Source: a virus
IMG/VR virus record: IMGVR_UViG_3300035660_000005
Location: 1-64,000 of that record
DNA length: 64,000 nt
Direction: 5' to 3' (one strand)
Translations under genes and position numbers: made by a program
In this document: positions 1-64,000 of the stretch, in pieces
Layout of the letters: each line of letters opens with the position of its first letter
How positions within the stretch are numbered: position 1 is the stretch's first letter
Notes under the pieces: generated by a model
Told to the model about the DNA's origin: nothing
Databases searched by the model: none
What the model saw: only the letters and a program-made list of their open reading frames with translations

Positions 1-107
1 ATCGAGAGGCGAGCGGCCGCTACGCTGCTCTGGGAGTTCTGACCACGGCATCTCCTGATCCTTCGGGTACATCACGTTAAACCTTCCTCTCTCTTCTCTA
101 TACTCTC

Positions 108-626
108 TCATCGCGGCAGATAGAAAGAGGAGGGCGGCTTGTGCACCCGCATCACGTTGAGGACGCGGATTGCGTGGTTCGGGCCGCACAGTACTGGGTG
201 AAGTGCGATGCGCTCCAGCCCGAGGTCTTTGTAAGCAGGCAGGACGATGATGTGCAGGAGTAGAAACAGTCCGCCGTCCCGCAGCACCTTCACGGCTGCT
301 GCAGCTATGCGCTTGGGACGCGGTAGATCTGCTTGCCACACAGCGCCGTAACCTGCGTTGTACGGCGGGTCAGCGAGTACAAGGTCGAACGGGCCAAGAT
401 TGGTAGGCAACGCGTCGTAAGGCGCGATGATATCAGCTCCCGTTTCGGGCCTGATATCCGTGGTCGTGCCGAACGCGCAGCTACCGCTGAACATCACCAA
501 CACGTCTCTCGGCTCACGGAGGTAGGTCTCTCGCAGCCGCTTCTCGAAGTAGCGAGGAAACCGCTGAGCCTGGCCGCTATGCGGCTCCACGCCACATAGC
601 CAAGTAGTCGTGTCGATACTGCTCAT
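108..626 (-). CDS. Small DNA amino-methyltransferase-like protein (DPPY motif)
   Basis: FDLVLADPPY catalytic motif, MFSGS motif-I-like segment, VLRDGG downstream; ATG at 626 overlaps the upstream stop. Confidence 0.65.
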   Translation of the reverse strand: MSSIDTTTWLCGVEPHSGQAQRFPRYFEKRLRETYLREPRDVLVMFSGSCAFGTTTDIRPETGADIIAPYDALPTNLGPFDLVLADPPYNAGYGAVWQADLPRPKRIAAAAVKVLRDGGLFLLLHIIVLPAYKDLGLERIALHPVLCGPNHAIRVLNVMRVHKPPSSFYLPR

Positions 627-802
627 TCGCTGCCAAGCTCCGGGCGCTGCTTCAACCACTTGATCGCAGTGCGTAGTCGGACAGCGTAGGCCGGCGTGAC
701 CTCCCTGCCACCACGGCGCCCGTCAGACTCTCTGTGCTGGATCCGCAGCGCCCGCTTTCCAGCGTTGTACTCGTCCAGCGGCATGATTTCCTTCCCGGTC
801 AT
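623..802 (-). CDS. Hypothetical protein (59 aa, below ORF-track cutoff)
   Basis: Hand-translated MTGKEIMPLDEYNAGKR...; fills the gap between recA and the MTase with an ATGA overlap. Confidence 0.5.
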   Translation of the reverse strand: MTGKEIMPLDEYNAGKRALRIQHRESDGRRGGREVTPAYAVRLRTAIKWLKQRPELGSE

Positions 803-1903
803 TTACTCGTCCTCCTCGTCATCGTCGCCACCCGGCGGCACAGACACACCACCGCTTGCGCGGTAAGCCTCAAGCCGTTCGTTGATGGCCGCACGGATGT
901 CGTCCGGCACCGTTGAGGCTCTGAAGGTCTGACCTTCGAATGCCAGGTAGCCGCCCTTCTTCGTGACGAGGCCCATCTGCTGTGCCAGCATCATCCGGCT
1001 GGCGGCGTCATCGATGCCGGTTGCATAGTCGATGATGAACTCGGCCTCACGGAACGGTGGTGCCATCTTGTTCTTGCTGAGCTTGGCCTTACAGATGATG
1101 CCCGTGCTGGACCGCTTATCCTTGCCAACCACTCCCACCTGGGTGGTCTCGACGCGGACGGTACAGTGGAAGCCCAGCGGTCGTGCCGCGATAGTGGTCA
1201 TCTGTGGACCACCAAACCCGAACCCACCGATCACCTCTTTGAGCTGGTTTACGAACACGAGCGCGATCTTGTGTTGAGCGATCTCGCGCGTGATCTTGCG
1301 CAGCCCTGCGGACAGGCGCCGGGCGTGAATGCCAGGCTGCATGTCCTCGAAGGAGCCCTCGACCTCTGACTTCGTTGGGGTGCCGGCGATAGAGTCCCAC
1401 ACGATCACGGACAGTAGATCCTCGTCCTCAGCGCGCACGTGGGTGACGATCTCGTCGATCTTGGCGAGGGCATCCTCCACGTGCTCGGGATGCACGATGA
1501 TCACCGGCAGTAGGTCCGAGTCCGTAGGTAGAGTATCCTCGTCGTACAGCCCCATGCGGGCGGCGCGCTCTGTGTCGAACGCGTACTCAGCGTCGATGTA
1601 CACGGCCAGCCCGCCGCGGCGCTGGCACTCGGCCATGATGTGTGTGACGACCGTCGTCTTACCGGAGGCCTCCTTGCCCTGGATCACGGTCAGGCGACCG
1701 CACGGAATGCCTGGCCTGCCGAGCGCCATGTTCAGGGCGAGACACTGCGTGCTGATGAAGTCCGTGATTGCGCTCTCACGGTTCGCACCCGATGAGGTGG
1801 CTGCCTCGTTACCGAAGCGGTCACGTAGCGCGCGCAGGACGACATCGCTCGCACGCAGTCCACTGGACTGCTCACTGGTACGAGGATGACGTCGCTTCGC
1901 CAC
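803..1903 (-). CDS. recA: RecA/UvsX-like recombinase
   Basis: Walker A GKEASGKTT, YIDAEYA, VWDSIA, FVNQLKE, KNKMAPPFR motifs. Confidence 0.95.
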   Translation of the reverse strand: MAKRRHPRTSEQSSGLRASDVVLRALRDRFGNEAATSSGANRESAITDFISTQCLALNMALGRPGIPCGRLTVIQGKEASGKTTVVTHIMAECQRRGGLAVYIDAEYAFDTERAARMGLYDEDTLPTDSDLLPVIIVHPEHVEDALAKIDEIVTHVRAEDEDLLSVIVWDSIAGTPTKSEVEGSFEDMQPGIHARRLSAGLRKITREIAQHKIALVFVNQLKEVIGGFGFGGPQMTTIAARPLGFHCTVRVETTQVGVVGKDKRSSTGIICKAKLSKNKMAPPFREAEFIIDYATGIDDAASRMMLAQQMGLVTKKGGYLAFEGQTFRASTVPDDIRAAINERLEAYRASGGVSVPPGGDDDEEDE

Positions 1904-2865
1904 TATGCTCGCCGCCTCTCTGCGCGACGCTGGAGGACGCCGGCGACGGTCGCGCTCGCGGATCCGGGCTCCGGTGCCTTACCGATGGGGCGACCGGGGC
2001 GTGTGGCTGGCCGTGCGGTCGGTCTCGGTGTCGCCACCCTGGGCTTGACCTTGGGACGGTCTTCGCGTGCCCGTGGCTCGGGCTCGTTGTCCTCTTCCTC
2101 TTCCTCTTCCTCCTCCACCGGAGGCGCCTTGCGGGTCTTGGCGGTCGTAGTAGAAGTGCGGCGCTTCGCGGCCGGCCGCCTTTCGTCCTCCTCATCCTCC
2201 TCGTCGATCTCGTCCGACTCGCCCTCGTAGCCTGCCTGCATCTCCTCGTCGGTGAGGAACGGTCGCAGGTTCCGCAGGTCCTTCAGCGAATCAGGATCCT
2301 CCTCGATCAGGGCGATTACGTCAGGAGCCAAGGCCGATGGCGACTTGCGGGCGCGGATGTTGTAGCGCGTCTTCCGTCCGGAGCCCTCGCGCTCAACGAT
2401 CAGGTCGTACCCGTCCTCAGGGTCGGAGATGTCGCCGTAGTCCGGGTCGGCTATGTAGCGCATGATCTGGTCGTACACCTGACGGCCGAACTCCCAGACC
2501 TGAATCCCAGTGTCGAGGTCGTTGGGCGTCACTATGTTCGCGTGGAAGCGCACGCGCATCGCGAGCGCTGCGGCTTCCTTCCGGTCGTCCTCGTTGCCGG
2601 AGTCGTACAGCTCCTGCGCTCGGTTGCACAGCCAGCACTCGTCGGCTACGCGAAACGCGGCCGGACACGAGATCGAACGCCCACCTATCCAGTGCACGCC
2701 GCCCTTGACAATGGTCCTGCCGTTCGCCTCTTCGTGAGGCGGCAGTATGCGCACGTACGTCCTGCCCACCGGCACTGTGAAGAATCGAACGCCTGCGCCA
2801 CGCTCGGCTTCGTCTTCGTCGCGGTCGGCGAGCATCGCATCCAAGTCAGCTCTTCCCACCACCAT
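1903..2865 (-). CDS. Single-stranded DNA-binding protein, T4 gp32-like
   Basis: VRILPP, H-x-C..CxxC zinc site, DISDPEDGYDL..KTRY, acidic/low-complexity tail; adjacent to recA. Confidence 0.75.
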   Translation of the reverse strand: MVVGRADLDAMLADRDEDEAERGAGVRFFTVPVGRTYVRILPPHEEANGRTIVKGGVHWIGGRSISCPAAFRVADECWLCNRAQELYDSGNEDDRKEAAALAMRVRFHANIVTPNDLDTGIQVWEFGRQVYDQIMRYIADPDYGDISDPEDGYDLIVEREGSGRKTRYNIRARKSPSALAPDVIALIEEDPDSLKDLRNLRPFLTDEEMQAGYEGESDEIDEEDEEDERRPAAKRRTSTTTAKTRKAPPVEEEEEEEEDNEPEPRAREDRPKVKPRVATPRPTARPATRPGRPIGKAPEPGSASATVAGVLQRRAERRRA

Positions 2866-2916
2866 TGGTTTTCACTCCTCTCCCAGCGGAATGCTGAGTA
2901 TCCACAACCCTATACA

Positions 2917-3387
2917 CTACTCGCTCGCGGCGGCAGTGTCGCGTCTCAGGGTGAACGCAAGCGAGTTGAGCATGTCCCTGCGCTGTCGGAAGGCCTCTCG
3001 TAGGGCTCCGAGGATGGCCGCCCGACGCACGGCCTCGTTGTATGAGTCAACCAACTCCATGACCTGCTCGCTCGTGGTCACCGCGTCGTCAACGCCGGCC
3101 TCGGTTATGCGCTCATTGCGTCCCTTACCTTCGTTCGTCCCACGAAGTTCACGGCCCAGGGCTGCACGCACGACTGCAAGATCCTGCTTTGCGCGACCGA
3201 CCTCGTAGTCCGCCTGTGCGGCCACCGTAGCTACCCACGCGAACAGTCCCGGTTGTGTGCGCAGGTCCTCGCCAGCGTCGACGGGGTCGATCTTGAGTGC
3301 GTCGATCAGCGTGTCGACCCCTACCGTGTAGTCCTCGTCGGCAATAGTGATGACAAACGTCTCGTGTATCGCTTTCATTCGGAGCAC
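2917..3387 (-). CDS. UvsY-like recombination mediator
   Basis: Helical coiled-coil protein (LKID..QPGLFAW..AFRQRRDML) next to SSB/RecA. Confidence 0.55.
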   Translation of the reverse strand: MLRMKAIHETFVITIADEDYTVGVDTLIDALKIDPVDAGEDLRTQPGLFAWVATVAAQADYEVGRAKQDLAVVRAALGRELRGTNEGKGRNERITEAGVDDAVTTSEQVMELVDSYNEAVRRAAILGALREAFRQRRDMLNSLAFTLRRDTAAASE

Positions 3388-3638
3388 CTCTCAAGAAGGA
3401 CCGCCACCTCGGCCTCCAGCGCGAGCTTGGTCAACGACAGCATGTAGTAGAGTTCCCACGCTGCTGTGCCCGGTGGAGCCAAGTGACTCGCGGACTTGCG
3501 CGCACGTGTCTCGATGGAGTCCGGGCCCCTCTTGCAACCTCGGATCCGATTGTAGTAGGCTTGCCTCTTGGACGAGGCCCGTGCACCCTCTGAGATCTTT
3601 TGTCGACGCTCTAGTTCGTCTGCGGTTGGTGCCGTCAT
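3375..3638 (-). CDS. Small NUMOD3-like DNA-binding protein / homing endonuclease remnant
   Basis: ERRQKISEG and ETRARKSASH repeats resemble NUMOD3; ATG at 3638 coupled to the upstream stop. Confidence 0.4.
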   Translation of the reverse strand: MTAPTADELERRQKISEGARASSKRQAYYNRIRGCKRGPDSIETRARKSASHLAPPGTAAWELYYMLSLTKLALEAEVAVLLERCSE

Positions 3639-4426
3639 GATAACCCCCTTGCGAACTGCAGTAACGCCGCAGCATTCACGCATGCACGACGGCGCGCTCT
3701 TAGATCTGGCTTGCGGTGTAGGTCACTACTGCCGACGTTGTCGACGTAGCGCGCCTTGCCGCCGAGCTCAAGTTCGACGCCGCAGCACGCGGCCCAGTAC
3801 GCGAACGCGCTGTCGTTCGAGCGCACCAGAGCGTGAGGATGACTCACGAGACGAACAATCTCTTGCGTGAGTGAGCCATCGGCGCCGAGTAGGTGGATCG
3901 ACTTTCCAAGGTGCGTCACCGCATCAATGGCTCTGGCTCGGGAGTCCACAAGACTCGGCGAGTCGAAGCGCGAGAAGCACCGTCGGACAGAGTACTTGCT
4001 AAGGCCCAACGTGCGCACCGTCGGTAGAGTGGCCAGCTTGTCAGCACACTTCACGTACTCAGAGACGGTCGCGCCTTGCGGTACCGCCATGATGGTTGTG
4101 AAGTGATCAACACGTCGCATGAGTGTACCGATGAAATCACGAGTCGCTTCGACCGTACCAGGGCCGTCGAACAGTACGTCAGGGGCGACAACCTCCACAG
4201 CACCAATCTCGGCGGCAAGGTCGATCAGTGTGTCGTTGTCAACCAAGGCACCCTCAGCAGTGCCATTGTCAAGTAACACGAACCTACCCGCTGCGGCCGC
4301 ACGCTTGTAGTATGCTCGGTACCCTTCGTTGTCGCGCGCTAACGGCGCTAGACAGAACTCCAGGTCGCCCAGCGCGCACAGATCCAAGAAGTGAACAGAG
4401 CTGATGAAGGCCAAAGCCAGGCGCAT
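3635..4426 (-). CDS. TGT-fold transglycosylase-like protein (DpdA-like, candidate 7-deazaguanine insertion enzyme)
   Basis: LLDNG, APDVL, MAVPQG, IHLLG, RSNDSA motifs in TGT-superfamily order. Confidence 0.65.
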   Translation of the reverse strand: MRLALAFISSVHFLDLCALGDLEFCLAPLARDNEGYRAYYKRAAAAGRFVLLDNGTAEGALVDNDTLIDLAAEIGAVEVVAPDVLFDGPGTVEATRDFIGTLMRRVDHFTTIMAVPQGATVSEYVKCADKLATLPTVRTLGLSKYSVRRCFSRFDSPSLVDSRARAIDAVTHLGKSIHLLGADGSLTQEIVRLVSHPHALVRSNDSAFAYWAACCGVELELGGKARYVDNVGSSDLHRKPDLRARRRACVNAAALLQFARGLS

Positions 4427-4438
4427 CGACTCTACCTC

Positions 4439-4687
4439 CTACTGGTTCGCCACGTACCGCTTGCAACGACGACACATCCGCAACGTCGCCACAGGGTGAC
4501 GTCCGGACACGTCGTGTCCGAGACGGTGACAGATGAAGGCGCTTCCGTCGACCTTGTCCGCCAGATGGTCGGGCTGCGTGATCATGCCGATACCATGCAG
4601 CAGTCGTGAGAACGCGAGCGCTGCACAACCAACCACCTTGTTCATGAGTTCAACCACGATAGGTTCTCCCCTGCCCCTTACACCCAC
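4439..4687 (-). CDS. Hypothetical protein (Cys/His-rich C-terminus)
   Basis: ORF in operon; CHRLGH..CRRC. Confidence 0.45.
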   Translation of the reverse strand: MGVRGRGEPIVVELMNKVVGCAALAFSRLLHGIGMITQPDHLADKVDGSAFICHRLGHDVSGRHPVATLRMCRRCKRYVANQ

Positions 4688-5589
4688 GCACGCACTCGGC
4701 GAGCCGGCGTGGACGGTTCAGCCTGTGCGATGGCGCGCAACATGACGTCACGTCCCAGCTTACTTGGATCGCCCTCGGCGAGCGACACCACATGTGTGTC
4801 GACAAAGAGCGCCAACCGAGAGGCGGCATCCTCGGCCTCTCGCCTCGCGTCGGCATCCCAAGCAAGACTGACACTACGGAAGCCGGCCTCGGCCAGAAGC
4901 AACACTTGGGCATTGGTGAGGCGCTTACCGAGTGAGGCGACAGCGCGGTCCGGCAGCACAAAGCAGTCAAACACGCCCTCGACCACCACGACACGGTCGA
5001 TACTGTGGCGCACACGGTCCAGGTTGAACAAGTACTGAGACTGCCGGTTGCCGGACGGCGACAAGATCTTCATAGGTTGTACATCGGTAATGTCGCGCGC
5101 TACGAAGGAGACCAGTTGTGAGTTGTGTACCACCGGCACGATGAGCCGTCCGGCATAGCGACCCGTGCGACAGAACCCGATGTTGTACGTTTGCACCAGC
5201 TCAGGTGTGAGGTGTCGACGCGCCGCGTAGTTCCAGAACCTACGGTTGCCGGTGCCGACTGGCAACCTCAGACGCTCGAACTCATCTGGTAGTTTGATCG
5301 CATCCGACTGTCTGCTCGGCTCGTCGTCATCATCTTCGTCGGGAGTTGCCGGCGCAAGTACGTCACTGATCAGGCCCAACCTACGGAGCGCCTTGACGAG
5401 CTGCTCGCCGCGTCCGTGACGTCCGCAGTACTTGCAAGTCCAGAGCCCCCTACGCGCGTGAATGTAGAAGGAGATGCGGTGGTGGTGACAGAACGGACAG
5501 GTGCACGACAACTGGTCAGCACCCGACTCAGTTACGTCACGAGCAACGTGCTCGAGTATGGCCCGCCAGCTAGTTCTCGTCATCCTCAT
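4678..5589 (-). CDS. DNA primase (zinc finger + TOPRIM)
   Basis: CPFC..CKYCG zinc finger; VVVEGVFD and AWDAD TOPRIM motifs; start probably ATG 5589 or 5583. Confidence 0.9.
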   Translation of the reverse strand: MRMTRTSWRAILEHVARDVTESGADQLSCTCPFCHHHRISFYIHARRGLWTCKYCGRHGRGEQLVKALRRLGLISDVLAPATPDEDDDDEPSRQSDAIKLPDEFERLRLPVGTGNRRFWNYAARRHLTPELVQTYNIGFCRTGRYAGRLIVPVVHNSQLVSFVARDITDVQPMKILSPSGNRQSQYLFNLDRVRHSIDRVVVVEGVFDCFVLPDRAVASLGKRLTNAQVLLLAEAGFRSVSLAWDADARREAEDAASRLALFVDTHVVSLAEGDPSKLGRDVMLRAIAQAEPSTPARRVRAWV

Positions 5590-6910
5590 CCTCAGGAGGT
5601 ATGGGCTCAAGAAGTTGAGCGTGGTCGAAGAGCGCCTGAACGGTGACGGGAATGCCAGGCCGTCCACGCCGAGCCGCGACAACGTCGAGTCGCAACAGGG
5701 GAGGTTTCGACTTCGCCTCTTCTGGCGTCTGCGACATGGCCACCACGAAGTCTGCCTTCATTGCCTTGCCGAGCGACTCAGCGATCTGGCTGATGACGAC
5801 GTCCTTGGTGTTCAACGACTGTCGGTTCGACTGTGTCGCCGTCCACACAGGTAGACCAGTGGTCATGCCGAGGTTTCGCAACTCGAGGAACACGTCCGCC
5901 TGCTCCTCGTACGCACGCTCATGTCGCTGCCGCGAACGCGCGAGGTCACCGTAGTCAATGACGACGAGGCCGATGCGGTGCTCGAACAGCAACTCCTCAA
6001 GATCCGACTCAATGTCGGACACCGATGTGACCTTCGCGGGGAACCACCTGATGAACACCTGAGCGTCTGAGTCTATACGCTGAAGCTGCACCCTGGCCCG
6101 TTCATGCAGTTCGGATCCGGTGACGTGTTCACGTAGTGCCGTCTCGACGGACTCACCCACCAGGTGGGCCATGTACCGACCGTACGTATCCTCGGCCGAG
6201 TTCTCTAGCGAGTAGTGCACAACCGAAACGTTCCGTCTCAGTGCGCTGGCACCAAGCTGCACAAGCGCCATCGACTTACCGCGCTTGAGTGGGCCCATCA
6301 TGACACCGAGCTCGCCCGGTCGTAGCCCTCCGCCCAGCGCCAGGTCGAGGCCTGGAATACCGGTCGATATCGACACTCGGTCCAGGCGCTCTGGGGCGAA
6401 GTACTCAAGCACCTTGTCGAGGTCGTCTGGGAACACAAGGTACTCGTCCTTGTTCGCACGCACCTGTTGCGCAGCACGAACGACGTCGAACGCCTTGTCA
6501 ACCTCGCCCTCGTCGAGGTGGTAGCTCGCGGTACGGACTGCCTGCTCGAACTCGCGCACCTTGATGTAGTACTCCAGCCGATCGCGCACGTATGCCGTCA
6601 CGCCCGTGCTCGGTGCGCCATCCTCCTCGAGGGCGTTCACTAACGCATCCATCAGCTCTGGCTGGACGCCGATCACAGACCATGCGCGCTGAGGCTCGTC
6701 GAGCTCGATCTTGAACGATTCGAGCCCGGGCGCTAGCCGATGTCGCTCGTAGAAGTCGAGCGCGAACTCGGCCAGGAAGTGCAGTTCGGGCGCCTTGAAG
6801 TGCTCGGGCTTCAGGACGCCGCGGAACGCCCGTAGGAAGTCAGTGTCCTCGAGAAGTAGGTATGCTGCGTGCCGAAGTAGTTCACCCTCGGTGACTTGTT
6901 GTGTGCTCAT
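5570..6910 (-). CDS. DnaB-like replicative helicase
   Basis: Walker A GPLKRGKS, YSLE, VIDYGD, WTATQSNR, IAESLGK..ADF. Confidence 0.9.
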   Translation of the reverse strand: MSTQQVTEGELLRHAAYLLLEDTDFLRAFRGVLKPEHFKAPELHFLAEFALDFYERHRLAPGLESFKIELDEPQRAWSVIGVQPELMDALVNALEEDGAPSTGVTAYVRDRLEYYIKVREFEQAVRTASYHLDEGEVDKAFDVVRAAQQVRANKDEYLVFPDDLDKVLEYFAPERLDRVSISTGIPGLDLALGGGLRPGELGVMMGPLKRGKSMALVQLGASALRRNVSVVHYSLENSAEDTYGRYMAHLVGESVETALREHVTGSELHERARVQLQRIDSDAQVFIRWFPAKVTSVSDIESDLEELLFEHRIGLVVIDYGDLARSRQRHERAYEEQADVFLELRNLGMTTGLPVWTATQSNRQSLNTKDVVISQIAESLGKAMKADFVVAMSQTPEEAKSKPPLLRLDVVAARRGRPGIPVTVQALFDHAQLLEPIPPEDEDDEN

Positions 6911-7743
6911 CAACTCCCCACCAGGCGCAGCTTGCCGCGAAGTGGTGGATGTTCCGCCTCCTCGTGAACTCTGCGCACTGCATCCCTATACTCCTGCCGC
7001 TCCTTGGGCGTCATGGTCTCGAACTGCTCGTGCTTGGCCTCGCGGTTGCGCAGCGCGTCGTTCGCATCCTGCAGCAGCTCCTCGCGCAACCACCAGAGTC
7101 GACGCAACGGTGGCATGTTCAAGTCTCTCGCCTTGTACATGTCCATTGCGAAGAAGCCACTGAGCATAAGTTCAAGAAGGTGGGGCTCGAAGTCGCGTGT
7201 GAGGTTCTTCGCATGGCGGTAGTCCTCTGGGCGTGGACTGTACCGGGCACCGTAGGCCTTCTCGAAGCGCTCGCTGAATCGACGCAGGAGCGCCTCGTGC
7301 GGTCTCGGCTCCACGAGACGGGGAGCAAGATCGTGTGGGATCTCCTCGAGCGGGCTGTTGATGCGCATGCTGTCCTCCTCAATTTCGAGTCCCTCGTCAC
7401 TATCATTTTGATAACTTGCGTCTACTTCCTTGGACCTGATCTCCTGGGTCCCGGATCTAGGGGATGTAGGATCTAGAGACAAGTTATCAAAATGAGATAG
7501 GGCATCGGTATCAAAAAGCGCGGTCACAAGCAGGCGCGGTCGGCCGCCACCGTGCGATGCCGCATGACGAGTAACGCGGATCAGTTTGGCCCGCTCGAGT
7601 TCTTGGCGACCCTTACTTACTTGTGATATCGTCAGGCCGAGCAGACGCGCAGTCGCTGTAGTGGTGAGCATGCAGCCCCTCACGTGCGAGTAAAGCTGCC
7701 AGAGCTTGGGTACCACCGTTGAAGGTCGACCGCGCTTACTCAC
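6910..7743 (-). CDS. Putative replication initiator (N-terminal HTH)
   Basis: HTH-like TARLLGLTISQVSKGRQELERAKLI; upstream of the helicase; contains an AT-rich inverted repeat. Confidence 0.5.
   Translation of the reverse strand: MSKRGRPSTVVPKLWQLYSHVRGCMLTTTATARLLGLTISQVSKGRQELERAKLIRVTRHAASHGGGRPRLLVTALFDTDALSHFDNLSLDPTSPRSGTQEIRSKEVDASYQNDSDEGLEIEEDSMRINSPLEEIPHDLAPRLVEPRPHEALLRRFSERFEKAYGARYSPRPEDYRHAKNLTRDFEPHLLELMLSGFFAMDMYKARDLNMPPLRRLWWLREELLQDANDALRNREAKHEQFETMTPKERQEYRDAVRRVHEEAEHPPLRGKLRLVGS
7403..7495. repeat. 16-bp perfect inverted repeat in an AT-rich patch, candidate replication origin
   Basis: TCATTTTGATAACTTG (7403-7418) / CAAGTTATCAAAATGA (7480-7495), with GGATCTAG direct repeats between them. 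Confidence 0.6.
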
Positions 7744-7984
7744 TCACATCCTCGAGCAGGCCCACGCTCTCGAGCCTGTACATAGCTTTGGCGAATGCGG
7801 CCTGACTGACGCCGAGGTTTTTTGCGAACGTGATCAGGTCTACCTCGGTATACCCGTCGAGCGCATGCTTCCGTAGGGACTTGTACACCCGCTGTTCGAC
7901 CGCGCTGAGGTAGTCGCCCCACCGTGTCCAAGCTGTCTCGTCCCACGATGGGTCAGCAAGAGTAAGCGGCATCATGCGCTGCAC
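7736..7984 (-). CDS. Small winged-HTH protein
   Basis: FAKNLGVSQAAFAKAMYRLESVGLL. Confidence 0.6.
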   Translation of the reverse strand: MQRMMPLTLADPSWDETAWTRWGDYLSAVEQRVYKSLRKHALDGYTEVDLITFAKNLGVSQAAFAKAMYRLESVGLLEDVSE

Positions 7985-8394
7985 GGTAGCACCTCCACTT
8001 TGCTATGAACCGGGCAGGATCTGCAGGTGCACTTGTTGGTTCGCTGCTCCTCGCGGGTCACCCAGCGGCAATTCTCAGGCGTGTAGTCGCCGTCATTGTC
8101 GATGCGGTCAAGCTGCAGTCCCTCGGGCCGCTCGCCCATGTCCTCAAGGAAGTTGACGAAAGTGACCCAGCGCGCGCAGACGGCGATTCCTCGACCACCG
8201 TAGTTCTTATAAGAGGGACTCTTGGGGTTCGTGCAGCGCTGCTTCATGTCCGCCCAAATCGTGTAGGTGGAGCTGGGTGGGGTACCGGCTGCCGGATGCT
8301 TGGCGTGTCCGTGCGTTAGAGCGCTTCTATTCCCAAGTCCCGTACCCTTCTTGGCTGCGCTGATGGCAGCGCAGTGCTCCAGCGAGCGGCTCAT
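7972..8394 (-). CDS. HNH homing endonuclease with NUMOD3-like N-terminus
   Basis: WADMKQRC..YGGRGI.VC.RW..F..DMGERP..LDRIDNDGDY.PENCRW; ATG at 8394. Confidence 0.85.
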   Translation of the reverse strand: MSRSLEHCAAISAAKKGTGLGNRSALTHGHAKHPAAGTPPSSTYTIWADMKQRCTNPKSPSYKNYGGRGIAVCARWVTFVNFLEDMGERPEGLQLDRIDNDGDYTPENCRWVTREEQRTNKCTCRSCPVHSKVEVLPCSA

Positions 8395-9803
8395 AGCTTT
8401 ACCACCTCCACCGCGGCTCCTACAGACTTGTACGCTCTGGCACGCTCGCGTGCTTGCCGGAACATCGTTCTGGAATGTGTGTCCCAAAGATCGATGACCT
8501 CGAGTCGATCCTTGCCCTCGGCCGTGCGGCTACCGCGACCGATGCGCTGCACGACAACATGCTGAGCGCGACCGCCACCGGCGATCACCAGACCAGCGAG
8601 TTCTGGCACGTCAACCCCCTGGTCGAAGATTACACTTGCAATTATAATGTGCTCACCGCCATCGCGCAACCTTTGCAGCACGTCCTTGCGCGTAGCTACC
8701 TCCGAGGAGCCGTGCACAAACGGTGCGCCTAGCGCTTGAGCCAGGCGAGCGCCGTGCTCGATCATGTTGACAAGTACCAACGTTGGGCGCCCGTCGCGCG
8801 CCAAGGCTTCGGCTGCGGCTACGATGGCCGCGTTGCGTGCATCGTTGCGGACTATCGCGCTACGGTAGAGAGCCGCGTAGTGTGGGAAGTGCCCATCAGC
8901 GACGTCGAACATCACCTCCGGCCATGAGGCCAGTGGTGTGGCGACGTTCCACTGAAGCATCGTAACGAACGCCGGCACACTGACGCCCCTCTGCACTGCC
9001 TCCTGCGGAGACAGCTCCATGATGACGGGGCCTGTAGCGCCGATGAGTTGGAGCCGCGCACGATCGTCGCCCTGCTTGAACGGTGTGGCCGACCACCCAA
9101 AGCGGTAATAGGCCGGTACGGACATCACGACGGGCATGTACGTTTTTGCCGGAAGGGAATGGCACTCGTCGTCATGCACGACGTCGAAACTCCGCAGTAC
9201 GTAGCGAGCCTCCTGTTCGTCCGTTCGTAACCATGATCGTAGTGACTGAAGCATGGCGATTGTCACATCGCCCAACTGCCGGCTTCCTGCCCCGAAGACA
9301 CCGATACGCACACCCGGCAGACGCTCCTTGAACCGCTTGGCAGTCTGCACAGCGAGGTCACGACTGTTGACCAGGACAAGCGTCCGCAGTCCAAGTGCTG
9401 CCGTGATGGCCATCATCATCTCGGTCTTGCCCGTGCCGGTTGCCATATGGAAGACTCCACGCTCGTGCTCAAGAGCGGCAGCAACCGCCGTCTCCTGGTA
9501 ATCTCGCAGCGCGACGGCCAACTTCCATGGGGTGCCCGGTTCTGGTTTGGAGCGGTCATAAACGTACTCGAAGACGATGTCCTCCGCAGTGAGTGCTGCG
9601 GCCACATGCTCCACCAGGCCGGCCGGGAACGCTCCGCGTCGAGACAGTAGAGTGCGCCGACCATCCCACTTGCCTGCCTTGTAAGCTCGCGTGAACCGGA
9701 AACCCTTGTCCCAGTAGCTGAGCGCCTCTCGAACGGTACGCAGTGCAGCGGGTGGACCCTCAACGCCCGCCAGCGTGTTCGTGACGTAGAGCCTCGTGCT
9801 CAC
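8391..9803 (-). CDS. Superfamily 2 DNA helicase (UvsW/XPB-like)
   Basis: LRDYQ, ATGTGKT, DECH, SAT, QRIGRGSR motifs; GTG at 9803 overlaps the polA stop. Confidence 0.9.
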   Translation of the reverse strand: MSTRLYVTNTLAGVEGPPAALRTVREALSYWDKGFRFTRAYKAGKWDGRRTLLSRRGAFPAGLVEHVAAALTAEDIVFEYVYDRSKPEPGTPWKLAVALRDYQETAVAAALEHERGVFHMATGTGKTEMMMAITAALGLRTLVLVNSRDLAVQTAKRFKERLPGVRIGVFGAGSRQLGDVTIAMLQSLRSWLRTDEQEARYVLRSFDVVHDDECHSLPAKTYMPVVMSVPAYYRFGWSATPFKQGDDRARLQLIGATGPVIMELSPQEAVQRGVSVPAFVTMLQWNVATPLASWPEVMFDVADGHFPHYAALYRSAIVRNDARNAAIVAAAEALARDGRPTLVLVNMIEHGARLAQALGAPFVHGSSEVATRKDVLQRLRDGGEHIIIASVIFDQGVDVPELAGLVIAGGGRAQHVVVQRIGRGSRTAEGKDRLEVIDLWDTHSRTMFRQARERARAYKSVGAAVEVVKL

Positions 9804-12739
9804 CGCCTCACCTTCTGCGTCCTGCCGACGTACTCGGTAGACATGGACTCGCGCACGCGCGTCACGAACGTGCCAGCCCTCAGCTCGCTCCACCCGCGCT
9901 CGAGATCGTCGAGTGTGAGCTCTTTGTCTTCACCCCAGCGCTCGCGCACCTTGACGGCTACGGGCAAGTACCACCCATCCGGCCACCTGAGTCCGCCCCA
10001 GTATCGATTCGTCGCGAAGGGGATGATCAGCTTCGGTACACTATACATGACGTCGTGGATGAGCCGCTTGCAGGCGTCGATGTGCTTCGTAGGCACGACG
10101 GAGATCAACGAGTCATGCAGGCTGATGGCGAGGTGGGCTCCATACTCGTGGTGAAACACTCGTGCTGGGTAGTCCCCAAAGCGCTCTCTCAGCAGTCGAT
10201 GTATGAGGATGCTGTCACCGTACTCCTCGACGCCCTGCCAGTCGTTCAACCCGATCGTTGCGAGGTGCAGAATGTCCGCCGCCGAGCCCTGTGGGAACAT
10301 GCTGATCGCCTCTCTACGGAAGTGTCCTTGCTCCCAGTTCGGACGTCCGTAGACGAGCCCGTCTATCTTCCATTTCCGGAAGTGGCGCACTCGGTCGAAG
10401 ACGTTGGCCGCGATGCGGCGCTCGTTAAGGAGCGCTCTGACCTGGTCGTGATATTCTCTGATCGCCGGATAGACCTTGAAGTAGTTGTCAATCTCCGCCT
10501 TGGCCTCGTCAAGGGGAATACCGAACGCCGCAGCAACGGAGCCCGGCCCACGACCGAAGTTCACACCATGGGTGAAGGTCTTGGCCTTCATTCTGTGGTC
10601 GCCAGTAACCTCCTCAAGTGGCACGTGGAGAACACTCACGGCTGCGGCCGCATGCATGTCCAAGCGCTTATGCCCTGTCAATGCAAGGTGCTCCTCGAGC
10701 TCGTCTGGGATCTCGAAGTACAACGAACCGCAGGTCGCGCAGGACTGCAACTGCTGTATGTAGAGATCGCAGCCGGCCACGTACGCCTCGATCCTGTTCT
10801 CAATCTGGCTGTAGTCCGCATCAACGAGAAGGTGATCAGCGGGTGCGCGAATCATGTTGCGCACGACCGGACTACCGGGTGGGTTCTGCACGTTCGGTCT
10901 GGAGCTCGAAAGGCGCCCACTCTCAGTGCCTGGGATGTGGAAGGTTGGATGCAGGCGACCGTTGGGTTTGACGTATCGCAGCCACGCCTTCGCCTTGTCG
11001 GTTCCGTCACCAATGAATGTCGAGCGCAGCTTGAACACCTGGCTCAGCTCGAGTAGCGTCGTCAAGACCTCTCTTTGCAAGGACGTGAGCTTCGGCGTCT
11101 CGAGTAGGTCCAGTATCGAGCCCTTGGACGACTCACCCTTCGCGGAACCCTGTGAGCCGGCCTTCTTCGTCTCCTCCGCGCTGGGCCTCTTCAAGCCCAG
11201 TCCGATCTTCACGCCCTCCTCACCAATGTGTTCGTACAGCAACCGCTTCAGCTGTGTGTGACTGTTGTAGTTTGTGGGCGGCCTAACGCCACCCCGAACG
11301 AGCACCTCGTCGAGGTGCTCCCTGAGCTCTCTCACCTTCTTGTCTATTTGTGTCCCGAGAGCTCGCATGTACTCGACGTCCATTGGGATGCCTTGGCTTG
11401 ATGCGTACGTCAGGGCGCGCGACAGCGGCATAGCGATCTCATGGAGCAGCCACTCGCCTGCTGGGTTTATCCTGCGCAGCTTCTCGAGTGTGATGTCCTT
11501 GAGGCGACGCTCGCAGTCGGCGTCGGTTGCACTGTACGTCCAGAGTGTCTCCTCAGGGGCACACGCGTAGGAGTGCTTGATCGTCGGTGCCCAGCGCTTG
11601 AGTTCTACATCGTACTTGGGGAAGATACCGTAGACCTCACTCAAGTGTTCGAGGTCGTGAGACCGCTTCTGTTCGTGGTAGAGATGATGTGAGAGCATCG
11701 TGTCGTACTCGAAGCGGCGGACACGGATGTCAAGCTGCTCACGGCAGAAGGCTATGTCGAACGCACCGTTCTGTGCGGACTTCGGCACATCACTCTCGAG
11801 GATCTCCTTGAGTACGGCCTTCACGCACACCAGCGCCTTCGGAGACCACAGTGTGCGCGGCGTACCGCGCCTCGTCCCTACGGTCTCGAGCACTTCTTCG
11901 AGCGAGAGACCGTCGCATTCGATGTAGCGGCCGACCAGCGGTATGACGTACCCTTCACCTGGCACCGTTGAGAAACTAGCGCACAGCACCTGGTTCTCAT
12001 ACGGATCCAAGCCCTCGGTTTCGAGGTCGAATGTGATCTCTTCTGCACTGAGTAGGTAGTCCCGCAACTCGTCGAGCTGTACCAGCGCTTCGGTCTCGGT
12101 GCACTCCGGACCGGGCACGACTATGCGGTAGTCGCCAAACGCCTCGAACTCGCCGGCCTCTTCCTTTGTCGGTTCCGGTAGCGCGTTGGGTTGCAACGCA
12201 TCGTACGCCCGTTGCAGGTCAGCACGGAACTGCTCCTCGTACTGATCCTCATGTTGCATCACTGCACTTGGGTGGTACGTGACGACAGTTTTGACTCCAA
12301 ACTGGTCGCACTTGAACGGCTTGCCGCGCGCCTGTCCGACGGGCATCTCACAGTGCACGGCATCGAGCGCGGAACCACCAAGTGCTACGATGAGCTTCGG
12401 GTTGAGTTGCTCAACGTCCTCCTTGAGGTACTGACGGCAGATCCCGATCTGCTCCGTCGTCGGAGGTGCCTGTGTGCCGCCGCGCTTCGGTGGCCAGCAA
12501 CGGCAGGCGTTCGCGTATGCCACACGGGCTGGGTCGAAGCCGACTTGGCGCAGTCCGTCCCTGAGGTACTGACCGGCTCGTCCTACGAATGGACGTCGTC
12601 GCTGGTCCTCGTCCCTACCGGGTGCCGCACCAACAAACAGTACATCAGCACCCTCAGGCAGTGTCGAGTTGACAACTGCGCTGCGGGGCTCGCGGGACTT
12701 CCAGAGTGGACAGAGCCTGCAATCGGGTGGTGCTGGCAT
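9800..12739 (-). CDS. polA: Family A DNA polymerase with N-terminal family-4 UDG-like domain and 3'-5' exonuclease
   Basis: UDG: CxxC, GAAPG..PFVGRAG, YHPS. Exonuclease: FDLET, QNGAFD, YSATD. Polymerase: TESGRLSSSRPNVQN, ADYSQIE, RxxAK, HD. Confidence 0.93.
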   Translation of the reverse strand: MPAPPDCRLCPLWKSREPRSAVVNSTLPEGADVLFVGAAPGRDEDQRRRPFVGRAGQYLRDGLRQVGFDPARVAYANACRCWPPKRGGTQAPPTTEQIGICRQYLKEDVEQLNPKLIVALGGSALDAVHCEMPVGQARGKPFKCDQFGVKTVVTYHPSAVMQHEDQYEEQFRADLQRAYDALQPNALPEPTKEEAGEFEAFGDYRIVVPGPECTETEALVQLDELRDYLLSAEEITFDLETEGLDPYENQVLCASFSTVPGEGYVIPLVGRYIECDGLSLEEVLETVGTRRGTPRTLWSPKALVCVKAVLKEILESDVPKSAQNGAFDIAFCREQLDIRVRRFEYDTMLSHHLYHEQKRSHDLEHLSEVYGIFPKYDVELKRWAPTIKHSYACAPEETLWTYSATDADCERRLKDITLEKLRRINPAGEWLLHEIAMPLSRALTYASSQGIPMDVEYMRALGTQIDKKVRELREHLDEVLVRGGVRPPTNYNSHTQLKRLLYEHIGEEGVKIGLGLKRPSAEETKKAGSQGSAKGESSKGSILDLLETPKLTSLQREVLTTLLELSQVFKLRSTFIGDGTDKAKAWLRYVKPNGRLHPTFHIPGTESGRLSSSRPNVQNPPGSPVVRNMIRAPADHLLVDADYSQIENRIEAYVAGCDLYIQQLQSCATCGSLYFEIPDELEEHLALTGHKRLDMHAAAAVSVLHVPLEEVTGDHRMKAKTFTHGVNFGRGPGSVAAAFGIPLDEAKAEIDNYFKVYPAIREYHDQVRALLNERRIAANVFDRVRHFRKWKIDGLVYGRPNWEQGHFRREAISMFPQGSAADILHLATIGLNDWQGVEEYGDSILIHRLLRERFGDYPARVFHHEYGAHLAISLHDSLISVVPTKHIDACKRLIHDVMYSVPKLIIPFATNRYWGGLRWPDGWYLPVAVKVRERWGEDKELTLDDLERGWSELRAGTFVTRVRESMSTEYVGRTQKVRR

Positions 12740-13321
12740 TTAATCGTGCATCAAGTGGAGCCGCCTGGCGGCCTCCTTGAGTTCTCCCATGCCCTGTACT
12801 CCTCCGAACACGACATGTGCAACCTCGAGGAGGAGCCGGCGTGTGCTCGATGTCGGGAGTCCGAGCATGCGAGCTGCTTCTCGCTTGCTGTAGTCCTGCA
12901 CGAGCACAGCGTGTGCAAGTCTGAATGCGTCGTTGCTGACGGACCCCCTAAGGTCCTCTACGACCGCCGCGACACTTGGGCGCCCGAAGCTGAGGTCCGG
13001 CACGCAGGCCGCGATCTCATCCGTCAGTCGAAGCATCTGGGCGTGCTCCCTCCGATGCTTCAGCTGTCGCGCACGTCGTTGGGAAAGGCTGGACAAGCTC
13101 CTGCGCATGGCGAGACGAAGGAGTGTATTGAACGACGCGCCGCGCGAGGAGTCGTAGGCCCTGTCCACGCGCAGGAACGCGTTGTGTGCTTCATCGATGA
13201 GCTCGTCGACGTCGACATGACGTGCGTACGTAGCCTTCGCGTAGCGCACTGCGGATGCGATAAGGGGTCGTGTCTCGATGTAGCGGGCCGTGGTCAACTC
13301 AGCGGACCTAACATGCTTCAT
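12740..13321 (-). CDS. Sigma70/ECF-family sigma factor-like protein
   Basis: Region-2-like DELIDEAHNAFLRVDRAYDSSRGASFNT; region-4 HTH YSKREAARMLGL. Confidence 0.75.
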   Translation of the reverse strand: MKHVRSAELTTARYIETRPLIASAVRYAKATYARHVDVDELIDEAHNAFLRVDRAYDSSRGASFNTLLRLAMRRSLSSLSQRRARQLKHRREHAQMLRLTDEIAACVPDLSFGRPSVAAVVEDLRGSVSNDAFRLAHAVLVQDYSKREAARMLGLPTSSTRRLLLEVAHVVFGGVQGMGELKEAARRLHLMHD

Positions 13322-13866
13322 CAGCTTACTCCCTTGAAACGTGAGATGTCAAGCGTCGAAACGCGCCTGCGCTTGCGCTCACGGTAACGGCGGCCCCACT
13401 CGCGCTGGTGCGCCTTGCGCTCCTCGTCCGTTAGCCGGCGTGGTCGAGGACAGGCAGCTCTCGGTGCAACCTTGAGTCCTGCCTCCCTGGCACTGAGGTA
13501 AAGTACACCATACGAGCCGAAGCCGTGTTCCTCGAGCACCATCAAGAAGGCAGCCATGAACTCGGGTCCGTGTCCGCACCAACAACCAACAAGAGCGTGC
13601 ACCGTCTCGTGCAGAACCACCAGAGTATGCCGAGCCCACCTCGGCAGGGTAATCAGCCACGGCGAGCCACGCGCCATCCGCCACTTGTGAGCTGTCGCCC
13701 TCACACGAGGGCCTTCACCAGACTTGTAGCGCTGCCAGACCTCTCGAACCAGGTCGGCACACTGCGTAGCGGACAGTTGAATGTTCGCCGGCGAGGACTG
13801 GAGTTGCGCCTGCCAGCGGTACTCTCGCTGCCGCTGAAAGTCCCTAATCTTGGTCACGATCTGCAC
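13321..13866 (-). CDS. SprT-like zinc metalloprotease domain protein
   Basis: VLHETVH...HGPEF. Confidence 0.65.
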   Translation of the reverse strand: MQIVTKIRDFQRQREYRWQAQLQSSPANIQLSATQCADLVREVWQRYKSGEGPRVRATAHKWRMARGSPWLITLPRWARHTLVVLHETVHALVGCWCGHGPEFMAAFLMVLEEHGFGSYGVLYLSAREAGLKVAPRAACPRPRRLTDEERKAHQREWGRRYRERKRRRVSTLDISRFKGVS

Positions 13867-14158
13867 CGGTGCCCTTCCCTCGCTTGAGTTCAGCTTTGCG
13901 CTCCTCCATGACCTGGCCCAGCTTGCTGAGCGAGGTGTGGATCACGCGGCCGTCCTTGAGGTGAACCTCAATGGGCGTGCATGCCGCGAGGTACGCCTGC
14001 ATCTCGTCCGAGTCCAAGCTGAGACGGCCGTCGGCGCGGTAGGTTGTGCGCACACTTCTGGTTGTGCCACTGGCCACCTGCCGAATCTTCTGGCGCTCTC
14101 GGTACTGCCGACCCAGCTCCTTGGCCCGTTCTTTGTTCCGCTGGTACCAGCTCGTCAT
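13844..14158 (-). CDS. Hypothetical protein
   Basis: MTSWYQRNKERAK..; RBS upstream of ATG 14158. Confidence 0.55.
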   Translation of the reverse strand: MTSWYQRNKERAKELGRQYRERQKIRQVASGTTRSVRTTYRADGRLSLDSDEMQAYLAACTPIEVHLKDGRVIHTSLSKLGQVMEERKAELKRGKGTGADRDQD

Positions 14159-14160
14159 TT

Positions 14161-14691
14161 CTAGTTCTCCTCGTCCTCCTCGTCTTCGCTCTCCATGAAC
14201 CGGACTTCGACGACGACCGGACGTCCACGAACGTCCCGCTGAACGTACACAGGATAGGAGCCGTCGCCGTAGCCGGTGGCTGAGATTGCACCCTCGCCGA
14301 AGCCGAAGAAGTGCAGGTCGTCGTCCCACTCGCCGTCCGACTTCTTGTAGCGCTCGAGTACCGCGTTGTAGTTCAGTGGGAACGCACCGGCGCAGCCGAT
14401 GAACATCTGGCCACTGTCCACACCGTTATGCCCGAGAAGCTCGTGCGAGGATGTGAAGGGGCTGGTCTCGAAGCCCTGGCGCGTGGCGCGCAACACGCTG
14501 ACGCGGTCGCCCCAGTCGCCCTCGTCGCTGGTCTTGACCTCGGCCACCCAGGTGCCCTCACAGTCGTCGAGGATGACGCCCAAGTCGCCCAGCGACTCGA
14601 GTTGGTCGTCCTCGTCAATGTAGCATGGATCGGCGATCAGCAGTTGGCCTTGTACGCTGAACGCCACCCTGGTCACGATCTCCTCCGCCAT
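14161..14691 (-). CDS. DUF4241-like hypothetical protein
   Basis: LLIADPCY, GVDSGQ, TGYGDGSYPVY motifs. Confidence 0.65.
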   Translation of the reverse strand: MAEEIVTRVAFSVQGQLLIADPCYIDEDDQLESLGDLGVILDDCEGTWVAEVKTSDEGDWGDRVSVLRATRQGFETSPFTSSHELLGHNGVDSGQMFIGCAGAFPLNYNAVLERYKKSDGEWDDDLHFFGFGEGAISATGYGDGSYPVYVQRDVRGRPVVVEVRFMESEDEEDEEN

Positions 14692-14709
14692 CCGATCCTC
14701 CTTCTCTGC

Positions 14710-15066
14710 TCACCTTGAGCAGAACTTGCAGGCCTGGCGCGAGCCGCGCTTGCTGCACGGCGTCGTGTCCTTGGCCTTGCCCATGTCCGGGCAGCTCACC
14801 GGACCGTGATCTACGAGCGTGCCTTGCTCGACCGTGTCCTCGTCTTCCTCGAACCCGAGGACCGGTTGCTCGATGCCGCGCTCTTGTTGCTCGGCCCACT
14901 GCCGGCCTTCGCGAGCCAACTGGTGGCCGTACTCGCGTTCTATCTTCGTGGCGGCTTTGGCAGCCAGCACACGTTCGCACTCGCGGTTGGGGTCGAGCTT
15001 GTCCCGTTTGCGCTCGCGGTAGCGCCGTGAGGCTTCCTTGCCCTTCTCTGTCTGCCAGTACTTCAT
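14710..15066 (-). CDS. Hypothetical protein (Cys-rich C-terminus)
   Basis: GAGG RBS before ATG 15066. Confidence 0.55.
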   Translation of the reverse strand: MKYWQTEKGKEASRRYRERKRDKLDPNRECERVLAAKAATKIEREYGHQLAREGRQWAEQQERGIEQPVLGFEEDEDTVEQGTLVDHGPVSCPDMGKAKDTTPCSKRGSRQACKFCSR

Positions 15067-15068
15067 CT

Positions 15069-15314
15069 CTACCTCGCTGCCTTCTGGCGCGCTGTCCAGC
15101 CGGCCCAACCACTGTTGCAACCGTCCCACCGCCACCGGTAGCCGTCGTAGTCGAACCACAGGTAGCGCTTACTACCGCTCTCGCTCACGATGATGGCCCG
15201 GTGCCAGGAGCCGGTGTAGTAGAGGTCTACGATGTGCCACCGTTCGTGGCTGCGGCCTTCGAGCCGCTCAACGTAGGCGTCCAACTCAGTTGCGTGCTCG
15301 TCTGTCATCGACAT
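15069..15314 (-). CDS. Hypothetical protein
   Basis: Strong RBS; in operon. Confidence 0.55.
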   Translation of the reverse strand: MSMTDEHATELDAYVERLEGRSHERWHIVDLYYTGSWHRAIIVSESGSKRYLWFDYDGYRWRWDGCNSGWAGWTARQKAAR

Positions 15315-15324
15315 CTCCTACCTC

Positions 15325-15423
15325 CTACTTTGTCCTCTCGTTGTAGTGCTCGAGGTTGAAGACGATCATCGCAGTGAGCATCGAGGTGCTCTGCGGTTGG
15401 CCCTTGCTCTCTGTCGTCTTCAT
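15325..15423 (-). CDS. Small protein (32 aa, MKTTESKGQ...)
   Basis: Starts directly at the promoter-RBS cassette; hand-translated. Confidence 0.45.
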   Translation of the reverse strand: MKTTESKGQPQSTSMLTAMIVFNLEHYNERTK

Positions 15424-15478
15424 CTCCTCTTACCTCCACCTATATCATCCATGATAGGAAGACAGAGGTCAACGGGTT
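15415..15478 (-). promoter_or_regulatory. Sigma70-type promoter + RBS cassette, copy 1
   Basis: TTGACC-17-GATGAT..GGAGGTAAGAGGAG-ATG; 64 bp identical to 37645-37708. Confidence 0.75.
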
Positions 15479-15547
15479 TTCACACGCATTATCTACTTTC
15501 GGGATTTGATATGCGAATAACTCGTGGCTCGCGCCGCTCTATTTCCG

Positions 15548-15659
15548 AAGTAAAGAGGGTCAAATATATCCTGATTCCACGGCCTACCGGACTATACAGG
15601 TCTTCCAATCGACAGCGATTCTCGTGCATCCTACTGCGTCTGAGAACGTTTAGCTGTGA
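15548..15659. repeat. Degenerate intergenic repeat, copy A
   Basis: AAGTAAAGAGGGTC.AATATATCCTGATTCCAC.GCCT.CCGGACTATACAG ... TTTAGCTGTGA, shared with 41550-41660. Confidence 0.75.
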
Positions 15660-15697
15660 ACCCGATTCACCTGCGGTAAGCGGTATAGAGAGGTGAG

Positions 15698-16069
15698 ATG
15701 GGAGTTCCACTTAAACGTCGCACCGCACGAGAGATGACTGAGCCGGAGCGGGCTTGGGTAGGAGCGCTGCTTGAGGGCGAAGGCAGTGTTTACCCTAACG
15801 GCGGCGGCACCACGATATGCGTAGCTAACACCGACCTCGAACTGATCTCGGCTTTGTTACGGCTCACTGGGGTTGGATGCGTGTCTCTGCAGACACGTGC
15901 AGGGCAACGTAGAGGAAGTGGCACCGCCCGTCATGATCTTTGGTTGTGGACTCTCCACCGACACAACGACGTCTACGCGGTTGCCTGCCAGTGCACCGAG
16001 TATTCGCAGAAGGCTCAACGCGCCATGAAGCTTATCGAACAGCGGGAGGCCAAGCGTGCAGAGCACTAA
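15698..16069 (+). CDS. LAGLIDADG homing endonuclease-like protein
   Basis: AWVGALLEGEGSV motif, ANTD.ELI. Confidence 0.75.
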   Translation: MGVPLKRRTAREMTEPERAWVGALLEGEGSVYPNGGGTTICVANTDLELISALLRLTGVGCVSLQTRAGQRRGSGTARHDLWLWTLHRHNDVYAVACQCTEYSQKAQRAMKLIEQREAKRAEH

Positions 16070-16724
16070 GCCAATCACAATCGGCGTCGACGAGTGTAAT
16101 TTTAGTCCGAGTATCTGTGGCGACTGTGTAGTCGCGGCTTGCACGTTGACTGCCGAGCCACCTGAGGGGCTGCTCGGAGACTCCAAGAAGCTGTCGCGGG
16201 CACGACGGCTCGCAGCCTTCGAGTGGCTGCAAGAGAACTCGCTGTACGTCGTGGAGATCGCCGCAGTGAACCACATCTCGCTCTGCGGTGTGTACAAGGC
16301 GCGCAACGCAGCCGCGAGGCGGGCCGCCGAGGGCTTGATAGCCCTCCTGGAAACCCAGGACGTGTGCGTCGTCATCGACGGCAACCCCTTCCCGTTGGGG
16401 TCACCAGGACGGCTGTGGCAGCACTCAACCCAGGTGAAGTTCATCGTACGTGCCGACGAGACCGTGCCCGAGGTCTCGGCTGCGTCCATTATTGCCAAGA
16501 CCTACACTGACGCCCTCTTCGACGGCTGGGGTCGGAACTGGGCTGGCTACGGTATGGAGCGCGACCACGGCTCCCCGAGTACGAAGCACAAAGACGCACT
16601 GCGCAAGCAAGGCCCATCGCCGCTACACCGCACCCACCACTACGGAGCCGACTGGTGGAAGCAGCTACTGGGTACGGACTGTCACTGCGGTTCGATTGGG
16701 CGTCGATACCCCATCGGGTCGTAA
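16056..16724 (+). CDS. rnhB: Ribonuclease HII
   Basis: GVDE, DSKKLS, IDGN, VSAASIIAK, GPSPLHR. Confidence 0.9.
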   Translation: MQSTKPITIGVDECNFSPSICGDCVVAACTLTAEPPEGLLGDSKKLSRARRLAAFEWLQENSLYVVEIAAVNHISLCGVYKARNAAARRAAEGLIALLETQDVCVVIDGNPFPLGSPGRLWQHSTQVKFIVRADETVPEVSAASIIAKTYTDALFDGWGRNWAGYGMERDHGSPSTKHKDALRKQGPSPLHRTHHYGADWWKQLLGTDCHCGSIGRRYPIGS

Positions 16725-16743
16725 AGAGCAGGGGGAGACACTC

Positions 16744-17112
16744 ATGCTGAGCATCACGACCAAGGTCACAGTTCCAGGCTACCACCATTGGGCCGGCGCT
16801 CCGGACAATGCACAGAACTTCCTGAAGAACATCCACCGACATCTCTTCACGTTCGAGGCCGAGGTGCAGGTAACCGGAAGCCGCCAGGTCGAGTTCTTCG
16901 AGTTGCAGGAGCGGATGCGCTACATACTCGAGAGGGTCGGCTACTTCAACGGCCTACTTGTGAGCAGACATGGCACATCGATGTCGTGCGAGCAGATGGC
17001 TGAGACGATGGCACGGGCGCTGTACAACCAGCACGGTCACATGGTGCTGAAGGTGTCCGTGTCAGAGGATGGCGAGTCTAGCGGGACTTGGACGCGCGAC
17101 CGATACGAGTAA
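16744..17112 (+). CDS. QueD-like T-fold protein (DpdL-like)
   Basis: GYHHW, LKNIHRHLF (LxxxHRHxF), VEFF, SCEQMA, VSEDGE; ATG at 16744 with RBS. Confidence 0.7.
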   Translation: MLSITTKVTVPGYHHWAGAPDNAQNFLKNIHRHLFTFEAEVQVTGSRQVEFFELQERMRYILERVGYFNGLLVSRHGTSMSCEQMAETMARALYNQHGHMVLKVSVSEDGESSGTWTRDRYE

Positions 17113-17115
17113 GTC

Positions 17116-17631
17116 ATGCGGCAGTTACTGACGCGCGAAGCGGTTGAGGACATCGTGCTCGCACTCGCCGAGCGCATCGAGGACGATGAGCGCCTCGGCG
17201 ACGACCCCCTGATGCTCGGTGTGTTGAATGGTGCGTTCATGTTCGTCGCTGACTTAGTGCGCGCACTCGAATGTGGTGTCGCGTGGAGTCATGGCGACGT
17301 CGCATTCATTGGTGTGTCCAGCTACGGCGACAAACAGACCAGCTCCGGTGAACCTGTGTGCACCTACCGACCCGATGTGAACCTGCGCGGACGAACCATA
17401 CTACTGGTGGAAGACATCGTGGATAGCGGCTGCACCATCGAGTGGCTCGACAGCTACTTACACGATGCTGGTGCCGAGCGTGTGCTTGTGTGCTCGCTGC
17501 TGGTGCGTGAAGGCAAAGAGCACCTGGTGGACTTCATCGGGCGCGTGATCAAGCACGGCGACTTCGCATTCGGCTACGGCCTAGACTTGAAGCACCGCAT
17601 GCGGGGCCTGCCGGACATATGGGTCGAGTAG
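17116..17631 (+). CDS. hpt: Hypoxanthine/guanine phosphoribosyltransferase
   Basis: GVLNGAFMFVADL, VSSYG, LLVEDIVDSG, FGYGLD..RGLP. Confidence 0.9.
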   Translation: MRQLLTREAVEDIVLALAERIEDDERLGDDPLMLGVLNGAFMFVADLVRALECGVAWSHGDVAFIGVSSYGDKQTSSGEPVCTYRPDVNLRGRTILLVEDIVDSGCTIEWLDSYLHDAGAERVLVCSLLVREGKEHLVDFIGRVIKHGDFAFGYGLDLKHRMRGLPDIWVE

Positions 17632-17644
17632 TAGGGAGGCCAAC

Positions 17645-18187
17645 ATGAGTGGCAGCAAGACACGAGCCAGCTTGGCAGTCGAGCTCCGCTTGACGGAGCC
17701 GATCACCGTCTACCTCGCCGGCCCGATCTCGCACTTGTCGTACGACGAGGCCATGAGCCGTCGCGCCGAGCTTATTGAGCCGCTGCGGGCCGCACAAGTC
17801 ACCTACGGAATCAGGTTCGCCATTCGTTCCCCCATGAGGGGCAAGATGTTCCTAGCGCACGTGCGCGGTCCGTTGAAGCCCGGTGGCTATCGGCAAGCCA
17901 TGAGCACCGACTCGGCCATCGTCGGCAGGGACGAGACAGATGTCCGCGTCTGCGAGGTCATGATCGCAGACTTCCTCGGTGCGCCCGAGAAGAGCATCGG
18001 CACTTGTGTCGAATTCGGCCTCTGCTTGGCGTGGCATAAGTTCGTGATCATGATCATCGAGGAGGGTAAGCTCAACCCTCACGACCACGGCTTCCTCCGG
18101 CGCATCGCCCACTGTATAGTCCGCACGCGGGAGGAGGCGGTCAAGGCGCTGCTCCAGTATGCAGGAGTCGAGCCGGACGAGAGCTAG
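17645..18187 (+). CDS. Nucleoside 2-deoxyribosyltransferase / nucleotide N-glycosidase-like protein
   Basis: VYLAGPI, RD..DV..C, SIGTCVEFG. Confidence 0.75.
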   Translation: MSGSKTRASLAVELRLTEPITVYLAGPISHLSYDEAMSRRAELIEPLRAAQVTYGIRFAIRSPMRGKMFLAHVRGPLKPGGYRQAMSTDSAIVGRDETDVRVCEVMIADFLGAPEKSIGTCVEFGLCLAWHKFVIMIIEEGKLNPHDHGFLRRIAHCIVRTREEAVKALLQYAGVEPDES

Positions 18188-18246
18188 AGCCGTAGTGTTG
18201 CCCTCAGCGGTGATGTATAGTGAGCGCACAAGGCAGGAAATGTGTG

Positions 18247-18498
18247 ATGGTGGCTCGCAGAACTTCGGAAGTCGATGCGGATCTCGCCGAGTTCCGCGGC
18301 CAGGTGCTTGAGTTCATGCGTCACCAGGACGAAGTCAACGCGTCGTTCAGTCACTTCCTCGTCAACTGTTTTCCCCACTTCGTCGAAGCCGTCGGTCGGC
18401 TCGAAGGCAGTGTGCGGTGGATCATGTGGGGTCTCGGCGCGCTGGTGACAATTGGGCTAGCGGCTGGGGTCGCTAACGTAGTGTCGGTGTTCAAGTAG
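18247..18498 (+). CDS. XhlA-like membrane protein / holin partner
   Basis: Helical N-terminus plus C-terminal TM helix, upstream of the endolysin. Confidence 0.5.
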   Translation: MVARRTSEVDADLAEFRGQVLEFMRHQDEVNASFSHFLVNCFPHFVEAVGRLEGSVRWIMWGLGALVTIGLAAGVANVVSVFK

Positions 18499-18511
18499 GA
18501 GGTTCGAGGAC

Positions 18512-18736
18512 ATGCTCTCTAAGCTCATTGCCTTCGTGAAGTCGTATCCGGTGGTCGGCGCTACGTGGCGCCTACTTCGTGCGGCTGGAGCCTACGGACT
18601 CGGCGCGGCAATCGCCTACCTCGCTGGGCACTTCGCCGGTCTCCCAGTGCCCGTCGTTTGGATTCCTACCATCGGTTTCTGCATCCAGGCCCTCGACAAG
18701 TTCCTGCGTGAGAAGGGCGTCATCAACTACCCCTAA
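18512..18736 (+). CDS. Putative holin
   Basis: 74 aa, two hydrophobic helices, charged C-terminus, directly before the endolysin. Confidence 0.6.
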   Translation: MLSKLIAFVKSYPVVGATWRLLRAAGAYGLGAAIAYLAGHFAGLPVPVVWIPTIGFCIQALDKFLREKGVINYP

Positions 18737-18811
18737 TCGAACACGCACGGGTGCGGGATGTGTTTCACGTTCGACCGTGAATCCGGTAACGCATGAGGAC
18801 AGGAGTGTAAG

Positions 18812-19882
18812 ATGGACAAGAACACAGTAGCGGTGTGGGGCTGGGTCCTTAGCGCAATGGACGGGGGCAACCTCGACCGCATCGTGCAGCGCCTTCGCGA
18901 TAGTGGCGTGACCATGCTCATCGGTCCAAAGGCCTGGGACAGCGGGCAGTGGATGACGAACGTCATCTGGAAGGAAGTCCGCGACGCCCTCAAGCAACGG
19001 ATGCCAGAGCTGAAGGTGTACGCCTGGGGCTACTGCTATCCAAGCACTGCGGTAGCGGACGGTGCGCGCGCTGCCGAATGCGTGACCTACGGACAAGCCG
19101 ACGGCGTCGTGCTCGACGTCGAGATCGAGTTCGAGAACCATCCGCGCGAAGCCCAGCTACTGTGCGAACGCTTCCGTTCGCAGTGTCCCGACACGGACTT
19201 GCTCTACTCCACGTTTGCACTCCCTGCCTACCACAGTGCCTTCCCCTACAGCACCTTCCAGCGCTACTGCAACGGACTCGTGCCGCAGCTGTACTTCACC
19301 TACTGGATCCCGCCTACAGGAAACATGTTCCAGAACGTGACCGCTGCCGCCGGTGCGATGTGTACCCAGCACGGCGCTATCGGAATCGGCTCGGACAGCT
19401 TGATCGTGACCGCTGACCTCTACGACGAGGGCGGACACCGCGCCCCGACAGCGGCCGAGATGGAGGAGTTCGCGCGTGCCTGCAAGCAGCTCAACTGCGG
19501 AGGTATCGCTGCCTGGTCCTACCAGCACATGAGCGATGCACTCTGGAGTGCCTTCCAGCGGGCCGAGGCGATATTCGCCTCAGCGGCACCATCGGACCCA
19601 TGCGCTGAGGTGAAGGCTCAATTGGCGGCAGCCCTTCGACAAGTCGACGCGCAGTCCGCACTCCTCAGCCACTCGGTGACACAGATCGCCGAGCTGACCA
19701 CCGAGCGCGATAACCTCCGCCGTCAGGTGGAGACGATTGCGGCACAGCGCGACGCGTATAGTGCTCAGGCGGAAAAGCGGCTGAAGAGAATTCGCGAGCT
19801 GGAACTGATCATCAAGGGTGCTGGCCAACTGGCGAAGGCAGTCTCCGACTCGTTGAACGGCGTCAAGCCCTACACGGACTAG
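18812..19882 (+). CDS. Endolysin, GH25-like TIM barrel with C-terminal coiled coil
   Basis: YAWGYCY, VLDVEIE (DxE), PQLY, AAWSYQ; follows the holins. Confidence 0.7.
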   Translation: MDKNTVAVWGWVLSAMDGGNLDRIVQRLRDSGVTMLIGPKAWDSGQWMTNVIWKEVRDALKQRMPELKVYAWGYCYPSTAVADGARAAECVTYGQADGVVLDVEIEFENHPREAQLLCERFRSQCPDTDLLYSTFALPAYHSAFPYSTFQRYCNGLVPQLYFTYWIPPTGNMFQNVTAAAGAMCTQHGAIGIGSDSLIVTADLYDEGGHRAPTAAEMEEFARACKQLNCGGIAAWSYQHMSDALWSAFQRAEAIFASAAPSDPCAEVKAQLAAALRQVDAQSALLSHSVTQIAELTTERDNLRRQVETIAAQRDAYSAQAEKRLKRIRELELIIKGAGQLAKAVSDSLNGVKPYTD

Positions 19883-22800
19883 ACGTTCGGGTGCACGCCC
19901 CGCAAGAAGTAAAACTGCCAAGACTTGCCCACAGTAGTCTGCGTCTCTAGTCCACATACGGGACCCGTTGACGTCGTCTGTCCAGGCAGGTTAGCCACGA
20001 ACGTATGGCTCGCCAGCACCTCATAGGCTGCGTCTAGCAACTCCACAAGGATGTTCGGTACCGTGTCATCGACTGTGATGCGCACGTAGACCGCGCCTGT
20101 GCTGGCGGCGATCCCACTGTCCACGATGTTCTGCGTCACGTTGTCCTTGCTCACGAACCGCCAGTTGGTGTCAGCGCGCGGAGTGGAGAACTGCACACCC
20201 ACGTAGTGACCAGCCGGGTCGTCGGCGCCGGCCATGGTTACCAGAGTCTGGTTGGACAGTCCGAAGAAGCAGCGCACGTTGGCTATGCTCACCAACTTCA
20301 GCTTGAGCAAGATGCGAGGACTCTGCCGGCGGGTGTGCACCTTCTGGGCTGTGAGAAACGCGAAGCCGCCCTCGTTGCCGGACACCGCGCCTGAGAGGAA
20401 GCTCGCGTACATACCGTCCGCGTCTTCCAAGCAGTAGCTGTCCGTGCCAGATATAGTCAGGGTTCCACCGGCGTAGAGACCTGTTCGGGAAGCTACGGTT
20501 GACGAGTAGCCAGGCTGCATGTCGCCCCACTGGCCCTTCCCGATCATGACGTCCGCGAGCGTGCCACCGTCACCGCCCGGAGGAGGAAGTGTCAGCTTGA
20601 GTACCTGGCCCTCTAGCTCAAGTGCAGGGTCACTTCCAGGATCGAGCGTCACCGCCGCGTGGTGTGGTGGGCCGTCGCCGATGGCTGTATGCTCGGCGTC
20701 GCGCATGATTGCGGCAGGGATGTCCGCGTCGTCCAGTACTCGGAATGCCGGCGGGGCAGCGGGGGCGGCGGCTGGCCCAGCGAGCACCATGTTCGGCTCT
20801 TCGCTGTTCGACTGTACGAGCTTCTTGACAGTCACCGTACCAGCGATGGTGTCCACCACGAGAACGCTGGTGAGGTCGGCCGCTTCGACGATGAAGGCCC
20901 CCTCGTCGTCTGTCGTGATACGGACGCCGAACATGAACTGCTGCCGACCGGGGATGTTGACTCCGGTCGTCGGGTTGATCGGGTTGAGTTGCCCACTCGC
21001 TGTGCTGCCTGTTGCGCTGCCTGCACTCATACCGTCAATCAGGCGCTTGATCCGAATGGACCACTCGTACTGCACCGAGTTGAACCCGACAGTCCAGTGG
21101 GCAGCACTGTCGTCGCCGACCTCCAACGTAATGGCGCGGACACGGAAGCGCTCCATGTTGATCTTGCCGGGGACGTCGACGTAGACCCAGTCGCCGATGT
21201 CGAAGTTCTCAAACACTTCCGACGCGCCGATGATGGACTCCACTACCGACGTGAAGCCCTCGTCTGCCTCACTCAGCGAAGCGAGGGCCAACGCCGCCGC
21301 ACGACCGGCGGTAGAGATGTCCTGCTTGGTGGCGTCCATGAACGTCTCGCGCCGCGGGAAACTGCTGGCCTTCGCGAACTCACTCAGGCCCGAGTCCGAG
21401 GCTACGAGCGCGATCGTCTTGACGGAACCGGATGTGCTCTTGCGATGCTTACTATAGAGGTTGTAGCCCTGGCGGAACGTCGTTGGGGCCTGACCGACAG
21501 TTCGGTCGATGCCGCGTGACACGTAGACCTTGAGCTTGATCCCACTGGTCACGTAGGCGTTGTAGCCCATCGTCACGAACTGGTTTAGTAGTGACGTCAG
21601 CGTGATGCCCGGTTCGACATCCATTGTGAACGTCTCTGGCCACAGCTCGCCGTTACTGTCCACCTCGTCGGTAAAGCCGACCGTCATGCCGAGCAGGGCT
21701 CCGCGGGCGGCCGCCTTCGCGACCTGATCTGCGAGGATGTAGCCAGGAGTTCTGTCGACGTAACTCGTCAGCAGTGGTTCGCGATCGGGCCAGTTGGGTG
21801 GGTAGACGACGGCGTTGTCAAGTAGTGCGAACGGACCACGTCCGGCAACGTTGTAGCCCTGAACAGACTCTTCGCCCTCCTCCAGAACCACCTCTTCAAC
21901 CTGCTCGATCAGGAACGCACAGCGCTCGATTCCGTCGTAGTAGATCCGCACGAGGTTACCATGCGCCAGGTTGGTTGTCGTTGCCTTGAGGTCAGAAGCG
22001 TGGATCGAGAACTTGCCAGCACCTGTGTTGTCGAGCTCCAACGAGGCGCCAACACCGAACGCGTTCTCCAGGATCGCGAGCAGCGTCCCGAAGTTGTCAC
22101 GATCGTAGACGCGAACCTCGACACCGATGCCTCGAAGCGGCTCTTCGGACAGTACGGTGAACGTGCGCGAGTTGGATTCGTCCTCGTGCACCCTTGTGTG
22201 CAACGTGTGGACTTGCCCCGACTCGGCGTCCACTGGGACCGTGAAGATGCCACGACGATTGCGGACACCAGTCGGACCGCCGCAGATCAACTCGTTGAGA
22301 AGTACCTCCAGCTCGAAGTCCCAATCGATCCATCCGTAGTCGTCGCCGTCGAGCGTGAGGTCAGAGTCGTTCCCACTGAAGTCGGCCACGGTCGCGCCGG
22401 CGCCGTCGTCGAAGTGCCACAGCCCTACCGTGTTAGGGTTGGGCGAGTACTCCCATTCCGGTGCGTAGTTGACTACACCGAGGTTGGCCTGAACGATCTG
22501 CATCTCACGGACGTCGGCCTCGACGTAGCTCGCCGTGCCGCCCACGCGCATGTAATCGATAGCGTGGTTGGTGACCGCGGCTGAAGCGACGAGGACACCG
22601 TCCACCAGCAGGTGAAGCGAACCGCCAGCGTAGACCAAACGAACAGCGTGCCAGTCGCCGTCGTCGTAGTGACCGAGCGTAGTGAGGATCGTCGCACCGT
22701 GCTTCGCACGCACGTGTCCCTGGTTGAGCTCGAGGATGTAGCGTGTGAGGACGGGCGCACCGTTCGTGCACAGCTCTACCAACGAACCGGTGCTCTCCCC

Positions 22801-23244
22801 AGTCGGATCCTCGTACGGACCTTGACGCTGACTTCTGAACCACGCCTCCAAAGTCCACGTCGTCTGCGTTGAGGTGAACACACCGTAGGCGTGACTCGAC
22901 CCTTGCACCCAGTAGCCGCTGGCGTCGTACGCGTCGTCTTGTCCGAAGCGGAGGAAGACGCACTCATCGCCGAAGCCCAGTCCTTCGAAGACGACCGTGT
23001 TGCCGACCCTACCGTATGGGGGAACCAGCGACTCCAGTCGAGGTGCAAACGCAAACTCTGGGCCAAGTTGATCGCTGACATGACCGACGGCGTAGTCGCC
23101 TGGGTTCTGAACAAGAACAAGACTGGGCTGCGCGCCGACCTTCTCTTCGACGCCGACGTTCTGCGCAGCGTAATCCGAAGGGGTGAGAGGAGTCAGGACC
23201 TCTACGCCGATGTTCTCGTCAATGTAGTAGCTGACTTCAGCCAC
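19879..23244 (-). CDS. Tail tip / baseplate hub (Tal-like) protein with IPT and LamG domains and C-terminal receptor-binding region
   Basis: LamG motifs (WTLEAWF, DGDWH, LLVDG, GLWHFDDG), siphovirus hub-like middle (FDIGDWV); downstream of Dit. Confidence 0.75.
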   Translation of the reverse strand: MAEVSYYIDENIGVEVLTPLTPSDYAAQNVGVEEKVGAQPSLVLVQNPGDYAVGHVSDQLGPEFAFAPRLESLVPPYGRVGNTVVFEGLGFGDECVFLRFGQDDAYDASGYWVQGSSHAYGVFTSTQTTWTLEAWFRSQRQGPYEDPTGESTGSLVELCTNGAPVLTRYILELNQGHVRAKHGATILTTLGHYDDGDWHAVRLVYAGGSLHLLVDGVLVASAAVTNHAIDYMRVGGTASYVEADVREMQIVQANLGVVNYAPEWEYSPNPNTVGLWHFDDGAGATVADFSGNDSDLTLDGDDYGWIDWDFELEVLLNELICGGPTGVRNRRGIFTVPVDAESGQVHTLHTRVHEDESNSRTFTVLSEEPLRGIGVEVRVYDRDNFGTLLAILENAFGVGASLELDNTGAGKFSIHASDLKATTTNLAHGNLVRIYYDGIERCAFLIEQVEEVVLEEGEESVQGYNVAGRGPFALLDNAVVYPPNWPDREPLLTSYVDRTPGYILADQVAKAAARGALLGMTVGFTDEVDSNGELWPETFTMDVEPGITLTSLLNQFVTMGYNAYVTSGIKLKVYVSRGIDRTVGQAPTTFRQGYNLYSKHRKSTSGSVKTIALVASDSGLSEFAKASSFPRRETFMDATKQDISTAGRAAALALASLSEADEGFTSVVESIIGASEVFENFDIGDWVYVDVPGKINMERFRVRAITLEVGDDSAAHWTVGFNSVQYEWSIRIKRLIDGMSAGSATGSTASGQLNPINPTTGVNIPGRQQFMFGVRITTDDEGAFIVEAADLTSVLVVDTIAGTVTVKKLVQSNSEEPNMVLAGPAAAPAAPPAFRVLDDADIPAAIMRDAEHTAIGDGPPHHAAVTLDPGSDPALELEGQVLKLTLPPPGGDGGTLADVMIGKGQWGDMQPGYSSTVASRTGLYAGGTLTISGTDSYCLEDADGMYASFLSGAVSGNEGGFAFLTAQKVHTRRQSPRILLKLKLVSIANVRCFFGLSNQTLVTMAGADDPAGHYVGVQFSTPRADTNWRFVSKDNVTQNIVDSGIAASTGAVYVRITVDDTVPNILVELLDAAYEVLASHTFVANLPGQTTSTGPVCGLETQTTVGKSWQFYFLRGVHPNV

Positions 23245-23265
23245 AGCACACTCCGGATCTAAGAC

Positions 23266-24141
23266 CTAGACCCAGACATCCACGTCGGGTGTAATCCTGC
23301 ACGAGAGTGTACCAAGCACGGCATTGGTCGGAGGTGCACACCGGAGGTAGATCACGCTGCTCACCTGACCTGGCGCGAGGTCACCGATAGCCTTCGACTG
23401 GGCATAGTCGATGCCGTCGAGACTAAGTAGTGTCCACGACGAGGCATTGCCATAGCTCGGTCCCTGCTCCACCGTAAGTGTGATCCCCTGAGCTGTCTTG
23501 GCAGCCGAGACGTTCTTGACGTAGAACTGGTGTACGTGACTAGCACCGCGCGCCTGGTCCTCGAAGTCCTCGTCGGTGGTCAACTCATCACCATCGGAGT
23601 CGGTGAACGAGAGGCGGTCCACTGCACCGGCCTCCAGTCCGTACAGGTGGACGACCGCGAGTAGCGCACTGGTGGAGGCCAACGTGAAACCGAGCTTGAG
23701 ACGGTACGCGACGTGCGCGGCAGCCGCACCGGCCGCCAGGATCGACTGGCGGTAGTTCGGTCGCGTGATGAGTGTCTCGTCCACGGCCAACCCTGAGACG
23801 ACTGTACTCCACGAGCCGTCGCGGCCGTTGGTAGTGTCGTCGGAGTACTCGACATCGAACAGCCCGAAGCGACCAGCCGGGACGGTGTCGCCGATGACCT
23901 TGACATCGGCGAGCTTGCGCACTTCAGGGAAGAGGAAGCACAGATACACGAACTGCCCCGCAGCGATCTGGCCACCGCCAAACAGCGTGTTAACGGTGTC
24001 GCTGTCCTCGTCGTTGATAGCGTCGATCTGCGCGCCAGTCAGTGTGTTGATCCCCTCAACGTCTGTGCGCCAACAGATCACCTGAGTGTTGTCCCTGTCG
24101 TACGCCCACCGTCGTGACGGCGGAGCTGGATAGTTAGGCAT
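23266..24141 (-). CDS. Minor tail protein (discoidin-like + Ig-like)
   Basis: VEYSDDTTNGRDGSWST; position between Dit and Tal. Confidence 0.6.
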   Translation of the reverse strand: MPNYPAPPSRRWAYDRDNTQVICWRTDVEGINTLTGAQIDAINDEDSDTVNTLFGGGQIAAGQFVYLCFLFPEVRKLADVKVIGDTVPAGRFGLFDVEYSDDTTNGRDGSWSTVVSGLAVDETLITRPNYRQSILAAGAAAAHVAYRLKLGFTLASTSALLAVVHLYGLEAGAVDRLSFTDSDGDELTTDEDFEDQARGASHVHQFYVKNVSAAKTAQGITLTVEQGPSYGNASSWTLLSLDGIDYAQSKAIGDLAPGQVSSVIYLRCAPPTNAVLGTLSCRITPDVDVWV

Positions 24142-24153
24142 GTGTCACCTTCC

Positions 24154-25515
24154 CTACAGGTATCTTGGCTTGTACGTGATCGTAGCCACCGCGTCCGGCG
24201 CAGAGTCGGAGTGCAGCGAGAGCGAGTTGGAGCCAGGCAGCAGCTTCATGAACGCTGGGTCGCCGGCGTGGCGCAGCGAGCCGATGATACTGACCGGGCC
24301 ACCGCCGGTGTCGAGCGTCGCCGTGAAGTTCTCGCAGTCGACCGCGAGGATGTCGTCCACGAGCATGGTCGCCAGCACCTCGACGTACCAACCCGAAGGG
24401 TGAGTGAGGCGCGGGTTCTCGCAAGCTCCGACGACCTCCCACACCAGGTTCGCCGTCTCGAACGTTCCTGGATGGTTGATCACCCACGGCTGTGTCTCAA
24501 GCCACCCACCAACGATGCTGAAGTTGTTCCACCGCTTGCTTCCAACGGCATTTGCACCCAGCCCATGCTTCGTGGCTGTCTGGTTGAACGAGTCAGTAAT
24601 CGAGGCGACGAGACTCTCGTTGACGTAGAGCTGGATACTATTGCCGTCAAGTACGACCTTAACTACGTCGCCGTCTTGCGGTGCGGGATCGCCCTCCCAC
24701 AAGAGTGTATGCCCACCGGCCTGCCTCCGATAGATGTAGTAATGAGCGCCGTCCACGTTCACAAAAAAGCCGTTGTCCACGTCGCTGTACCGAAAAGCCA
24801 CTCTCTGACCGTTGGCCCACTCCGAAAGGACGACCTGCACGGTACAGTCCGACAGGCCCACGTCTATCACTGCCAACTCCTTGTCTCCGCCTCCTGCGGC
24901 TGCAAGGTAGGCCTGATTGTCAACGATGCCCCACGTGCCCCAAAGGATTTCCCAAGGTTGTCCTTCCAGCAAACCACCATCCAGATTCCCCAGGTTCGCA
25001 GCATCATTTGACCTATCGAATGTGTCAGAAGCCCAAAGCAAGTCGTGCTCCAACGTCTCCACCGTCGTCGGCCCGTACCAGAACGGATCGGGCATCACCA
25101 TGTCGACGGTGAACCGTGCGACCGCACCCTTAACGGAGTCGAAGTCCAACGTGCCGAGTACCTCCGCGACCGCCGTGCGCTCGCTCCCATCGGGTAGAAC
25201 CCTTCGCAATGTGAGGAGACTATCACGGCGGCCGAAGAGTTGACGCAGTGCGTCCAAGTTGTCGTAGAGTGTGGCGAGACTGTCGAGGTGATCAGGGATC
25301 CCCCCGTCCGGCGTACAACCGAGCACGAACATCGACAGCGCCAGCTTGCGCTCGTCGTAGTACTTCACGCGCGAGCGCGAGCCGTGTCGATACGGGATCA
25401 CGAGATTGTCGCCGCGTGTTGGCGGTATCCCTGTTCCCGTCGGTACAGCTTCGATGTTCCATGCCAACGTTCTGAGCGACTGGTTGTCTACGTACCAAGC
25501 CTCCATGGCTACCAC
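24154..25515 (-). CDS. Distal tail protein (Dit) with inserted lectin-like domain
   Basis: Follows the TMP; MPDPFWYG and LLPGSNSL Dit motifs flank a ~180-aa beta-rich insert. Confidence 0.75.
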   Translation of the reverse strand: MVAMEAWYVDNQSLRTLAWNIEAVPTGTGIPPTRGDNLVIPYRHGSRSRVKYYDERKLALSMFVLGCTPDGGIPDHLDSLATLYDNLDALRQLFGRRDSLLTLRRVLPDGSERTAVAEVLGTLDFDSVKGAVARFTVDMVMPDPFWYGPTTVETLEHDLLWASDTFDRSNDAANLGNLDGGLLEGQPWEILWGTWGIVDNQAYLAAAGGGDKELAVIDVGLSDCTVQVVLSEWANGQRVAFRYSDVDNGFFVNVDGAHYYIYRRQAGGHTLLWEGDPAPQDGDVVKVVLDGNSIQLYVNESLVASITDSFNQTATKHGLGANAVGSKRWNNFSIVGGWLETQPWVINHPGTFETANLVWEVVGACENPRLTHPSGWYVEVLATMLVDDILAVDCENFTATLDTGGGPVSIIGSLRHAGDPAFMKLLPGSNSLSLHSDSAPDAVATITYKPRYL

Positions 25516-28500
25516 GCTCCCAAGTGACCGAACTGAAGCAACTTGCGATGCAGGCTGTCCTCCGCGGCCTCTGGTCGCGGGTTGTAGACGTGAACGTTGA
25601 GTTCTCTCTTACCTGGACCGGCCTGCTGCCCAGCGAACTTCTGGAGCACGTTCAACGGCCCAGCGCCCGTCGGGTTGAGAACGCCCATCTGTCGCGGCAG
25701 GTCCTTGACTCCAGCGCCCCAACCACCGAGCAGCCCAGCGGCCATGTCACCACCGACCTTGGCGAACTTCGTCGAAGGCGACTCGGCGCCGGCCTCCTCC
25801 TGAGCGGCCGCGATAGCGGCGTCGATGATCTCCCTGATCCTGTCGTAGAGTGTACCAGCGGCCGCATCGAGCCCACGGATCATACCAGCGATCAGTTCCT
25901 CCCCTACACGTCCAAACATCGAGCTGCCCTCGCCCATGGCGTAACTGAACGCTCCACTGGCAGCGTAGCCGACGAGCGCCGCACCACCCTGCTTGGCTGG
26001 TTCGACGCCGGCGATGATGGCCGCGGTCGCGGATGCAACGACAGCATCACCGATACTCGGCGCTTCCGCCTCGGCTGTATCGGTGCCCTCCTGGGCGGTG
26101 TCGACGACAGCTCCGACGATGGACGTGTTGAGTGTGGTGGCAGCCTCGTTGACGGCTGCCGGTAGCCCAGGCAGGCCCATCGCTGCACGAGTGGCGCTAG
26201 CCCACCCCTCGTCGAGCGCGTCCGGAAGATCTGGTAGACCCATCGCCGTACGTGTCGACTCAGCCCACTGGACAGCCATACTCTTGGCGGCCTCGTCTGC
26301 CGCCGTCGGTAGGGCAGAGAGTCCCATCGATGCGCGGGTAGCGTTGGCCCAGCCCTCATCCATGGCGGCCGGAAGATCGGGGAGCGCCATCGACTGACGA
26401 ACCAGGTCTCCCCACTGTGCGGCCATACTCGGAGCGCCAGCTGCAATACCAGAACCGACCTCGTTCGCGATCTTGAGACCGGCCTCGAATAGGGTCGACC
26501 ACGGCCCAGGAATCTTGTCCACGCCAGGGACGTTCTTGAGGCCACCAAGCATCGCGTTAGCGCCCTCACCGATTAGGTCTGCACCGGCACTGAGGCCCTT
26601 GCCGATCAGGTCAGGGAAGGATCCGGCCCACTCTGTGACCTTGGCAATCACGAAGTCCTTGGCGTTCAACACGCCCTGCCAGATCAGGTCAGGGATCTGT
26701 TCGCCTCGAGCAACCAGGCCTGGAGAACCGAACCAGTTCATCGGGTTGAGGATACTGAGGATGTCACCGACCAGCCCGCGCAGTCCACCAAGTAGTGTCT
26801 CCATTGCGTTCTGCACGCCCTGCCACATCAGGCCAGGCACACTCTGGGCGATGCCGAGCACCCCACTGATCCCTGAGCTGAGCGTCCCCAGGATGGTCGA
26901 CGCGATGTTCGAGCCCATCTCAGCGAGGCTGCCCGCGATGCCCGTGATCGCTTCCCACGCCTTGTCACGGAAGAGTGCAAAGAGGAGGCCTGGGATGCCC
27001 CCGAACACTGTGAGCAAGATTGTCTGCCAGTTGCTCGTGAAGAAGTTCGGAATGTCGGAGGTGAAGAAGGACAGGATTGTGTTCCATGCGGCCATTGCCT
27101 GATCGTGGAACACCGTGAAGAGGATACCGGGGATGCCACCGAAGACGACGATCAGGATTTGTGTCCAGTTGTCCTTGAAGAAGTTCGGAATCGTAGTGGT
27201 GAAGAATGGGACGATCTTCTCGTTCCAGACGCCCGCCAGCATCGAACCGAGGTTGCCGAAGAGCCCGGTCACTGCGTCCATAGCGCCCTGGAACAAGCCC
27301 AACAGCTTGGTGCGGATCCCGAAACTGTCGCCCGCGAGCGCGCCGGCGAAGATCCCGATCGGGCCGAGTAGGATACCCGCCACCATCGGCCAGTTGTCCT
27401 TGAGCCAGGCCAACGCCTGCTGTCCCATCTGGAGCAGCGGCTCGAAGAGGTGCATGAAGAACTCGCCGACCTTCTGAAGTGCCGGTAGGAGGACATCTGC
27501 AAAGAACTTCTTGACGTCATCCCAGTGGGTGATCAGGAGGTACGCAATGGCTGCGGCGGCGGCCACGGCCACGACGATGCCGAGAGGCGGTGTCATCATC
27601 GCCATGCCCAGTCCGCGTGCGGCGGTCGTCACCATGGGGAGCGTCTTCCCCATGCCACCGAGGGCACCAGTTAGTCCACCGATCATCGCGGCCGGCTTGA
27701 CTCCCATCGCACCCATGATCTGAAACGCTGGCGCGAAGTCCTTGGTCACGCTCATGGCGGTGCCCTTGATCTGGTTGCCCAACAGCTTCAGACGATTCAT
27801 GAGCGTGCCTTCGATGGCCGCGGCCGCCCTGTCGGTGGCACCTGCCGCCTCTTCGACCGACACCGAGAACGCACTTATGTCACCACCAGATGCGGACAAA
27901 GCTGCAGACAGTTTAGGACCAGCCTTCGCGCCGAACAGGTCGATCGCAACCTGGGCGCGCAGTGTTGGATCCTCGATCTTGCTGATGGAGTCGGACAGAA
28001 TCTTGAACTTCTCTGCCGGGGACATTGCCATGAAGGCAGCCAGGGAATCTCCCGTCAGTCCGATACTCGTCGCTATCGTCTCCAACTTCTTGTTGCTGGC
28101 GTCGGTGTTGTCAGTGAGCAGTACCACGGCCTTGGAAAACGCGGTGGATGTGGACGCGGCGTCAATGCCCGATGCCTCGAAGAGGTTGAGGTAGCTGATG
28201 GCGTCATCCATGCTCATACCCAGAGTCGTGAAGGTCGGAGCCAACGTATTCAGCGCTCCCGTACTCGCCTGGACGTTTGTACCGAACCGCTGGTGAGAGA
28301 CGATGAGGCGATCCATGATGCCTTCGCCATCGGCCGCCGTTCCGCCCCACGCGTCGAGAACGGCATCAAAGTCCTTCACACTCTGCACCGCATCAAGACC
28401 TGTGGCAGTGGAGAACTTGAGGTACTGCTCCGTCATGCCACGGACCTCTTCCTTGTTCTGGGCGTTCACGCCTTGCATGGCGATGAGGTTCTCGGAGACA

Positions 28501-28820
28501 CCGGCGATGGCTGCCTGACTCTGAAGGTTGCTCTTGGAAAGGTCGATGGTCACGCCCTTGATGGCGTTCAGGTCGCTGCCAGTCACTCCAGTTTGGGCAG
28601 ACAGTTGGGCCATGCTGGCGTCAAGTTGGTTGAACGAGGTGCCGAGGACGCCCACGCCGGCACCGAGGCCGGCGCCGATGGCGCCACCGAGGGCTGGGCC
28701 AAGCATCTTTCCGATAGACGCAGAGCCAGTCTTGGCCCTGGCCTCGGCCTGGTCCATCCCCTTCATGAAGTCGTCAGTTTTCGTCTTGAGATCGAAGACT
28801 GACTCTCCGGCATCACCCAT
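25509..28820 (-). CDS. Tail tape measure protein
   Basis: 1103 aa, Ala/Gly-rich helical, LFGAKAG motif, periodic W/F; follows the tail chaperones. Confidence 0.92.
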   Translation of the reverse strand: MGDAGESVFDLKTKTDDFMKGMDQAEARAKTGSASIGKMLGPALGGAIGAGLGAGVGVLGTSFNQLDASMAQLSAQTGVTGSDLNAIKGVTIDLSKSNLQSQAAIAGVSENLIAMQGVNAQNKEEVRGMTEQYLKFSTATGLDAVQSVKDFDAVLDAWGGTAADGEGIMDRLIVSHQRFGTNVQASTGALNTLAPTFTTLGMSMDDAISYLNLFEASGIDAASTSTAFSKAVVLLTDNTDASNKKLETIATSIGLTGDSLAAFMAMSPAEKFKILSDSISKIEDPTLRAQVAIDLFGAKAGPKLSAALSASGGDISAFSVSVEEAAGATDRAAAAIEGTLMNRLKLLGNQIKGTAMSVTKDFAPAFQIMGAMGVKPAAMIGGLTGALGGMGKTLPMVTTAARGLGMAMMTPPLGIVVAVAAAAAIAYLLITHWDDVKKFFADVLLPALQKVGEFFMHLFEPLLQMGQQALAWLKDNWPMVAGILLGPIGIFAGALAGDSFGIRTKLLGLFQGAMDAVTGLFGNLGSMLAGVWNEKIVPFFTTTIPNFFKDNWTQILIVVFGGIPGILFTVFHDQAMAAWNTILSFFTSDIPNFFTSNWQTILLTVFGGIPGLLFALFRDKAWEAITGIAGSLAEMGSNIASTILGTLSSGISGVLGIAQSVPGLMWQGVQNAMETLLGGLRGLVGDILSILNPMNWFGSPGLVARGEQIPDLIWQGVLNAKDFVIAKVTEWAGSFPDLIGKGLSAGADLIGEGANAMLGGLKNVPGVDKIPGPWSTLFEAGLKIANEVGSGIAAGAPSMAAQWGDLVRQSMALPDLPAAMDEGWANATRASMGLSALPTAADEAAKSMAVQWAESTRTAMGLPDLPDALDEGWASATRAAMGLPGLPAAVNEAATTLNTSIVGAVVDTAQEGTDTAEAEAPSIGDAVVASATAAIIAGVEPAKQGGAALVGYAASGAFSYAMGEGSSMFGRVGEELIAGMIRGLDAAAGTLYDRIREIIDAAIAAAQEEAGAESPSTKFAKVGGDMAAGLLGGWGAGVKDLPRQMGVLNPTGAGPLNVLQKFAGQQAGPGKRELNVHVYNPRPEAAEDSLHRKLLQFGHLGAW

Positions 28821-28824
28821 CTAA

Positions 28825-29187
28825 CTAGTCCCTATGGAACCCGATTCCAATCGGTCCAAGTGTCTTCTCGTACTCGTCCACGTGCAGCCTCTTGGCCGGT
28901 CGGCGGGAGCGCGAACGACTTCGCAGCTCGGAAAGCATCTGCTGCTGGGCGGACTTCTTCATGTGTGGGAACGCGCTCGTGCGAGCCATCATGACTTCCG
29001 TCGTTGCGAGCAGTTGAGGAAGTTGTTCGACGTACATCGCCAACACCCAGTTCGGAAGTCGACACAGCTCCTCGAACCCGAGCCCGAACCAGAAGGTCAG
29101 GATCGGGAACGACTCCACCGCTTCGCGGAGTGAGTCACGCTCGACGGAGTCGTCTTGCTCGCTCACGAACGGACTCCTTGACGGCAC
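28825..29187 (-). CDS. Tail assembly chaperone, T-like part
   Basis: Overlaps the G ORF and precedes the TMP; start uncertain. Confidence 0.55.
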   Translation of the reverse strand: MPSRSPFVSEQDDSVERDSLREAVESFPILTFWFGLGFEELCRLPNWVLAMYVEQLPQLLATTEVMMARTSAFPHMKKSAQQQMLSELRSRSRSRRPAKRLHVDEYEKTLGPIGIGFHRD

Positions 29188-29593
29188 CCTCTGCGTCGTC
29201 GGCCAGCTGCTCCTCCACTTCGTGCTCGACGGCGAGCAGCTTTCGCAGTGCGCCTATCTCCATTCCAGCGTATAGAACGAGCTTGCGCTGGGCGACGATT
29301 GGTAGGGCCTCGATCTTGTCACGCGGGAGGGTCGTCATGAGGGCCAAGATCTCCACCCGAATTTCGGCCAACGAGTCCGCCAGCTTCATGACGCGCTCCT
29401 CGTTGGTCGGGGATGTAGACTCGATCTCACGCAGGATCCACTCCTCGCGCTTGGAGAGTGCGCGGACCTTCGCCTCTTCGAACTTCGTCATGTGCGACAG
29501 CGTTCGAAGTTCGTACCGTTCGCCGTCGACGGTGAAGGGGATGGCAGGCTCGATCTGGGTGGAGAGTGTGATCAGGTTGTCTGTGTCCGACAT
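29135..29593 (-). CDS. Tail assembly chaperone, G-like
   Basis: FTVDGERYEL N-terminus, helical; between MTP and TMP. Confidence 0.65.
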   Translation of the reverse strand: MSDTDNLITLSTQIEPAIPFTVDGERYELRTLSHMTKFEEAKVRALSKREEWILREIESTSPTNEERVMKLADSLAEIRVEILALMTTLPRDKIEALPIVAQRKLVLYAGMEIGALRKLLAVEHEVEEQLADDAEGAVKESVRERARRLRRA

Positions 29594-29811
29594 AGCTCTG
29601 AGTCCTCCTCTATGCTAATGTCATACTCCAGCCGAATCCCCATAGCGGCATAGTGCCGCTGGAGCTGGCTGAGCTTTTCCATCACCTCGCGAGCCTTGCG
29701 GCGGTACAACCCGCTGAGTCGCTTGTACTCGCGAGCGGTGTCGCGGAAGTCGCGGAACAGTGCCCGCAGAACCTCCGTCGTATCAGGCGTCTGGGACTCC
29801 GCCATAGCCAT
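29572..29811 (-). CDS. Hypothetical protein
   Basis: ORF in the tail operon. Confidence 0.45.
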   Translation of the reverse strand: MAMAESQTPDTTEVLRALFRDFRDTAREYKRLSGLYRRKAREVMEKLSQLQRHYAAMGIRLEYDISIEEDSELCRTQTT

Positions 29812-29838
29812 GTCCCTTGTTCGCTTGATCCGTCGAAC

Positions 29839-30426
29839 TTATGCCGGTGTTGGCGGAGCGTCCTGAGCCCGCAGCGAGCCGAAGCGCACTTCGGGAGTGG
29901 CCGCATCCGGGTCCTCGAGGGCTTCCCACTCCGTGTCGAGGATCGTCTTGTCGTCCTTCACGAAGGCCGGAGCCGGCGAGCCGGACTGCACAACGATCGG
30001 GATCTCGAACTGCATGAAGGCGTCCATGTAGGGTGAAGGCCCACGGATAAGCATCGCGAAGCGTGCGACGTCGAAGCCCTGGCGCAGCGGGAAGCTGCGG
30101 TGGCCGGCGGCGCCCACACCCGGAGCGATGTCGGAGACGAACGCGTCGTTCATGACCCGTGCGTAGCGTTCTAGGGTCAACTCCGCGATCGAGAAGGACA
30201 CCTTCATGTGCTCCTCTGTGCGGATGGCCTTGACTGGGCCACTGGCCTGGTCCACGTAGAGCAGGTCGACGCTCTCGTCGTGAGAGGTGGTGATTCCGCC
30301 CTCAGTGCGGCCGAGCGACACCCAGTCCCCAGTGGGCTCGGCGTCGATGTCAGGGAACTCGGTGCCCACCGGAGCGACGAAGACGTCCGCTGGACCTGCG
30401 ATGATCTCGTACGGTGTAGTGCTCAT
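29839..30426 (-). CDS. Major tail protein
   Basis: IIAGPADVFVAP..WVSLGRTEGGI; ATG at 30426 with RBS. Confidence 0.8.
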   Translation of the reverse strand: MSTTPYEIIAGPADVFVAPVGTEFPDIDAEPTGDWVSLGRTEGGITTSHDESVDLLYVDQASGPVKAIRTEEHMKVSFSIAELTLERYARVMNDAFVSDIAPGVGAAGHRSFPLRQGFDVARFAMLIRGPSPYMDAFMQFEIPIVVQSGSPAPAFVKDDKTILDTEWEALEDPDAATPEVRFGSLRAQDAPPTPA

Positions 30427-30427
30427 G

Positions 30428-30682
30428 TTACTCCTCACTTGCCTCAGGGGCAGGAGCCGGTAGCTCCACCCACCTTGGCTCTGGTTCCGGCTCCGGAAGC
30501 GGAAGAGCCGGAACGTGAACCTTGTCCACGTTCCACTCCGCTCCTGTGTCGGCTAGGATGCGCTTCTTCGTCACCTCGTCCACATCGTGCGAGTCGCCGA
30601 CCTTCCACGACAAGCCTGACGTCGGATCCACGTAGACGCCGCACGGCCCGAGGTACGTAAGGGTGAACATCTTCGGCTTCAT
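30428..30682 (-). CDS. Hypothetical protein
   Basis: ORF with RBS; Pro/Glu-rich tail. Confidence 0.5.
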   Translation of the reverse strand: MKPKMFTLTYLGPCGVYVDPTSGLSWKVGDSHDVDEVTKKRILADTGAEWNVDKVHVPALPLPEPEPEPRWVELPAPAPEASEE

Positions 30683-30698
30683 TATACCTCCTCTGTCG

Positions 30699-31139
30699 TC
30701 ACTCGGGAATCGGCTCCGTACCGACCATCGTCTCTACGAACAACGTCTCTTGGAACCACGTTCCGGTCTCGTCGGGCGTCATGTTTGGCCCACTGACGAT
30801 CGTCGTGTAGTGAACGAGGTAGAGCTTTCCCGAGCTAGGCTGCCGCACGCTGCGGCGATTCTTCAGGTGCCACTTGTCAATCACGGCACGACTGATCAGC
30901 TCCACCTGCCTCAGCGAGGGCGCGATACAGCGGATGGATAGTCGCGCTCGTACGAGCGGCAGGTACTTCTCGATTACTGGGAAGCCCACCTCGGCGAGGG
31001 AGACACAGCCGATGCTGAACTCCTCTTCCTTCGCCGGACCGACCATCACGCCACCAGGCGCCGCATCAGCGATCTCGGCAAAGCTCTGAAGCTCAACCAT
31101 CAGCAGTTCAGGTACAGACACCAGTGTGATCTCCACCAC
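30699..31139 (-). CDS. Tail terminator-like protein
   Basis: Size and position before the MTP. Confidence 0.55.
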   Translation of the reverse strand: MVEITLVSVPELLMVELQSFAEIADAAPGGVMVGPAKEEEFSIGCVSLAEVGFPVIEKYLPLVRARLSIRCIAPSLRQVELISRAVIDKWHLKNRRSVRQPSSGKLYLVHYTTIVSGPNMTPDETGTWFQETLFVETMVGTEPIPE

Positions 31140-31141
31140 CG

Positions 31142-31585
31142 CTAAAACCCCTCCTCACTCATGGCCTGCTTTAGCTGCGCTTGGTATCCTGCCGTCGCTG
31201 CCTCCACCGCGGGCTCGAGGAACTGGTGATCTCCGCCACGTCGGTTCTCGTACTCGGCATAGCTGATCCACGACCCGACACGAACTACGGCTCCGTCATC
31301 TACCCACTGGGGGATCTCCCCCATCGCCGGTAGCGACATCGCTGAGCCCTTAGGTGGCGTGGCCGCCTGGCCCTCGTCGCCACTGCCCTGGTAGTTGCGT
31401 GGCGCGGCGTGGATCGAACGCGAGAGTGTGCCGGTCAGACGGTGAACTCGAGTCTTCATGTTGGTCACCGCCGTCTCCGCCCAAGCGATCATCGAACGCG
31501 ACACAGCGCGCTTGACCTTCTGCTTGATCTCCACGCCCTTCCAGTTCAGCGTGTAGCCGCTGACTCCAGGCGATCCCTTAGGCAT
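31142..31585 (-). CDS. HK97 gp10-like tail-completion protein
   Basis: TGTLSRSI, VGS..SYAEYE, FLEPA. Confidence 0.75.
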   Translation of the reverse strand: MPKGSPGVSGYTLNWKGVEIKQKVKRAVSRSMIAWAETAVTNMKTRVHRLTGTLSRSIHAAPRNYQGSGDEGQAATPPKGSAMSLPAMGEIPQWVDDGAVVRVGSWISYAEYENRRGGDHQFLEPAVEAATAGYQAQLKQAMSEEGF

Positions 31586-31952
31586 CTGCTATGCTCCTCA
31601 CTACACGACAGGGACACTCCAGGTGGTGGAGCTGCCCGTCGCCGCCGTACACCTTACGTACGAGTGCGATGTCCAGCTCTCGTGCCAGCACCTGTTCACC
31701 ATCTGGCCCCAGGATTTGCGAGATCCGATCTCCCTCGTTCGCGTCCACGCTCGGGTCCATGTAGACGACGTACTCGATGTCCACGTAACCACGCTGCGCG
31801 AGCGACTGCCGCTCACGACCACTCGCCGAGCGCAACCGACAAGAGATGTCTGTCGCCTTGTCGTCCCACTCGTCTACCGGCTGGTTGAACCGGTCCTTGA
31901 TGCCGCGCGGCTTCTGGATCGTCGCGCGCATTGCGAGTAGCGACGTGAACAT
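31578..31952 (-). CDS. Head-closure protein (SPP1 gp16-like)
   Basis: GRE, GDRI, HHLE; position. Confidence 0.7.
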   Translation of the reverse strand: MFTSLLAMRATIQKPRGIKDRFNQPVDEWDDKATDISCRLRSASGRERQSLAQRGYVDIEYVVYMDPSVDANEGDRISQILGPDGEQVLARELDIALVRKVYGGDGQLHHLECPCRVVRSIADA

Positions 31953-31961
31953 CGCTACGCT

Positions 31962-32324
31962 CTAGCCCATCCGGTAGGCGCGGACCTTGAAGGCGGACTC
32001 GTGCGCTGCCTCGAAGTTCACGTAGACCTTGCCGGCGTCCGCGCCCGACTGCTTGTTGTAGACGTCCACTGGGAACGGACCGAACGTCCAGGTCTCGGTC
32101 TTCGGGATCGACTTCACAATGTCCTCGACCACCTTGCCGTCGACGGTAGCTGTCGTCACGATGGTCACACTGTACGGGTTGTCTGCGTCGGAGTTGCGGA
32201 CCTCGATCCAGCAGTAGCCATTGTTGGCGAACATGAGACCCTCGGCGGTCCCTGTGGTCTCAGTAGGCGTCTTAACGCCGGCACGACTGATCTGGGTCGG
32301 CACAACATCTACTCGAACGGCCAT
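31962..32324 (-). CDS. Putative virion structural protein
   Basis: Beta-rich, FANNG..IEVRN..GPFP; neck region. Confidence 0.5.
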   Translation of the reverse strand: MAVRVDVVPTQISRAGVKTPTETTGTAEGLMFANNGYCWIEVRNSDADNPYSVTIVTTATVDGKVVEDIVKSIPKTETWTFGPFPVDVYNKQSGADAGKVYVNFEAAHESAFKVRAYRMG

Positions 32325-32336
32325 GGTAGCCTCCTC

Positions 32337-32945
32337 TTATGTGCTTCGAATGTGGACCTTCTTGTAAGGTCCCAAGTACTCTGTCGCGATGGGCGGGATT
32401 ACGATGGTCGCGTCGCCGGCCCTGGAGTACGAGTAGTCGCCAAGCGACTCACTTGCGAGCCGATTGGCGTCGCGTGCGGAGCAGGCATACGTCGTTGCAG
32501 CGATGGCCGCAACCGCCTCCCGCACCAACGGTGGTACGACGCCCATCGCAGTGTAGGTGACTTCGATGCGGGCCCACTCGCCCGGTGGAACCTCGACAAC
32601 GGCTTCCTCGAACCCTTCTGGTGTCCGGTATCGCTCGTAGTGCAGTCGGATCTTGCCGCGCTCCTGAACGTCGTAGCTGGTATTCGCTACCAACGTCACG
32701 CCAAGATCGTCCGCTGTGATGAACGCCTTGACGACCACCGCGGTCGGACTCTCGTCCTTCAGTTGCAGTAGGGAGTCCTGGCGCACATCATAGAACTTCT
32801 CAGTGACGGTGCCGCTGGTGTCCCAGTCCTTCTTGCAGACGTGCTTCACCCACTCGGATGCAGCCTCGAGGTACTTCTCGATGTCCGCGTCGTTCGCACT
32901 CGGGTCCTTCAACCAGCGCTTGACGTCGTCCTTGGTCGCGAGCAT
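32337..32945 (-). CDS. Head-tail adaptor (SPP1 gp15-like)
   Basis: LATKDDVK.WL, IEVTYTA, SESLGDYSYS. Confidence 0.8.
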   Translation of the reverse strand: MLATKDDVKRWLKDPSANDADIEKYLEAASEWVKHVCKKDWDTSGTVTEKFYDVRQDSLLQLKDESPTAVVVKAFITADDLGVTLVANTSYDVQERGKIRLHYERYRTPEGFEEAVVEVPPGEWARIEVTYTAMGVVPPLVREAVAAIAATTYACSARDANRLASESLGDYSYSRAGDATIVIPPIATEYLGPYKKVHIRST

Positions 32946-32948
32946 CGC

Positions 32949-33344
32949 TTAGCCTCTACGGACCTCCACGAGGGCGGTAACGATCACCGCATCTGCGATG
33001 ACGTCGCAGCCGGCGACGTTGACCACCAACTCGCCGCAGACCAGTTGAGGCTTGGTGGCCGGAGTAGCGCGGTCAGCCCCGACAGTGTCCTTCTCCACCT
33101 CAGTGATCTGAGCAAGCGGGAAGTCGGCGTTGTTGTTGGTGAGCGTGAGTAGCGTCTTGGGTACTGGGAGAGTGCAGGTGATCACAACGTCGGTAGTGCC
33201 AGGACAGGTCGGGTCGTAGTCCACGGCGAGTGCGATCAGACGCACGATGCCACCAGGAACTCCTGCCCTACCGGAACCCGTCGCCACTCCTGGGCCCACG
33301 CCGGCGGTCGTCACCTTGATTGTCTCTAGCCTGACCAACGCCAT
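32949..33344 (-). CDS. Putative virion structural protein
   Basis: Beta-rich ORF in the head-neck operon. Confidence 0.5.
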   Translation of the reverse strand: MALVRLETIKVTTAGVGPGVATGSGRAGVPGGIVRLIALAVDYDPTCPGTTDVVITCTLPVPKTLLTLTNNNADFPLAQITEVEKDTVGADRATPATKPQLVCGELVVNVAGCDVIADAVIVTALVEVRRG

Positions 33345-33347
33345 GTT

Positions 33348-33689
33348 CTAGTCCTCCTCTGTGGCAGCCAGATCCGTACTGAGGCACTTGTGTTGGTGCT
33401 TGTACGCCTTCCCGCACTTCTCGCATGTCTGCGATTCCGGCCTCGGCTCACGCAAGTCCTTGACCTCTAGGGGTCCGACTTCGCCCGGTGCATCTGGGTA
33501 GATCACCGTCTCGCCCGCTTCCTCTTCGTGCAATTCGCGGACGTGGACTCCGTGTGCCCTCCCGGCCGCCTTGGCAAGAGCCGGATCTTCGGTAGTGTAG
33601 ACGCCAGGGCGGAACCGCTTGGTTCCGTAGCACCAGGTGTTGCAGAGATCCGACACCTCGAGCTCCCAGGTCTTCTTCGGCTGTGCCAT
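33348..33689 (-). CDS. Hypothetical protein (C-terminal CxxC..HxC)
   Basis: ATG at 33689 with GAGG RBS. Confidence 0.55.
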   Translation of the reverse strand: MAQPKKTWELEVSDLCNTWCYGTKRFRPGVYTTEDPALAKAAGRAHGVHVRELHEEEAGETVIYPDAPGEVGPLEVKDLREPRPESQTCEKCGKAYKHQHKCLSTDLAATEED

Positions 33690-33717
33690 GTGGCTATGCC
33701 TCCTCGGGTTGCGAGCG

Positions 33718-34065
33718 TTACACGCTCGCGTCGATCGCGACGAGCAGCTCGCCCAGCTCACGCGAACCAGGGTAGCTGCCGGCCTGAGCGAGCGTGTCGA
33801 TGTTGTGCCAGTCGATGGTGTAGTTGGCCTCGGTGTCACCGACCAGGGTTCGTAGTGCGTCAAGCACATGCGCCAGCTCCGCGGGGCCTGGCATCGCGTA
33901 GGTCGGGTTGCCATCGTTCCACGCGTTGACTGTGGCAGCCACGGCGTTCGCGCCGGCGCCGATGTGCGCACAGATGTGCAGAAGGGCCTCAGTCAACTCC
34001 GCTGGGCCAGGCATGCCGGCACCACCGGCGGTGAGCCACTTCACGTGATCAGTCTGGTAGGACAT
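33718..34065 (-). CDS. Hypothetical protein with internal MPGPAEL repeats
   Basis: MPGPAEL twice plus YPGSREL. Confidence 0.55.
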   Translation of the reverse strand: MSYQTDHVKWLTAGGAGMPGPAELTEALLHICAHIGAGANAVAATVNAWNDGNPTYAMPGPAELAHVLDALRTLVGDTEANYTIDWHNIDTLAQAGSYPGSRELGELLVAIDASV

Positions 34066-34075
34066 GTCTGTCTCC

Positions 34076-34345
34076 TTACGTGCTTAGCAGCCTCGCCTGA
34101 TCCTCCGTCGCCGGCGGTGGCTCGGCCTGCTCTTCTGCTTGCAGTTCCTCGGCCTTCGCGTAGCGATAGCCGAGATCCCAACCCTCGAGCGCGGCCTTGG
34201 CAGCGATCACCTGAGTCTCTGCCTCTTCGCGCGCAGCCTCGATCTGTTCAGCCTGCTCGTCGAGCTCTTGAAGCTGCGCTCGGTTAAGCACCACCTGGCG
34301 CTCGATCATGTCGCGGTCGATCAGGGTCGTCTGTGGCTGTGCCAT
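34076..34345 (-). CDS. Coiled-coil protein (fibre chaperone-like)
   Basis: Gln/Glu heptads; follows a fibre-like gene. Confidence 0.5.
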   Translation of the reverse strand: MAQPQTTLIDRDMIERQVVLNRAQLQELDEQAEQIEAAREEAETQVIAAKAALEGWDLGYRYAKAEELQAEEQAEPPPATEDQARLLST

Positions 34346-34380
34346 AGTTGGCTATGCCCTCCTTATAGTCCTCTCCACGC

Positions 34381-35007
34381 TTAGGACGCGTAGAGCGGGA
34401 TCTTGAAGAACGTGTCGCCGACCTTGACACGGATGTAGCCCGTGTTCGCAGGTAGTGCGGCGGGCGAGCCGGTCTTGGCCGCCAGGTTGGTCTCCTCGTC
34501 GAGCTTAGCGAAGCAGTCCCACTTCAGGGAGTCCTCGGCCGCCTCGACACGGATGAACGACACGTCGCCGGTCACTGCGCACGACATGTTCATGCGCCCA
34601 CGCGCGAACATGAGGTCGCCCGCGATGGTGCGCACCGAGTTGAGGTCGCTGACGGCTTCGAGTTCGAGAACGCGCGCCACGCCACTGAGGTTACCCGTCG
34701 TGCCCTTCAGGTAGACGTCGATGTGCTTGCCAATGATGTTGGTGCCGGCGATGCCGTCGTTGAAGCGGGGCGAGGTCTCGCCGCCGATCACCGAGGCCGT
34801 GCCGGTCACGCTAGCTGCTGGCTTCGACTGGGAGCCGATAATGCTGCCGGAAGTGGCGGTGAAGTCGCGGCTGTTGATGCGGACGGTCTTGCCGTCGGTC
34901 TTGGTGTAGAGAAGTAGGTGGCCGGCAGCCGCGTCGATCTCAACCACGGCCGCGCCTGCGGGGGTAGGCCCAAAGAGCAGGGCCTTGAGGGTACGGTACT
35001 TGAGCAT
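34381..35007 (-). CDS. Head decoration / fibre-like protein
   Basis: Directly after the MCP; C-terminal GYIRVKVG..KIPLY. Confidence 0.5.
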   Translation of the reverse strand: MLKYRTLKALLFGPTPAGAAVVEIDAAAGHLLLYTKTDGKTVRINSRDFTATSGSIIGSQSKPAASVTGTASVIGGETSPRFNDGIAGTNIIGKHIDVYLKGTTGNLSGVARVLELEAVSDLNSVRTIAGDLMFARGRMNMSCAVTGDVSFIRVEAAEDSLKWDCFAKLDEETNLAAKTGSPAALPANTGYIRVKVGDTFFKIPLYAS

Positions 35008-35081
35008 TTCGTAGTCCTCCTGTCGAGCGCTCCTCGCGGGAGCGATCGTCTCCTCCTGACGATTCGTCAGAGAGGCCTAGC

Positions 35082-35114
35082 GGGAGCGGGCAGTCCGTTA
35101 AGTTGCCCGCTCCC
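35082..35114 (-). terminator. GC-rich hairpin downstream of the major capsid gene
   Basis: GGGAGCGGGCA / TGCCCGCTCCC 11-bp stem; no clear U-tract. Confidence 0.45.
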
Positions 35115-35140
35115 CATATTCAGTTTGACGTCGTGGTCGA

Positions 35141-36115
35141 TTACGGCTCGACGCTGACGTTGTAAGCGATGGCCGTCGCCTTGGCGACTGCGATCCGCGC
35201 GTCGATACGCGTGGTCACGATGAAGCTCGTGACGCCCTCGCGGGGGTCACGGAACTGCTCCATCTTGATGGCCCGACGGAAGCCCGCGTAGAGGTTCATG
35301 CGGTGGGTAAGCAGAACGAACGACTTGTCCGGACTGCCTGGGATCACCTTCATGAGCGGGACACTCACGATGGAGATCCCCTGGTAGGTGAGCGGGCGGG
35401 TGCCGGATAGGATCTCGTCACCCAGAGCAGTGCCGCGCTCAGCGAGCTGGTCGCGGTACTTCTCCTCAAGGATGGTCGGGACGTAGAAGCGCATGTTCGC
35501 GAGGTCGCGCTTGTACATCGGCGGCAGGCTCTTCAGAAGCGTGCCGAAGACGGTCTGGTAGTCCTGGCCGAGAACGGTGACGTCAGCGGCGTTGTTGCCC
35601 GTCTGCTCGCCACAGCGTGCCAGCCAGCCATCCAGCAGGTTGAGGTAGCCGGTGGTGTCGTCGGTGTTGTCGACGAAGGAGTTGTCCATGTCACCGCAGA
35701 TCATGAGCTCCTCGACGTCGCGACCGACACCCTCCGCCACCATCGAGATGATGGTGTCGGCGAAGCCAGCGCGCTCCACCTGGTCCTCAAGGACCTCGTC
35801 GGTGACTGGGACCTCACCGCGAAGCAGCACGGTGGACATCTCGATGACGCCGGTTGTTGGCTTCACACGATTGGCCGTGTCCAGCCGCTCACCCTCGGTG
35901 CCTGCACGCATGATGCGTGCGGAGAAGTCGATTGTGCTCTCCTGCCACTTACTGGCGTTGTTCATGACGGTGCGAACGTCGGGGAGCATCTTCTGCGGCT
36001 TGATCGCCATCCGCAGGAACGTCTGCACCTGCTCAATGGTGAGCGGAGCCTCGCCTGCGCCGCCGAAGTCGGCAAGCGCCAGCGTGGCCTTGCGAAGCAG
36101 CTCTTCGTTTGTCAT
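35141..36115 (-). CDS. Major capsid protein (HK97 fold, XkdG-like)
   Basis: MTNEELLRKA.., EVLED.VE, RDVEELMICGD, LDGWL, RGTALGD. Confidence 0.88.
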   Translation of the reverse strand: MTNEELLRKATLALADFGGAGEAPLTIEQVQTFLRMAIKPQKMLPDVRTVMNNASKWQESTIDFSARIMRAGTEGERLDTANRVKPTTGVIEMSTVLLRGEVPVTDEVLEDQVERAGFADTIISMVAEGVGRDVEELMICGDMDNSFVDNTDDTTGYLNLLDGWLARCGEQTGNNAADVTVLGQDYQTVFGTLLKSLPPMYKRDLANMRFYVPTILEEKYRDQLAERGTALGDEILSGTRPLTYQGISIVSVPLMKVIPGSPDKSFVLLTHRMNLYAGFRRAIKMEQFRDPREGVTSFIVTTRIDARIAVAKATAIAYNVSVEP

Positions 36116-36158
36116 GGTCGTTCCTCTCTCCTTAGGGTTGGTCTGTCTTCCCCTGGCT

Positions 36159-36596
36159 CTACTTCAGCTCGAGCGAGTGGCCGGAGCCACGCCGCACGAA
36201 CTTCGTGAAGGCCTTCGCTAGCGACGTCTCGGGGGTGTCGTCGTCCTTGGGTGCCGTGTCGTCGCCCTCGATGCTCTTGCGCAGAGCCGTAGCCTTCTCC
36301 AGCTTGCCCACACGGTCCATCACCGCGTCGAACGCCTTGGTGAGGGTCTCCATGAAAGCGCTCAGAGCAGCGACGGTCTTTGCGACATCGCCCTCTCCGC
36401 CCAGCGCCTTCTCGACGGCATCGATGCGCGCCGTAAGCGCGGTCAGGTCTACCGTCCCCGGCTTTGGGTCAGGAGTGGCGTTGGGATCCGGCGTCGCGTT
36501 GGGGTCAGGGGTTGCGTTCGGGTCCGCCGGCTTCAGGGCGGCCTGAAGTGTCTCGTTGAGTCCCGCCCAGAACCCGTCCTTCTTCTCTTCGGCCAT
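36159..36596 (-). CDS. Scaffolding protein
   Basis: Coiled coil directly upstream of the MCP; DPNATP tandem repeat x3. Confidence 0.65.
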   Translation of the reverse strand: MAEEKKDGFWAGLNETLQAALKPADPNATPDPNATPDPNATPDPKPGTVDLTALTARIDAVEKALGGEGDVAKTVAALSAFMETLTKAFDAVMDRVGKLEKATALRKSIEGDDTAPKDDDTPETSLAKAFTKFVRRGSGHSLELK

Positions 36597-36607
36597 TGTC
36601 GTCTCCC

Positions 36608-37150
36608 TTACTCTTCGCCAGCCGCCTCCACCTTGGCCCGTAGGTCCTCCACGGCCTTGGCGAGCTGGCTGGCCTTGTCCTCGCTGGTGGCCTCGGAGCG
36701 GTAAATGTTCGCCACCTGCTTACAGAAGTTGGGCCACTCCGCGAGGATCGCCTTCTGCATTCCTGGTGTTGGGTACGCGTTGTCTGGCTTCTTGGCCTTC
36801 ATCTTCTCCCACATGGTCTTCAGGAAGTCGATGAACGCCTTCGGTGCGGGGTATCCGTAGCCGTCCGGCTTCTTGTTGCCGTACTGCTCCTCAAGGAACT
36901 TGAGGATCGTGTCGCAGGCGTCCTTCACTTCCTTCGGGACGTCTCCGTCCTTGAGCTCCGTCAGCTGGGCAGTGAGGTCGTTGGCGGCCTTGATGAGTTC
37001 GGCCTCCTGCTTGATGAGTTCGTCCAGCTCCTCGACGCCGGTGATGTCCGCATTCTTCATAACGGCCCATCCCTCCTCTTCGTTCGCGGAATGATCGACG
37101 CCGGACGTCTCGTCCCAGCGCAGGTTGACAATCTTCTTAGCAGTAGGCAT
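36608..37150 (-). CDS. Scaffold-like protein with N-terminal prohead-protease E-x-S-x-V-D-x-x-AN segment
   Basis: IVNLRWDETSGVDHSAN, then helical coiled coil. Confidence 0.6.
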   Translation of the reverse strand: MPTAKKIVNLRWDETSGVDHSANEEEGWAVMKNADITGVEELDELIKQEAELIKAANDLTAQLTELKDGDVPKEVKDACDTILKFLEEQYGNKKPDGYGYPAPKAFIDFLKTMWEKMKAKKPDNAYPTPGMQKAILAEWPNFCKQVANIYRSEATSEDKASQLAKAVEDLRAKVEAAGEE

Positions 37151-37264
37151 GGTAGTCCGACCTCATTCTAAGCGACGACAACACCAGTGGGCAACACAAC
37201 GGTACCCCACGGCTTTAGGGAGACTCGACGGGGCACAGGTAGGTCTTAGAGGACTTCGTGAGGT

Positions 37265-37328
37265 GCGGGACACGAGGAACGAACCACACGCTAACAGCGC
37301 GCTTGAGGCGACACGCACACTGGCGGGA
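37265..37328 (-). promoter_or_regulatory. 64-bp conserved element upstream of the scaffold/capsid operon
   Basis: 46/64 ungapped identity (hand count) to 60005-60068; TCCCGC at both ends. Confidence 0.55.
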
Positions 37329-37334
37329 CACCAA

Positions 37335-37363
37335 GAGCGGGCCGTCTTAGGACCGGCCCGCTC
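37335..37363 (-). terminator. GC-rich hairpin ending the accessory transcript
   Basis: GAGCGGGCCG / CGGCCCGCTC 10-bp stem. Confidence 0.5.
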
Positions 37364-37485
37364 CTAGCGGAGGTGTGTTGGAGAGACTGTCAACTGTCTA
37401 CGTTACGGTCGTCGCATCTTCTCGAGGTCGTACTTGATGATCAGGCTGAGCCTGAACAGGGTCGCTTCGGCCGACGTCATCTTCA

Positions 37486-37653
37486 TTACTTCACCCTCCT
37501 CGGGAACTGGATGACCTTGCCGCGGTCGCGCTCCTGGATCCGTTCGAGTATCGGGCGCTCGAAGCAGCGTGCCATCTCGCGGCGACTACCGCTGGACTCG
37601 CGCAGGAACCGATGTAGTTCCAGGTCGATGATTCCGTCTGTTTGCGTCTTCAT
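37486..37653 (-). CDS. Small protein (55 aa, MKTQTDGIIDLELHRF...)
   Basis: Starts at promoter cassette copy 2; followed by a coupled 27-aa ORF (37403-37486). Confidence 0.5.
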   Translation of the reverse strand: MKTQTDGIIDLELHRFLRESSGSRREMARCFERPILERIQERDRGKVIQFPRRVK

Positions 37654-37708
37654 CTCCTCTTACCTCCACCTATATCATCCATGATAGGAAGACAGAGGTC
37701 AACGGGTT
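37645..37708 (-). promoter_or_regulatory. Sigma70-type promoter + RBS cassette, copy 2
   Basis: Identical to 15415-15478. Confidence 0.75.
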
Positions 37709-37735
37709 AGAGAGCAATATTTGGAATTTGATTTA

Positions 37736-38053
37736 CTAATCAGTACTGCATTGTACTGGATGAAGTGCTGCCCATGCTGGCGAGCACTGGATCAAGACGG
37801 TAGCTGTCACAGTGGTCGGGGAGCGAGGAGTTGAACCTCGGCTTCCTGGTCCCAGGCCAGGGGTGCTGCCGTAACACCTCTCCCCGACTAGAGCCGGCTC
37901 CGTTGGCGTCGCGGGCTCGACGGCGGCGGCCGCTGGCGCGGAGCTCGTGCCGGCAGTGGGGCTCGGCTCAGCACTTGAACTGTACAACGTATGCGCACTC
38001 ACCAGCAACACAACGACGGTCAGCAGCTTCAGCAGGAAGGCGAGCATCACCAC
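37736..38053 (-). CDS. Putative secreted low-complexity protein overlapping a tRNA
   Basis: Signal-peptide-like MLAFLLKLLTVVVLLVSA plus Ser/Ala/Pro/Thr stalk. Confidence 0.35.
   Translation of the reverse strand: MVMLAFLLKLLTVVVLLVSAHTLYSSSAEPSPTAGTSSAPAAAAVEPATPTEPALVGERCYGSTPGLGPGSRGSTPRSPTTVTATVLIQCSPAWAALHPVQCSTD
37813..37886 (-). tRNA. tRNA-Pro (TGG), atypical
   Basis: Hand-folded cloverleaf: CGGGGAG/CTCCCCG acceptor, GTGT/GCAC D-stem, CCTGG/CCAGG anticodon stem, CGAGG-TTCAACT-CCTCG T-arm, A73-CCA. Confidence 0.8.
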
Positions 38054-38265
38054 GCCCTAATCCCGCTCGGTGCGCCGCCACGTCCCTCCTCGTGTGGAGT
38101 GAACAGGTCAGCTGCGTTGACGATACGGCCACCGTGCTCGTTATACCGGATCTCATGAGCTGGGACTGAGTTGCCCGAGCGCCGCGCTGGTTGCACTCGC
38201 TTGGCTAGCACATCACGCATGGTCGTGCGAGGCGGAATGCTACCCCGAGGCGGAATGCCTCTCAC
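38047..38265 (-). CDS. Hypothetical protein
   Basis: GTGA-coupled to the upstream ORF. Confidence 0.35.
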   Translation of the reverse strand: MRGIPPRGSIPPRTTMRDVLAKRVQPARRSGNSVPAHEIRYNEHGGRIVNAADLFTPHEEGRGGAPSGIRAW

Positions 38266-38921
38266 CAGAAGCTCGGTTCACCACTGTCGCTGGGTGTCGG
38301 TGGAATCTCTGGTCCCTCTTCCTCCTCGCGTTCCTGTGGGGCATGCTCGTCAGGCGCCAGCTCCTCTGCACGGAACCAGATCTCTTCCATCGAGCCGAAC
38401 CTGACGAAGTAGACCCAGCTCTCCCGAGGGTCGCGCTCGATGCGCACGACGCGACCGTGGTACTCGAACCACTGGGACTCCTTCTCGCACACGACGATGT
38501 AGTCGCCAACGTTGAACACTGGCTTCTCATCTTTCGCGGTCAGTCGTTCCATCGTGGTTGCTCCGCCGTCGTTAATTAGCCGGGTCGGTGGTTTCGCGAC
38601 ACGAGGATCGTCCTCTGGCTGAGCCAACTCCAACTGACGAACTGCTTGCTCACACACCGCTTCCAACGCCGGCGGCAGTGGAGGCGGCTCGAAGAGGTGG
38701 CGAAGTTCGGGTGGTGCGCTCTCGCGACACCAGGCGTCTAGCGCCTTTCCGCGTCGACGTGCGAACTCGAGGTACTCGTCCACCAGACCCCTCGTCCAAC
38801 TCTCACCAGGTTCCTTCGGGTCTCGCGAGCCGATGCGCTCGATCCGGATCAACAGTGAGTGGTCTGTGTGGGAAAGTGCGGGCAGCTCAAGTCTTGGCAG
38901 TTCCGGCGTCCGTGTCACCAT
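38262..38921 (-). CDS. Hypothetical protein with C-terminal KOW/SH3-like domain
   Basis: FNVGDYIVV..GRVVRI..YFVRF..FRAEEL; RBS and TATAAT upstream. Confidence 0.6.
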   Translation of the reverse strand: MVTRTPELPRLELPALSHTDHSLLIRIERIGSRDPKEPGESWTRGLVDEYLEFARRRGKALDAWCRESAPPELRHLFEPPPLPPALEAVCEQAVRQLELAQPEDDPRVAKPPTRLINDGGATTMERLTAKDEKPVFNVGDYIVVCEKESQWFEYHGRVVRIERDPRESWVYFVRFGSMEEIWFRAEELAPDEHAPQEREEEEGPEIPPTPSDSGEPSFW

Positions 38922-39052
38922 TGTGAGCCTCCCTCAACCTCTTCGCCTTCTCGATTATAAGGCGCCACAGCAGGCGAACGCTAGCCCCAGAGACCCTGTG
39001 CGAGCGCGCCTTCGTGCGCCGCTGTTCCCTGCGTTCGTTACGTGTTGTCACG

Positions 39053-39271
39053 CTACTCCTGGGCCTGGGTCAAGAGCGAGCGACAGAAGTCCTTGAACAG
39101 GTACTTCCACTGCGGCTTGAAGTCCTTCTGGGTTAGCGGGTTGCCCTCTGCCCACTTGAGGAAGCCTTCCTGCGTGAGCAGCCACGCCATCGTCTTCGGG
39201 TCTGTGAAGTTCTCGCTCATCAGTGAGCCTCCTCTATCTGGGATGCGGTACTGCTCGACGAGTTGCTGCAT
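39053..39271 (-). CDS. Hypothetical protein
   Basis: ORF in the minus-strand accessory block. Confidence 0.45.
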   Translation of the reverse strand: MQQLVEQYRIPDRGGSLMSENFTDPKTMAWLLTQEGFLKWAEGNPLTQKDFKPQWKYLFKDFCRSLLTQAQE

Positions 39272-39337
39272 AGACCACCTAGCGACGTCGCGCCGAACCG
39301 ATGTGACTGGTACACTATTTCCGGCACCGTATTCCCC

Positions 39338-39769
39338 TTACGGTAGTGTGCCCTCTGCGGTGGCGGTGACCTCCAGGTTGGCGCCGGCACAACTCGGTGC
39401 GGGGTCGCCCATCGTCACGGTGAACTTGAGTGTACGGCTATGGCCTGCCTTCAGCTCGATCGGGAGTCCGTAGGGCCCGACGTAGTCAAGCGCGCACACG
39501 TCGCCGTCGTTGAACGTCAACGTCAACGCTGCAAGCGTCACGTCCTTGGTGTTGGGGTTGGTGACTGCCACGTCCATCTTGACATGGTCGCCGGGTAGGA
39601 TTCCATCCAGCACCGAGGCGTCGGGCGTCACAACCAACACCTGCACTGTACCCACCTGGAACGTGTCCGTGCCTGACCCGGTCACCCGAAGGACTGCGAA
39701 CGTCGCCACGCCCACCAAGGCTAGCACGATGGCCGCCCCGGCTGCGATCAGCAGTTTCTTTTCTTTCAT
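39338..39769 (-). CDS. Exported beta-rich protein, TasA/SipW-substrate-like
   Basis: MKEKKLLIAAG..VGVATFA signal, TGSGT, ILPGD, VTNPN, Cys pair. Confidence 0.55.
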   Translation of the reverse strand: MKEKKLLIAAGAAIVLALVGVATFAVLRVTGSGTDTFQVGTVQVLVVTPDASVLDGILPGDHVKMDVAVTNPNTKDVTLAALTLTFNDGDVCALDYVGPYGLPIELKAGHSRTLKFTVTMGDPAPSCAGANLEVTATAEGTLP

Positions 39770-40137
39770 GCGCCGGCTTCCTTCTTGATGTACCGACCGT
39801 GCGCGTCGCGCGCAGGGGCACTCGTCACCGGCGCCGGCGTCGCGTCTTCGAGGCAGGGAAGCGGTGTCGGTGTCACTTCGGCCCTGAGCTCATCGATAAG
39901 TAGGTCGGTGGCGAGCTCGACGGACTCGCCGCGCGTCATGGTGGCACCGTCTGTGAGGCGCTCCTGGATGGCTGCCTGGAACGCTGTGTGCGACTTGCCG
40001 TGCAGCACGCCGCCACAGCGGCAGATGCACACCGGCAGGTGAGCGTCCTCGCAAGCTGCCGAACCCTTGGCCGAGAGCGGCCGCTTGTAGACCTTGCTCG
40101 GGTCTCGCTTGATTGCGTAGACTGCTTTCCTCGTCAT
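39766..40137 (-). CDS. Hypothetical protein with CxCxCGGxxHG metal-binding motif
   Basis: CEDA..VCICRCGGVLHG; ATG at 40137 with GGAGG. Confidence 0.55.
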   Translation of the reverse strand: MTRKAVYAIKRDPSKVYKRPLSAKGSAACEDAHLPVCICRCGGVLHGKSHTAFQAAIQERLTDGATMTRGESVELATDLLIDELRAEVTPTPLPCLEDATPAPVTSAPARDAHGRYIKKEAGA

Positions 40138-40313
40138 CGTGCAACCTCCTTCAGGCTGATGACTGCTATTGGAAGACAGCCGGGGCATACGATGCCCTTA
40201 CCCGCGGGTGGTGGGTAGCCGTCGGTGCCGTGGTGAGTGTGCTCGCCGCACAGACAGCAGTCGCCTTCCACGCCGCCGGTAATAGTGTCTTCCTTGCTTG
40301 CCGTTGGTTCCAT
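40134..40313 (-). CDS. Small zinc-ribbon protein (59 aa)
   Basis: Hand-translated; CCLCG..VCPGC. Confidence 0.45.
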   Translation of the reverse strand: MEPTASKEDTITGGVEGDCCLCGEHTHHGTDGYPPPAGKGIVCPGCLPIAVISLKEVAR

Positions 40314-40380
40314 CTCTTCTCTCTACTCCCTTGTCCTCGTTGGGTGTCGACTACCGCATCTACCGGTTGACGCCTGCGCC

Positions 40381-40746
40381 TCAGCCGCTGTTGTAGATGT
40401 CGTCGACCAGTGCGCGCGCTCCGGTCTCGAGCTCGCCCTTGTCGCGCAAGGCAATCATGCGGTTCACGAACTCAGTCTTGCGCACCTCGACGCGGTCGTG
40501 GCGACGCTTCGCCTCGTCGTACTGTGCCTGGACGCGGGCCGTGCGACGCTCGGTCTTGCGTACCGGGTCGTGCGTGCCGCAGTAGGGTTGCTCGCCGAGT
40601 GGTGCGTTCTGGGGATCGGCCAGGTCGAGTCGGGGGTCGTGGCGCATGACCGTGGCGTTCTTCTCGCACCGCGAGGAGTCCCAACCTCGCCAAACCTTCT
40701 CACTGCACTTCACCGGCCGTCCGTTGTTGTCCACTATCTTGGCCAT
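40381..40746 (-). CDS. Hypothetical protein (C..C..CGTHDP)
   Basis: RBS; operon chain. Confidence 0.6.
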   Translation of the reverse strand: MAKIVDNNGRPVKCSEKVWRGWDSSRCEKNATVMRHDPRLDLADPQNAPLGEQPYCGTHDPVRKTERRTARVQAQYDEAKRRHDRVEVRKTEFVNRMIALRDKGELETGARALVDDIYNSG

Positions 40747-40747
40747 C

Positions 40748-41191
40748 CTACTTCACCTCCTCCAGTTTGAGGTCGCTCACTCGCACCTTGCCGAGCGTGT
40801 CGTCTACGAGCCAGTGAACGACGATCTTGTTGCCGCCGCAGGCAGCCGAGTACCCGTAGTTGGCTTGCTCTCGGCTGAAGCCAACGACGATGCCGACCGT
40901 GTCGATGTGCGCGGTCGCGTAGCGGTGGTGGTGTCGAGAAACCTCGCTGGGCCTCAGCACCACTCGGTCGCCCTTCTGGAACCCTGCCTGTCGAGGCCAC
41001 CTCGTGCGCCGTGTGACCACGCCGACACCGTCGCCATCTGCGGCCGTGCCAACTGGTTCTGGCCCGTATTTGTTGGCCACGCGCGCGTCCATTTCGAGTT
41101 CGCGGCCGCGCTCGAGTCCGCACTCGTAGCACTGGCTTGGGTCGTGCTGCGAGCCCTCTCCGCGTGCGATCGGATCGTTGAGCTCAAACAT
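40748..41191 (-). CDS. Hypothetical protein (SH3/KOW-like C-terminus)
   Basis: FQKGDRVVL..GIVVG. Confidence 0.55.
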   Translation of the reverse strand: MFELNDPIARGEGSQHDPSQCYECGLERGRELEMDARVANKYGPEPVGTAADGDGVGVVTRRTRWPRQAGFQKGDRVVLRPSEVSRHHHRYATAHIDTVGIVVGFSREQANYGYSAACGGNKIVVHWLVDDTLGKVRVSDLKLEEVK

Positions 41192-41192
41192 C

Positions 41193-41444
41193 TTAATTGA
41201 CCTCCTCCGTCATGAGCCGCCACCGTCGGGTCACCTCGCCAAGCTCTTCGTTAGTGACCTCGCCGCGCTCCCAACGTTGGCGAGTCTCTTGGAGCTGCCT
41301 GGTCACCTCTTCGAGCGTGGTCGTCTGGCGGAGGGTCTCGCGCTCCTGCCGTCTCTGCTCGAGCTCGCGCTCTTTCACACGGCTCTCCCAGAAGCGACCC
41401 ATCTCCTCCACCTCTGTCCTCCGCCCTTTGAAGTTCCCTGTCAT
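41193..41444 (-). CDS. Hypothetical charged protein
   Basis: First gene after promoter cassette copy 3. Confidence 0.55.
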   Translation of the reverse strand: MTGNFKGRRTEVEEMGRFWESRVKERELEQRRQERETLRQTTTLEEVTRQLQETRQRWERGEVTNEELGEVTRRWRLMTEEVN

Positions 41445-41500
41445 CTCCTCTTACCTCCTACATCTATCGTCCAGGATAGGAAGACAGAGGTCAACGGGTT
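41442..41500 (-). promoter_or_regulatory. Sigma70-type promoter + RBS cassette, copy 3
   Basis: TTGACC-17-GACGAT; near-identical to copies 1 and 2. Confidence 0.7.
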
Positions 41501-41549
41501 TGGCGACCAATTTCCAAGAAATTTTCACAGTCGCTCCGTGGAATAAGCC

Positions 41550-41660
41550 AAGTAAAGAGGGTCTAATATATCCTGATTCCACAGCCTGCCGGACTATACA
41601 GTCGCACGAATGCCGACCGTAGAATCGTGTCCTAGTGCGGCAGGTTCCATTTAGCTGTGA
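41550..41660. repeat. Degenerate intergenic repeat, copy B
   Basis: Matches 15548-15659. Confidence 0.75.
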
Positions 41661-41734
41661 TAGGAAGTTCAGGGAGGTCCACAGCTAAACGGTTGGACGC
41701 TGTCGCCTCTAACATTCGTAAATGAAATCTCAGA

Positions 41735-41803
41735 TATTGCTCTCTAACCCGTTGACTCCTATCTTCCTATCTGGTACAATAGGTGTGGAGGTAGATGGAG
41801 ATG
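41735..41803 (+). promoter_or_regulatory. Sigma70-type promoter + RBS cassette, copy 4 (divergent)
   Basis: TTGACT (41752)-17-TACAAT (41775); shares ATATTGCTCTCTAACCCGTTGAC with copy 2. Confidence 0.8.
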
Positions 41804-43743
41804 AAAGAGAAGAAGTCGACTTGCAAGGCCTGCGGCCACACCGACAAACACTCTTGGCTCTCGGGTTGTCACGCAGGTTGTGGATGCAGCGAGGTCAAGT
41901 AAGATGGCCTCGCGCGTTTACGTGAGCACAAGACAGTTCGAGCTCAGCCACGGACATCGACCGCGCGGCTGCGGTCACTGGGCTTTCACATGCGGCGACG
42001 AGTCCGAGCTTCACTGGTTCAACGGGCTCTACAGTAGGGCCTGCTGGACAGCCAAGCACGAAGCCAAGATCCTCGGCTTCGATCTCGTGACGGCGCAGCC
42101 GTAGTAAAGGAAAGAGGATGGGCAAGTTCCATGGTCAGTGCCTCGAGGACACGGTCTGCAAGCAATGTGGGCAGCGGTGCTGCAAGTGGTGCCGTGAGGG
42201 GTTCCCTCCGTTGTGTCCCGAGTGCGCCTTGATCCAGCGCCGGGAGCGCGCGGTGGCAGCCAAGAGGTTGGCCGCGGCTTACTGGCCGCAGAAGGAGTCG
42301 CCATGACTGAAGCGCGCTGCAAGCATGGCATGATAACGGCCTACTGCGCGTTCTGCCGCAACCCACTGGACACCATCCACCAGGCGGCTGTGCTGTCCGC
42401 TGAGCGCGTGCGCGAGCGGCGAGACAAGCGCTACGCGAGCGCGGACGTTCGCGACCTGTGGAAGGCCATCGGGTTCCTCGCAGCGCGTGCCACGATCTCT
42501 ATCGTAGACCGCGACGAGGATGGAGCCGCCGAGTGTGAGGACGAGTACCAGATCGCAACCGGCGAGACCATCCACGTTCCGGTCAACCCAACGAAGTGGG
42601 GTCACTCGATCACGTTCGAGTTCGAGGCGACCAATTACGAGTTGGCGATCATCGGCTTGCCGCCGTCACTGCTCGAGTTGGCCACGCGCAACGGCACAAC
42701 GCACAGACTACTGAGCAGCACCGCCTTGGGTTGGGCACTCTTCACCTTGGGCTTCCGCGTGGGAGCTCAAGACGTCGACCGCGTTCTCGCCAATGTGCCA
42801 CCGGAGCACTTGGATGTCGTCACCCTCGGCGCTCTCTGCGGTATGGAGAGGTAGGAGAGGTTGCCATGCACAGGCCGCACGCTGTGACAGTCGAGGTCAA
42901 CATCAAGGACAACAGAGCCGAGAAGGGCTTCCGTACCGAAACACGTACGGTGCACATCAGCGCCCGCAACCAGGCCAATGCTGAGCGGGCAGCGCTCAAG
43001 AGGTTCCCAGGGTGCAAGGTCGTCGAGGAGTGAGATGGGAAACATCCGCGAGCCCGACATCCGCGAGCCCTATGTGAGCGAGCTGGTGAACCTCTACCAC
43101 CTGGCTAAGACGGCGGTCGGCGACCAGCGCTCCTCTCGCATGATATGGGCCGCCAAAGCATTCCACAAGGCACATCCTGAGGTGCCCACTATCCAGGCGT
43201 ACAAGCGGCTGGACAAGGCGATAGGCCAAAAGGGGGTACTGAACTGATGATCGGGCTTGTGCTGTTCTGGGTCTTCGCCGGAGTACTTGTTTGGGTAGTC
43301 GGCGCACTGGCTACGACCAAGGTAGCCTACCGTATAGAGTTCATCGACTACTACTCCGATCCAGTTTTCGTCGGCATAGTAGTGATGGCGTGGCCAGGCT
43401 TCGCGTGTGTCGGCGCCGCAGTCGGCGCCGCGTGGCTGCTCGGCCAAGCTGCAATGTGGGTAGACGAGCACAGCGGATGACCGGCTACGACTTCGAAGAC
43501 CGCGGCAAGACGCTCTACTTCCCAGGCTCACACTGGGGCAAGCACAACGAGTTGGCTGTGCATGGGCGTAAGGACGACCTCGTTGTCGTGAAGGTGCCAG
43601 CACTCACTGCCTACATCAGTCGCGGCACCGGGTCACACTACTGCCCAGCCGAGTTCCTAGTACTGCAAAAGCGAGGAGCAAGCGCGATGCCAGGCTACAC
43701 GCACGCAGAGCTTCTCATCGCAATTCCGCTGAGGGTGGTATGA
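41801..43743 (+). other. Chain of small hypothetical early ORFs (41801-41902, 41904-42104, 42118-42306, 42303-42854, 42866-43033, 43035-43247, 43247-43480, 43477-43743)
   Basis: Tightly coupled starts and stops with RBSs downstream of promoter copy 4; several are Cys/His-rich, one has TM helices. Confidence 0.6.
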
Positions 43744-44393
43744 AGTACGACTACGGCTTCCCGCTCATGGTCGACATCGTGCCGGCCACGAAGCCACCTG
43801 AGAAGGACGGCTTCTGGATCCAGCACTACGAGATCACCGAAGAGGAGGTGCACCGACAGCACTGCCGCCTCGACTGGACAATGCGTGGTCTCGAGCCTGG
43901 CACCTACTGCGTGCTACACCAGCGGCGTGATGGACACGACAGTCAGTGGATGTCCGACACTTGGCTCGAACGGTACACCAACGCGGACTTCCTCAAGAAG
44001 GCAACTGGCCACGTCCTTGTCATCGGACTGGGCATTGGCTTGTTACCTGTGGCACTCTGCCGCAAGGTGGATGTGGAGTCTGTCACTGTGCTGGAGATCG
44101 AGCCGCAGGTAATCGCTTTGGTGGAGCCGCACATCCGGCACCCGAAGCTCCGCCCCGTTGTCCAAGGCGACGCCTTCGAGCCACCACCGGCACTGCTCAG
44201 TGTTCGGTACTTCGACGCCGTCTACGCGGACATCTGGGCCGACATCTGTTCCGATAACTGGGAGACAATGAAGCCGTTGCTAGCCCTCTACCGGAAGGCC
44301 GCTAAGAAGGGCGCGCTGGTGACGGCGTGGCTCAAGGATTATATCCAAGCCGAACACAAAGCAACACGGCAACGGTACGGAGGGTACTGGTGA
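43740..44393 (+). CDS. Class I SAM-dependent methyltransferase (spermidine-synthase-like fold)
   Basis: VLVIGLGIG, VLEIE, QGDAF, FDAVYADIW. Confidence 0.75.
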   Translation: MKYDYGFPLMVDIVPATKPPEKDGFWIQHYEITEEEVHRQHCRLDWTMRGLEPGTYCVLHQRRDGHDSQWMSDTWLERYTNADFLKKATGHVLVIGLGIGLLPVALCRKVDVESVTVLEIEPQVIALVEPHIRHPKLRPVVQGDAFEPPPALLSVRYFDAVYADIWADICSDNWETMKPLLALYRKAAKKGALVTAWLKDYIQAEHKATRQRYGGYW

Positions 44394-45799
44394 TGAAGCA
44401 AGTACGGGCAGAAGGTATCCCGAAAAGGGCAGCGCTAATCCCTCTGGGCTCCCCACTCCTGGAAGTTAGGGAAAGAGGTAGACTTGTGAGAACGCTTTGG
44501 CTCGAGCGACCGCCCGCCGGCATCGGTATACAACTGGTCGACCCGCATCGGCAGCAACCTTTCAGTGTGTGGTACCGAGGCCAGATCCACTACTTCTGCG
44601 CGACGCGCACAGAAGCAGAGGGGCTGCTCGCTGAGCTACAAACAAGTCCGCCAGCGGTGGAGGAGCTCGAATGAAGATGGCGATTGACCGCGACTACCTC
44701 ATGTTCGCGCTTACGAACGCGCCGCACGGTGCAGAGATTGACGGCATGCGCATCCTCCGCCGGAGCGGAGACCTGGAGATCACTTGGCACATGCCCGACG
44801 ATCCTATCGCCTGCGGCAAGATCTTCCTCGGGTCGGGAAGAGGCATCGAGGCATTTCCATGGGCAGCTGGAGGGAAGACAGCGGCGCCGCCACCGAGCCG
44901 ACCTCAGACGGTCGAGAGGGGAATGAAGTAGAGATGAAGTCCGAGTCTCTGACGATCCGATACCTCAAGCAGGTCGACAGTCTGCTTGAGCAGGCCTACG
45001 AGAACACAAGTTACATCAAGGTGCGGGCGATCATCACCGGCGCACGTGCACACGTAGCCATGGCGCTCGACAACATCGCCGCGTACAAGGCTGGATCACG
45101 TGGCACCACACAGTAAGCGCCGACGAAATCCAGGCCCCATTGGCCGGCCACCAGAAGACCGCAAGGGCGTCTACGCCAAGCAGAAGGCGAAGGCAGACCA
45201 AGCGGTGCTGGACAAGCTGGCACGTCGACGGATCTTGCTGCCGACCCCCAGGCAGGTCATACAAGTCAACAAGACGAGGAGTGACAAAGCATGAAGGTGC
45301 TGACCGAAGCCCAGATCGTGGACGCGATGCGCAGTTCGTTGAAAGAGCGCCCACTCGGAGCGATGGGCACATGCATCGTGGATGGAGCGCGCGTGATCTA
45401 CGAGCTTGCTATGCGGCTGGGTCACACAACCGCCCGTGAACAGATGGCCTTCGCCAAGCAGTGCATGCCGAAGGACACGTGGAAGGAGCGAGCATGAAGG
45501 AAGAGTCGCACCTCGTCTACATCGTTTGGCGCGACAGCGTCGGCGCACCTCACTACGTGGGCTGCGATTGCGAAGACATACCGGCGACTATCCTGCTAGA
45601 GGGCGTGGCCTGGATCGTGAACGAAACCGAACAGGATCTGGTCGTCGCGGCCTACCGTTCGAACGACGGCGGCTGGATGGATGTAGTCGCGATTCCACGA
45701 TGCGCCATCGAGAAGATCTACCGCATCCAATGGCCCCAACCGGTGCTGCAGGTCGAAGCGATTAAGCTGGATGCAGACTTCCTCGGGGCACCGGACTAG
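44393..45799 (+). other. Chain of small hypothetical ORFs (44393-44674, 44671-44931, 44934-45116, 45100-45294, 45291-45497, 45494-45799)
   Basis: Translationally coupled ORFs; the last converges on the polyprotein with a shared CTAG. Confidence 0.55.
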
Positions 45800-48700
45800 C
45801 GGGTAGTCACGACTGGCTTGCGCTTCGCGAAGCCACCCATACTGAGCCCGCGAATCTGCCCGCTCTTCACGAGACGCCAGCCGGCGTCGTTCCAGAGTAC
45901 GCCCATCCACACGCTGTTGGCGGGAATGGTCGTCTCCTTCGACTTACCGTCAGGAAGTGTGAGCTTTGTCGTGACCTCCCAAGGCCACGCGACGATGTCG
46001 ACCCACTCACCAACGGGGATGATCCCTGCAGCGCCGTGCTGAAGATAGATGCGTCGGTCGCCGGCCTGCACGTAACCCCACTGTCCCTTCTGGAGCTCGT
46101 CTGCCATGATGAACTCGTCGTGGGCGTCGAGCTCTGGGTCACGCGGCATGTTGGTAGCCTTGTAGCAGACACCGAACGTGTACTGCTCCTCAGCGGCCTT
46201 CTCGAGCACGGTATACTCGAACGGCTGGGTGTCGCCACTCTTGGCGACCTCCGCCTGGTCGGTGTGGCTCGCACCGGCAGCAAGCGCGAACATCTGTCCG
46301 TCCAGGCCCACCTCTCCGAACAGGAGCTCGCTCTCGTTCCAGTTGCGCAACAGGTCGTCGTCCACGTTGACAAGTACCAGCTTCTTGACGCCGGCAGACT
46401 TCAGGTCACGCGACGCATCAAGCGCGGACGGCAGTGCCCTGCCGCCTGGTAGGTACTGCGTGTCCTTCCAGCCGTGCGCTCCGGCGAAGACAAGGTCAGC
46501 GTCCTCCACCATGTAGCGGTCGGGGCCAAGTGGTCCCCAGATGATGGTGGTGCGCTTCTCTTCCTTCTCGTCATAGACTGCGATCTCGAAGCAGACCGCT
46601 CCCTCTTCGCCAGCACAGCGGCCATAAGCACCCCATGGGCGCACGTACACACGGTCTTGTGAGTAGCCTGCATCGTAGCCAGTGCACAGCTCCACGCCGA
46701 GTGTCTCTGCCTGCTCCTTGATGTCCGCCAGATGCGTGTTGTACGGGTTGGTGATGAACCACGCGTCCACTGCCTTCGGCAGCTTCTCGAGTAATCCTGG
46801 TCCGCCGTCGAACACGAACGACTTGTTCGCCACCTGAACAAGCAGTCCGTACGGGGAGATGCGCGACTCTACCTGCTCGCCGCCGGTGCCGAGTAGTGTC
46901 ACCTTGATGTCGGCCGCCTTGACCAGACGTGGTCCGTTCTCGTCCAGTACCAAGTCGAACAACGGCGTCGCTTCTGGGTCGCCACGTCGGTCGAACTTCA
47001 CGGCGGGCACAACCCCTGCCGAGCCTGCGATCAGTGTCGCGATGCCCTGAGCCAGACTTGGACTCCAGTACTCGGGTTCGCGGTCAGCCGCCTCGCGCAC
47101 TACCAACTCGATCGTCTTCGAGCCGGCCATCGGCTTGTACGAGATGAACGCTGGGATGACAGTCGGCACGCCCTTGATCTGCCAGACCCACTTGCCGTGC
47201 ACCTGTCGGTACAGTGTGTTCCCGCCACCGTGGTGCTTCGAAACGGTGTCGGACTTGACGATGTTGGGGTGCTCCTCGACCCACTTCTTGGCGCTGGTGA
47301 GTGTCCACTCGTCGTCCGTCGGGAACCTGAGCGCCTGGACTGTGGTGGTCTTCTCCCCCTTGAGCTTCCCAATCACGGCGAATACTCGAGGCTTGGTAGC
47401 CTGGATGGTGATGCGTCGGAACGAGTCCTGCTCGAAGTCACCAGGCTCTCGCACCCTATGTCGAATCTCGTTCTCCGTCGTCTCCCAAGCCTTTGCCAGC
47501 ATCTCCTCGGTCTCCTTCTTTACGACGCCGGCAAGCACCTTCCACTGATCAGCGTCCTCCACTTCCAGTGCCGCCAACAGCGCGTCGCCACTCTTTGGGA
47601 TGTCGATGAAGTACGGACCATGGGCACCATCACTCCACACCAAGTGTGGTTGACGCTTTCCGCGTAGCTCCTTGATGACGTCGGCGAGCTTGTGCTCCTC
47701 GGCGTAGGGCGTGTCGGACTCAGGCTTGCTGACGAGCCACACACGCCGACCACCCATCGGTGCGAACGTGATCTGGTAACGACCCTTCACCTTCGAGCCG
47801 CTCAGGAACACCTCGAACATGTGCTCACGCGCCACACCCAGTTTGTACGTGCCTCTGTCGTACACAAAGAACTTGGCCCATGCCTGTGACGTGGCGCCGA
47901 CCTCCTCCGGCTCCGAGATTGCCGGCTTGCCGACGCCAACGTTCAGCCACTCCGTCGGCTGTGCTAGCTTCCACGAGCCCTGAAGGCTATCGTCTGTCGG
48001 CAGGTTCTGGAGACGGTCGCCACCGGCAGCCTTCACCTCAGACGCCTTGCCCAGGAATGTTGTGAAGCCCCACAGTGCGTCCTCGCCCTGCAAGCGGAGG
48101 TCGCCGTGCACCGAGTGGTCGGTGTCGAGCAGGGTAGACTCACTGGTGCCCTTCGCTTCATCCTCAGTCAGGCCACGCCAGTGGTGATGGTAGACGAAGC
48201 GTCCACGACCCGAGCGTGGCAGTGCGTCGAACCAGCTCTTCTTCCAGTAGGCAGCTACCTCGCCGGCACGGCCCTCTTCCTCGTGTGGGCCTGCCTTCGC
48301 GAGTGAGAACATCAAGCTCTGCGGCACGAACTCGAAGTCGACTACCTTCATCCCTCTGCGCCTTGAGCGTGTAGCGACGCCTGGTACCGACCACAACTCG
48401 GCGTTCGGGTCGCAGTCATTCGACGCCATATGGTAGTCGTCGCAACGCTCGCAGAGGATGATTGTGCTCTTCTGCGTCGGCTCCATCTTCTCCTCGCGGA
48501 GTGCGCCGTAGCGGCGAGCCAGATCGATTGCTTGCTGCACCGTGTACGCTGGTCGGGAGCGATCAGGTCCCTGCGGTGTCGGCTTGCCCCACGTGAGCGT
48601 TCCGTCGCTCAGTAGGATCATCTCCTCCACCGTCACGTTGAGTGTGTCGCCCTCGCCCGCCAACTGTGTCGGCGAGACGAACGTCTTGCCCAGTTTCTGG

Positions 48701-50073
48701 TAGGGCTTGCCGTCGATGTCCACGACACGACCCTTGGGGATTCCCTCGCTCGGTTCGCGCAGTGCACAGTCGTAAGTGTAGCCGTTGGCCACCTTGTTCA
48801 CGCTCAGGACGCGTGCCTTGATCTCCACCGTGCGCTTCGTCTTCGCGTAGTCGTTGGTGGAGCCAAAGCTGTACGGCATGTTCGGGTCTCGCGTCACCAC
48901 ACCCTCGATCGGGAGGTCGCGCCCGCCAGGCCCACCGTAGTTGAGCAGCCGGTTAGCCATCGACTTCAGTGACGCCTCGCTCTTCGCTTCCTGCTGTGGC
49001 AGTGCGACGAAGCGCGCTCCGAGCGTCGAGGCTGCTCGCTTGATCAATGCGTATCGTTCACTGAACGGCTGCTCGTGCACATCGGCCCCGTCGAAGTAGA
49101 CCATGTCGTACAAGAACACGACCGGCGTGGCGCCCTCGAACTTGTTGGCGAGCAACGAGATCAGCTCTGGACGCGCCACGTACTTGCCACCCGAGACCGC
49201 CTGGAGCTCGCCCTCGACCACCATGGACGTCTTGCACTTGCGTAGGGTGTCCATCAGTGAGGGCACGTCGTACTCCTGCTTGGCGTCCTCGGAGTAGATC
49301 ATCGCACGACCGCCAGCACAGTGGATCAGCGCACGTAGTCCGTCCACCTTCGGTGACACCAACACAGTGCCCTGCTTGTCCACAACCTTCGAGGCCCAGT
49401 CGTCCCACAACTCCTTGACGGAGACGAAGTCGGTGTAGTACTTCATGGACGGCTTCTGTGCGGTGTACTTGTCGAAGGGGTTGATGCCGGCGCTCTTGAA
49501 CCGAGGAGCCCTGTTCTCTGGCCCGAACCGAGCACGACGCTTCTCGAGGCTCGCCGCCTTGACGAGCTTCGCCTCGCCAGTCGTAGTGCGCAGCACAAGG
49601 TCGAACACCGGCACGTACTGTCCCTCGTGTGGACCCTGCGGACTGAACAGTAGGTGCAACTCCTTGCCGGTCTTGTCAGGATCGAAGAAGCGACGCAGCA
49701 GTAGCATGAGCGACTCACGGTAGTAGTTTGGCACATCCCCATCTTCGCGGATGAGGATATCCAGGTCGTGGGCAGCAGCCAGTCCCTCGCGCGCAGCGCT
49801 GCCGACCACGCTCACGTAGTCGGGAACCACGACGACGTCGCTGGCCGCCTGCTTCGGGAGCTTCGCCTGATCCAGCCCAGGGTGCACGTTGTGTTCCATG
49901 CCACGCTTCTCCATCTCGGCAACGATGAAGCTGTGGGCATTGACGATGGTCTCGATGGACGCACCGTTCTCCTTGGTGTTGGCGAACCACTGGTGCGTGC
50001 GGCGATGCAGCGAGAGTAGCTCGTCATCCGGTGCCTTCTTCAGGGCAGCCGGGGTGATCTCTTCGAGGGTCAT
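45796..50073 (-). CDS. Multidomain polyprotein: nucleotidyltransferase + ATP-dependent DNA ligase + LigD-like 3'-phosphoesterase + MBL fold + XkdF-type prohead protease
   Basis: VGS..DLDIL; PKVDG, EGEL, YDMVYFDG, EGVV, AKTK; FVYHHH..HGDLRL..YDRGTY..KGRY; LLGTGG..FDGG; DAHDE..LQH..GLSMGG. Confidence 0.85.
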   Translation of the reverse strand: MTLEEITPAALKKAPDDELLSLHRRTHQWFANTKENGASIETIVNAHSFIVAEMEKRGMEHNVHPGLDQAKLPKQAASDVVVVPDYVSVVGSAAREGLAAAHDLDILIREDGDVPNYYRESLMLLLRRFFDPDKTGKELHLLFSPQGPHEGQYVPVFDLVLRTTTGEAKLVKAASLEKRRARFGPENRAPRFKSAGINPFDKYTAQKPSMKYYTDFVSVKELWDDWASKVVDKQGTVLVSPKVDGLRALIHCAGGRAMIYSEDAKQEYDVPSLMDTLRKCKTSMVVEGELQAVSGGKYVARPELISLLANKFEGATPVVFLYDMVYFDGADVHEQPFSERYALIKRAASTLGARFVALPQQEAKSEASLKSMANRLLNYGGPGGRDLPIEGVVTRDPNMPYSFGSTNDYAKTKRTVEIKARVLSVNKVANGYTYDCALREPSEGIPKGRVVDIDGKPYQKLGKTFVSPTQLAGEGDTLNVTVEEMILLSDGTLTWGKPTPQGPDRSRPAYTVQQAIDLARRYGALREEKMEPTQKSTIILCERCDDYHMASNDCDPNAELWSVPGVATRSRRRGMKVVDFEFVPQSLMFSLAKAGPHEEEGRAGEVAAYWKKSWFDALPRSGRGRFVYHHHWRGLTEDEAKGTSESTLLDTDHSVHGDLRLQGEDALWGFTTFLGKASEVKAAGGDRLQNLPTDDSLQGSWKLAQPTEWLNVGVGKPAISEPEEVGATSQAWAKFFVYDRGTYKLGVAREHMFEVFLSGSKVKGRYQITFAPMGGRRVWLVSKPESDTPYAEEHKLADVIKELRGKRQPHLVWSDGAHGPYFIDIPKSGDALLAALEVEDADQWKVLAGVVKKETEEMLAKAWETTENEIRHRVREPGDFEQDSFRRITIQATKPRVFAVIGKLKGEKTTTVQALRFPTDDEWTLTSAKKWVEEHPNIVKSDTVSKHHGGGNTLYRQVHGKWVWQIKGVPTVIPAFISYKPMAGSKTIELVVREAADREPEYWSPSLAQGIATLIAGSAGVVPAVKFDRRGDPEATPLFDLVLDENGPRLVKAADIKVTLLGTGGEQVESRISPYGLLVQVANKSFVFDGGPGLLEKLPKAVDAWFITNPYNTHLADIKEQAETLGVELCTGYDAGYSQDRVYVRPWGAYGRCAGEEGAVCFEIAVYDEKEEKRTTIIWGPLGPDRYMVEDADLVFAGAHGWKDTQYLPGGRALPSALDASRDLKSAGVKKLVLVNVDDDLLRNWNESELLFGEVGLDGQMFALAAGASHTDQAEVAKSGDTQPFEYTVLEKAAEEQYTFGVCYKATNMPRDPELDAHDEFIMADELQKGQWGYVQAGDRRIYLQHGAAGIIPVGEWVDIVAWPWEVTTKLTLPDGKSKETTIPANSVWMGVLWNDAGWRLVKSGQIRGLSMGGFAKRKPVVTTR

Positions 50074-50090
50074 GTCACTATCCTATCACA

Positions 50091-51023
50091 TTAGACCGGA
50101 AAGCTCTCCATGGGTGGAAGCCAGCCCTTCGTGTTGGCCCCGATGTCGCAACGGCAGTGGGGGTGCAGTGGCGGGTACTCGCCACCCCACTCGAAGGAGT
50201 TGCCAATCTTGACCCAGCCCTGACCAGCAGCTTCGATACAGTAGTCGCACACCCGAGAGATGGTCGCTGCCGGCGAGCCGGCGGCCGTCAACCAGCGCCG
50301 CTCCTTGATGCCGTTACGCACCATCGTCTCGTGCGCTGTGTTGCCGTAGACGCGGGCCGTCTCTGTACGAGCTACCGTCTCCGCCCACTTGCGTCCAGCC
50401 TCGGGCATCGCGTGCAAGATCTCGGACGTTACTTCGGGCACGGTCTTCGGACGTGCTGGGTTCGCCGCCTCCAACGCGATGCGCGCCAACTCCTCAGCCC
50501 ACGTGCCGGCCGAGTCCTCCAGGTAGCCGGTGACCTGCCCGGACAGTTCTGGGTACAACTCGTGGAACATCAGCTCGGTGTCTGTCCACCTGTAGCCACC
50601 ACCCAGTTGCTTCTCCACGAGCTCGGCCCAAGGTGGCTTCGTTTTCATCCCCAACTGCCGACGGACCGAGCGCTCACCCAGCTCGGCGGTGCTCGCCAAC
50701 TCGGACATCAGTTGACGTGCCGGCTTGTCGAGCTTGAGCTTCTGCTCGATGTGCTTGGCCAGCGCTGCCTTTGCCTTCGCCGGTGCGCGTGCCTCGTCAG
50801 GGAACTTCTCCCAGAGGGCGCGAGCGATGCGCGCCAGCTCTGCTGACGAGACCTGCTCGGCGAGGCCGCCGTAGTACTCCTTCGCCGCTCGTCTTACCTT
50901 GGCCTCAGCCGCGAGCCGCTGCTGGTAGCGTGTCGCCCATTGTCCGCTCGGACTGGCCGCCAACCAGACCGCCTCCAGACCACGGTGCAGTCGCTTGACT
51001 GTGTCCCAGCCTACCTTCATCAA
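50091..51023 (-). CDS. MuF / SPP1 gp7-like head morphogenesis protein
   Basis: VARTETAR, WLTA, VCDYC, PPLHPHCRC. Confidence 0.85.
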   Translation of the reverse strand: MMKVGWDTVKRLHRGLEAVWLAASPSGQWATRYQQRLAAEAKVRRAAKEYYGGLAEQVSSAELARIARALWEKFPDEARAPAKAKAALAKHIEQKLKLDKPARQLMSELASTAELGERSVRRQLGMKTKPPWAELVEKQLGGGYRWTDTELMFHELYPELSGQVTGYLEDSAGTWAEELARIALEAANPARPKTVPEVTSEILHAMPEAGRKWAETVARTETARVYGNTAHETMVRNGIKERRWLTAAGSPAATISRVCDYCIEAAGQGWVKIGNSFEWGGEYPPLHPHCRCDIGANTKGWLPPMESFPV

Positions 51024-51078
51024 TCGGTCCCCAACGTGTACCTGGAAGAAGTCTCTGCAAGTCTCCGCGAAGCTGGCG

Positions 51079-51807
51079 TCATGTCGTCAGGCTCTCGAAC
51101 GTTGATGATGGCTCTGGTTCAGGACCGGCACCGAGTGGTGGTCTCCAAGGTCCCTCACACTCATCCAGTCGCGGCACCTCATAGCGCTGACAGAGCAGGT
51201 GGGTCAGCTGCTCAAGCTCGAGTCCCAGACGTACGATCCGAAGACGGGCCATGACGGACACCTCGGTGTAAAGCGCGTCCACCTCCTGTAGCACCGCGTC
51301 GTTGACGCCGTGCTTCTTGAACCAGCCGTTGCAGCCCCACTCGTACTCGTGAAGGCAACGTCGGCGCAGTGCAGCATAGCGTCGGTCCTCGTTTCCACTG
51401 GACATCCCGCAAAGGAAGCCTTGGACCACGAGGAAGTCACTGTGGGGACAGCGCGTGTCTATCGTCATGTCCACCGCCCGCAGTGCGAGGATCCGCACCT
51501 CCTCCGCTCGACAGACGCCATCGTTGTGCTCGACCACTCGGCCGATGAGGTCGACCGCCCCGAACACTACCAAGCGAACCATCTCGCTGGGATGGCGACT
51601 GCTTAGGAAGTTGGTCTGACACCATGGCAGGCAGGCGTGTACTCCATGGAGTGACCCGTACGACGTCGTCCCAATCTCACCCTCTGGGAGCTGGTCGGCT
51701 ACGAGGTGACTGTCGTCCCACAGGCACGGCATGAACGTACTCTGTAAGACAGGCACGTCGTCCTTCGTGTCCCAACGAACACGCCACTCCCTGAACGCGG
51801 TCCTCAC
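51079..51807 (-). CDS. Hypothetical protein
   Basis: GTG at 51807 coupled to the upstream stop; GVHA..VFGAV.LIGRVVEH..RA. Confidence 0.55.
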   Translation of the reverse strand: MRTAFREWRVRWDTKDDVPVLQSTFMPCLWDDSHLVADQLPEGEIGTTSYGSLHGVHACLPWCQTNFLSSRHPSEMVRLVVFGAVDLIGRVVEHNDGVCRAEEVRILALRAVDMTIDTRCPHSDFLVVQGFLCGMSSGNEDRRYAALRRRCLHEYEWGCNGWFKKHGVNDAVLQEVDALYTEVSVMARLRIVRLGLELEQLTHLLCQRYEVPRLDECEGPWRPPLGAGPEPEPSSTFESLTT

Positions 51808-52028
51808 TGTCGGTGTACCTCGTGCTGCTCCTTGCAGTCCTGTGAGCAGTAGTCGTTGTGCAGCAGCTTGATCAGGTTCTCGAGGCACTGCCAGCATAGT
51901 AGCTGAGTCCACGGCAGCCCCACGATCCCGATCGACACCATCAACGTCACGCGTGGTAGGTCGTCCAGGTCGCGCTCCGCACTGCAGCATGAACAGATGA
52001 ACGTCTTCTCTTCCAGCTCCATCATCAT
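51804..52028 (-). CDS. Small zinc-ribbon protein
   Basis: CSCC..CWQC..CSQDC. Confidence 0.5.
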   Translation of the reverse strand: MMMELEEKTFICSCCSAERDLDDLPRVTLMVSIGIVGLPWTQLLCWQCLENLIKLLHNDYCSQDCKEQHEVHRQ

Positions 52029-52189
52029 CGTTCCCTTCTCCTAGCGGACGACACGGTGAACCGCCAGTTCCTTCTGAGCGCCGGCTGACCCTTGGCGTTG
52101 ACGACGTACCACATCCGCATCATCTTCTTGTCTTGCGGCTGCTCCTCCTCGCGCTCACGAGTGGCGATCTTCTTGTAGGGCTCGCTCAT
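52025..52189 (-). CDS. Hypothetical protein
   Basis: ATG at 52189, coupled. Confidence 0.35.
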   Translation of the reverse strand: MSEPYKKIATREREEEQPQDKKMMRMWYVVNAKGQPALRRNWRFTVSSARRRER

Positions 52190-52450
52190 GACAGCAGCGC
52201 TACCAACGCAATCACCAGCGCGGCGCACCCGAGCACCGCCCCGGCTACCGTGCCAAGCGTGTTCCAGAGAACCATGGTGTGCGTCCAACCACCACGCTGA
52301 GCGATGTCCTTCAGGATCTCCACGAGCGTCGCGTCGCCTTCGTTCGTCAACTTACGACCCCCTTACGGGTACGGGATATGTGCACTCATGAGTGCGAGGA
52401 GGATCCCCGTCACGATAGCCAACGACGAGAGCAGTAGCATCCTAACCATC

Positions 52451-52765
52451 TTAGCCCTCCGTGCCGTCACCTATCACGTCCGACAGCATGCCGTAGAACT
52501 TGCCCTCGCTGACGGCCTCGACGATGCCACCACCCTCCCAACGATAGTACCACCAACCACCCACGACGACCTCGATGTCCTTGTGGAAGCAGCCCTTGGA
52601 GTCGCGGATCACCTCATCCTCTGCCCAGGTGTACTCGGTGACCGTCTCGTCTGGTCCCTTCACTCGTAGCGTGACGGTCGTCGGATCGGTGAGCGCGCCA
52701 ACTCCGTTGTCGAAGGTAGCCGACACTCGCACCGTGATTCCGATCGCGTAGGCGTTGGTGTCCAT
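52451..52765 (-). CDS. Ig-like virion protein (BppU N-terminal-like)
   Basis: TDPTTVTL.V..PD..G.W.YRW. Confidence 0.55.
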   Translation of the reverse strand: MDTNAYAIGITVRVSATFDNGVGALTDPTTVTLRVKGPDETVTEYTWAEDEVIRDSKGCFHKDIEVVVGGWWYYRWEGGGIVEAVSEGKFYGMLSDVIGDGTEG

Positions 52766-52766
52766 G

Positions 52767-54254
52767 TTACTCGTCCTCCACTGTCACGTTGCCGTCCACG
52801 ACGCGAGCGTCGTCAGCCATCGCGTCTCCGACCGTCACCCTCGCATCGCCGATCGCCACTCCGCCGGCTACCAACTTCACGTCGCCTACAGCGGCCCGTC
52901 CGCGCATCCGGATCAGTGGTGTCGGGAAGACCAGCGTCAGTGTAACTGGGGTCGGAGTCAGTTCCAGCAGCTTGTAAAGAAGTGGCACTGGCACGTCGAT
53001 CCTAAGCGTCACTGGCTCGGGTTGTACAGTCAGGGCCTTGTAGACCGTCGGCTCCGGTAGTGTGAGCTCGATGCTGACGGCCCCTGGCGTGAGGGTCAAC
53101 GACTTGGAGATCTCGATTGCCGGGAACGTGAGCTCGATTACGACCGAGTCGGGCGCGACGACTCGTGGTTCGTAGACCCAACCGCCCAGTCCCGCGTAGT
53201 GGTAGACCACACCGTTGGTGTTCACGAAGTCGTGTGTGCCGACCTCGAAGTTGGTGGTGAGGAACTCCTGGATGGCGTCAGCTACCGGTTCTGGTGCATC
53301 GTTACATCGTGCACAGGCGTTAGAGGCCATCGTGTCGGTACGGAACATGCACTCGCGCGCAGTCTTCGGATCCTTCAACATCGTGAAGCGTGGGATAACC
53401 TCGCCCAAGGTGACGATCCTGTCGTCTACGCCGTTACCAGGATACGAGCCCTGCTCAGCGATGTTTCCTCCGAGTAGGAGGTAACAGTACTCGGCACCAT
53501 CTTGGTTGAACAGGTGGCTCGTGCCCTCGACCGTGAAGCCGTCGACGTCGAGCGACTTGATGGATGTGCCGACGTAGGGGTCCGAGTCCTGTGCGCCAAA
53601 GAATGCCGCGGCCTCTCCCGCTGCAATGGACAGGGTTCGCCACATCGGTTGCACCCAGAAGCCACCTGTGCTCTTGAAGACTGCTCCGAACTTGGGCGCG
53701 AAGCCCGCTCCTGTGAACGAGCGCAGATCGGTCCCATCCCCGATGTACTTGTCGATTCGGATCCGACTTGGTACTTCTCGCAGTGCCAGAACGTGGTAGA
53801 GCTCACCCGCCTTGTTCGTGGCGATATCGAGCGCAACCGAAAAGCCGTCCACGTCAAGCGAGGTGATGAGGTTCGGATCAAGACCTCCAGCGCCGCCCAG
53901 CCACGCGGCCAAGCCAGCCGGAAAGTCCTTGTGCGAGAGAATCGGTGGCTCGGTAAGAAGAGTACTGTTGACGACGATCACGAACTGAGGTGGGAAGCCC
54001 ACACCGGTAACGTGGTGGTCGCTGTGTCCAGTCCCCACGTAGGTCATCGTCTTGACACCAACAAGTCCACCCACGAACGCGGACGGCAGCACAAGGGGAA
54101 TCGCTACCGGTGCAGGGGTGAGGATCTTCAGCCCGATCCAGACCAACGGCTCGGGCAGTGCGACGCCTATAACAACGGGATCCGGCAACAACGTCAGCGT
54201 CGCCACGCCGCAAGGCAGCATCTCGATAAGCCGGCGAGTCGTACCTCTAGCCAT
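52767..54254 (-). CDS. Fibre-like structural protein with three Y-x-G-x-G beta repeats
   Basis: YVGTG/YIGDG/YPGNG repeats with GF.P.F and SLDVDGF.V; Pro/Val-rich stalk repeats. Confidence 0.6.
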   Translation of the reverse strand: MARGTTRRLIEMLPCGVATLTLLPDPVVIGVALPEPLVWIGLKILTPAPVAIPLVLPSAFVGGLVGVKTMTYVGTGHSDHHVTGVGFPPQFVIVVNSTLLTEPPILSHKDFPAGLAAWLGGAGGLDPNLITSLDVDGFSVALDIATNKAGELYHVLALREVPSRIRIDKYIGDGTDLRSFTGAGFAPKFGAVFKSTGGFWVQPMWRTLSIAAGEAAAFFGAQDSDPYVGTSIKSLDVDGFTVEGTSHLFNQDGAEYCYLLLGGNIAEQGSYPGNGVDDRIVTLGEVIPRFTMLKDPKTARECMFRTDTMASNACARCNDAPEPVADAIQEFLTTNFEVGTHDFVNTNGVVYHYAGLGGWVYEPRVVAPDSVVIELTFPAIEISKSLTLTPGAVSIELTLPEPTVYKALTVQPEPVTLRIDVPVPLLYKLLELTPTPVTLTLVFPTPLIRMRGRAAVGDVKLVAGGVAIGDARVTVGDAMADDARVVDGNVTVEDE

Positions 54255-54268
54255 GTGAACTCACCGCT

Positions 54269-54616
54269 TTACGCGTGCTGAAGGACCTTCCAGGGAAAGG
54301 CACGACCCGTCCCGAAGGTCTGCTTGAGCGTGAACCTGAGTGCACCGGCGTCAGTCAGCTCATTGGAGATTGGCACACTGATCTTGATCAGGTCGTCCGT
54401 CAACTGGACGCCCTGAAATGACCCAAGGTACGCCACGCGTCGCGTGCCACCTGTCAGGATCATCTGGTAGGCGCGCAACTCCAACACGTCGCCGGCCGCC
54501 ATGTTGACCGTGTCCACGTGAAGTGTGAACGTGCCGGCCACGTTGACGTCCGCCAGAACGTGCTCGGTGGCGACCACCGCCGTCTGGGTGCCTTGTCCGA
54601 AAGCCGTTACAGCCAT
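54269..54616 (-). CDS. Putative structural protein
   Basis: Beta-rich; within the structural cassette. Confidence 0.5.
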   Translation of the reverse strand: MAVTAFGQGTQTAVVATEHVLADVNVAGTFTLHVDTVNMAAGDVLELRAYQMILTGGTRRVAYLGSFQGVQLTDDLIKISVPISNELTDAGALRFTLKQTFGTGRAFPWKVLQHA

Positions 54617-54617
54617 G

Positions 54618-55172
54618 TTAGAACCCCGCTCTCAGTGAAAGGACAGGTATCGGAATGAAGTTGCTTGCATAGGTTGCACCCACCATTGGGTTCGGCAGTG
54701 GATAGGCGTTGGTCTGTTGGAGCATCGCGAGCACAGTCATGCACGAGCCACCGGGAAAGTAGGCGTAGGGCCACTTGGGGGAGACGCTAGAACACACCAT
54801 GGCCATGTAGTACCCACCAGGGTTGAGCTGGGTGTCCGCGATGTCGTAGGTCTGCCAGGTGTTGGTGCCGACCAGTGCGACGCCGCCGACGGACACCAAC
54901 CGGTTGCCCCCCTTGTCGTAGATCCCCACGTCGACGTTACCGCCAAGATTGAGTGTGGCGATAAACCAAGCCAGTTCGCGGATGATGACCGTCCGACAGA
55001 TAACGAACGGGATGTAGAACGCCAGGTTGGTTGTCGGCCACGACGCCGACGTGCCCATGGCTCCGTAGTACTGCGGGCCGGACATCGCCATGATAGCCGC
55101 ACCAATCGACTCCTGCGAGTAGGGGTGAATCGTCGGGAGTGGCCACGTGTCGGGGATCAGCGGAACATCCAT
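54618..55172 (-). CDS. Beta-sandwich structural protein, paralog 2
   Basis: Shares DVGIY..G.RLVS.G, D.ADT, QQ..A.PLP with 55173-55709. Confidence 0.6.
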   Translation of the reverse strand: MDVPLIPDTWPLPTIHPYSQESIGAAIMAMSGPQYYGAMGTSASWPTTNLAFYIPFVICRTVIIRELAWFIATLNLGGNVDVGIYDKGGNRLVSVGGVALVGTNTWQTYDIADTQLNPGGYYMAMVCSSVSPKWPYAYFPGGSCMTVLAMLQQTNAYPLPNPMVGATYASNFIPIPVLSLRAGF

Positions 55173-55709
55173 TTAGATGATCCCCCTCGCACCCAGTCCG
55201 AACTTCCACACGCGGTCATTGGTGACGCGAACAACGGTGCCCATGATGGCTGGTAGTGGGAAGGCACTGCTCTGCTGGATCACGCCCATGCCCTGCTGGT
55301 ACTGTGCATTGCCACTGATCTGGCCGAAGAACCGTTGCGTAGTGTTGTCGCAGGCAAGCGCGAGGTAGAACAGTCCGGGCCCGATGAGTGTATCCGCGAC
55401 ATCGACGACCTGTACGGTCTGCGTTCCAGAGGGAACAGTCGAACCGGTGCTGACCAAGCGCCGACCGTCGAACGTGTAGATGCCTACGTCCCAGTGGCCG
55501 CTGATCACGTCACCGTTACATGCCCACAGCGTGAGGACCAATAGTGGTGAGGCAAGTCGGAATGGGTAGTACAGCGCTCGGTTGGTAGAGCTCCAAGTTA
55601 GGGAGGCGCTAGCCGATCCCCAAGAACCGACTCCGCCCATGCTGCAGACCGAGCACGGATCGATGACGATCGGAAAGTCGAGCAGGGTGAGACCAGACGG
55701 GTAGTCCAT
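55173..55709 (-). CDS. Beta-sandwich structural protein, paralog 1
   Basis: ATG at 55709; paralog of 54618-55172. Confidence 0.6.
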   Translation of the reverse strand: MDYPSGLTLLDFPIVIDPCSVCSMGGVGSWGSASASLTWSSTNRALYYPFRLASPLLVLTLWACNGDVISGHWDVGIYTFDGRRLVSTGSTVPSGTQTVQVVDVADTLIGPGLFYLALACDNTTQRFFGQISGNAQYQQGMGVIQQSSAFPLPAIMGTVVRVTNDRVWKFGLGARGII

Positions 55710-55716
55710 GTCGTCC

Positions 55717-56157
55717 CTACGTGAGCTGCCCGAGCCCTTCAGCGTTCCACTGGAGGGCGATGATCCCACCGTTGCCGTCGAAGGGAAAGCCACCTGTGTC
55801 GATGAAGAACAAGAGGAGCGAGTGCGCGTCGTCGGTGACGAACTTGTAGATCACAAGACCGACACACTGTCGCGTTCCCACGCCGAGCGATGTCCAGGTC
55901 GCGTCCTCTGCATCCATCTCCGCCCGGTTGTTGGGGTCGTCCTCGTTCACGACCTGACCGGTCAGCACCTTACGGACGTAGTTGGCCCCGTCGTACTCGT
56001 CCAGTGTAGCGAGGTCACCGACGAACTGAGCGTCCTGTTCGGTGTCAGCTGTGGTGTTGCTCATGACGAGCAGCGCGCGGATGTCAGCGCCGGCCTCTTG
56101 CCAGTTCAGCTCGCCGCGCGCGATTGCTGCCTTGGCCGGTGTGTATGCAAAGCTCAT
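55717..56157 (-). CDS. Conserved virion (minor tail-like) protein
   Basis: IRALLV..Y.RK.L..DAED.TW..NGG.I.LQW. Confidence 0.6.
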   Translation of the reverse strand: MSFAYTPAKAAIARGELNWQEAGADIRALLVMSNTTADTEQDAQFVGDLATLDEYDGANYVRKVLTGQVVNEDDPNNRAEMDAEDATWTSLGVGTRQCVGLVIYKFVTDDAHSLLLFFIDTGGFPFDGNGGIIALQWNAEGLGQLT

Positions 56158-56534
56158 GTCCCCTTACCTCCCGTAGAGTTGTTCACTGTATGCTTTCCGT
56201 GCCACCGGCTCGCACGCCACCACCAGTGTCCCGCCACAGCCGTGGCAACAGCAGCGGGCCATCCGTGCCAGAACACCTGCTCCAATGTGTCGCCACTGGG
56301 CCAGTGTGATACCAACGCTGCCCATCCCCATGGCCGGCCCGACTCCACTGCATGGTTCCAAAGGGCGATCCCCAGCCCACCGAACCCGATCGTGACTCCC
56401 CAGAAGAAGAGCACGAGCTCGAGGTATGGGCGCCAAGGGTGTTTGCGGAGCCACAAGAAGGACGCAGCGAGGATTGCGATGATGCCGAAGCACGTGGGCG
56501 TCATGACCCTCTCCTTGGTGAGTGGATTCTTCAT
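56154..56534 (-). CDS. Membrane protein
   Basis: Three hydrophobic Trp-rich segments. Confidence 0.5.
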   Translation of the reverse strand: MKNPLTKERVMTPTCFGIIAILAASFLWLRKHPWRPYLELVLFFWGVTIGFGGLGIALWNHAVESGRPWGWAALVSHWPSGDTLEQVFWHGWPAAVATAVAGHWWWRASRWHGKHTVNNSTGGKGT

Positions 56535-56630
56535 GCTGGTACGGCCTCCCGCTCCCTCACTGGAACCTCGGGCGGCGCCTCTTGCGGCACGTTAGGCACG
56601 CGACGCACGACATAAGGGTTACCGACCCGC

Positions 56631-58199
56631 CTAGGCTCCTCGGTTGTCTTCCTGACTGGGGCTCTCGTTCCCACCTGGAATCTCTCCCGTCTCCATGACC
56701 TCGCGGACGACCTCGTCGACCTGCTCCAGTCGAGTGAGCACAGCGTCCTGTGTGCGCTGCATCGCAGCCATCATGTCGACACTCTGAGCCATCGCCATCG
56801 CCATCCCTGCGCCAGCAGCTCCCTTCGACTGGAGGTACTCGGCGAGTGTCACGTTCATGTCGTCACGGGCCGGCAGACCGAGCTTCTCGCGACCCTCGTT
56901 CAGCGTGACCATGTTAGTGCGCACAAGGTTCACGGCGTTGGCGATGTCCGCCGTCTCGTCGCTGACGTCAGGCGCCTCGAACTCTACGCGCCACGCCACG
57001 GTCTCCTCATTGATCCGTCGTGCTCGAGCGTACTCGGTACGGATGAACCGTCCAAGTCGGTCGCAAAGAATGGACTGCGCCGGAGTCACGACGGCGTTCT
57101 TGTAGATGCGGTTGATGGCCACGCTGACGTTGCCACCAAGCATCCCGCGCTGGACGGTACCCAATCTGTCAGGAGGCATACGATGTGCCTCGAGGATTCG
57201 TGCGTCGGTGACGTCCATGAGCTTGGTGAAGTGCATGTCGTTCTGTACGGCCGTCAGTCGTTCGACCTTGAACTGCGCGGTGCCCGACAACGGCACCATG
57301 AGGTTACGGTGCGGGTCCTTGTGCTGGACCTTGAGCTGCTCTTCGAACTCGTCCATGAACGTCTCGATCTCTGCGTCCTTGCCGGTCAGTCCCGACACGA
57401 CGAAGATGTAGCGAGGCTCTCTCGCGTTGGAGAAGAACTTGATGTTATAGTCTCTCGCTGCGATTGCGAGCGTAATGTAGCCCACGCCCGAGATGTAGCC
57501 TGGAATCCCGTACCACGAATTGCGTCGACTCGTCTTCACGAACACCAGCATCTCGTTGGCGAGCTTGTCGAAGCCTGTGCCTGGGGGCGCTGTGCGACCG
57601 TTGCTTGACAGTACTGCCACGTCACGCAACGGCTGTCCAGTGGACACGTCCACTCCCCACCGCTTGAACCAGACCTGCCGCGTGTTGCGGATCTGTACGT
57701 AGAACATACCGTTCCGGTGTGCACGGACTGTGTGTGCCGGCACGTGGTACAGTCGTTGCACCACGCCATTGATGTCGCGTGCTGCCTCGAACATGCCCCA
57801 CCCGACGGTCTCGTAGTCAAGCCAGACGGCGTTCAACAGTTCGATGAACGTCTGCTGCTCGGTGATCTCGTCCAGCCAGTTGTAGATGTCGGCTTCCTGT
57901 TCAGGAGGCGCGCTCTCGTGTTCGGGCACCAGCTTCGGCCCATTGGCGATCACATCCATGGCCTTCTGTTCTAGCGAGGCCGAGTGGGGAGGGTGGGACT
58001 CTGCAAGGAGCACAAGCTGCTCCATGGAGTAGGGTGGCCTCTGAATTGCGACACCGTAGCTGGCGATCTGCGAGAACGGATCCTCTAGCAACTGCTTGGA
58101 GGGGAACTCGGACAGGCGCTCCAACTCTTCGCCGCCGTAGCCTCCGATGATGCGTGCCTTGAAGATCCTGCTACCCTGGGCCTCTGTTCGTGCGACCAT
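56631..58199 (-). CDS. Portal protein (PBSX XkdE-like)
   Basis: LYHVPAHTVR, WYGIP, YNIKFFSN..P, NDMHF, AHRMPP..LG, TLNEGREKLGL. Confidence 0.9.
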   Translation of the reverse strand: MVARTEAQGSRIFKARIIGGYGGEELERLSEFPSKQLLEDPFSQIASYGVAIQRPPYSMEQLVLLAESHPPHSASLEQKAMDVIANGPKLVPEHESAPPEQEADIYNWLDEITEQQTFIELLNAVWLDYETVGWGMFEAARDINGVVQRLYHVPAHTVRAHRNGMFYVQIRNTRQVWFKRWGVDVSTGQPLRDVAVLSSNGRTAPPGTGFDKLANEMLVFVKTSRRNSWYGIPGYISGVGYITLAIAARDYNIKFFSNAREPRYIFVVSGLTGKDAEIETFMDEFEEQLKVQHKDPHRNLMVPLSGTAQFKVERLTAVQNDMHFTKLMDVTDARILEAHRMPPDRLGTVQRGMLGGNVSVAINRIYKNAVVTPAQSILCDRLGRFIRTEYARARRINEETVAWRVEFEAPDVSDETADIANAVNLVRTNMVTLNEGREKLGLPARDDMNVTLAEYLQSKGAAGAGMAMAMAQSVDMMAAMQRTQDAVLTRLEQVDEVVREVMETGEIPGGNESPSQEDNRGA

Positions 58200-58201
58200 G
58201 G

Positions 58202-58531
58202 TTAGTCGCCCTCCTGTCGTCGGGTTGTAGCGTAGTTATAGGTCCACTCGATGCACCACGCCAACAGCTCGATCTCCTCTTGCGTACCCAGCGGTCGCTG
58301 GTCTTCGACACAGATCTGGCGCAGTGCCAACGGACCGTGGGGGCCATCCAACGCAACGGCAACGGCGTACCGTGCACGTCGGCCCTTCACCCTCATGTGC
58401 ACCTCCGATTGTACCACCTTGATCCCCTGTTGGGCCACCAGTATGGACGCCTCTTGGAGGCTGGAGACTAGCACGGACCTGGCATGGGCCCGTCTTCCGG
58501 CAGTGTACCTAGAGGGCATGAGTGTGGTCAA
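58202..58531 (-). CDS. Hypothetical protein
   Basis: ORF between terL and portal. Confidence 0.45.
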   Translation of the reverse strand: MTTLMPSRYTAGRRAHARSVLVSSLQEASILVAQQGIKVVQSEVHMRVKGRRARYAVAVALDGPHGPLALRQICVEDQRPLGTQEEIELLAWCIEWTYNYATTRRQEGD

Positions 58532-58547
58532 CCCCCACGCTTGTCAC

Positions 58548-59957
58548 CTACAAACCCCGAGGCCTGTGTAGTCGACTGATCGTCCGCTTACCTCCAGCGA
58601 TCTGCCACGCGAGAGCTAGTGTGCATATCTCATCCGGTGGGTGACCTGACCCGTAGAGGTCGTCCGTTGTGACCGCTCGATGTAGCTCCGTCAGTGAGTT
58701 CAACGCTGGCCATTCGACCTCGCCGTTGTCCACCGCCGTCTCGTAGTCGAGGTACAGCTTCACCTTCGACGCCGGCGTCATGATGTAGGGGGTCACCTGT
58801 GAGATGGGAATGTCAAGGTAGGTGTTGATTACGTCGCCGATGCCCGTGGCGTCGTGGATGGCGTGAGCGTGATACTCCTTGCCCCACTCGTTGTAGAGCT
58901 TCACCACTTTCGGCCATGGCCACCTGAAGCAACGCACCCAACGCACGAGACGTGGCGGCGTAACGTCGTACCGCACGACAGCCACGACCGAGAGGTCCAC
59001 CTTGCGTGCCCAGTCCGCAGCCACCACGTAGTCACCGCCGTCCACCGGATCCTCGAACAGACACACCTGGTTGAGGCCGTCGTCGACAGGAGCGCCTGAG
59101 AACATCGCCTCAAGGGCTTCCCTCGCGAACAGCATTCCACCCTCGTCTGGGGCCTCGAGGTCGTACTCGGTACGCCACATCCGACCGGTCACCTGGATGC
59201 GTTTGGAGGCGATGTTCTCGGGCAGAAGCCACGACCCAGGGTTCTTCGGGTTACACAACGTTTCCTTATAGCACCAGCGCCGGACGGGCCATCCCTTCTC
59301 AGCGGCGCGCTTGAGTAGCTCCGTCATCGTTCCGGCCTCGTGGTGGTGCGTGGACGCAAGGATGGTCTGTGCCGGTCTTCGCGGGTCGGTGACCATCGTC
59401 TGGCCCATCAGGGCGTCGATGATCTCGACGTCGCATTCTTCCGCCTCATCGATGCGTAGACGCTGAGGGTGAGGACCACGTGCGGCTCTCGATGACGCTG
59501 TGAGGGCTTGCATGGTGTTGCCCATGAGTGTGCGCGTCCACGTACGCCGAGGCTCGTTGGCCAAGAGCCAATGCGGCGCCGTGACAGCCTCGAGCTTGCC
59601 GTCGACCGTCTCCTCTGCGCTATGGCCCCAAGCCTTCTCAGCAGCTTCATGTGCACGCCTGGACTGTTCGCCCGAGCCGCCCGCCAACACGACGTCGAAG
59701 CCTGAGATGAGCTCGATGAGTGACAAGCCGGCCAAGGCCCACGTCTTGCCGCCAAAGCCTCTGGATGCAATCCAGATGATGATTGGCGACTTAGCGAAGT
59801 AGGCCTCGATGATGGCGTCGGCAGGACTCGTGTGGTCGGGGCAGCATGCCTTACGGGGATAGCGTAGACCGAAGTAGAGCTCTAGCTGGGCTAGCAACTC
59901 GTGCGGAGTTTGGGGGGCTCGGTACACGACGGGCAGGTTGTCGTCGTTCGACGTCAC
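58548..59957 (-). CDS. terL: Terminase large subunit
   Basis: Walker A SRGFGGKT, Walker B LRIDEAE, LAST, nuclease AADWAR..D, HDATGIG, PDEIC.LALA. Confidence 0.9.
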   Translation of the reverse strand: MTSNDDNLPVVYRAPQTPHELLAQLELYFGLRYPRKACCPDHTSPADAIIEAYFAKSPIIIWIASRGFGGKTWALAGLSLIELISGFDVVLAGGSGEQSRRAHEAAEKAWGHSAEETVDGKLEAVTAPHWLLANEPRRTWTRTLMGNTMQALTASSRAARGPHPQRLRIDEAEECDVEIIDALMGQTMVTDPRRPAQTILASTHHHEAGTMTELLKRAAEKGWPVRRWCYKETLCNPKNPGSWLLPENIASKRIQVTGRMWRTEYDLEAPDEGGMLFAREALEAMFSGAPVDDGLNQVCLFEDPVDGGDYVVAADWARKVDLSVVAVVRYDVTPPRLVRWVRCFRWPWPKVVKLYNEWGKEYHAHAIHDATGIGDVINTYLDIPISQVTPYIMTPASKVKLYLDYETAVDNGEVEWPALNSLTELHRAVTTDDLYGSGHPPDEICTLALAWQIAGGKRTISRLHRPRGL

Positions 59958-59963
59958 CAGCTA

Positions 59964-59992
59964 ATCGTACCGCATCGAGGATGTGAAGTCAA
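59964..59992 (-). promoter_or_regulatory. Sigma70 promoter, probably leaderless, for terL
   Basis: TTGACT-17-TACGAT, with 6 nt to the GTG start. Confidence 0.65.
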
Positions 59993-60004
59993 GCGATCTT
60001 CTGA

Positions 60005-60068
60005 TCCCGCACTGTTGTGTGTCGCCTGAGGTACGGTGTTAGCGTGTGGCTCGCTGTGCACGTCCCGC
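60005..60068 (+). promoter_or_regulatory. 64-bp conserved element upstream of the terL promoter
   Basis: Matches the reverse complement of 37265-37328. Confidence 0.55.
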
Positions 60069-60115
60069 CAGCGTGCGTGTGGTCGGACGCGTTGGAGATT
60101 ACGTCGCCGTCTACT

Positions 60116-60664
60116 TTACTTACTCAACTGCAGGCGAGACGGCACGCCGTCCACTTCCTCGAGCGTCAGCACGTCAGGGACACCGACACGCTCAGTCTCC
60201 TCACGGAGTACCCGTCGGCATATGGCGGCGAAGAAGTCCCACTCGGGCTGTGGGATAGTGCGCTCAGGTGGGAACTTGACTACCTTGAGTCGGGATGTCG
60301 TCGCGTACATCAGTCCAGCCTCGGGAGGAACTTCGTCCGGTCGTACCAGGTCCTTCGGTGTCACGTAGTAGAAGTACTGGCAGAGGGCGAGGTATCGAGC
60401 CCTCTTGGAGGCTGTCTTTACGTCGTGCAGGAAGTCGGCTCGGCTCACCTTCACCTCGAAGCCGGTGGGTCGGTAACCTCCGCTCGGCCAGAGGTGGAAA
60501 GCCCACGCATCCAGCCGCCGCTCTACGTTCTGGCGGTCACTACCCTTCATCCAAGCGAGGCGGTTGTAGTTGTAGCCTGTTCCTGCACGGAGCTCAAGGA
60601 AGAAGGCCCATGCGGGTGGTCGGTAGTACCTGCGAAGCAGAGCGAGGATCTCGGCTGTGTTCAC
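60116..60664 (-). CDS. MmcB-like PD-(D/E)XK nuclease
   Basis: RRLDAW..GFEVKVSRADF..YFYYVTP. Confidence 0.75.
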   Translation of the reverse strand: MNTAEILALLRRYYRPPAWAFFLELRAGTGYNYNRLAWMKGSDRQNVERRLDAWAFHLWPSGGYRPTGFEVKVSRADFLHDVKTASKRARYLALCQYFYYVTPKDLVRPDEVPPEAGLMYATTSRLKVVKFPPERTIPQPEWDFFAAICRRVLREETERVGVPDVLTLEEVDGVPSRLQLSK

Positions 60665-61269
60665 GCTTGCGACTCCTCAACTGTGGGTGGTGTAAGCCGT
60701 CGTAGCGTGTCGGGTCGAAGTAGCAGCTTGTGCGCGACGCCCGACGCATCCACGACGATGACCATCGGCGTTGCTGGCTTGCCATCGTCGTCGCTGCCTA
60801 CGCGCGTGGGCACTCGGTGGAGCTGTAGCAGGTCTTCGACGGCCGCCTCGTTCTTCATCAGCGCCTCAAGGATCTCGCGCTCAGCCTCTGCCCACTTCGG
60901 GTCGAGAGCGTTCTCTACCACCTCGCCGGGGATGGCTTGGCCATGCTCGTCCTTGCCTAAAGACGGACGACGCATGAAGGGTCTGGACTTCTCCAGTCCA
61001 TCCAGACGTGCCCACAACTCTCTCGAGATGAGGTGCCGTGAAGCGAGTGCCTCAACGACTGCGTTGGCCGTCACCTCCACGACGATGCCGCGGAGCAGTT
61101 CGCGTGCGTGTGCGATGTCGATCCAGTACTGGGCCGGCGACACACCGATCAGGTCAGCCGCTTCGGGGCCAGGTGTGCGCTGCAGGTACAACTTCCACGC
61201 TTGGATGATGCGCTCGAGCACTGTGTGGTCGTTGTACCAACGCTTCTTGTACGCTCGAGGCTTGGTCAT
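60661..61269 (-). CDS. Terminase small subunit-like HTH protein
   Basis: N-terminal HTH (EAADLIGVS) plus helical oligomerisation region; near terL. Confidence 0.55.
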   Translation of the reverse strand: MTKPRAYKKRWYNDHTVLERIIQAWKLYLQRTPGPEAADLIGVSPAQYWIDIAHARELLRGIVVEVTANAVVEALASRHLISRELWARLDGLEKSRPFMRRPSLGKDEHGQAIPGEVVENALDPKWAEAEREILEALMKNEAAVEDLLQLHRVPTRVGSDDDGKPATPMVIVVDASGVAHKLLLRPDTLRRLTPPTVEESQA

Positions 61270-61709
61270 GGCCTCGTCCACGCAGGCATCCAGGGATCGA
61301 AGACCAGTTCCCACCAGAAGCAAGGCCCACTCACAGAGGTCAAGCGCTTGTCCACGGTCTCGACGCGATGTAGCCAGAGCAGCGGCATCCCGAGTGCCAA
61401 CGCTACGTCGCGCGCTCTCGGCCCCGCCGCCTCATCGTTGTAGCCTACCGTGATCATCGGAAGCATGCGCGCGTGCGAAGATCCGCCGGTGCAGACGCCT
61501 TGGCAGGACGAACCAGTTACGACGCCGGCCTCCCACAGTCCCCACACCAGCTCGTAGATGCCTGGATCAAGATGACAGTCGGCAGTAGAACAATCCTCCG
61601 GCGCATCAGGCGCGTGGTGCCGACAGTCGCCCCAGACGTCCGGCTCAAGCAGGGCATACCACAGACGGGCGAGTCGTCTCCGAAATGTCATGTTGATCCA
61701 CTGCTTCAT
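61266..61709 (-). CDS. Hypothetical protein with TYW3-like motif
   Basis: LDPGI.ELV..L..GV.T.SSCQG. Confidence 0.45.
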   Translation of the reverse strand: MKQWINMTFRRRLARLWYALLEPDVWGDCRHHAPDAPEDCSTADCHLDPGIYELVWGLWEAGVVTGSSCQGVCTGGSSHARMLPMITVGYNDEAAGPRARDVALALGMPLLWLHRVETVDKRLTSVSGPCFWWELVFDPWMPAWTRP

Positions 61710-62104
61710 GCTTCGATCTCCCTCAACGTAGCTGCAAGCGCCTCGCCATCCGAGCGCAGACGCACGTTCCATGCACAGTGCGGATAGTGGACAGCAGGTT
61801 CACCGTAGGGGAAGTCTCGACATACGGACGGTCGACGGCTGTGGATGATACACGCTGCCTTGCGTCGACCCTCGGCAGGTCTGAAGAACGAGCAGGCGTA
61901 AGTCCACACACCGTCAGAGTGTTGCGTTGGCACCAAGTTGCCGAACCAGATACTGACGTCGATGGAGCCGGGTGGGTCGCGGTACCACTCGCCCGCTAGT
62001 TCAAGCGGTGACAGTCCACCCAGACTGAAGCGCTGACAGCACTCACCACACCGGTTGCACTTGATGCGCTTGAACTCTTCCCTGGTGACCAACGGTCTCC
62101 TCAC
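61706..62104 (-). CDS. YkgJ/FliB-family cysteine-cluster protein
   Basis: CNRCGECC..CSF..CIIH..RPSVCRDFP. Confidence 0.75.
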   Translation of the reverse strand: MRRPLVTREEFKRIKCNRCGECCQRFSLGGLSPLELAGEWYRDPPGSIDVSIWFGNLVPTQHSDGVWTYACSFFRPAEGRRKAACIIHSRRPSVCRDFPYGEPAVHYPHCAWNVRLRSDGEALAATLREIEA

Positions 62105-62109
62105 GCAAC

Positions 62110-62289
62110 TCAGTCCTGCTTCGGGTGGCGAATCGCGTGCAGTTCGAGCAGCTGGGCCTCAGCGCGGATCTTGCGCGCCTTGGCCTGGATCCACGCTACG
62201 GTGGCACCGATCAGTCCCACAGCGTTCAGGAACACCAGGGTCGCTGCGCAGGCCATAAGCACCTGGAACGGTAGGAAGTCATACCACAT
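62110..62289 (-). CDS. Small membrane protein (59 aa)
   Basis: Hand-translated; one TM helix. Confidence 0.4.
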   Translation of the reverse strand: MWYDFLPFQVLMACAATLVFLNAVGLIGATVAWIQAKARKIRAEAQLLELHAIRHPKQD

Positions 62290-63001
62290 CCGTCACCTCG
62301 CTTTGGAGTGCTGCGAGCTCAGTAAGCAGCTCAGGCGACGGTGGCTCGTAGCCCTCGTCACCGGGCTCAAGGAAGCGCTTGTGCCGACCGAGGTAGTACA
62401 GGTCGTCCGAGGTCACGATGCCATCAGCAAGACCGTACCGGACAGACTCCTCCGCGGACAACCAGAGCATGCGGTCGATGTCCGCCAACAACTCGTCGCG
62501 AGAGCGCTTCACGCCGCACTCGATGTAGCAGTCCACCATGGCGTCGCGGATCTTGTTCATCTCCTGCTGGCACAGCTCCAGGTCCCTCGAGTCCACGGAG
62601 AACTCCTGTGCGTTGATCCTCGGTAGGTGCAGCATCAGTCGGGCATGCGGCAGTAGTAAGCGGCGTCGACCAGCCGCGAAGATCAGCGAGGCCATGGACG
62701 CGCACGACATGCCGATGGTGGTCACTGGCGCCGGCGATGCACGAATCGTGTCGTACAGAGTCATGCCGACGTCGATGGACCCACCCTCACTGGCGACGAA
62801 CAGCACGATGGGATCGCTGCTCTCCAACGCAAGCGCAAGCAGGCTCTCGAACACTCGGGTCGGCGAGTACATGTCCTGCCGTGCCGTGTAGCTTAGCATA
62901 GGACCCACAAGGAACAAGGCACGTCGGCTCGTGCCGACGATCTCGGCTCCCCAGGCAAGCTCGTTGTCGCGGATTCTGTCGGGACGTGGTCTCACAAACA
63001 T
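62279..63001 (-). CDS. clpP: ClpP-like protease
   Basis: SEGGS, LYDTI, CASMAS (Ser), LMLHLP (His), WLSAEESVRYGLAD. Confidence 0.85.
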   Translation of the reverse strand: MFVRPRPDRIRDNELAWGAEIVGTSRRALFLVGPMLSYTARQDMYSPTRVFESLLALALESSDPIVLFVASEGGSIDVGMTLYDTIRASPAPVTTIGMSCASMASLIFAAGRRRLLLPHARLMLHLPRINAQEFSVDSRDLELCQQEMNKIRDAMVDCYIECGVKRSRDELLADIDRMLWLSAEESVRYGLADGIVTSDDLYYLGRHKRFLEPGDEGYEPPSPELLTELAALQSEVTDVV

Positions 63002-63003
63002 GA

Positions 63004-63372
63004 CTACTCCTTGCTCACTGTTTCCCAGCGGTCATCGAGCTCGAGCACCTGCCGGCCGGCTTGCTGGTCGAGGTAGTATTGCAGAAGCGTGAGACAGTGC
63101 CAAGCCGCGTGGGCCATGTGCGGAAGGCCCGACTCGTCGTCGATGTCCTCACCGTTGATGGAGGCGAAGACATGACGCAGAAGAGCATTGTACGACAGGC
63201 TCCAGTTGTAGCCCTTGCGGAAGTTGTGGGCCGCGTACTTCTCGAGCGCCCGTCCGTACACCTCGCCCAGCACCAGTAGCGCCTCTGCTGGCGCCAAGAA
63301 CAGTTGTGACGGCTTTGAGCACTTCTCGCCACCGGTCAGCCGGTTCTTGACTCTTACCTCGTCGGTCATCAT
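63004..63372 (-). CDS. dATP/dGTP diphosphohydrolase-like protein (DUF5664)
   Basis: KYAAHNFRKG..YNALLRH..GEDIDDESGLPHMAHAAW. Confidence 0.8.
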   Translation of the reverse strand: MMTDEVRVKNRLTGGEKCSKPSQLFLAPAEALLVLGEVYGRALEKYAAHNFRKGYNWSLSYNALLRHVFASINGEDIDDESGLPHMAHAAWHCLTLLQYYLDQQAGRQVLELDDRWETVSKE

Positions 63373-63378
63373 GTCTCC

Positions 63379-63999
63379 TCATGCCAAGCGGTGCTGAACG
63401 CGCCGACCACGGCCTGTCTTGACCACCTCGCCGGCGTCGCGCAGAACGTGAAGGGCACGATGGAGGCCGCCTGCCACGCTCACGTAGGCGCTCAACTCGC
63501 GGGCTGTCTTTGGGCCGGTTGAGAGAGCGACCAAGATGCGCTTTCCTTGAGTCATGTCCGAGGTGATGGACACCGTATGGTCAGTGGGGACACTACCGTG
63601 ACGCTCGGGTCGCCAGGGCTTGAGTTCCGCATCGTACTCGGCGTAGCCGGATTCCGTCTCCCACACGCGGACCTTCTCCACGTAGGCCGGCATGTTCCCG
63701 GTCACCTCGAGTTCAGCCACCAGGAATCGGTAGATGTGGTAGGCGAGCTGCTCCGCGGTGGTGACCTCCACGCCCAACGTTGGAGCTGACTGGTTCAGGA
63801 ACGTATGATCGAGCAGTCCATGCAGCCTCTTCAGTGCAGCACCGACAGCGGTGAAATCGACGAGCATGCCCTCCTTGGCGTGACCGTGACCACAGGGCAC
63901 GAGACTGCGACCTACGATGAACACCTCCACTGTGTACTTGTGCCCATGGAGGTTGTGACACCTGCCGTCGTGGTTGGGCAGTCTGTGCGCACACTCGAG
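63379..63999 (-). CDS. queD: 6-carboxytetrahydropterin synthase QueD with C-terminal wHTH extension (5' end beyond window)
   Basis: Frame stays open to the edge: AHRLPNHDGRCHNLHGHKY, GMLVDF, LDHTFLN, TAEQLA, VRVWET. Confidence 0.88.
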   Translation of the reverse strand, partial: LECAHRLPNHDGRCHNLHGHKYTVEVFIVGRSLVPCGHGHAKEGMLVDFTAVGAALKRLHGLLDHTFLNQSAPTLGVEVTTAEQLAYHIYRFLVAELEVTGNMPAYVEKVRVWETESGYAEYDAELKPWRPERHGSVPTDHTVSITSDMTQGKRILVALSTGPKTARELSAYVSVAGGLHRALHVLRDAGEVVKTGRGRRVQHRLA

Positions 64000-64000
64000 C

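What the first reader, a model, noticed from the sequence alone, without database searches (positions are those of the whole stretch)
3635..63999. Dispersed 7-deazaguanine DNA-modification toolkit, possibly a nucleotide-pool (pre-replicative) route
Seen in three separate loci: a TGT/DpdA-like gene in the replication operon (3635-4426); a QueD-like protein with LxxxHRHxF, HPRT and an NDT-like gene (16744-18187); and canonical QueD next to a dATP/dGTP diphosphohydrolase (63004-63999). Established: phage FolE/QueD/QueE/QueC plus DpdA install 7-deazaguanines to resist restriction. From recall, the LxxxHRHxF QueD paralog (DpdL) is linked to unsubstituted 7-deazaguanine. Inference: PRTase, NDT and dGTP hydrolase could deplete dGTP and feed a deaza-base into dNTPs, giving extensive G replacement. 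FolE, QueE and QueC are not in the window.
Basis: partly seen in the sequence, partly recalled or inferred. Interest (0 to 1): 0.75.

Follow-up and report, generated by a model that had tools for sequence, protein, structure and literature searches.

The report
Phage 7-deazaguanine DNA kit with purine-recycling enzymes
This uncultured phage carries every gene known from phage phiST for replacing guanine in its DNA with 7-deazaguanine, plus three purine-pool enzymes wired into the same gene clusters, which makes it testable whether the new base enters DNA before or after replication.

Summary
All named genes are present at the given coordinates.

- **Core pathway:** 3635-4426 is a DpdA3-family protein with a TGT fold and a conserved catalytic Asp. 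16744-17112 is a DpdL-family QueD paralogue with the motif LKNIHRHLF. QueD lies at 63379-64026.
- **Missing genes found:** FolE (72214-72885) and QueE (73023-73931) lie on the same 78.3-kb contig, just outside the window. QueC is absent, as in phiST. The phage is therefore a new, distant member of the phiST-type system, which replaces all G with 2'-deoxy-7-deazaguanine (Cui 2023).
- **Accessory genes:** DpdL, an HGPRT and an NDT-superfamily gene form one tight operon. A DUF5664 dNTP pyrophosphohydrolase follows QueD.
- **New associations:** Purine phosphoribosyltransferases recur beside DpdL in 23 of 80 viral loci, and occur in the proven dDG phage phiST and its two close relatives. NDT-like and DUF5664 genes are an adjacent pair elsewhere. 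Many DpdA3 homologues are fused to nucleotide-kinase-like domains.

**Most likely reading:** DpdA3 inserts the base, and the accessory enzymes recycle guanine to GTP. The pre-replicative nucleotide-pool route stays open at about 0.3. It has a 2026 precedent in DmtZ.

The parts
3635..4426 (-). DpdA3-family transglycosylase-like protein (263 aa). It is a minimal TGT-type barrel without a zinc subdomain.
   Evidence: phrog_20335 5e-23. tblastn 1e-14 and blastp 2e-20 to phiST CGPG_00065 = DpdA3. The family profile A3 hits phiST DpdA3 at 2.5e-75. AF2 model: pLDDT 95.5, pTM 0.92. All listed top Foldseek PDB hits are tRNA-guanine transglycosylases, prob 1.0. Invariant D205 aligns with the second Asp of E. 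coli Tgt GIDMFDC. No CxCxxC motif.
16056..16724 (+). RNase HII, the first recognisable gene of the plus-strand operon that contains DpdL.
   Evidence: PF01351 3.2e-16. Its stop lies 19 nt before the DpdL ATG, which has a GGGGGAG RBS.
16744..17112 (+). DpdL-family QueD paralogue (122 aa), the proposed 7-carboxy-7-deazaguanine decarboxylase.
   Evidence: LKNIHRHLF motif. phrog_17812 6.7e-10. Hits ACP17 gp125, BUCT-ZZ01 and MA9V-3. Aligns with phiST CGPG_00067; invariant residues are H14, H31, R32, H33, F35, E50, C82, E83, S107, E108, D109 and E111.
17116..17631 (+). Hypoxanthine-guanine phosphoribosyltransferase (171 aa).
   Evidence: PF00156 1.1e-14. TIGR01203 108 bits, below the 150 cut-off. 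35% identical to E. coli Hpt with SSYG, EDIVDSG and GYGLD conserved. The 30 best PDB sequence hits are all H(G)(X)PRTs, best 3e-22.
17645..18187 (+). NDT-superfamily enzyme (180 aa), probably acting on (deoxy)nucleoside monophosphates.
   Evidence: PF05014 31.3 bits against a cut-off of 28.8. Best PDB sequence hit is BlsM, aligning GTCVEFG with GTHVEIG. The AF2 model (pLDDT 76.8) matches YtoQ, NDTs, BcmB/MilB and DNPH1. Family invariants are Y23, P63, D96, S117 and E123. Family members are directly adjacent to DUF5664 genes in 7 of 80 metagenome loci and within 0.5-4.6 kb in 2 more.
63004..63372 (-). Stand-alone DUF5664 (PF18909) protein, a likely dATP/dGTP/dUTP pyrophosphohydrolase. It starts 6 nt after the QueD stop.
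   Evidence: PF18909 1.4e-26. phrog_801 9e-36. The stand-alone DUF5664 of phage Wayne hydrolyses dATP, dGTP and dUTP to dNMP (PMC12884076). Homologues occur in 610 phage records, mostly actinophages.
63379..64000 (-). Canonical QueD (CPH4 synthase). The gene continues to 64026 beyond the window and has an extra C-terminal ~80 aa, possibly a winged helix. Two further parts lie on the same contig but outside the window, so they cannot be listed as parts: FolE at contig 72214-72885(-) and QueE at contig 73023-73931(-).
   Evidence: QueD: PF01242 2.6e-28; weak HTH_5 hit. TIGR03367 82.7 bits. CHNLHGH motif. FolE: PF01227 2.3e-50 to 5.6e-52 and NF006826 172 bits, above its cut-off. QueE: TIGR03365 216.8 bits against a cut-off of 206.1, and phrog_2076 1e-34.

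Best explanation
The phage replaces guanine in its DNA with 7-deazaguanine (dDG) using the phiST-type pathway.

Core steps:
- FolE, QueD and QueE convert GTP to 7-carboxy-7-deazaguanine (CDG). This is established chemistry for these families.
- The DpdL-family protein removes the carboxyl group to give free 7-deazaguanine. This was proposed by Cui 2023 and has never been shown in vitro.
- The DpdA3-family TGT-fold enzyme, expressed with the replisome genes, exchanges guanine for the deaza base. This is inferred.

The three pool enzymes most likely form a deoxy-to-ribo guanine recycling line:
- DUF5664 turns dGTP into dGMP.
- The NDT-like enzyme releases guanine from dGMP.
- HGPRT converts guanine, including the guanine released by base exchange, into GMP and so back to GTP, the pathway's only precursor.

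This supplies the roughly 48,000 deaza bases needed per genome on this contig alone. It also keeps free guanine low, so replacement can go to completion.

Shown here: gene identities, folds, motifs, operon structure and gene-neighbourhood associations. Inferred: all enzymatic steps and their substrates.
For: - Complete gene set with QueC absent, as in the phiST group (Cui 2023).
- DpdA3 membership and TGT fold. DpdL motif and family alignment.
- DpdA3 lies between the SSB and primase genes. In other viral loci it is followed by clamp and clamp-loader genes.
- PRTases are an integral and specific accessory of DpdL clusters. PF00156 is present in 21 of 50 DpdL-bearing viral records and within 10 kb of DpdL in 23 of 80 loci, with a conserved order QueE-QueD-PRT-FolE-DpdL-DpdA3.
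- Among 50,697 phage records the Gpt-like PRTase hits only BUCT-ZZ01 and the dDG phages phiST, phi13:1 and phi19:2. HGPRT-type hits occur in only 17 records.
- The window uses a different PRTase subfamily (HGPRT) in the same position, which points to convergent recruitment.
- Both PRTase types keep the (E/D)DxxDSG Asp that in HGPRTs contacts purine N7 (residue role from memory). This fits guanine as the substrate.
- The tubercidin PRTase TubE did not accept 7-deazaguanine (PMC6112128).
- The NDT-like enzyme has the Tyr/Asp/Glu triad and a Ser where nucleoside-specific NDTs carry Asp (that NDT detail is from memory). Its best sequence match is a nucleotide hydrolase.
- The NDT-like family pairs with DUF5664, whose dNTP-to-dNMP activity is published.
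Against: - No DpdA3 or DpdL has been shown active. Cui et al. obtained no dDG from DpdL plus DpdA in E. coli.
- Post-replicative DpdA enzymes studied so far modify at most 30% of G, whereas DpdA3 phages reach 100%.
- The DpdA3 family lacks the zinc subdomain, is mostly acidic (median pI 5.9) and is often fused to dNMP/dN-kinase-like domains. This fits small-molecule substrates.
- This DpdL lacks the His of the common HDDRE segment (it has GSRQ).
- NDT adjacency to DpdL is not conserved in relatives L093 and L095 or in other DpdL loci.
- DUF5664 is not linked to DpdL elsewhere and is common in phages with canonical DNA.
- The contig is only about 73% complete.
Confidence: 0.5

Rival explanations
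1. Pre-replicative nucleotide-pool route. DUF5664 hydrolyses dGTP to dGMP. The NDT-like enzyme acts like DmtZ and transfers deoxyribose-5-phosphate from dGMP to 7-deazaguanine, giving 7-deaza-dGMP and guanine. Alternatively, the PRTase makes a 7-deaza or 7-carboxy-7-deaza ribonucleotide, as TubE does. Host kinases then make 7-deaza-dGTP, the phage UDG-PolA incorporates it, and HGPRT recycles the released guanine. DpdA3 either works on nucleotides or only mops up residual G.
For: - DmtZ precedent: an NDT-like dNMP hydrolase and transferase working with DUF5664/Dut in Z-genome phages (PMC12884076).
- P0004 has the same triad, the transferase-type Pro and an uncharged 5' pocket.
- NDT-like and DUF5664 genes are adjacent or overlapping in 7 of 80 loci and nearby in 2 more.
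- In the window, each of the two sits beside a deazaguanine gene.
- The dNTPase-type genes MazG, a dCTP-deaminase/dUTPase-like gene and DUF3310, plus kinase genes or fusions, flank DpdA3 in phiST and many loci.
- TubE shows that PRTases can take CDG.
- 100% replacement in DpdA3 phages, and ADG nucleoside found in CP220-infected cells, as cited by Cui.
- The failed E. coli reconstitution suggests that enzymes are missing.
Against: - A DpdA3 is retained in every case and sits in the replisome module.
- The HGPRT keeps the N7-contacting Asp.
- TubE rejected 7-deazaguanine.
- No kinase or RNR is found on the contig.
- The NDT-like gene is not linked to DpdL in relatives or other DpdL loci.
- DUF5664 prefers dATP tenfold over dGTP in phage Wayne and is common in canonical-DNA phages.
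- Homology of P0004 to DmtZ itself was not tested.
Confidence: 0.3
2. The accessory genes are unrelated to the modification. HGPRT, the NDT-like enzyme and DUF5664 would be general nucleotide-salvage or host-DNA scavenging genes that happen to lie beside DpdL and QueD in a mosaic genome.
For: - DUF5664 occurs in 610 phage records, mostly with canonical DNA.
- NDT-like homologues sit in ordinary nucleotide-metabolism contexts in BDU-MI-1 (between A1 and a dNMP kinase) and Tunturi_5 (next to RNR).
- In relatives L093 and L095 the NDT-like gene lacks DpdL or HGPRT neighbours.
- PF05014 and PF18909 are not enriched in DpdL-bearing records.
Against: - The PRTase link to DpdL is strong, recurrent and nearly exclusive.
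- The DpdL-HGPRT gap of 3 nt and the HGPRT-NDT gap of 13 nt suggest co-translation.
- HGPRT genes are very rare in phages.
Confidence: 0.12
3. The pathway serves RNA, or makes a different product. The TGT-fold protein would modify the phage's own GUN-anticodon tRNAs, or the DNA would carry dCDG or another derivative because this DpdL variant is not a decarboxylase.
For: - A 21-tRNA array including Tyr-GTA, His-GTG, Asn-GTT and Asp-GTC lies about 2 kb from FolE and QueE.
- This DpdL lacks the His of the HDDRE segment.
- DpdL activity has never been shown.
Against: - The closest characterised systems (phiST, phi13:1, phi19:2) carry dDG in DNA.
- DpdA3 sits in the replication module, not the tRNA region.
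- The family lacks the tRNA-binding zinc and C-terminal parts of TGT.
Confidence: 0.06

Closest known systems
Cellulophaga phage phiST dDG system: FolE, QueD, QueE, DpdL (CGPG_00067), DpdA3 (CGPG_00065) (Cui et al., NAR 2023, PMC10516641)
   Same: The same five families are present and QueC is absent. The DpdL motif is LxxxHRHxF. DpdA3 is a roughly 260-aa TGT-fold protein. A pyrophosphohydrolase and a PRTase are also encoded in phiST.
   Different: - Identity is only about 29% for DpdA3, and DpdL is alignable only through the family profile.
- The genes are dispersed over four loci instead of one cluster.
- The PRTase is HGPRT-type, not Gpt-like.
- The pyrophosphohydrolase is DUF5664, not MazG.
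- An NDT-like gene is present, and there is no P-loop kinase next to DpdA3.
- The phage is unrelated to phiST: 61% GC, terminase without a match, and PolA at most 25% identical to isolates.
DmtZ plus DutZ/DUF5664-1 route to dZTP in PurZ0 phages Ghobes and Wayne (Poubanne et al., NAR 2026, PMC12884076)
   Same: A stand-alone DUF5664 is combined with an NDT-superfamily enzyme that has the Tyr/Asp(Asn)/Glu triad, a conserved Pro and no acidic 5'-OH ligand. This family is often directly adjacent to DUF5664.
   Different: - The base concerned here would be 7-deazaguanine with dGMP, not 2-aminoadenine with dAMP.
- The two genes are 45 kb apart in this phage.
- Direct homology to DmtZ was not tested, and no activity is known.
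Tubercidin and toyocamycin biosynthesis (TubC/A/B plus the PRTase TubE; PMC6112128)
   Same: GTP cyclohydrolase I, CPH4 synthase and CDG synthase are genetically linked with a purine PRTase.
   Different: - TubE is CDG-specific and the decarboxylase is UbiD-type, acting on the nucleotide.
- The product there is a secreted ribonucleoside, not DNA.
- The window's PRTase is a typical HGPRT.
Bacterial DpdA/DpdB and phage DpdA1/DpdA2 preQ0/G+ systems (Hutinet 2019, PMC6884629; PDB 7ui4)
   Same: TGT superfamily. The best PDB sequence hit of the family profile is the DNA-guanine transglycosylase 7ui4 (E 0.0076).
   Different: - Those systems need QueC and insert preQ0 derivatives at 0.1-30% of G or less.
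- Their enzymes are larger, and TGT carries a zinc site. The DpdA3 family is shorter and has no CxCxxC motif.

Membership tests
DpdA3 (TGT/DpdA superfamily) | Sequence homology to phiST CGPG_00065 | tested here: met
   tblastn 1e-14 at 29% identity over 78% of the query. The locus tag was confirmed. blastp 2e-20. The profile built around the window protein hits phiST DpdA3 at 2.5e-75.
DpdA3 (TGT/DpdA superfamily) | TGT-type (beta/alpha) barrel fold | tested here: met
   AF2 pLDDT 95.5, pTM 0.92. All listed top Foldseek PDB hits are tRNA-guanine transglycosylases, E about 1e-6, prob 1.0, TMq 0.54-0.66.
DpdA3 (TGT/DpdA superfamily) | Catalytic Asp nucleophile | tested here: met
   D205 is invariant in 86 family members. 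It aligns with the second Asp of E. coli Tgt GIDMFDC. That hhalign result is weak (E 0.043), and the residue's role is from memory of the TGT literature.
DpdA3 (TGT/DpdA superfamily) | Guanine-for-deazaguanine exchange on DNA | not testable with these tools
   This has not been shown for any DpdA3; the E. coli tests failed (Cui 2023).
DpdL (QueD paralogue) | LxxxHRHxF in place of the QueD motif CxxxHGH | tested here: met
   LKNIHRHLF. HRHLF is invariant in 22 homologues.
DpdL (QueD paralogue) | Homology to named DpdL proteins (phiST CGPG_00067, ACP17 gp125) | tested here: met
   ACP17 gp125: tblastn 4e-4, blastp 4.7e-8. phiST DpdL gave no pairwise BLAST hit; it aligns only in the family alignment, at 29% identity.
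DpdL (QueD paralogue) | Co-occurs with FolE, QueD and QueE, without QueC | tested here: met
DpdL (QueD paralogue) | CDG decarboxylase activity | not testable with these tools
   The activity is only proposed in the literature. The window protein lacks the His of the HDDRE segment.
HGPRT (6-oxopurine PRTase) | Type I PRTase domain and HGPRT active-site motifs | tested here: met
   PF00156 54.5 bits. SSYG, EDIVDSG and GYGLD are conserved against E. coli Hpt; the 6-oxo Lys is replaced by Arg131. PDB hits are all H(G)(X)PRTs.
HGPRT (6-oxopurine PRTase) | NCBIfam equivalog score | tested here: not met
   TIGR01203 108.2 bits against a cut-off of 150. The protein is divergent, so its substrate range is open.
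NDT superfamily, DmtZ-like dNMP hydrolase/transferase | PF05014 domain and NDT fold | tested here: met
   31.3 bits against a cut-off of 28.8. Foldseek hits are YtoQ, NDTs, BcmB/MilB and DNPH1, prob 1.0.
NDT superfamily, DmtZ-like dNMP hydrolase/transferase | Catalytic triad Tyr/Asp(Asn)/Glu and conserved Pro | tested here: met
   Y23, D96, E123 and P63 are invariant in the five-member family. The Glu aligns with the BlsM catalytic motif. Mapping to DmtZ Tyr6/Asn77/Glu103/Pro57 is by motif only.
NDT superfamily, DmtZ-like dNMP hydrolase/transferase | Monophosphate-specific 5' pocket | tested here: inconclusive
   The motif is SIGTCVE, with Ser six residues before the Glu, as in BlsM SPGTHVE. 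The model is of moderate confidence (pLDDT 76.8), and no ligand modelling was done.
NDT superfamily, DmtZ-like dNMP hydrolase/transferase | Direct homology to DmtZ and dR5P transfer activity | not tested
   The DmtZ sequence was not at hand. Ghobes and Wayne did not appear among the tblastn hits at E 0.1.
DUF5664 dNTP pyrophosphohydrolase | PF18909 domain above the gathering score | tested here: met
   92.8 bits against a cut-off of 27. The activity is known for the phage Wayne homologue.
CDG synthesis (FolE, QueD, QueE) | Curated model scores and the QueD CxxxHGH motif | tested here: met
   FolE NF006826 172 against 162. QueE TIGR03365 216.8 against 206.1. QueD PF01242 98.8 bits and CHNLHGH, although TIGR03367 scored 82.7, just under 89.25.

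The most novel reading that the evidence does not exclude
7-deazaguanine would enter this phage's DNA as a nucleotide.

- DUF5664 makes dGMP from dGTP.
- The NDT-like enzyme is a DmtZ-like deoxyribose-5-phosphate transferase that swaps guanine for 7-deazaguanine on dGMP.
- HGPRT returns the displaced guanine to the GTP-to-deazaguanine line.
- The polymerase builds dDG-DNA directly.
- DpdA3 proteins, which lack a zinc subdomain and are frequently fused to kinase-like domains, act on nucleotides or only finish the job.

This would be the first pre-replicative 7-deazapurine DNA pathway. It would overturn the current view that all such modifications are post-replicative.
Probability: 0.3. Interest if true: 0.85.

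Novelty: new variant of a known kind. Interest (0 to 1): 0.62.

Why it matters
Cui et al. [quoted passage not shown] Yet DpdA3 and DpdL have never been reconstituted, and how DpdA3 phages reach 100% replacement is unexplained.

This locus and the comparative data gathered around it name concrete candidates for the missing components:
- a purine PRTase present in the proven dDG phages and embedded in many DpdL operons;
- an NDT-like plus DUF5664 pair with a fresh biochemical precedent;
- kinase-like domains fused to DpdA3.

All of these can be assayed with standard substrates. Either outcome is useful. One would be a guanine-recycling loop that drives complete base exchange. The other would be a new pre-replicative route to deazapurine DNA, of interest for enzymatic synthesis of restriction-resistant DNA.

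Tried and rejected
- Pfam TGT finds none of these proteins: none in the window's contig, none in 50 DpdL records and none in phiST itself. Its absence therefore says nothing.
- PF18909 and PF05014 are not enriched in DpdL-bearing records. I dropped the idea that DUF5664 and NDT are general parts of DpdL systems.
- DUF3310, the dCTP-deaminase/dUTPase-like gene, c11, the GT-like family and the DpdA3-fused kinase domain have no counterpart in this contig.
- No close relatives were found in IMG/VR through HGPRT or PolA, and none among isolates through terminase. Relatives L093 and L095 were found only in metagenome contigs through the NDT-like gene. Their full records could not be searched.
- hhalign of the DpdA3 profile against a single E. 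coli Tgt sequence is weak (E 0.043). I use it only for the register of the catalytic Asp.
- No supplementary files of Cui 2023 are held, so the identity of ACP17's DpdA could not be checked. The A3 profile touches gp123 only weakly (E 0.003).
- I considered the 70386-70934 PNK-like ORF as the missing nucleotide kinase. I rejected it because it sits with an RNA ligase, a phosphoesterase and the tRNA array, which looks like a tRNA-repair set, and it does not match the DpdA3-linked kinase profile.
They are now described under the QueD part and in the text.

Full report
**What the window is.** The window is bases 1-64000 of a single 78,297-bp IMG/VR virus contig. The contig is linear, and CheckV estimates it at about 73% complete. 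It has about 61% GC. The phage is far from all isolates: the terminase gives no tblastn match at 1e-10, and PolA is at most 25% identical. Two metagenome contigs, L093 and L095, are true relatives, with terminase 50%, RNA ligase 51% and the NDT-like gene 59% identical.

- **Locus 1.** ORF 3635-4426(-) lies between the gp32-like SSB and the primase, in a minus-strand replication module that also holds RecA, a DnaB-like helicase, a UvsW-like helicase and a UDG-PolA fusion.
- **Locus 2.** On the plus strand, RNase HII (16056-16724) is followed after 19 nt by a 122-aa ORF with LKNIHRHLF (16744-17112). Then come an HGPRT after 3 nt (17116-17631) and an NDT-superfamily gene after 13 nt (17645-18187).
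- **Locus 3.** On the minus strand, QueD (63379-64026, running off the window) is followed after 6 nt by a 122-aa PF18909/DUF5664 protein (63004-63372), and then by a ClpP-like protease.

The rest of the contig settles the point. FolE is at 72214-72885 and QueE at 73023-73931 (TIGR03365, 216.8 bits, above its cut-off). Neither QueC nor a Pfam TGT domain is found anywhere on the contig.

**The TGT-like gene is a DpdA3.** It has no Pfam or NCBIfam hit. It matches phrog_20335 and, by tblastn, phiST CGPG_00065 (1e-14). Cui et al. named that protein DpdA3 (PMC10516641).

An exhaustive HMMER search found 2,049 representative relatives. A profile built from 86 of them hits phiST DpdA3 at 2.5e-75. The AlphaFold model is very confident (pLDDT 95.5). 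Its best PDB neighbours are all tRNA-guanine transglycosylases (Foldseek prob 1.0). The profile's best PDB sequence hit is the bacterial DNA-guanine transglycosylase 7ui4.

The invariant D205 aligns with the Asp of E. coli Tgt GIDMFDC that precedes Cys. From memory of the TGT literature, that Asp is the nucleophile. The family has no CxCxxC zinc motif and is mostly acidic.

**The QueD-like gene is a DpdL.** Cui et al. define DpdL by LxxxHRHxF replacing the QueD motif CxxxHGH, and by occurrence with FolE, QueD and QueE but without QueC. Both conditions hold here.

The protein hits ACP17 gp125, the DpdL that Cui et al. tested, as well as BUCT-ZZ01 and MA9V-3. It aligns with phiST CGPG_00067 within a family whose invariant residues it shares. 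There are two caveats. It lacks the His of the common HDDRE segment. Also, no DpdL has yet been shown to be active.

**Core conclusion.** The contig encodes the complete phiST-type set. In phiST, phi13:1 and phi19:2 this set accompanies replacement of dG by 2'-deoxy-7-deazaguanine, with no dG signal detected. The window's phage is a new, very distant member of that system.

**The accessory enzymes.**

- **HGPRT.** It is a genuine but divergent HGPRT, 35% identical to E. coli Hpt. All its PDB hits are H(G)(X)PRTs. It keeps the EDIVDSG Asp that contacts purine N7 in HGPRTs (residue role from memory). TIGR01203 scores below its cut-off.
- **NDT-like protein.** It has the NDT fold and an invariant Tyr/Asp/Glu triad plus a Pro. 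Its best PDB sequence match is the CMP hydrolase BlsM. The motif before the catalytic Glu is SIGTCVE, with Ser at the position where, from memory, nucleoside-specific NDTs carry an Asp for the 5'-OH.
- **DUF5664.** A stand-alone DUF5664 from phage Wayne hydrolyses dATP, dGTP and dUTP to dNMPs (PMC12884076).

**Comparative evidence gathered here.**

*DpdL is widespread.* At least 465 relatives exist in IMG/VR.

*PRTases are linked to DpdL.*
- In 50 DpdL-bearing records, PF00156 PRTases occur in 21.
- In 80 loci, a purine PRTase lies within 10 kb of DpdL in 23.
- It is often inside a conserved operon, QueE-QueD-PRT-FolE-DpdL-DpdA3-DUF3310-dCTP-deaminase/dUTPase-like-clamp-clamp loader.
- These PRTases are Gpt-like (PDB 1vdm), not HGPRT-like. 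The window therefore shows an independent recruitment of a 6-oxopurine PRTase to the same position.
- Among 50,697 phage records the Gpt-like PRTase hits only BUCT-ZZ01, which has DpdL, and the three proven dDG Cellulophaga phages. phiST's copy is at 28224-28571.
- HGPRT-type genes are found in only 17 records, mostly unannotated fragments.
- Cui et al. do not mention a PRTase.

*DpdA3 is linked to kinase-like domains.*
- Several DpdA3 homologues of about 440 aa carry an N-terminal P-loop domain resembling dNMP or deoxynucleoside kinases.
- phiST and MA9V-3 have such a gene immediately upstream of DpdA3.

*The NDT-like family pairs with DUF5664, but not with deazaguanine genes.*
- Seven of 80 metagenome loci holding P0004-family NDT-like genes have a DUF5664 gene directly adjacent or overlapping. 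Two more have one within 0.5-4.6 kb.
- None of those loci has deazaguanine genes.
- In relatives L093 and L095, the NDT-like gene is not beside DpdL or HGPRT.
- PF05014 and PF18909 are not enriched in DpdL records.
- DUF5664 is common in actinophages with canonical DNA.

**Mechanism.** The steps from GTP to CDG rest on established knowledge of the families. The step from CDG to 7-deazaguanine by DpdL, and insertion by DpdA3, are the literature's proposals.

For the accessory enzymes, I consider a guanine-recycling and supply line most likely:
- dGTP to dGMP (DUF5664);
- dGMP to guanine (NDT-like hydrolase);
- guanine to GMP (HGPRT), and on to GTP and FolE.

This line would also remove the guanine released by base exchange. 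Three points fit this reading. PRTases accompany DpdL phages, including the three shown to replace all G. They can be missing where a host enzyme could serve, as in ACP17 and MA9V-3. And they keep the Asp that contacts N7.

It now has a precedent: DmtZ, an NDT-like enzyme, hydrolyses dAMP and transfers deoxyribose-5-phosphate to 2-aminoadenine, working with DUF5664 or Dut. The following also argue for it:
- kinase fusions and dNTPase-type neighbours of DpdA3;
- the absence of a zinc subdomain in the DpdA3 family;
- 100% replacement in DpdA3 phages, against 30% or less for other DpdAs;
- the failed reconstitution in E. coli.

Against it:
- DpdA3 is retained and sits in the replisome module.
- No kinase or RNR was found on the contig, although the contig is incomplete.

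My estimates are DNA-level insertion with recycling at about 0.5, a pool route at about 0.3, unrelated salvage genes at about 0.12, and tRNA or another product at about 0.06.

**Novelty and verdict.** The core is a new member of a known system. The HGPRT/NDT-like/DUF5664 wiring is not in the literature held here. Nor are two family-wide associations found along the way: PRTase with DpdL, and a kinase-like domain with DpdA3. I therefore rate this a new variant of a known kind, with interest 0.62. It does not overturn anything by itself. It does turn the open question of how DpdA3 phages reach complete replacement into a short list of assays.

An overlapping window of the same contig carries a first-reader note with the same idea (e1-6101389).

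Noticed in passing
L007-L086 (for example L034:2771-3931, L029:11529-12620); ACP17 gp124 = L005:6972-8000: A ~386-aa family with weak Glycos_transf_1 hits lies next to DpdL in 36 of 80 viral loci, usually within 300 bp. It never co-occurs with the DpdA3 family, which is in 26 loci. Four DpdL genomes that are at least 90% complete lack any DpdA3-profile or Pfam TGT hit. This family may be an alternative insertion or tailoring enzyme.
   Followed up: partly
P0077, P0113, P0141, P0172 (proteins); phiST L003:5505-5984; MA9V-3 L004:7534-8004: DpdA3 homologues are fused to, or immediately preceded by, a P-loop domain resembling dNMP or deoxynucleoside kinases (GPDGxGKT...YDR...DDxVYS). Other homologues carry LAGLIDADG insertions (P0063, P0071, P0090).
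   Followed up: partly
L012, L017, L025, L033, L055, L074 (IMG/VR loci): A conserved operon runs QueE-QueD-purine PRTase-FolE-DpdL-DpdA3-DUF3310-dCTP-deaminase/dUTPase-like-unknown-sliding clamp-clamp loader. The PRTase, DUF3310 and dUTPase-fold genes are not part of the published dDG model.
   Followed up: partly
L097, L101, L110, L116, L134, L154, L159 (adjacent or overlapping); L115, L171 (0.5-4.6 kb apart): P0004-family NDT-like genes and DUF5664 genes form an adjacent, often overlapping pair in metagenome contigs that show no deazaguanine genes. This echoes the DmtZ/DUF5664 pairing of Z-genome phages.
   Followed up: partly
window 9800-12739 (-): The 979-aa DNA polymerase is a UDG-superfamily domain fused to a 3'-5' exonuclease and PolA. 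Such UDG-PolA fusions are a described phage subfamily (bioRxiv 10.1101/2025.03.26.645540, seen).
   Followed up: no
window 63379-63620 (-), the C-terminal ~80 aa of QueD: QueD is 215 aa, and its extra C-terminal segment gives a weak ArsR-type HTH hit (E 0.07). It may be a QueD-winged-helix fusion.
   Followed up: no
contig 67547-72233 (outside the window; L001:4547-9233): An RNA ligase (67547-68335), an array of 21 tRNAs (68374-70163, including Tyr, His, Asn and Asp GUN tRNAs), a PNK-like ORF (70386-70934) and a metallophosphoesterase (71301-72233) lie directly beside FolE and QueE. The set looks like a tRNA-repair kit.
   Followed up: partly
contig 73960-76142 (outside the window) and window 108-659: A Metallophos/SbcD-like protein (73960-74907) and an MT-A70 family methyltransferase (74904-76142) lie next to QueE. 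A DNA-methyltransferase-like ORF is at 108-659. The phage may carry a second DNA modification.
   Followed up: no
window 15698-16069 (+): A LAGLIDADG-like ORF (PF14528, 7e-5) opens the plus-strand block and overlaps the start of RNase HII.
   Followed up: no
L091:6088-6555 (Bradyrhizobium phage BDU-MI-1); L092:5974-6486 (Tunturi_5): The only isolate-phage homologues of the NDT-like gene sit between the A1 protein and a dNMP kinase in BDU-MI-1, and next to ribonucleotide reductase in a jumbo phage. This is consistent with a nucleotide-level role.
   Followed up: partly

Follow-up and report, generated by a model that had tools for sequence, protein, structure and literature searches.

In an uncultured phage, the head-maturation protease forms the final domain of a protein whose other predicted parts include a small nucleotidyltransferase (NTase), a ligase for DNA and a domain that cleans DNA 3' ends. 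The protein is encoded in a 64,000-nucleotide stretch of viral DNA, hereafter the window, that comprises positions 1 to 64,000 of the 78-kb IMG/VR record IMGVR_UViG_3300035660_000005. Its enzymes are probably built into the capsid by way of the protease fusion. The reading somewhat favored here is that it is a phage 'polyvalent' cargo protein based on a prohead protease, whose cargo would be loaded, cleaved, retained and ejected, and would then act on DNA ends. The cargo idea in general is not new, having been predicted in 2017 (PMC5512222), and the polyprotein design is common in metagenomes.

Architecture and conservation of the polyprotein

The polyprotein and its segments, ordered from N to C terminus, are as follows.

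45796..50073 (-), polyprotein P0001, 1425 aa, a single stop-free frame
49864..50073 (-), residues 1-70, N-terminal helical hairpin (AF2 helices)
49579..49842 (-), residues 78-165, minimal Pol-beta-type NTase-like domain NT1 (GS...DxD motif)
48484..49476 (-), residues 200-530, ATP-dependent DNA ligase, adenylation and OB domains (PF01068)
48274..48471 (-), residues 535-600, ligase-PE linker with a Cys cluster, CxxC...C (sequence)
47509..48270 (-), residues 602-855, LigD-type 3'-phosphoesterase (PE) fold with a conserved C-terminal extension (AF2/Foldseek/hhalign)
47239..47490 (-), residues 862-945, small domain, ENEIRHRVREPGDF... (identity to an S78-associated domain)
46927..47196 (-), residues 960-1049, degenerate second NTase-like copy NT2 (hhalign to NT1)
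46279..46917 (-), residues 1053-1265, degenerate MBL-like domain (BLAST to MBL-bearing relatives)
45799..46209 (-), residues 1289-1425, XkdF-type (S78_2) prohead serine protease (Pfam)

The domains that the initial annotation listed for this region were recovered at its coordinates by Pfam, AF2/Foldseek, hhalign, BLAST or motifs, the NTase fold match being only suggestive. A Pfam scan of the whole polyprotein found no additional family at E<=1. An identical 1425-aa protein is already on record, and a 1481-aa relative from a separate assembly is colinear with it (52% identity over 100% of its length), so that a chimeric assembly is unlikely for this reading frame.

The polyprotein family is metagenomic and comprises 350 clusters at 50% identity. 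As the initial annotation had proposed, cargo was compared between XkdF-fused relatives, and hundreds of clusters share the same core with swapped cargo: the NTase-ligase-PE-XkdF series is constant, while the inserts vary among UDG, Dam, SAM methylases, LigT and MBL domains. In 101-182 relatives at no more than ~50% identity, conservation of the catalytic residues of NT1, the ligase, PE and XkdF is 96-100%. On these conserved positions and the ligase and PE matches given below, the polyprotein enzymes are judged to be real and under selection.

XkdF directly follows PE (median gap 36 aa) and is C-terminal in 125 of 183 PE-bearing proteins; most of the others are truncated there. A split form of the polyprotein also exists, with its two parts (P0004 and P0053) on the same contig. 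The PE module is absent from the cultured phages of a 50,697-genome collection.

Active-site conservation in the core enzymes

In the ligase, residues 229-413 match Pfam DNA_ligase_A_M (PF01068) at E 1.2e-13, with 51.7 bits where the cut-off is 26.2, and the motifs K242-V-D-G245, E390-G391 and K411/K413 are all present, at 82-100% conservation in 101 relatives (K242 of KxDG 99%, E390-G391 100%, K411 98%). An OB fold had been proposed as well. The alignment to 2cfm covers query residues 269-528 (chain 240-502) and so continues past the adenylation domain, this evidence being profile-based with no separate fold model. In searches of the PDB, the ligase family profile reaches 1e-25 with archaeal ligases (3gde, 1e-25) and a weaker 1e-13 with Mtb LigD. 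The domain is thus classed, on its profile and motifs, as an archaeal/Lig1-type, ATP-dependent DNA ligase that is predicted to seal nicks. It had been called the only ligase in the window, and this holds over the whole 78-kb record; a replicative or packaging-time role is possible because the record has no other. The linker that follows carries a candidate cleavage motif, LAK|A, at residue 591, and in P0003, a relative, the linker position holds a complete CxxC...CxxC.

The AF2 model of residues 600-860 (pLDDT 94.4) closely resembles known LigD phosphoesterases. In Foldseek, the segment check suggested by the initial annotation, the model matches only LigD PE structures, which fill the top seven places at probability 1.0. 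VIA aligns 123 of 124 residues to 3P43 (Z 13.5, rmsd 2.3), the next unrelated fold reaching Z 3.4. Compared with ten canonical LigD_N sequences, the PE family profile scores 96.8% in hhalign (E 3.8e-10, 108 columns). The query itself is below the Pfam LigD_N threshold (15 bits against 31.1), and Pfam LigD_N matches 20 of 50 relatives (best 2.9e-5; 29.2 bits for a MAG member). Residues H631, H656, D658, R660, K702 and W709 are invariant in 182 relatives, and the first four align to the canonical His-His-Asp Mn ligands and phosphate-binding Arg.

The phosphoesterase assignment therefore stands for the fold, the Mn site and the Arg, but not for the canonical His and Tyr. Gln705 occupies the position of the phosphate-binding His (Q 78% and H 4%, with His in 7 of 182 relatives, in an alignment that is low-confidence at the His), while at the canonical Pro and Tyr stand P706 and W709, invariant Trp709 replacing the Tyr. 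In characterized enzymes this His (PaePE His84, CkoPE His51) and Tyr (Tyr88, Tyr55) are essential, and H51A and H78A kill the activity of archaeal PEs (PMC3082917). Since Gln705 and Trp709 stand at these essential positions, the chemistry of the polyprotein domain may differ from that of canonical PE.

NT1 has the motif hG[GS]x9-13Dh[DE]h (V90-G91-S92 ... D103-L-D105). The GS..DLD motif reported by the initial annotation is real and near-invariant in 109 relatives: G91, D103, D105 and G147 are 100% conserved, and S92 96%. The AF2 model has the topology b1-GS-a2-b2(DLD)-a3-b3-b4. Pfam NTP_transf_2 reaches only E 0.047 and is matched in 4 of 50 relatives. Foldseek gives no match at E<=1e-3, its weak matches being enriched in minimal MNT-type NTases (1no5, probability 0.82). 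VIA match lists were taken up by the helical hairpin, and Atlas clusters with NTP_transf_2/Polbeta score 0.90, which serves as a lead. The modeled fold match to Pol-beta-type NTases is suggestive.

Accessory and degenerate domains

The hairpin at the N terminus is modeled as two helices, residues 16-36 and 41-56, at pLDDT ~95. It is present in 106 of 183 relatives, in which E41, E53 and R57 are 97-99% conserved. Weak Pfam Pyr_excise matches to the C-terminal half of that profile occur in 7 of 50 relatives (best 1.8e-5), and structural matches are generic L29-like hairpins only.

The small R.R.PxDF domain, which matches no Pfam family, proved to be a real domain common to HK97-type S78 prohead proteases. 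In P0054-P0059 a domain that lies within the Peptidase_S78 region or next to it shares 58-78% identity with this one.

Two further domains retain homology and have lost their catalytic motifs. NT2, proposed as a second NTase-like copy, is homologous to the NT1 profile (hhalign 91.9%, E 7e-7), but its GS loop is deleted and I-E-L replaces DxD; from its sequence it looks inactive. The proposed MBL fold has no direct Pfam match in the query. BLAST links it, at E 1e-11 to 5e-57, with parts of P0005, P0006 and P0016 in which Pfam finds Lactamase_B_2, a connection that is transitive only: query residues 1042-1419 are 36% identical to P0005 1156-1532 (37.5 bits for Lactamase_B_2, cut-off 27). The homology to MBL-bearing relatives is thus upheld, but not the metal-binding His motifs. 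HxHxDH is missing across the family, in all nine aligned MBL copies, and the polyprotein's copy also lacks the H..H, GGH and HIG motifs that relatives keep, so that it too looks inactive. Because NT2 and the MBL-like domain have lost these motifs, the active set is smaller than the full end-repair kit originally claimed.

The head protease and its genomic setting

Genes that define the setting of the polyprotein are listed here.

62279..63001 (-), homologue of ClpP-family proteases, lying outside the slot between portal and capsid (PF00574, E 4.7e-34, 113 bits)
56631..58199 (-), portal protein (phrog_12, 1.5e-33; Pfam Phage_portal, 4.8e-18)
50091..51023 (-), MuF-like head morphogenesis gene, directly upstream of the polyprotein (PHROG head morphogenesis / minor head protein, 1e-13)
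36608..37150 (-), scaffold-like gene g180 (N-terminal E-x-S-x-V...A-N strand)
35141..36115 (-), major capsid protein (MCP) candidate (phrog_1623, 1.6e-68; Pfam Phage_capsid weak; syntenic with relatives)

Residues 1289-1418 match Pfam Peptidase_S78_2 (27.8 bits against a cut-off of 24), and the triad D1316, H1346 and S1411 is conserved at 100%, 99% and 98% in 127 relatives, the His and Ser aligning to S78 motifs. These matches bear out the head protease of the initial annotation. XkdF is not the only protease-fold gene, because the record also encodes the ClpP homologue.

The polyprotein had also been placed after MuF, in the normal protease slot, and the gene order agrees. The window reads TerL-portal-...-MuF-polyprotein, the MuF-like gene falling just under the Pfam Phage_Mu_F cut-off (29.4 against 29.6 bits). 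Relatives have the order portal-(MuF)-polyprotein-one scaffold-like gene-MCP (L007, L015, L025, L027, L028 and L045).

The XkdF domain stops 14 residues past its catalytic Ser, and the last strand of the fold is absent in cis. A strand that matches the one after the catalytic Ser in S78 proteases is found in g180, 8.6 kb from XkdF. This gene aligns with the gene directly after the polyprotein in 23 relatives, with E14, S16, V18, A22, N23 and K32 conserved together with a YGYPAP motif. In most loci the gene after the polyprotein opens with L.DL..EVSLVD..AN.KKRF or is joined to XkdF. L015, L025, L045 and L049 have the same strand as a fusion to XkdF, where it aligns to the last S78 strand, and natural fused XkdF-plus-tail forms score 92.8% against S78 proteases in hhalign. 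It is likely from these alignments that the final strand of the protease comes from the scaffold gene, in trans in the case of g180.

Candidate cleavage sites were described by the motif hydrophobic-hydrophobic-Lys|Ala/Ser, which was defined post hoc from sites already seen. The frame contains eight instances of this post hoc motif, compared with 1.65 +/- 1.27 in shuffles, and none of 2000 shuffles reaches eight. Seven of the eight lie at domain boundaries. Across the family, 52% of proteins have the motif ahead of XkdF, where the background is 6%.

Models for polyprotein function

The protease slot, the conserved triad and the recurring core with swapped cargo are consistent with a protease that takes its cargo into the procapsid. 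The small domain shared with S78 proteases, the excess of junction motifs and the processing role proposed for assemblin-like peptidases (PMC5512222) lend further support. In the favored model, XkdF (an HK97-like serine protease with D1316/H1346/S1411) would assemble together with the capsid and scaffold proteins within the procapsid. It would likely be tethered by the g180 N-terminal strand, which would complete the protease fold in trans, and the tethered XkdF would drag its 1290-residue N-terminal train into the head. The protease would then cut the train at the hydrophobic-hydrophobic-Lys|Ala/Ser junctions, and the freed modules would stay beside the packaged DNA and accompany it into the next host. 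The active cargo would be a set of LigD-like logic and different ancestry, consisting of a minimal Pol-beta-type NTase, an archaeal/Lig1-type ligase and a divergent Mn-dependent PE. Ahead of phage gene expression, this set could act on broken DNA ends or nicks, cleaning and sealing them and possibly extending them. The domains, their catalytic residues, the gene order and the family architecture are observed, and from them we infer encapsidation, cleavage, retention, ejection and the substrate. Counting against the cargo model, many copies of a 155-kDa cargo would take up head volume at the expense of DNA; the altered PE site, the weak NTase fold match, the post hoc motif, the ClpP homologue and the absence of the PE module from the cultured collection also weigh against it.

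Alternatively, the loaded train might act within the procapsid on the phage's own DNA during packaging, sealing nicks and cleaning ends (or, in relatives, removing uracil or methylating), and then be degraded or expelled with no delivery to the next host. This reading shares its procapsid-loading evidence with the cargo model, the ligase is the sole one in the record, the junction motifs are compatible with digestion, and in HK97-type assembly prohead proteases and scaffolds normally exit the head after maturation. However, the head interior would need ATP and SAM, and the methylase and UDG cargo of relatives is better suited to protection of incoming DNA. Known packaged enzymes such as T4 Alt, P1 Dar and N4 vRNAP are, moreover, ejected (PMC5512222), and action confined to packaging is considered unlikely. 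A late-expressed polyprotein could also release its enzymes into the cytoplasm to work on replicating or concatemeric DNA, with the protease fusion serving only co-expression and release. The single ligase of the record, the split form and the relatives without a terminal XkdF, mostly through truncation, are compatible with such a role. This arrangement is quite improbable given that the protease is C-terminal and adjoins PE in 125 of 183 proteins, that the gene invariably lies between portal/MuF and scaffold/capsid, and that prohead proteases are generally active only upon assembly; the record's replication enzymes are presumably on other operons, elsewhere.

The substrate could be RNA rather than DNA, for example tRNAs cleaved by host anticodon nucleases. 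Some relatives carry LigT/2H phosphoesterase domains, PHROGs applies the label 'RNA ligase' to XkdF fusions of Arthrobacter phages, and PE enzymes work on 3'-ribonucleotide ends (PMC3082917). A Pfam scan of the whole protein shows no 5'-kinase domain, the ligase profile matches DNA ligases and the co-occurring cargo (UDG, Dam) is DNA-directed, which makes RNA repair very unlikely. Finally, degeneration of the NT2 and MBL-like copies might suggest an assembly chimera or a functionless run of decayed domains, but this reading is scarcely credible, being contradicted by the colinear relative at 52% identity from an independent assembly and by the 96-100% conserved catalytic residues of NT1, the ligase, PE and XkdF.

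Comparison with known systems

The polyprotein resembles bacterial LigD (PE, LIG and POL; NHEJ) in joining a PE fold, an ATP-dependent ligase and a nucleotide-adding domain on one polypeptide, and in conserving the Arg and the Mn-binding His, His and Asp of PE. Unlike LigD, its nucleotide-adding domain is a ~90-aa Pol-beta-type NTase and not an AEP polymerase, a domain type absent from the polyprotein Pfam scan at E<=1. Its ligase profile matches archaeal ligases (1e-25) better than Mtb LigD (1e-13), its PE has Gln and Trp for His and Tyr and a 20-aa helical insert that separates the two metal-binding His, and its domain order differs. Ku (PF02735) is absent from the 78-kb record, which is itself ~73% complete. 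The best structural matches to the phage PE are the archaeal stand-alone enzymes CkoPE and MbaPE (3P43 and 3P4H; Z 13.5 and 13.2, 117-123 residues aligned), with which it has an eight-stranded barrel and the metal site in common. In contrast to these enzymes, the phage domain has Gln705 where the essential His51/His78 sits, adds an N-terminal helix, the insert and the ~55-aa C-terminal extension, and is always fused upstream of a protease.

The protease domain has the His/Ser catalytic motifs and head-operon position of HK97-type Peptidase_S78 and PBSX XkdF (Peptidase_S78_2). It differs from them in that the next strand is on a separate scaffold-like gene and in carrying 1290 residues of N-terminal cargo. 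T4 Alt, P1 DarA/DarB, N4 vRNAP and MuF-fused effectors are capsid-internal, ejected proteins (PMC5512222). They are packaged in heads, delivered with the DNA and act before phage gene expression, a course that we infer for the polyprotein. Those proteins use capsid-targeting peptides, MuF or portal association and not fusion to a maturation protease, and none of them has a ligase/PE set.

The closest concept is that of polyvalent proteins with a C-terminal assemblin-like peptidase described by Iyer, Burroughs, Anand, de Souza and Aravind in 2017 (PMC5512222). In these proteins of phages and conjugative elements, many unrelated enzymatic domains share one polypeptide encoded among virion genes, and the peptidase is always C-terminal and probably processes them during virion assembly (Iyer et al. 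2017, PMC5512222). The polyprotein has the defining features of this group under the rule given there: disparate enzymatic domains, a virion-gene setting and a C-terminal assemblin-like peptidase. The LigD-type PE, ATP-dependent DNA ligase and XkdF are unmentioned in the text of PMC5512222. Also unlike the polyvalent set, the polyprotein family combines a fixed NTase-ligase-PE-XkdF core with variable inserts and a scaffold gene that likely supplies the last protease strand.

Gene integrity and genomic setting

The polyprotein is encoded at 45796-50073 on the minus strand as one stop-free frame of 1425 residues. Its source record is a linear IMG/VR virus sequence of 78,297 bases that CheckV estimates to be about 73% complete. 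The landmark genes of this record are as follows.

Landmark genes around the polyprotein
62279-63001, minus strand: ClpP-family protease homologue (PF00574, E 4.7e-34)
58548-59957, minus strand: large terminase, upstream of the polyprotein
56631-58199, minus strand: portal, upstream of the polyprotein
50091-51023, minus strand: MuF-like head morphogenesis gene, ending 17 bases before the polyprotein start
35141-36115: capsid-protein candidate (phrog_1623, 1.6e-68)

The initial annotation had placed the polyprotein after MuF, and this order holds. Its statement that the window contains no other ligase extends to the whole 78,297-base record, in which Peptidase_S78, S49, Ku and NAD-ligase genes were also searched for and none was found. 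The C-terminal XkdF protease is not the sole protease-fold gene, because the record also encodes the ClpP homologue. That gene falls outside the portal-to-capsid slot, four genes upstream of the terminase, and may be a second head protease or an auxiliary gene.

The same annotation had named chimeric assembly as grounds for discarding the fusion, and colinear relatives lead us to reject this explanation. A chimera is very unlikely because an identical 1425-residue protein is on record and because P0003, a 1481-residue relative from a separate assembly, is colinear with 52% identity over the full polyprotein length. Between portal and MuF lies a 495-residue frame (52767-54254, minus strand) with weak tail-fibre and DUF7483 matches, an odd position for such a gene.

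Domain architecture

Domains of the polyprotein, by residue
1-70: helical hairpin (AF2 pLDDT about 95)
78-165: first NTase-like copy (NT1), with a Pol-beta NTase signature
200-530: ATP-dependent DNA ligase (Pfam 1.2e-13)
602-855: LigD-type 3'-phosphoesterase (PE) fold (AF2 pLDDT 94.4)
862-945 (47239-47490, minus strand): small domain, no Pfam family
960-1049: second NTase-like copy (NT2; hhalign 91.9% to the NTase domain)
1053-1265: metallo-beta-lactamase-like (MBL) domain, homologous to domains of relatives that pass Pfam Lactamase_B_2
1289-1425: XkdF-type protease (27.8 bits against a cut-off of 24)

Most of this series had been read from the sequence at the outset. The small N-terminal helical domain, the ligase with its KxDG motif and OB fold, the LigD-type PE, the small R.R.PxDF domain and the XkdF-type protease in the head-protease slot are all borne out, while the two NTase copies and the MBL fold stand in part, as described below.

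Of 183 relatives, 106 have the hairpin, in which E41, E53 and R57 are conserved at 97-99%. The sole hint from sequence is a weak match in seven relatives to the C-terminal half of the Pfam Pyr_excise profile, and its structural matches are generic L29-like hairpins. NT1 retains the GS...DxD motif of a nucleotidyltransferase. In the model, the G91-S92 pair links strand 1 to helix 2, and strand 2 carries D103-L-D105; among 109 relatives, S92 is 96% conserved and G91, D103 and D105 never change. The fold assignment is sub-significant. Pfam (E 0.047), Foldseek (best probability 0.82, to a minimal NTase) and a protein atlas (0.90, to NTP_transf_2/Polbeta clusters) point the same way, each non-significant by itself. 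The N-terminal model gave no significant Foldseek match, and L29-like helical hairpins took up the hit lists of both its VIA searches, which therefore have little bearing on the NTase fold.

Two further modules keep their ancestry and have lost their motifs. NT2 is homologous to the NTase domain, as had been proposed, and lacks the GS loop and both catalytic aspartates; its segment has no Pfam match. The MBL assignment likewise stands as homology through the relatives. The HxHxDH motif is absent family-wide, and the polyprotein copy is also without the later histidine motifs. An active, Artemis-like nuclease in the polyprotein is rejected on this loss of motifs.

In Pfam searches of the whole polyprotein and of five segments, neither the small domain nor the MBL segment has a match. 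The small domain is 58-78% identical to a domain beside Peptidase_S78 in five HK97-type prohead proteases, and it seems to represent a so far undescribed mobile module of such proteases. With the motif W-E-E-T-E-N-E-I-R-H-R..P..F..DSFRR.., it recurs beside Peptidase_S78 in P0054-P0059, lying N-terminal of the protease or between the protease and a scaffold-like tail.

The ligase and the divergent phosphoesterase

The ligase is conserved at K242 of KxDG (99%), E390-G391 (100%) and K411 (98%). Its family profile matches archaeal ligases (1e-25) more closely than it does the LigD ligase domain (1e-13), and its alignment to 2cfm extends through the OB domain. The linker between ligase and PE (48274-48471, minus strand; residues 535-600) contains a CxxC...C cluster. 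In P0003 a complete zinc-ribbon-like motif, CxxC...CxxC, occupies this position, and the polyprotein linker may be a decayed zinc ribbon.

Sequence matches to the PE are weak. Pfam LigD_N scores 15 bits (E 0.03), far below its threshold of 31.1, and profiles of the module searched against the PDB reach only E 0.14-0.9, all to LigD PE entries. The identity of the module is settled despite these values because of the fold search and hhalign. The AF2 model matches PE structures exclusively: the top seven Foldseek hits all have probability 1.0, and VIA aligns 123 of 124 residues to 3P43 (Z 13.5, rmsd 2.3 Å), with the next unrelated fold at Z 3.4. The family profile aligns to a canonical LigD_N profile, built from ten sequences from bacterial genomes, at 96.8% (E 3.8e-10). 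In BFVD, one viral protein with the PE fold was significant.

Archaeal and bacterial PEs use two histidines and an aspartate to bind Mn, an arginine and a histidine to bind phosphate, and a tyrosine to position water; alanine changes at the five charged residues abolish activity (PMC3082917). H631, H656, D658 and R660 align to the first four of these residues and do not vary across 182 relatives. The Pro and Tyr of the canonical H-P-x-x-Y turn correspond to P706 and W709, and Trp709 is invariant. The residue preceding P706 is Gln705, which is Q in 78% of relatives and H in only 4%. From this adjacency and a predicted short helix, we infer that Gln705 occupies the canonical histidine site, where exactly the alignment is of low confidence. 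The family also has invariant or near-invariant residues of its own (K702, E754 and H751) and a helical insert of about 20 residues between the two metal histidines. We read these features as those of an active but divergent clade whose substrate or chemistry may be unlike that of LigD.

One frame in a Dehalococcoides MAG (L089; G001:C3:70280-70612) matches Pfam LigD_N over positions 6-105 of 107 with 29.2 bits. At 693 residues it has the length of family members with a uracil-DNA glycosylase (UDG)-PE-XkdF architecture, and its membership is presumptive; as a member, it would stand nearest of all to a canonical PE.

A protease fold apparently divided between two genes

In the XkdF domain, D1316, H1346 and S1411 are conserved at 98-100% in 127 relatives; the head-protease slot holds a protease domain with an intact triad. 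The polyprotein ends only 14 residues past the catalytic serine, and for this reason the protease fold seems to be completed in trans by a scaffold-like protein. In relatives with enough flanking sequence, the same-strand order is portal, sometimes MuF, polyprotein, one gene, capsid protein. The gene after the polyprotein in most of these loci begins with L.DL..EVSLVD..AN.KKRF and continues into a helical, scaffold-like body that carries a YGYPAP motif. Six natural cases have the initial segment fused to the XkdF end. The fused forms align this strand to the last strand of S78 proteases (hhalign 92.8%, E 4e-7) and the XkdF His and Ser motifs to the catalytic motifs of S78.

The corresponding gene here is g180 (36608-37150, minus strand). 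It aligns with 23 of the downstream genes, and its E14, S16, V18, A22, N23 and K32 fall on conserved columns. The genes adjoin in relatives; here g180 lies 8.6 kb downstream of the polyprotein because a mostly unannotated gene block (37151-45795), partly on the other strand, is inserted between them. The block has minus-strand frames at 37736-40188 and plus-strand frames at 40237-45799, and it resembles an insertion within the head operon. Pfam searches of ten of its frames returned only a weak SAM-methyltransferase signal at 43740-44393.

Distribution and variation of the family

A phmmer search with the PE module against 1.84 billion cluster representatives recovered 350 proteins at E<=1e-3, each standing for a cluster at 50% identity; at E<=1e-30 the number is 180. 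In a set of 183 PE-bearing proteins, the NTase is present in 111, the ligase in 113 and XkdF in 125. XkdF follows the PE at a median distance of 36 residues and forms the protein end; most PE-bearing proteins without it end right after the PE, like truncated genes. Variable inserts include family-4 uracil-DNA glycosylase, Dam-type and SAM-dependent methylases, LigT-type 2H phosphoesterase, MBL-like domains and a second ligase. A shorter architecture, [UDG]-PE-XkdF, is common. A search of IMG/VR recovered 84 loci. Throughout the family, the final position belongs to the protease and it is the cargo that changes.

The family is large yet known solely from metagenomes. In 185,579 species genomes just five loci turned up, each in a MAG. 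By tblastn, 50,697 sequenced phage genomes contain no full-length or PE-bearing relative, and match only the XkdF part (in Arthrobacter and Microbacterium phages) and the ligase part (in ANMV-1).

Some members depart from the usual layout. In a close relative, on one 9221-base ENA contig, the train is split into a frame of 824 residues with helix, NTase, ligase and PE (P0004) and one of 497 residues with NT2, MBL and XkdF (P0053). The break falls at the position that the small domain has in the polyprotein, and it may reflect either a genuine split or a sequencing frameshift. P0016 (2038 residues) and P0065 have two ligase domains, and P0016 begins with a Mu-like_Pro (prophage I protein) domain, which places protease- or scaffold-related modules at both of its ends.

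Candidate cleavage sites

The polyprotein contains eight matches to the pattern [LIVMA][LIVMAE]K[AS], compared with 1.65 +/- 1.27 in 2000 shuffles, and no shuffle attained that count; this statistic is generous because the pattern was composed after the sites had been seen. Seven of the eight sites fall at domain junctions (residues 170, 591, 859, 938, 1050, 1276 and 1290). Across the family, the motif stands immediately before XkdF in 52% of proteins (background 6%) and after the NTase in 27% (background 5%). It is also present in the scaffold-like genes g180 and g145, and absent from MuF and portal.

Possible roles of the cargo

The domain observations of the initial annotation are confirmed, and its interpretation that the enzymes are loaded into the capsid is partly supported. 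As judged from alignments, the catalytic residues of the three cargo enzymes are under strong purifying selection, and the possibility that the train is inert stuffing is rejected because these residues are invariant. We lean slightly towards a scheme in which the enzymes carried by XkdF are loaded, cut free and delivered, and then clean and seal DNA ends. The protease end would bind scaffold and be built into the procapsid, where the train would be cleaved at its domain junctions. The modules would remain inside the head and pass into the next cell together with the DNA. Once delivered, the PE would clean 3' ends, the NTase might add a nucleotide, and the ligase would seal. Genome circularisation in phages is described as dependent on end joining (Pitcher et al. 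2006, as cited in PMC7719229).

That this is the only ligase in the record would also suit two other schemes. The cargo might act within the procapsid on the phage's own DNA with no delivery, which we regard as unlikely, or the gene might encode a purely cytoplasmic late polyprotein, to which we give slightly less weight again. The delivery scheme can be extended to a fuller account that we offer tentatively, as its combined parts are rather less probable than the scheme itself. An undescribed family of uncultured phages would pre-load a self-contained set of minimal NTase, ligase and remodelled PE, tethered through a protease fold split between cargo protein and scaffold. Freed at hydrophobic-hydrophobic-Lys|Ala/Ser sites and injected, these enzymes would reseal or circularise the DNA (and, in relatives, methylate it or remove uracil) ahead of all phage gene expression, and so counter host nucleases at the protein level.

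If the cargo is packaged and delivered, the phage would bring ready-made enzymes for DNA repair and protection, a form of counter-defence that precedes transcription. The range of ejected proteins would then exceed RNA polymerases, ADP-ribosyltransferases and Dar proteins. Fusion to a prohead protease would be a natural modular route for loading enzymes into capsids. The packaging idea is attractive and testable, for a family that is so far metagenomic only.

Comparison with known systems

The prediction dates from 2017, when Iyer et al. described polyvalent proteins whose assemblin-like peptidases are always C-terminal and probably act in processing during virion assembly. The polyprotein matches this description and is a polyvalent protein, a known kind whose concept was anticipated there. 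The text of Iyer et al. 2017 does not contain LigD-type PE, DNA ligase or XkdF, and literature searches on XkdF and on protease-ligase fusions returned nothing specific beyond it; we found no description of this cargo set and tethering arrangement.

The PE clade with its altered active site is of interest in its own right, as is an end-repair triad resembling that of LigD. LigD follows the same logic of 3'-end cleaning, nucleotide addition and sealing, whereas the polyprotein builds that logic from different parts and, unlike NHEJ systems, has no Ku in its record.

Follow-up and report, generated by a model that had tools for sequence, protein, structure and literature searches.

A lysine-centred motif at the domain junctions of a phage head-module polyprotein, and the possible cleavage specificity of its fused XkdF protease

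The polyprotein encoded in the head module of this uncultured phage carries a short lysine-centred motif at its domain junctions, and the same motif is concentrated in the capsid and scaffold proteins of the window, i.e., the whole stretch of 64,000 nucleotides that was analysed (positions 1 to 64,000 of the IMG/VR virus record IMGVR_UViG_3300035660_000005). We consider it probable that the motif marks the sites at which the XkdF-type protease fused to the polyprotein, the only recognisable head protease, cuts after Lys. The proteins concerned are the following.

45796..50073, minus strand: head-module polyprotein P0001, 1425 aa and 155 kDa (translation, Pfam, structure models, Foldseek)
45814..46191, minus strand: XkdF-type (Peptidase_S78_2, PF14550) prohead protease domain of the polyprotein, residues 1295-1420 (Pfam, alignment A2)
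35141..36115, minus strand: XkdG-type (HK97-fold) major capsid protein (phrog_1623, 1.6e-68; tblastn matches to XkdG-type capsid genes)
36086..36097, minus strand: LRK9/A10 at the capsid N-terminus, within LLRKAT, residues 6-11
36159..36596, minus strand: scaffold-like protein, 145 aa, with five hxK[AS] motifs (motif counts)
36608..37150, minus strand: scaffold-family protein, 180 aa, with three hxK[AS] motifs (N-terminal strand, motif counts)

Pfam, structure models and Foldseek together delimit seven domains in the polyprotein. From the N-terminus, these are an NTase, an ATP-dependent DNA ligase (with OB fold and Zn ribbon), a LigD-type 3'-phosphoesterase, a small domain, a degenerate copy of the NTase, an MBL-fold domain and, at the C-terminus, the XkdF protease. 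The Pfam matches are DNA_ligase_A_M and Peptidase_S78_2; those of Foldseek are metallo-beta-lactamase (MBL) folds and the archaeal LigD PE 3p43, which is matched by the phosphoesterase domain (E 2.2e-6, TM 0.79 on the target). The sequence of this domain, which is flanked by two motif sites, shows a His/Asp/Arg motif (HHHWRG...HGDLRL). Upstream of the polyprotein come, in order, terminase, portal, intervening ORFs and, directly before it, a MuF-like gene; the scaffold gene and that of the XkdG-like capsid protein lie farther downstream. In one relative (L004), the three genes for polyprotein, scaffold and capsid protein are contiguous. P0001 resembles the polyvalent proteins of phages (PMC5512222) in being a giant head-module protein with mosaic orthologues, encoded next to MuF in a portal and terminase context, and in combining multiple enzyme domains, several of them nucleic-acid enzymes, with a C-terminal peptidase.

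The protease domain, a putative serine protease of the assemblin/HK97 clan, matches PF14550 with 27.8 bits (cut-off 24); the match spans residues 1289-1418 and covers positions 5-124 of the 126-position profile. PHROG head-maturation-protease families match the domain as well. By analogy, H1346, invariant in the 51 sequences of alignment A2, and S1411 (in GLSMGG), conserved in at least 90% of them, are candidate catalytic residues. D1316 is also invariant in this alignment. We looked for a second protease in the scanned head-module ORFs of the window and found none besides the XkdF domain. Among 163 relatives of the polyprotein, gathered by a search of 50%-identity cluster representatives and an earlier homologue search, an XkdF domain was recognised in 107, and it is the final recognised domain in every architecture listed.

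We counted matches to [LVIM]-x-K-[AS] and compared them with the number expected from composition, with Poisson p values. The polyprotein has 12 matches (3.02 expected, p 8e-5), and versions in which R, E, D or Q replaces the K before [AS], as well as the reversed motif, are at expectation. The scaffold has five (0.46 expected, and none of the R, E, D and Q versions), the capsid protein three (0.41 expected) and ORF 36608-37150 three (0.65 expected). Outside the polyprotein, enrichment is found only in these three proteins and in one repeat-bearing head-module ORF; the remaining ~80 ORFs, pooled, have 24 motifs for ~20 expected. A reading of this DNA made from the sequence only had listed seven motifs in the polyprotein, with echoes in the capsid protein (LLRKAT), in the scaffold (VEKA, LEKA, LRKS, LAKA) and in ORF 36608-37150 (LIKA, LAKA). 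All of them are present where it placed them, and its list lacked two others, LTKA in the scaffold and MQKA in ORF 36608-37150. The motif was defined post hoc on these proteins, an objection that is mostly answered by replication in other phages.

Thirteen unrelated XkdF/XkdG phages served as an independent test set. Their protease and scaffold proteins contain 65 motifs for 16.8 expected (pooled p 3e-19), and 7 of the 13 capsid N-termini have one (0.34 expected), whereas the capsid bodies are flat (7 for 7.3 expected). In the scaffold proteins of six of these phages, K is the only one of the 20 residues enriched at the motif position. The N-terminal L-L-x-K-A of the capsid protein is nearly invariant in 121 homologues, with A at P1' in 93%.

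The 163 relatives are mosaic and exchange modules that include UDG4, Dam and SAM methyltransferases, LigT, MBL and Mu gpI domains. The density of the motif between their domains is 7.1 per 1000 residues (3.1 expected), a Lys-specific excess of 2.3-fold with flat R and E controls, and there are sharp motif peaks at every domain border. When P1' was left free, the border search showed enrichment of A, S and Q; P1' in relatives can also be Q, G or T.

The seven sites of the polyprotein listed by the sequence-only reading lie as follows.

49552..49566, minus strand: LVK172/AA, in the linker after the NTase domain (pLDDT<50 segment 166-193)
48289..48303, minus strand: LAK593/AG, in the linker leading to the phosphoesterase domain, ahead of an acidic stretch (pLDDT<50 segments 533-600, 586-599)
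47485..47499, minus strand: LAK861/AW, in an isolated helix C-terminal to the phosphoesterase domain (model helix 843-873)
47248..47262, minus strand: IVK940/SD, at a linker and module boundary (start of pLDDT<50 segment 938-989)
46912..46926, minus strand: LVK1052/AA, three residues before MBL strand 1 (modelled hairpin strand, pLDDT ~61)
46234..46248, minus strand: VAK1278/SG, in the linker between MBL and protease (pLDDT<50 segment 1267-1294)
46192..46206, minus strand: LEK1292/AA, directly before the protease core (inside the Pfam XkdF model)

These seven are among the 12 matches, and every domain junction of the polyprotein has one. They had been described as all falling in inter-domain linkers; this holds for five of the seven Lys, which are in linkers of pLDDT<50, and not for K861, in a helix along which pLDDT drops from 91 to 69, nor for K1052, in a low-confidence beta hairpin. 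Such linkers make up 247 of the 1425 residues, so that the enrichment in linkers within the polyprotein is borderline (binomial p 0.04). The five unlisted matches start at residues 11, 674, 825, 1098 and 1401, inside folded domains with block-mean pLDDT of ~90 or more. Of the 12 matches, five are thus in low-confidence linkers and five in folded domains, the remaining two being in linker-like elements; because of those in folded domains, the four-residue motif alone cannot define a site.

Conservation of the individual positions varies among relatives. An h-x-K-[AQ] precedes the acidic EEGGE-TRGE stretch, at variable distance and regardless of the upstream domain, in 116 of 150 relatives. The VAK1278 site has a conserved upstream h-x-K in 71 of 96. 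The pre-MBL motif lies at most 5 residues from the start of the MBL domain in 11 of 18, and its K is changed to R in two relatives (P0040 and P0097). At the post-NTase position, h-h-K is found in 86 of 123. Finally, a stand-alone homologue of 497 aa (P0026) starts at the residue aligned just past the IVKS motif of P0001.

If these motifs are cut, the polyprotein would enter the procapsid together with the scaffold proteins, and the XkdF protease would cleave after Lys in exposed [V/I/L]-x-K/[A/S/G/Q] segments. This would chop up the 145-aa scaffold at its five sites, as well as the 180-aa scaffold-family protein, remove nine residues from the capsid protein, and sever the linkers of the polyprotein into an NTase of ~172 aa, a ligase of ~421 aa, a LigD-type phosphoesterase of ~268 aa, two small pieces, an MBL-fold enzyme of ~226 aa and a protease of ~133 aa. 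The domain-size pieces would be retained in the head and pass into the host along with the DNA. That the motif is cut, and at which of its copies, is inferred, as is the packaging and delivery of the enzymes. The cleavage sites proposed from the sequence only are partly supported, and indirectly, by a motif that is Lys-specific, restricted to the head interior, placed at junctions, conserved and replicated, together with the conserved Ser, His and Asp of the fused protease; the motif does not define them by itself. The accompanying argument, that cutting makes the enzymes small enough to eject, found no support and is unnecessary, because other phages eject far larger proteins, such as N4 vRNAP and T7 gp16.

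More tentatively, the XkdF-type proteases of phages of Proteobacteria, Firmicutes, Actinobacteria and methanogens may share a [V/I/L]-x-K/[A/S/G] specificity, amounting to a portable "cut here" code. If so, any enzyme module inserted upstream of the protease, with such a linker on either side, would be packaged, set free within the head and injected. Such a code could account for the way in which ligase, phosphoesterase, UDG, methylase, LigT and MBL modules are freely exchanged across more than 200 lineages, and would make the polyproteins a programmable capsid-cargo system.

The motif could instead be an element that is not cut, a short strand-forming segment ending in Lys that caps domains or binds the protease groove or the capsid interior, thus tethering scaffold and cargo to the shell or the protease, like the cargo-loading peptides on encapsulin shells. 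In favour of this, two of the best-conserved positions, one following the NTase and one preceding the XkdF core, are at fixed distances from their domains, have strand-like hydrophobic patterns (h-h-K) and behave like structural strands, with no co-variation with the capsid site. The LEK1292 element may be strand 1 of the XkdF fold rather than a cut site, and stand-alone XkdF proteases carry it at the very N-terminus, where a cut would remove hardly anything. The P0009-type subfamily has Arg in place of the pre-core Lys and lacks the post-NTase site, while capsid proteins on the same contigs retain LEK/A. K-to-R changes at two positions of the polyprotein are not mirrored at the capsid site. 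The copy at 1050 is itself modelled as a hairpin strand. ORF 36608-37150 carries at its N-terminus a "VSxVDxxAN...hhxK" strand (here ETSGVDHSAN...WAVMK/N), which also heads the scaffold genes of TM16, VH2, DLP5, RcTiptonus and L004; in psiM2 ORF12 this strand comes after the catalytic Ser, which suggests a role in binding the protease. We nevertheless find such an uncut element unlikely as the general explanation. Most of the seven junction copies in P0001 are in low-confidence linkers and not in domain cores, and the pre-phosphoesterase site moves within an acidic, Gly-rich linker. Scaffold proteins have five to sixteen copies each, which resembles degradation sites, as in the T4 scaffold gp22, more than binding sites, and small residues are favoured at P1', as would be typical for a scissile bond.

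It is somewhat less likely still that the protease cuts only the scaffold and the capsid N-terminus after Lys and leaves the polyprotein largely intact, perhaps losing just its protease, with the junction motifs being partly inherited strand ends and partly bystanders. The strongest independent statistics do come from scaffolds and capsid N-termini, the linker enrichment within P0001 is borderline, some relatives have no post-NTase site, and other packaged giants, e.g., N4 vRNAP, remain unprocessed (PMC5512222). Against an intact polyprotein stand the family-wide peaks at all domain borders with their Lys-specific inter-domain excess, the presence of one site per junction in P0001, and the natural split of P0026 exactly at IVKS. 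Chance or composition, with Lys/Ala/Leu-rich helices and linkers yielding hxK[AS] devoid of function, is very improbable. Scaffolds are indeed helical, with much K, A, L and E, and only three positions of the motif are specified. However, hxE[AS], hxD[AS] and hxQ[AS], which are equally likely, do not exceed expectation in these proteins, K alone is enriched in the scaffolds of six phages, the pooled excess recurs in independent phages, and neither capsid bodies nor non-head ORFs show an excess.

The proposed cleavage after Lys has parallels in known head proteases. The code of T4 gp21 is L/I-x-E and that of phiKZ gp175 and SPN3US gp245 is S/A/G-x-E; in each case one short motif serves the capsid protein, the scaffold or core and the packaged ejection proteins, as it would here. 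The code proposed here differs in having Lys and not Glu at P1, a protease of the XkdF/S78_2 and not the S77 type, and a cargo fused to the protease, and it is predicted from sequence. HK97 gp4 (MEROPS S78), which cuts after a basic P1, cleaves gp5 after Lys103, and the Pfam name of XkdF, Peptidase_S78_2, places it next to S78; the two presumably share a clan. HK97 removes a delta domain of 102 residues and has neither a separate scaffold nor a fused cargo, whereas only about nine residues would be lost here. The protease of Staphylococcus phage 80alpha is of a different lineage and cleaves at Phe/Ala, not after Lys. In the N-terminal processing of its capsid and scaffold, the likeness to the present case is that the head protease takes a short propeptide (~14 residues) off the capsid protein in the presence of a separate scaffold (cited in PMC10219371).

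For polyvalent proteins, Iyer, Burroughs, Anand, de Souza and Aravind (2017, J Bacteriol) predicted that C-terminal assemblin-like peptidases process them during virion assembly, and noted that the peptidase of the phage-type proteins, when present, is always C-terminal (PMC5512222). They give no cleavage motif, and we found neither HK97 nor LigD nor prohead-protease fusions mentioned in their text, in which the only ligases are RNA ligases. Self-processing had already been predicted, while the paper does not describe the NTase-ligase-phosphoesterase-XkdF core or the Lys code.

Another parallel is Bacillus phage 0105phi7-2, whose gp5/gp6 have no enzyme cargo on the protease and for which the authors proposed no cleavage motif (PMC10219371). 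Mass spectrometry of its virions, which gives the only experimental hint at such a cut, did not detect capsid residues 1-10; the trypsin used also cuts after Lys and, as the authors note, prevents exact assignment of the boundary (PMC10219371). The N-terminus of this XkdG-type capsid protein has a boundary IIEK11/A12, and the XkdF-type protease is fused to a scaffold-like C-terminal region with 10 hxK[AS] motifs for 1.45 expected.

The source virus record is 78,297 bp long, uncultured and 73% complete (CheckV), and the window covers 64 kb of it. The minus strand of the window carries a siphovirus head module with the following members:

59957..58548, minus strand, large terminase
58199..56631, minus strand, portal
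51023..50091, minus strand, MuF-like minor head protein
50073..45796, minus strand, P0001, the head-module polyprotein (1425 aa)
37150..36608, minus strand, P0023, a scaffold-family ORF (180 aa) beyond an inserted block of small genes
36596..36159, minus strand, scaffold-like protein (145 aa)
36115..35141, minus strand, XkdG-type HK97-fold capsid protein

About 8.6 kb separate P0001 from its partner P0023 (37150-45796), including a plus-strand block (42213-45799), and this stretch looks like an accessory island inserted in the head module. In the metagenomic relative L004, the polyprotein, a scaffold gene bearing the strand VSxVDxxAN...hhxK, and the capsid gene are contiguous, and the next ORF begins 3 nt past the polyprotein stop.

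Pfam identifies an ATP-dependent DNA ligase domain in P0001 (residues 229-413) and, at its C-terminus, a Peptidase_S78_2/XkdF domain (residues 1289-1418). Structure prediction (two AlphaFold models from alignments of homologues) and a Foldseek search added four elements: a minimal nucleotidyltransferase (NTase) at the N-terminus, a 3'-phosphoesterase of LigD type (match to 3p43, E 2e-6), a small domain containing a second, degenerate NTase half, and a YhfI/RNase Z-type metallo-beta-lactamase (MBL) fold. Alignment A2 shows no variation at H1346 and D1316 and >=90% conservation of S1411. The scan of the head-module ORFs revealed no protease other than this XkdF domain. Hence, the last domain of P0001 is the head protease invoked by the sequence-only reading, which had proposed that hydrophobic-x-Lys-Ala/Ser motifs in inter-domain linkers of the polyprotein are its cleavage sites. 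Megablast of the P0001 ORF against deposited phages gave no match, and tblastn retrieved only the XkdF domain (Arthrobacter and Microbacterium phages) and one ligase match. The related-locus search of viral contigs with P0001 gave no relative, and neither the capsid protein nor the XkdF domain had a sequence match in the PDB.

The MBL domain is preceded by a degenerate copy of the C-terminal half of the NTase (...FDLVLDENGPRLVKAA; residues 946-1044, window 46939-47236). The last three modules only (NT2-MBL-XkdF) are also found as a stand-alone protein of 497-522 aa (P0026, 497 aa; P0040, 522 aa). Because of this degenerate copy and these stand-alone proteins, the 1425-aa ORF looks like two ancestral head-module genes fused at IVKS|D. 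The first residue of P0026 aligns right after IVKS.

The motifs listed by the sequence-only reading, and their echoes in other head proteins, were all found in place. P0001 has 12 matches to [LVIM]xK[AS] (hereafter hxK[AS]) versus 3.02 expected from its composition (Poisson p 8e-5), and the controls, in which K was replaced by R, E, D, or Q or the pattern was reversed, are at expectation. The motif is also in excess in the 145-aa scaffold (5 versus 0.46 expected), the capsid protein (3 versus 0.41), P0023 (3 versus 0.65), and a 495-aa ORF (3 versus 0.52, with two of the three supplied by an internal repeat). All other ORFs of the window, when pooled, have 24 motifs versus approximately 20 expected. 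The enrichment relative to non-head proteins that had been put forward as a check is thus present: among roughly 85 ORFs, only head-module proteins are enriched. The 495-aa head-module ORF (52767-54254, minus strand) has weak tail-fibre/DUF7483 matches, and its repeat reads ELT[FL]P...h-x-K-[SA]-LT[LV].P. The portal (56631-58199, minus strand) has a sole motif, IFK↓A (an arrow marks the candidate cut), at its N-terminus (residues 12-15), a single case for which chance is possible.

Seven of the 12 matches in P0001 are those listed previously; the other five start at residues 11, 674, 825, 1098, and 1401, within domains predicted with confidence by the models. The claim that all seven fall in inter-domain linkers holds for five of their lysines (K172, K593, K940, K1278, and K1292), which lie in linkers with pLDDT<50. 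It does not hold for K861, which the structure model places in an isolated helix that follows the phosphoesterase, nor for K1052, in a low-confidence hairpin 3 residues ahead of MBL strand 1. The linkers with pLDDT<50 make up 247 of the 1425 residues, which gives a binomial p of 0.04 for the placement of the motifs. The expected enrichment in linkers over domains is borderline in this protein, with 5 of the 12 matches in folded domains: each junction of P0001 has one site, yet the four-residue motif alone defines no junction.

Because the motif was defined on the window, we took the test to other phages whose only shared feature is the XkdF/XkdG head type. This set contains 13 phages (Rhizobium TM16 and L338C, Vibrio VH2_2019, Stenotrophomonas DLP5, Rhodobacter RcTiptonus, Bacillus 0105phi7-2, Clostridium P21, Methanobacterium Drs3 and psiM2, Rhodococcus Trina, Streptomyces Faust, Pseudomonas PaMx31, and the metagenomic L004). 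Their protease and scaffold proteins include 65 hxK[AS] versus 16.8 expected (p 3e-19); the E, D, and Q controls are flat, and R is mildly up (14 versus 6.2). The capsid bodies are at expectation (7 versus 7.3), and the first 16 capsid residues contain the motif in 7 of the 13 phages versus 0.34 expected (e.g., LLQK↓AD, IIQK↓AD, LIKK↓AD, LLAK↓AD, IIEK↓AD, VNK↓AV). In the scaffold proteins of six of these phages, K is the only one of the 20 residues enriched at the Lys position, P3 favours V and I, and P1' (the residue right after Lys) favours A, S, and G. Given this replication, the motif signal is, as a feature of the sequences, a property of the XkdF/XkdG head-module type and not of the window alone. 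Among 121 homologues of the capsid protein (50-80% identity), the N-terminal L-L-x-K-A is almost invariant. The most extreme excess is that of the cultured Clostridium phage P21, a good experimental model, whose XkdF protease-scaffold protein (L014 3211-4470, 419 aa) has 16 motifs versus 1.5 expected. Arg replaces Lys in the capsids of Rhizobium L338C (L019 4498-5457, IVQR↓ADLALADL) and Pseudomonas PaMx31 (L016 4483-5511, LMKKR↓ADLSIG), and the scaffolds of these two phages have no hxK[AS] excess (3 versus 2.0 and 1 versus 0.9, respectively), which may reflect a shift in specificity.

Mass spectrometry of 0105phi7-2 virions gave many spectra for a capsid peptide beginning at residue 12 and none for residues 1-10, from which its authors infer a loss of about 10 residues (PMC10219371). 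The sequence at this boundary is IIEK11↓A12. This evidence is weak, because trypsin was used and the tryptic peptides that went unseen are very short; according to the authors, their data do not decide what becomes of K11 (PMC10219371).

The P0001 family has 2073 matches among 50%-identity representatives, 233 of them at E<1e-30. Its minimal architecture consists of NTase, ligase, phosphoesterase, and XkdF (e.g., P0034, P0047, and P0061, 733-890 aa), to which are added variable inserts including UDG family 4, Dam and SAM methyltransferases, LigT, MBL, and Mu gpI. LigT-XkdF fusions are found in Arthrobacter phages. In effect, the family is a LigD-like end-repair set attached to a head protease, present in no fewer than 233 clusters (50% identity). 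The LigD-type phosphoesterase is its best-conserved piece. HMMs of the P0001 domains were used to locate the corresponding domains in 163 relatives. Outside the domain cores, hxK[ASQ] occurs 7.1 times per 1000 residues versus 3.1 expected, and within them 3.4 versus 2.7; with R or E in place of K, the counts stay flat in either region. The lysines peak at the domain borders: 5-9 residues past the NTase (52 of 123 relatives), up to 5 before the ligase (30/105), 6-15 before the phosphoesterase (65/150), 5-19 past it (86 motif positions over 120 domains), up to 5 before MBL (11/18), and ahead of XkdF at -5 (56/96) and -15 (30/96), although these peaks are partly circular because the domain limits were drawn between P0001 motifs. 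The border search left P1' free, and A, S, and Q were enriched there at each border.

Packaging, cleavage, and delivery of the P0001 enzymes are what we infer from these observed sequence facts. The polyprotein would be incorporated in the procapsid, where the XkdF domain would cleave exposed [V/I/L]-x-K↓[A/S/G/Q] segments on the C-terminal side of Lys. Such cleavage would degrade the scaffold proteins, shorten the capsid protein by nine residues, and separate the enzymes of the polyprotein, which would stay inside the capsid and pass into the host along with the DNA. The earlier argument that cleavage makes the enzymes small enough to eject is superfluous, since N4 and T7 eject proteins much larger than the P0001 fragments.

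A docking or structural role of the motif is the main alternative, and we regard it as unlikely. It would suit two positions that are strand-like and at fixed distance: the post-NTase copy (YDLVLR, 7-9 residues, then h-h-K) and the copy before the XkdF core (I-L-K-A-D-E-E-K-Q-I-V-Y-G). At the latter there is almost nothing to remove, because stand-alone XkdF proteases start with this element. The P0009-type subfamily of homologues, the group whose genomic context was read through a related-locus search, has Arg at the pre-XkdF position and lacks the post-NTase site, and the capsid on the same contigs keeps LEK↓A. The polyprotein sites thus did not track the capsid site in this covariation test, so these two positions may be structural or dispensable. 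In the relatives, the Lys before the phosphoesterase lies at variable distance in an acidic Gly-rich linker, irrespective of the preceding domain. Cleavage of the scaffold and capsid only seems a little less probable still, and chance is most improbable. Helical periodicity was dismissed as the cause of the scaffold enrichment, since hxE, hxD, and hxQ show none. Recombination microhomology at the conserved junction was also dismissed: nothing speaks for it, and relatives of <=50% identity conserve the junction as protein sequence.

T4 gp21 and the phiKZ/SPN3US proteases have motif codes with Glu at P1, in contrast to the Lys of the candidate XkdF code, and HK97 gp4 cuts after Lys103. Phage polyvalent proteins have been described, with no cleavage motif given, in a study which predicts that a C-terminal assemblin-like peptidase, where present, processes them as virions assemble; in searches, its text showed no LigD and no HK97-type prohead-protease fusions, and the only ligases mentioned were RNA ligases (Iyer et al. 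2017, PMC5512222). Our literature search found no paper on protease-ligase fusions, and, as far as the literature could be searched, a Lys code of XkdF-type proteases extending to fused cargo seems not to have been described. If real, it would be the first specificity for this widespread, uncharacterised head-protease family (Pfam PF14550), and mature protein ends would become predictable from sequence in many phages. The protease-anchored polyproteins would then be a testable model for the loading, release, and injection of DNA-repair and anti-restriction enzymes. Virion proteomics would need non-trypsin proteases, because trypsin masks exactly these cleavages. The gain is incremental and brings no new principle, as the general concept had been published before.

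P0023 (36608-37150, minus strand) opens with the VSxVDxxAN...hhxK strand, here ETSGVDHSAN...WAVMK (compared with L004 3658-4299 and with L010-L013, loci of other phages). We rejected the idea of a split protease peculiar to this phage, because the protease core is also separate from this strand in other phages of this head type. In TM16, VH2, DLP5, and RcTiptonus, the core and the strand-bearing scaffold are separate genes, and in L004 the polyprotein gene finishes with the core and the scaffold gene comes directly after it. The strand heads the scaffold gene just past the protease gene in these five, and in psiM2 ORF12 it comes directly after the catalytic Ser; from these placements, separation of core and strand is usual in the group. 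A possible role of the strand is to dock the scaffold onto the protease.
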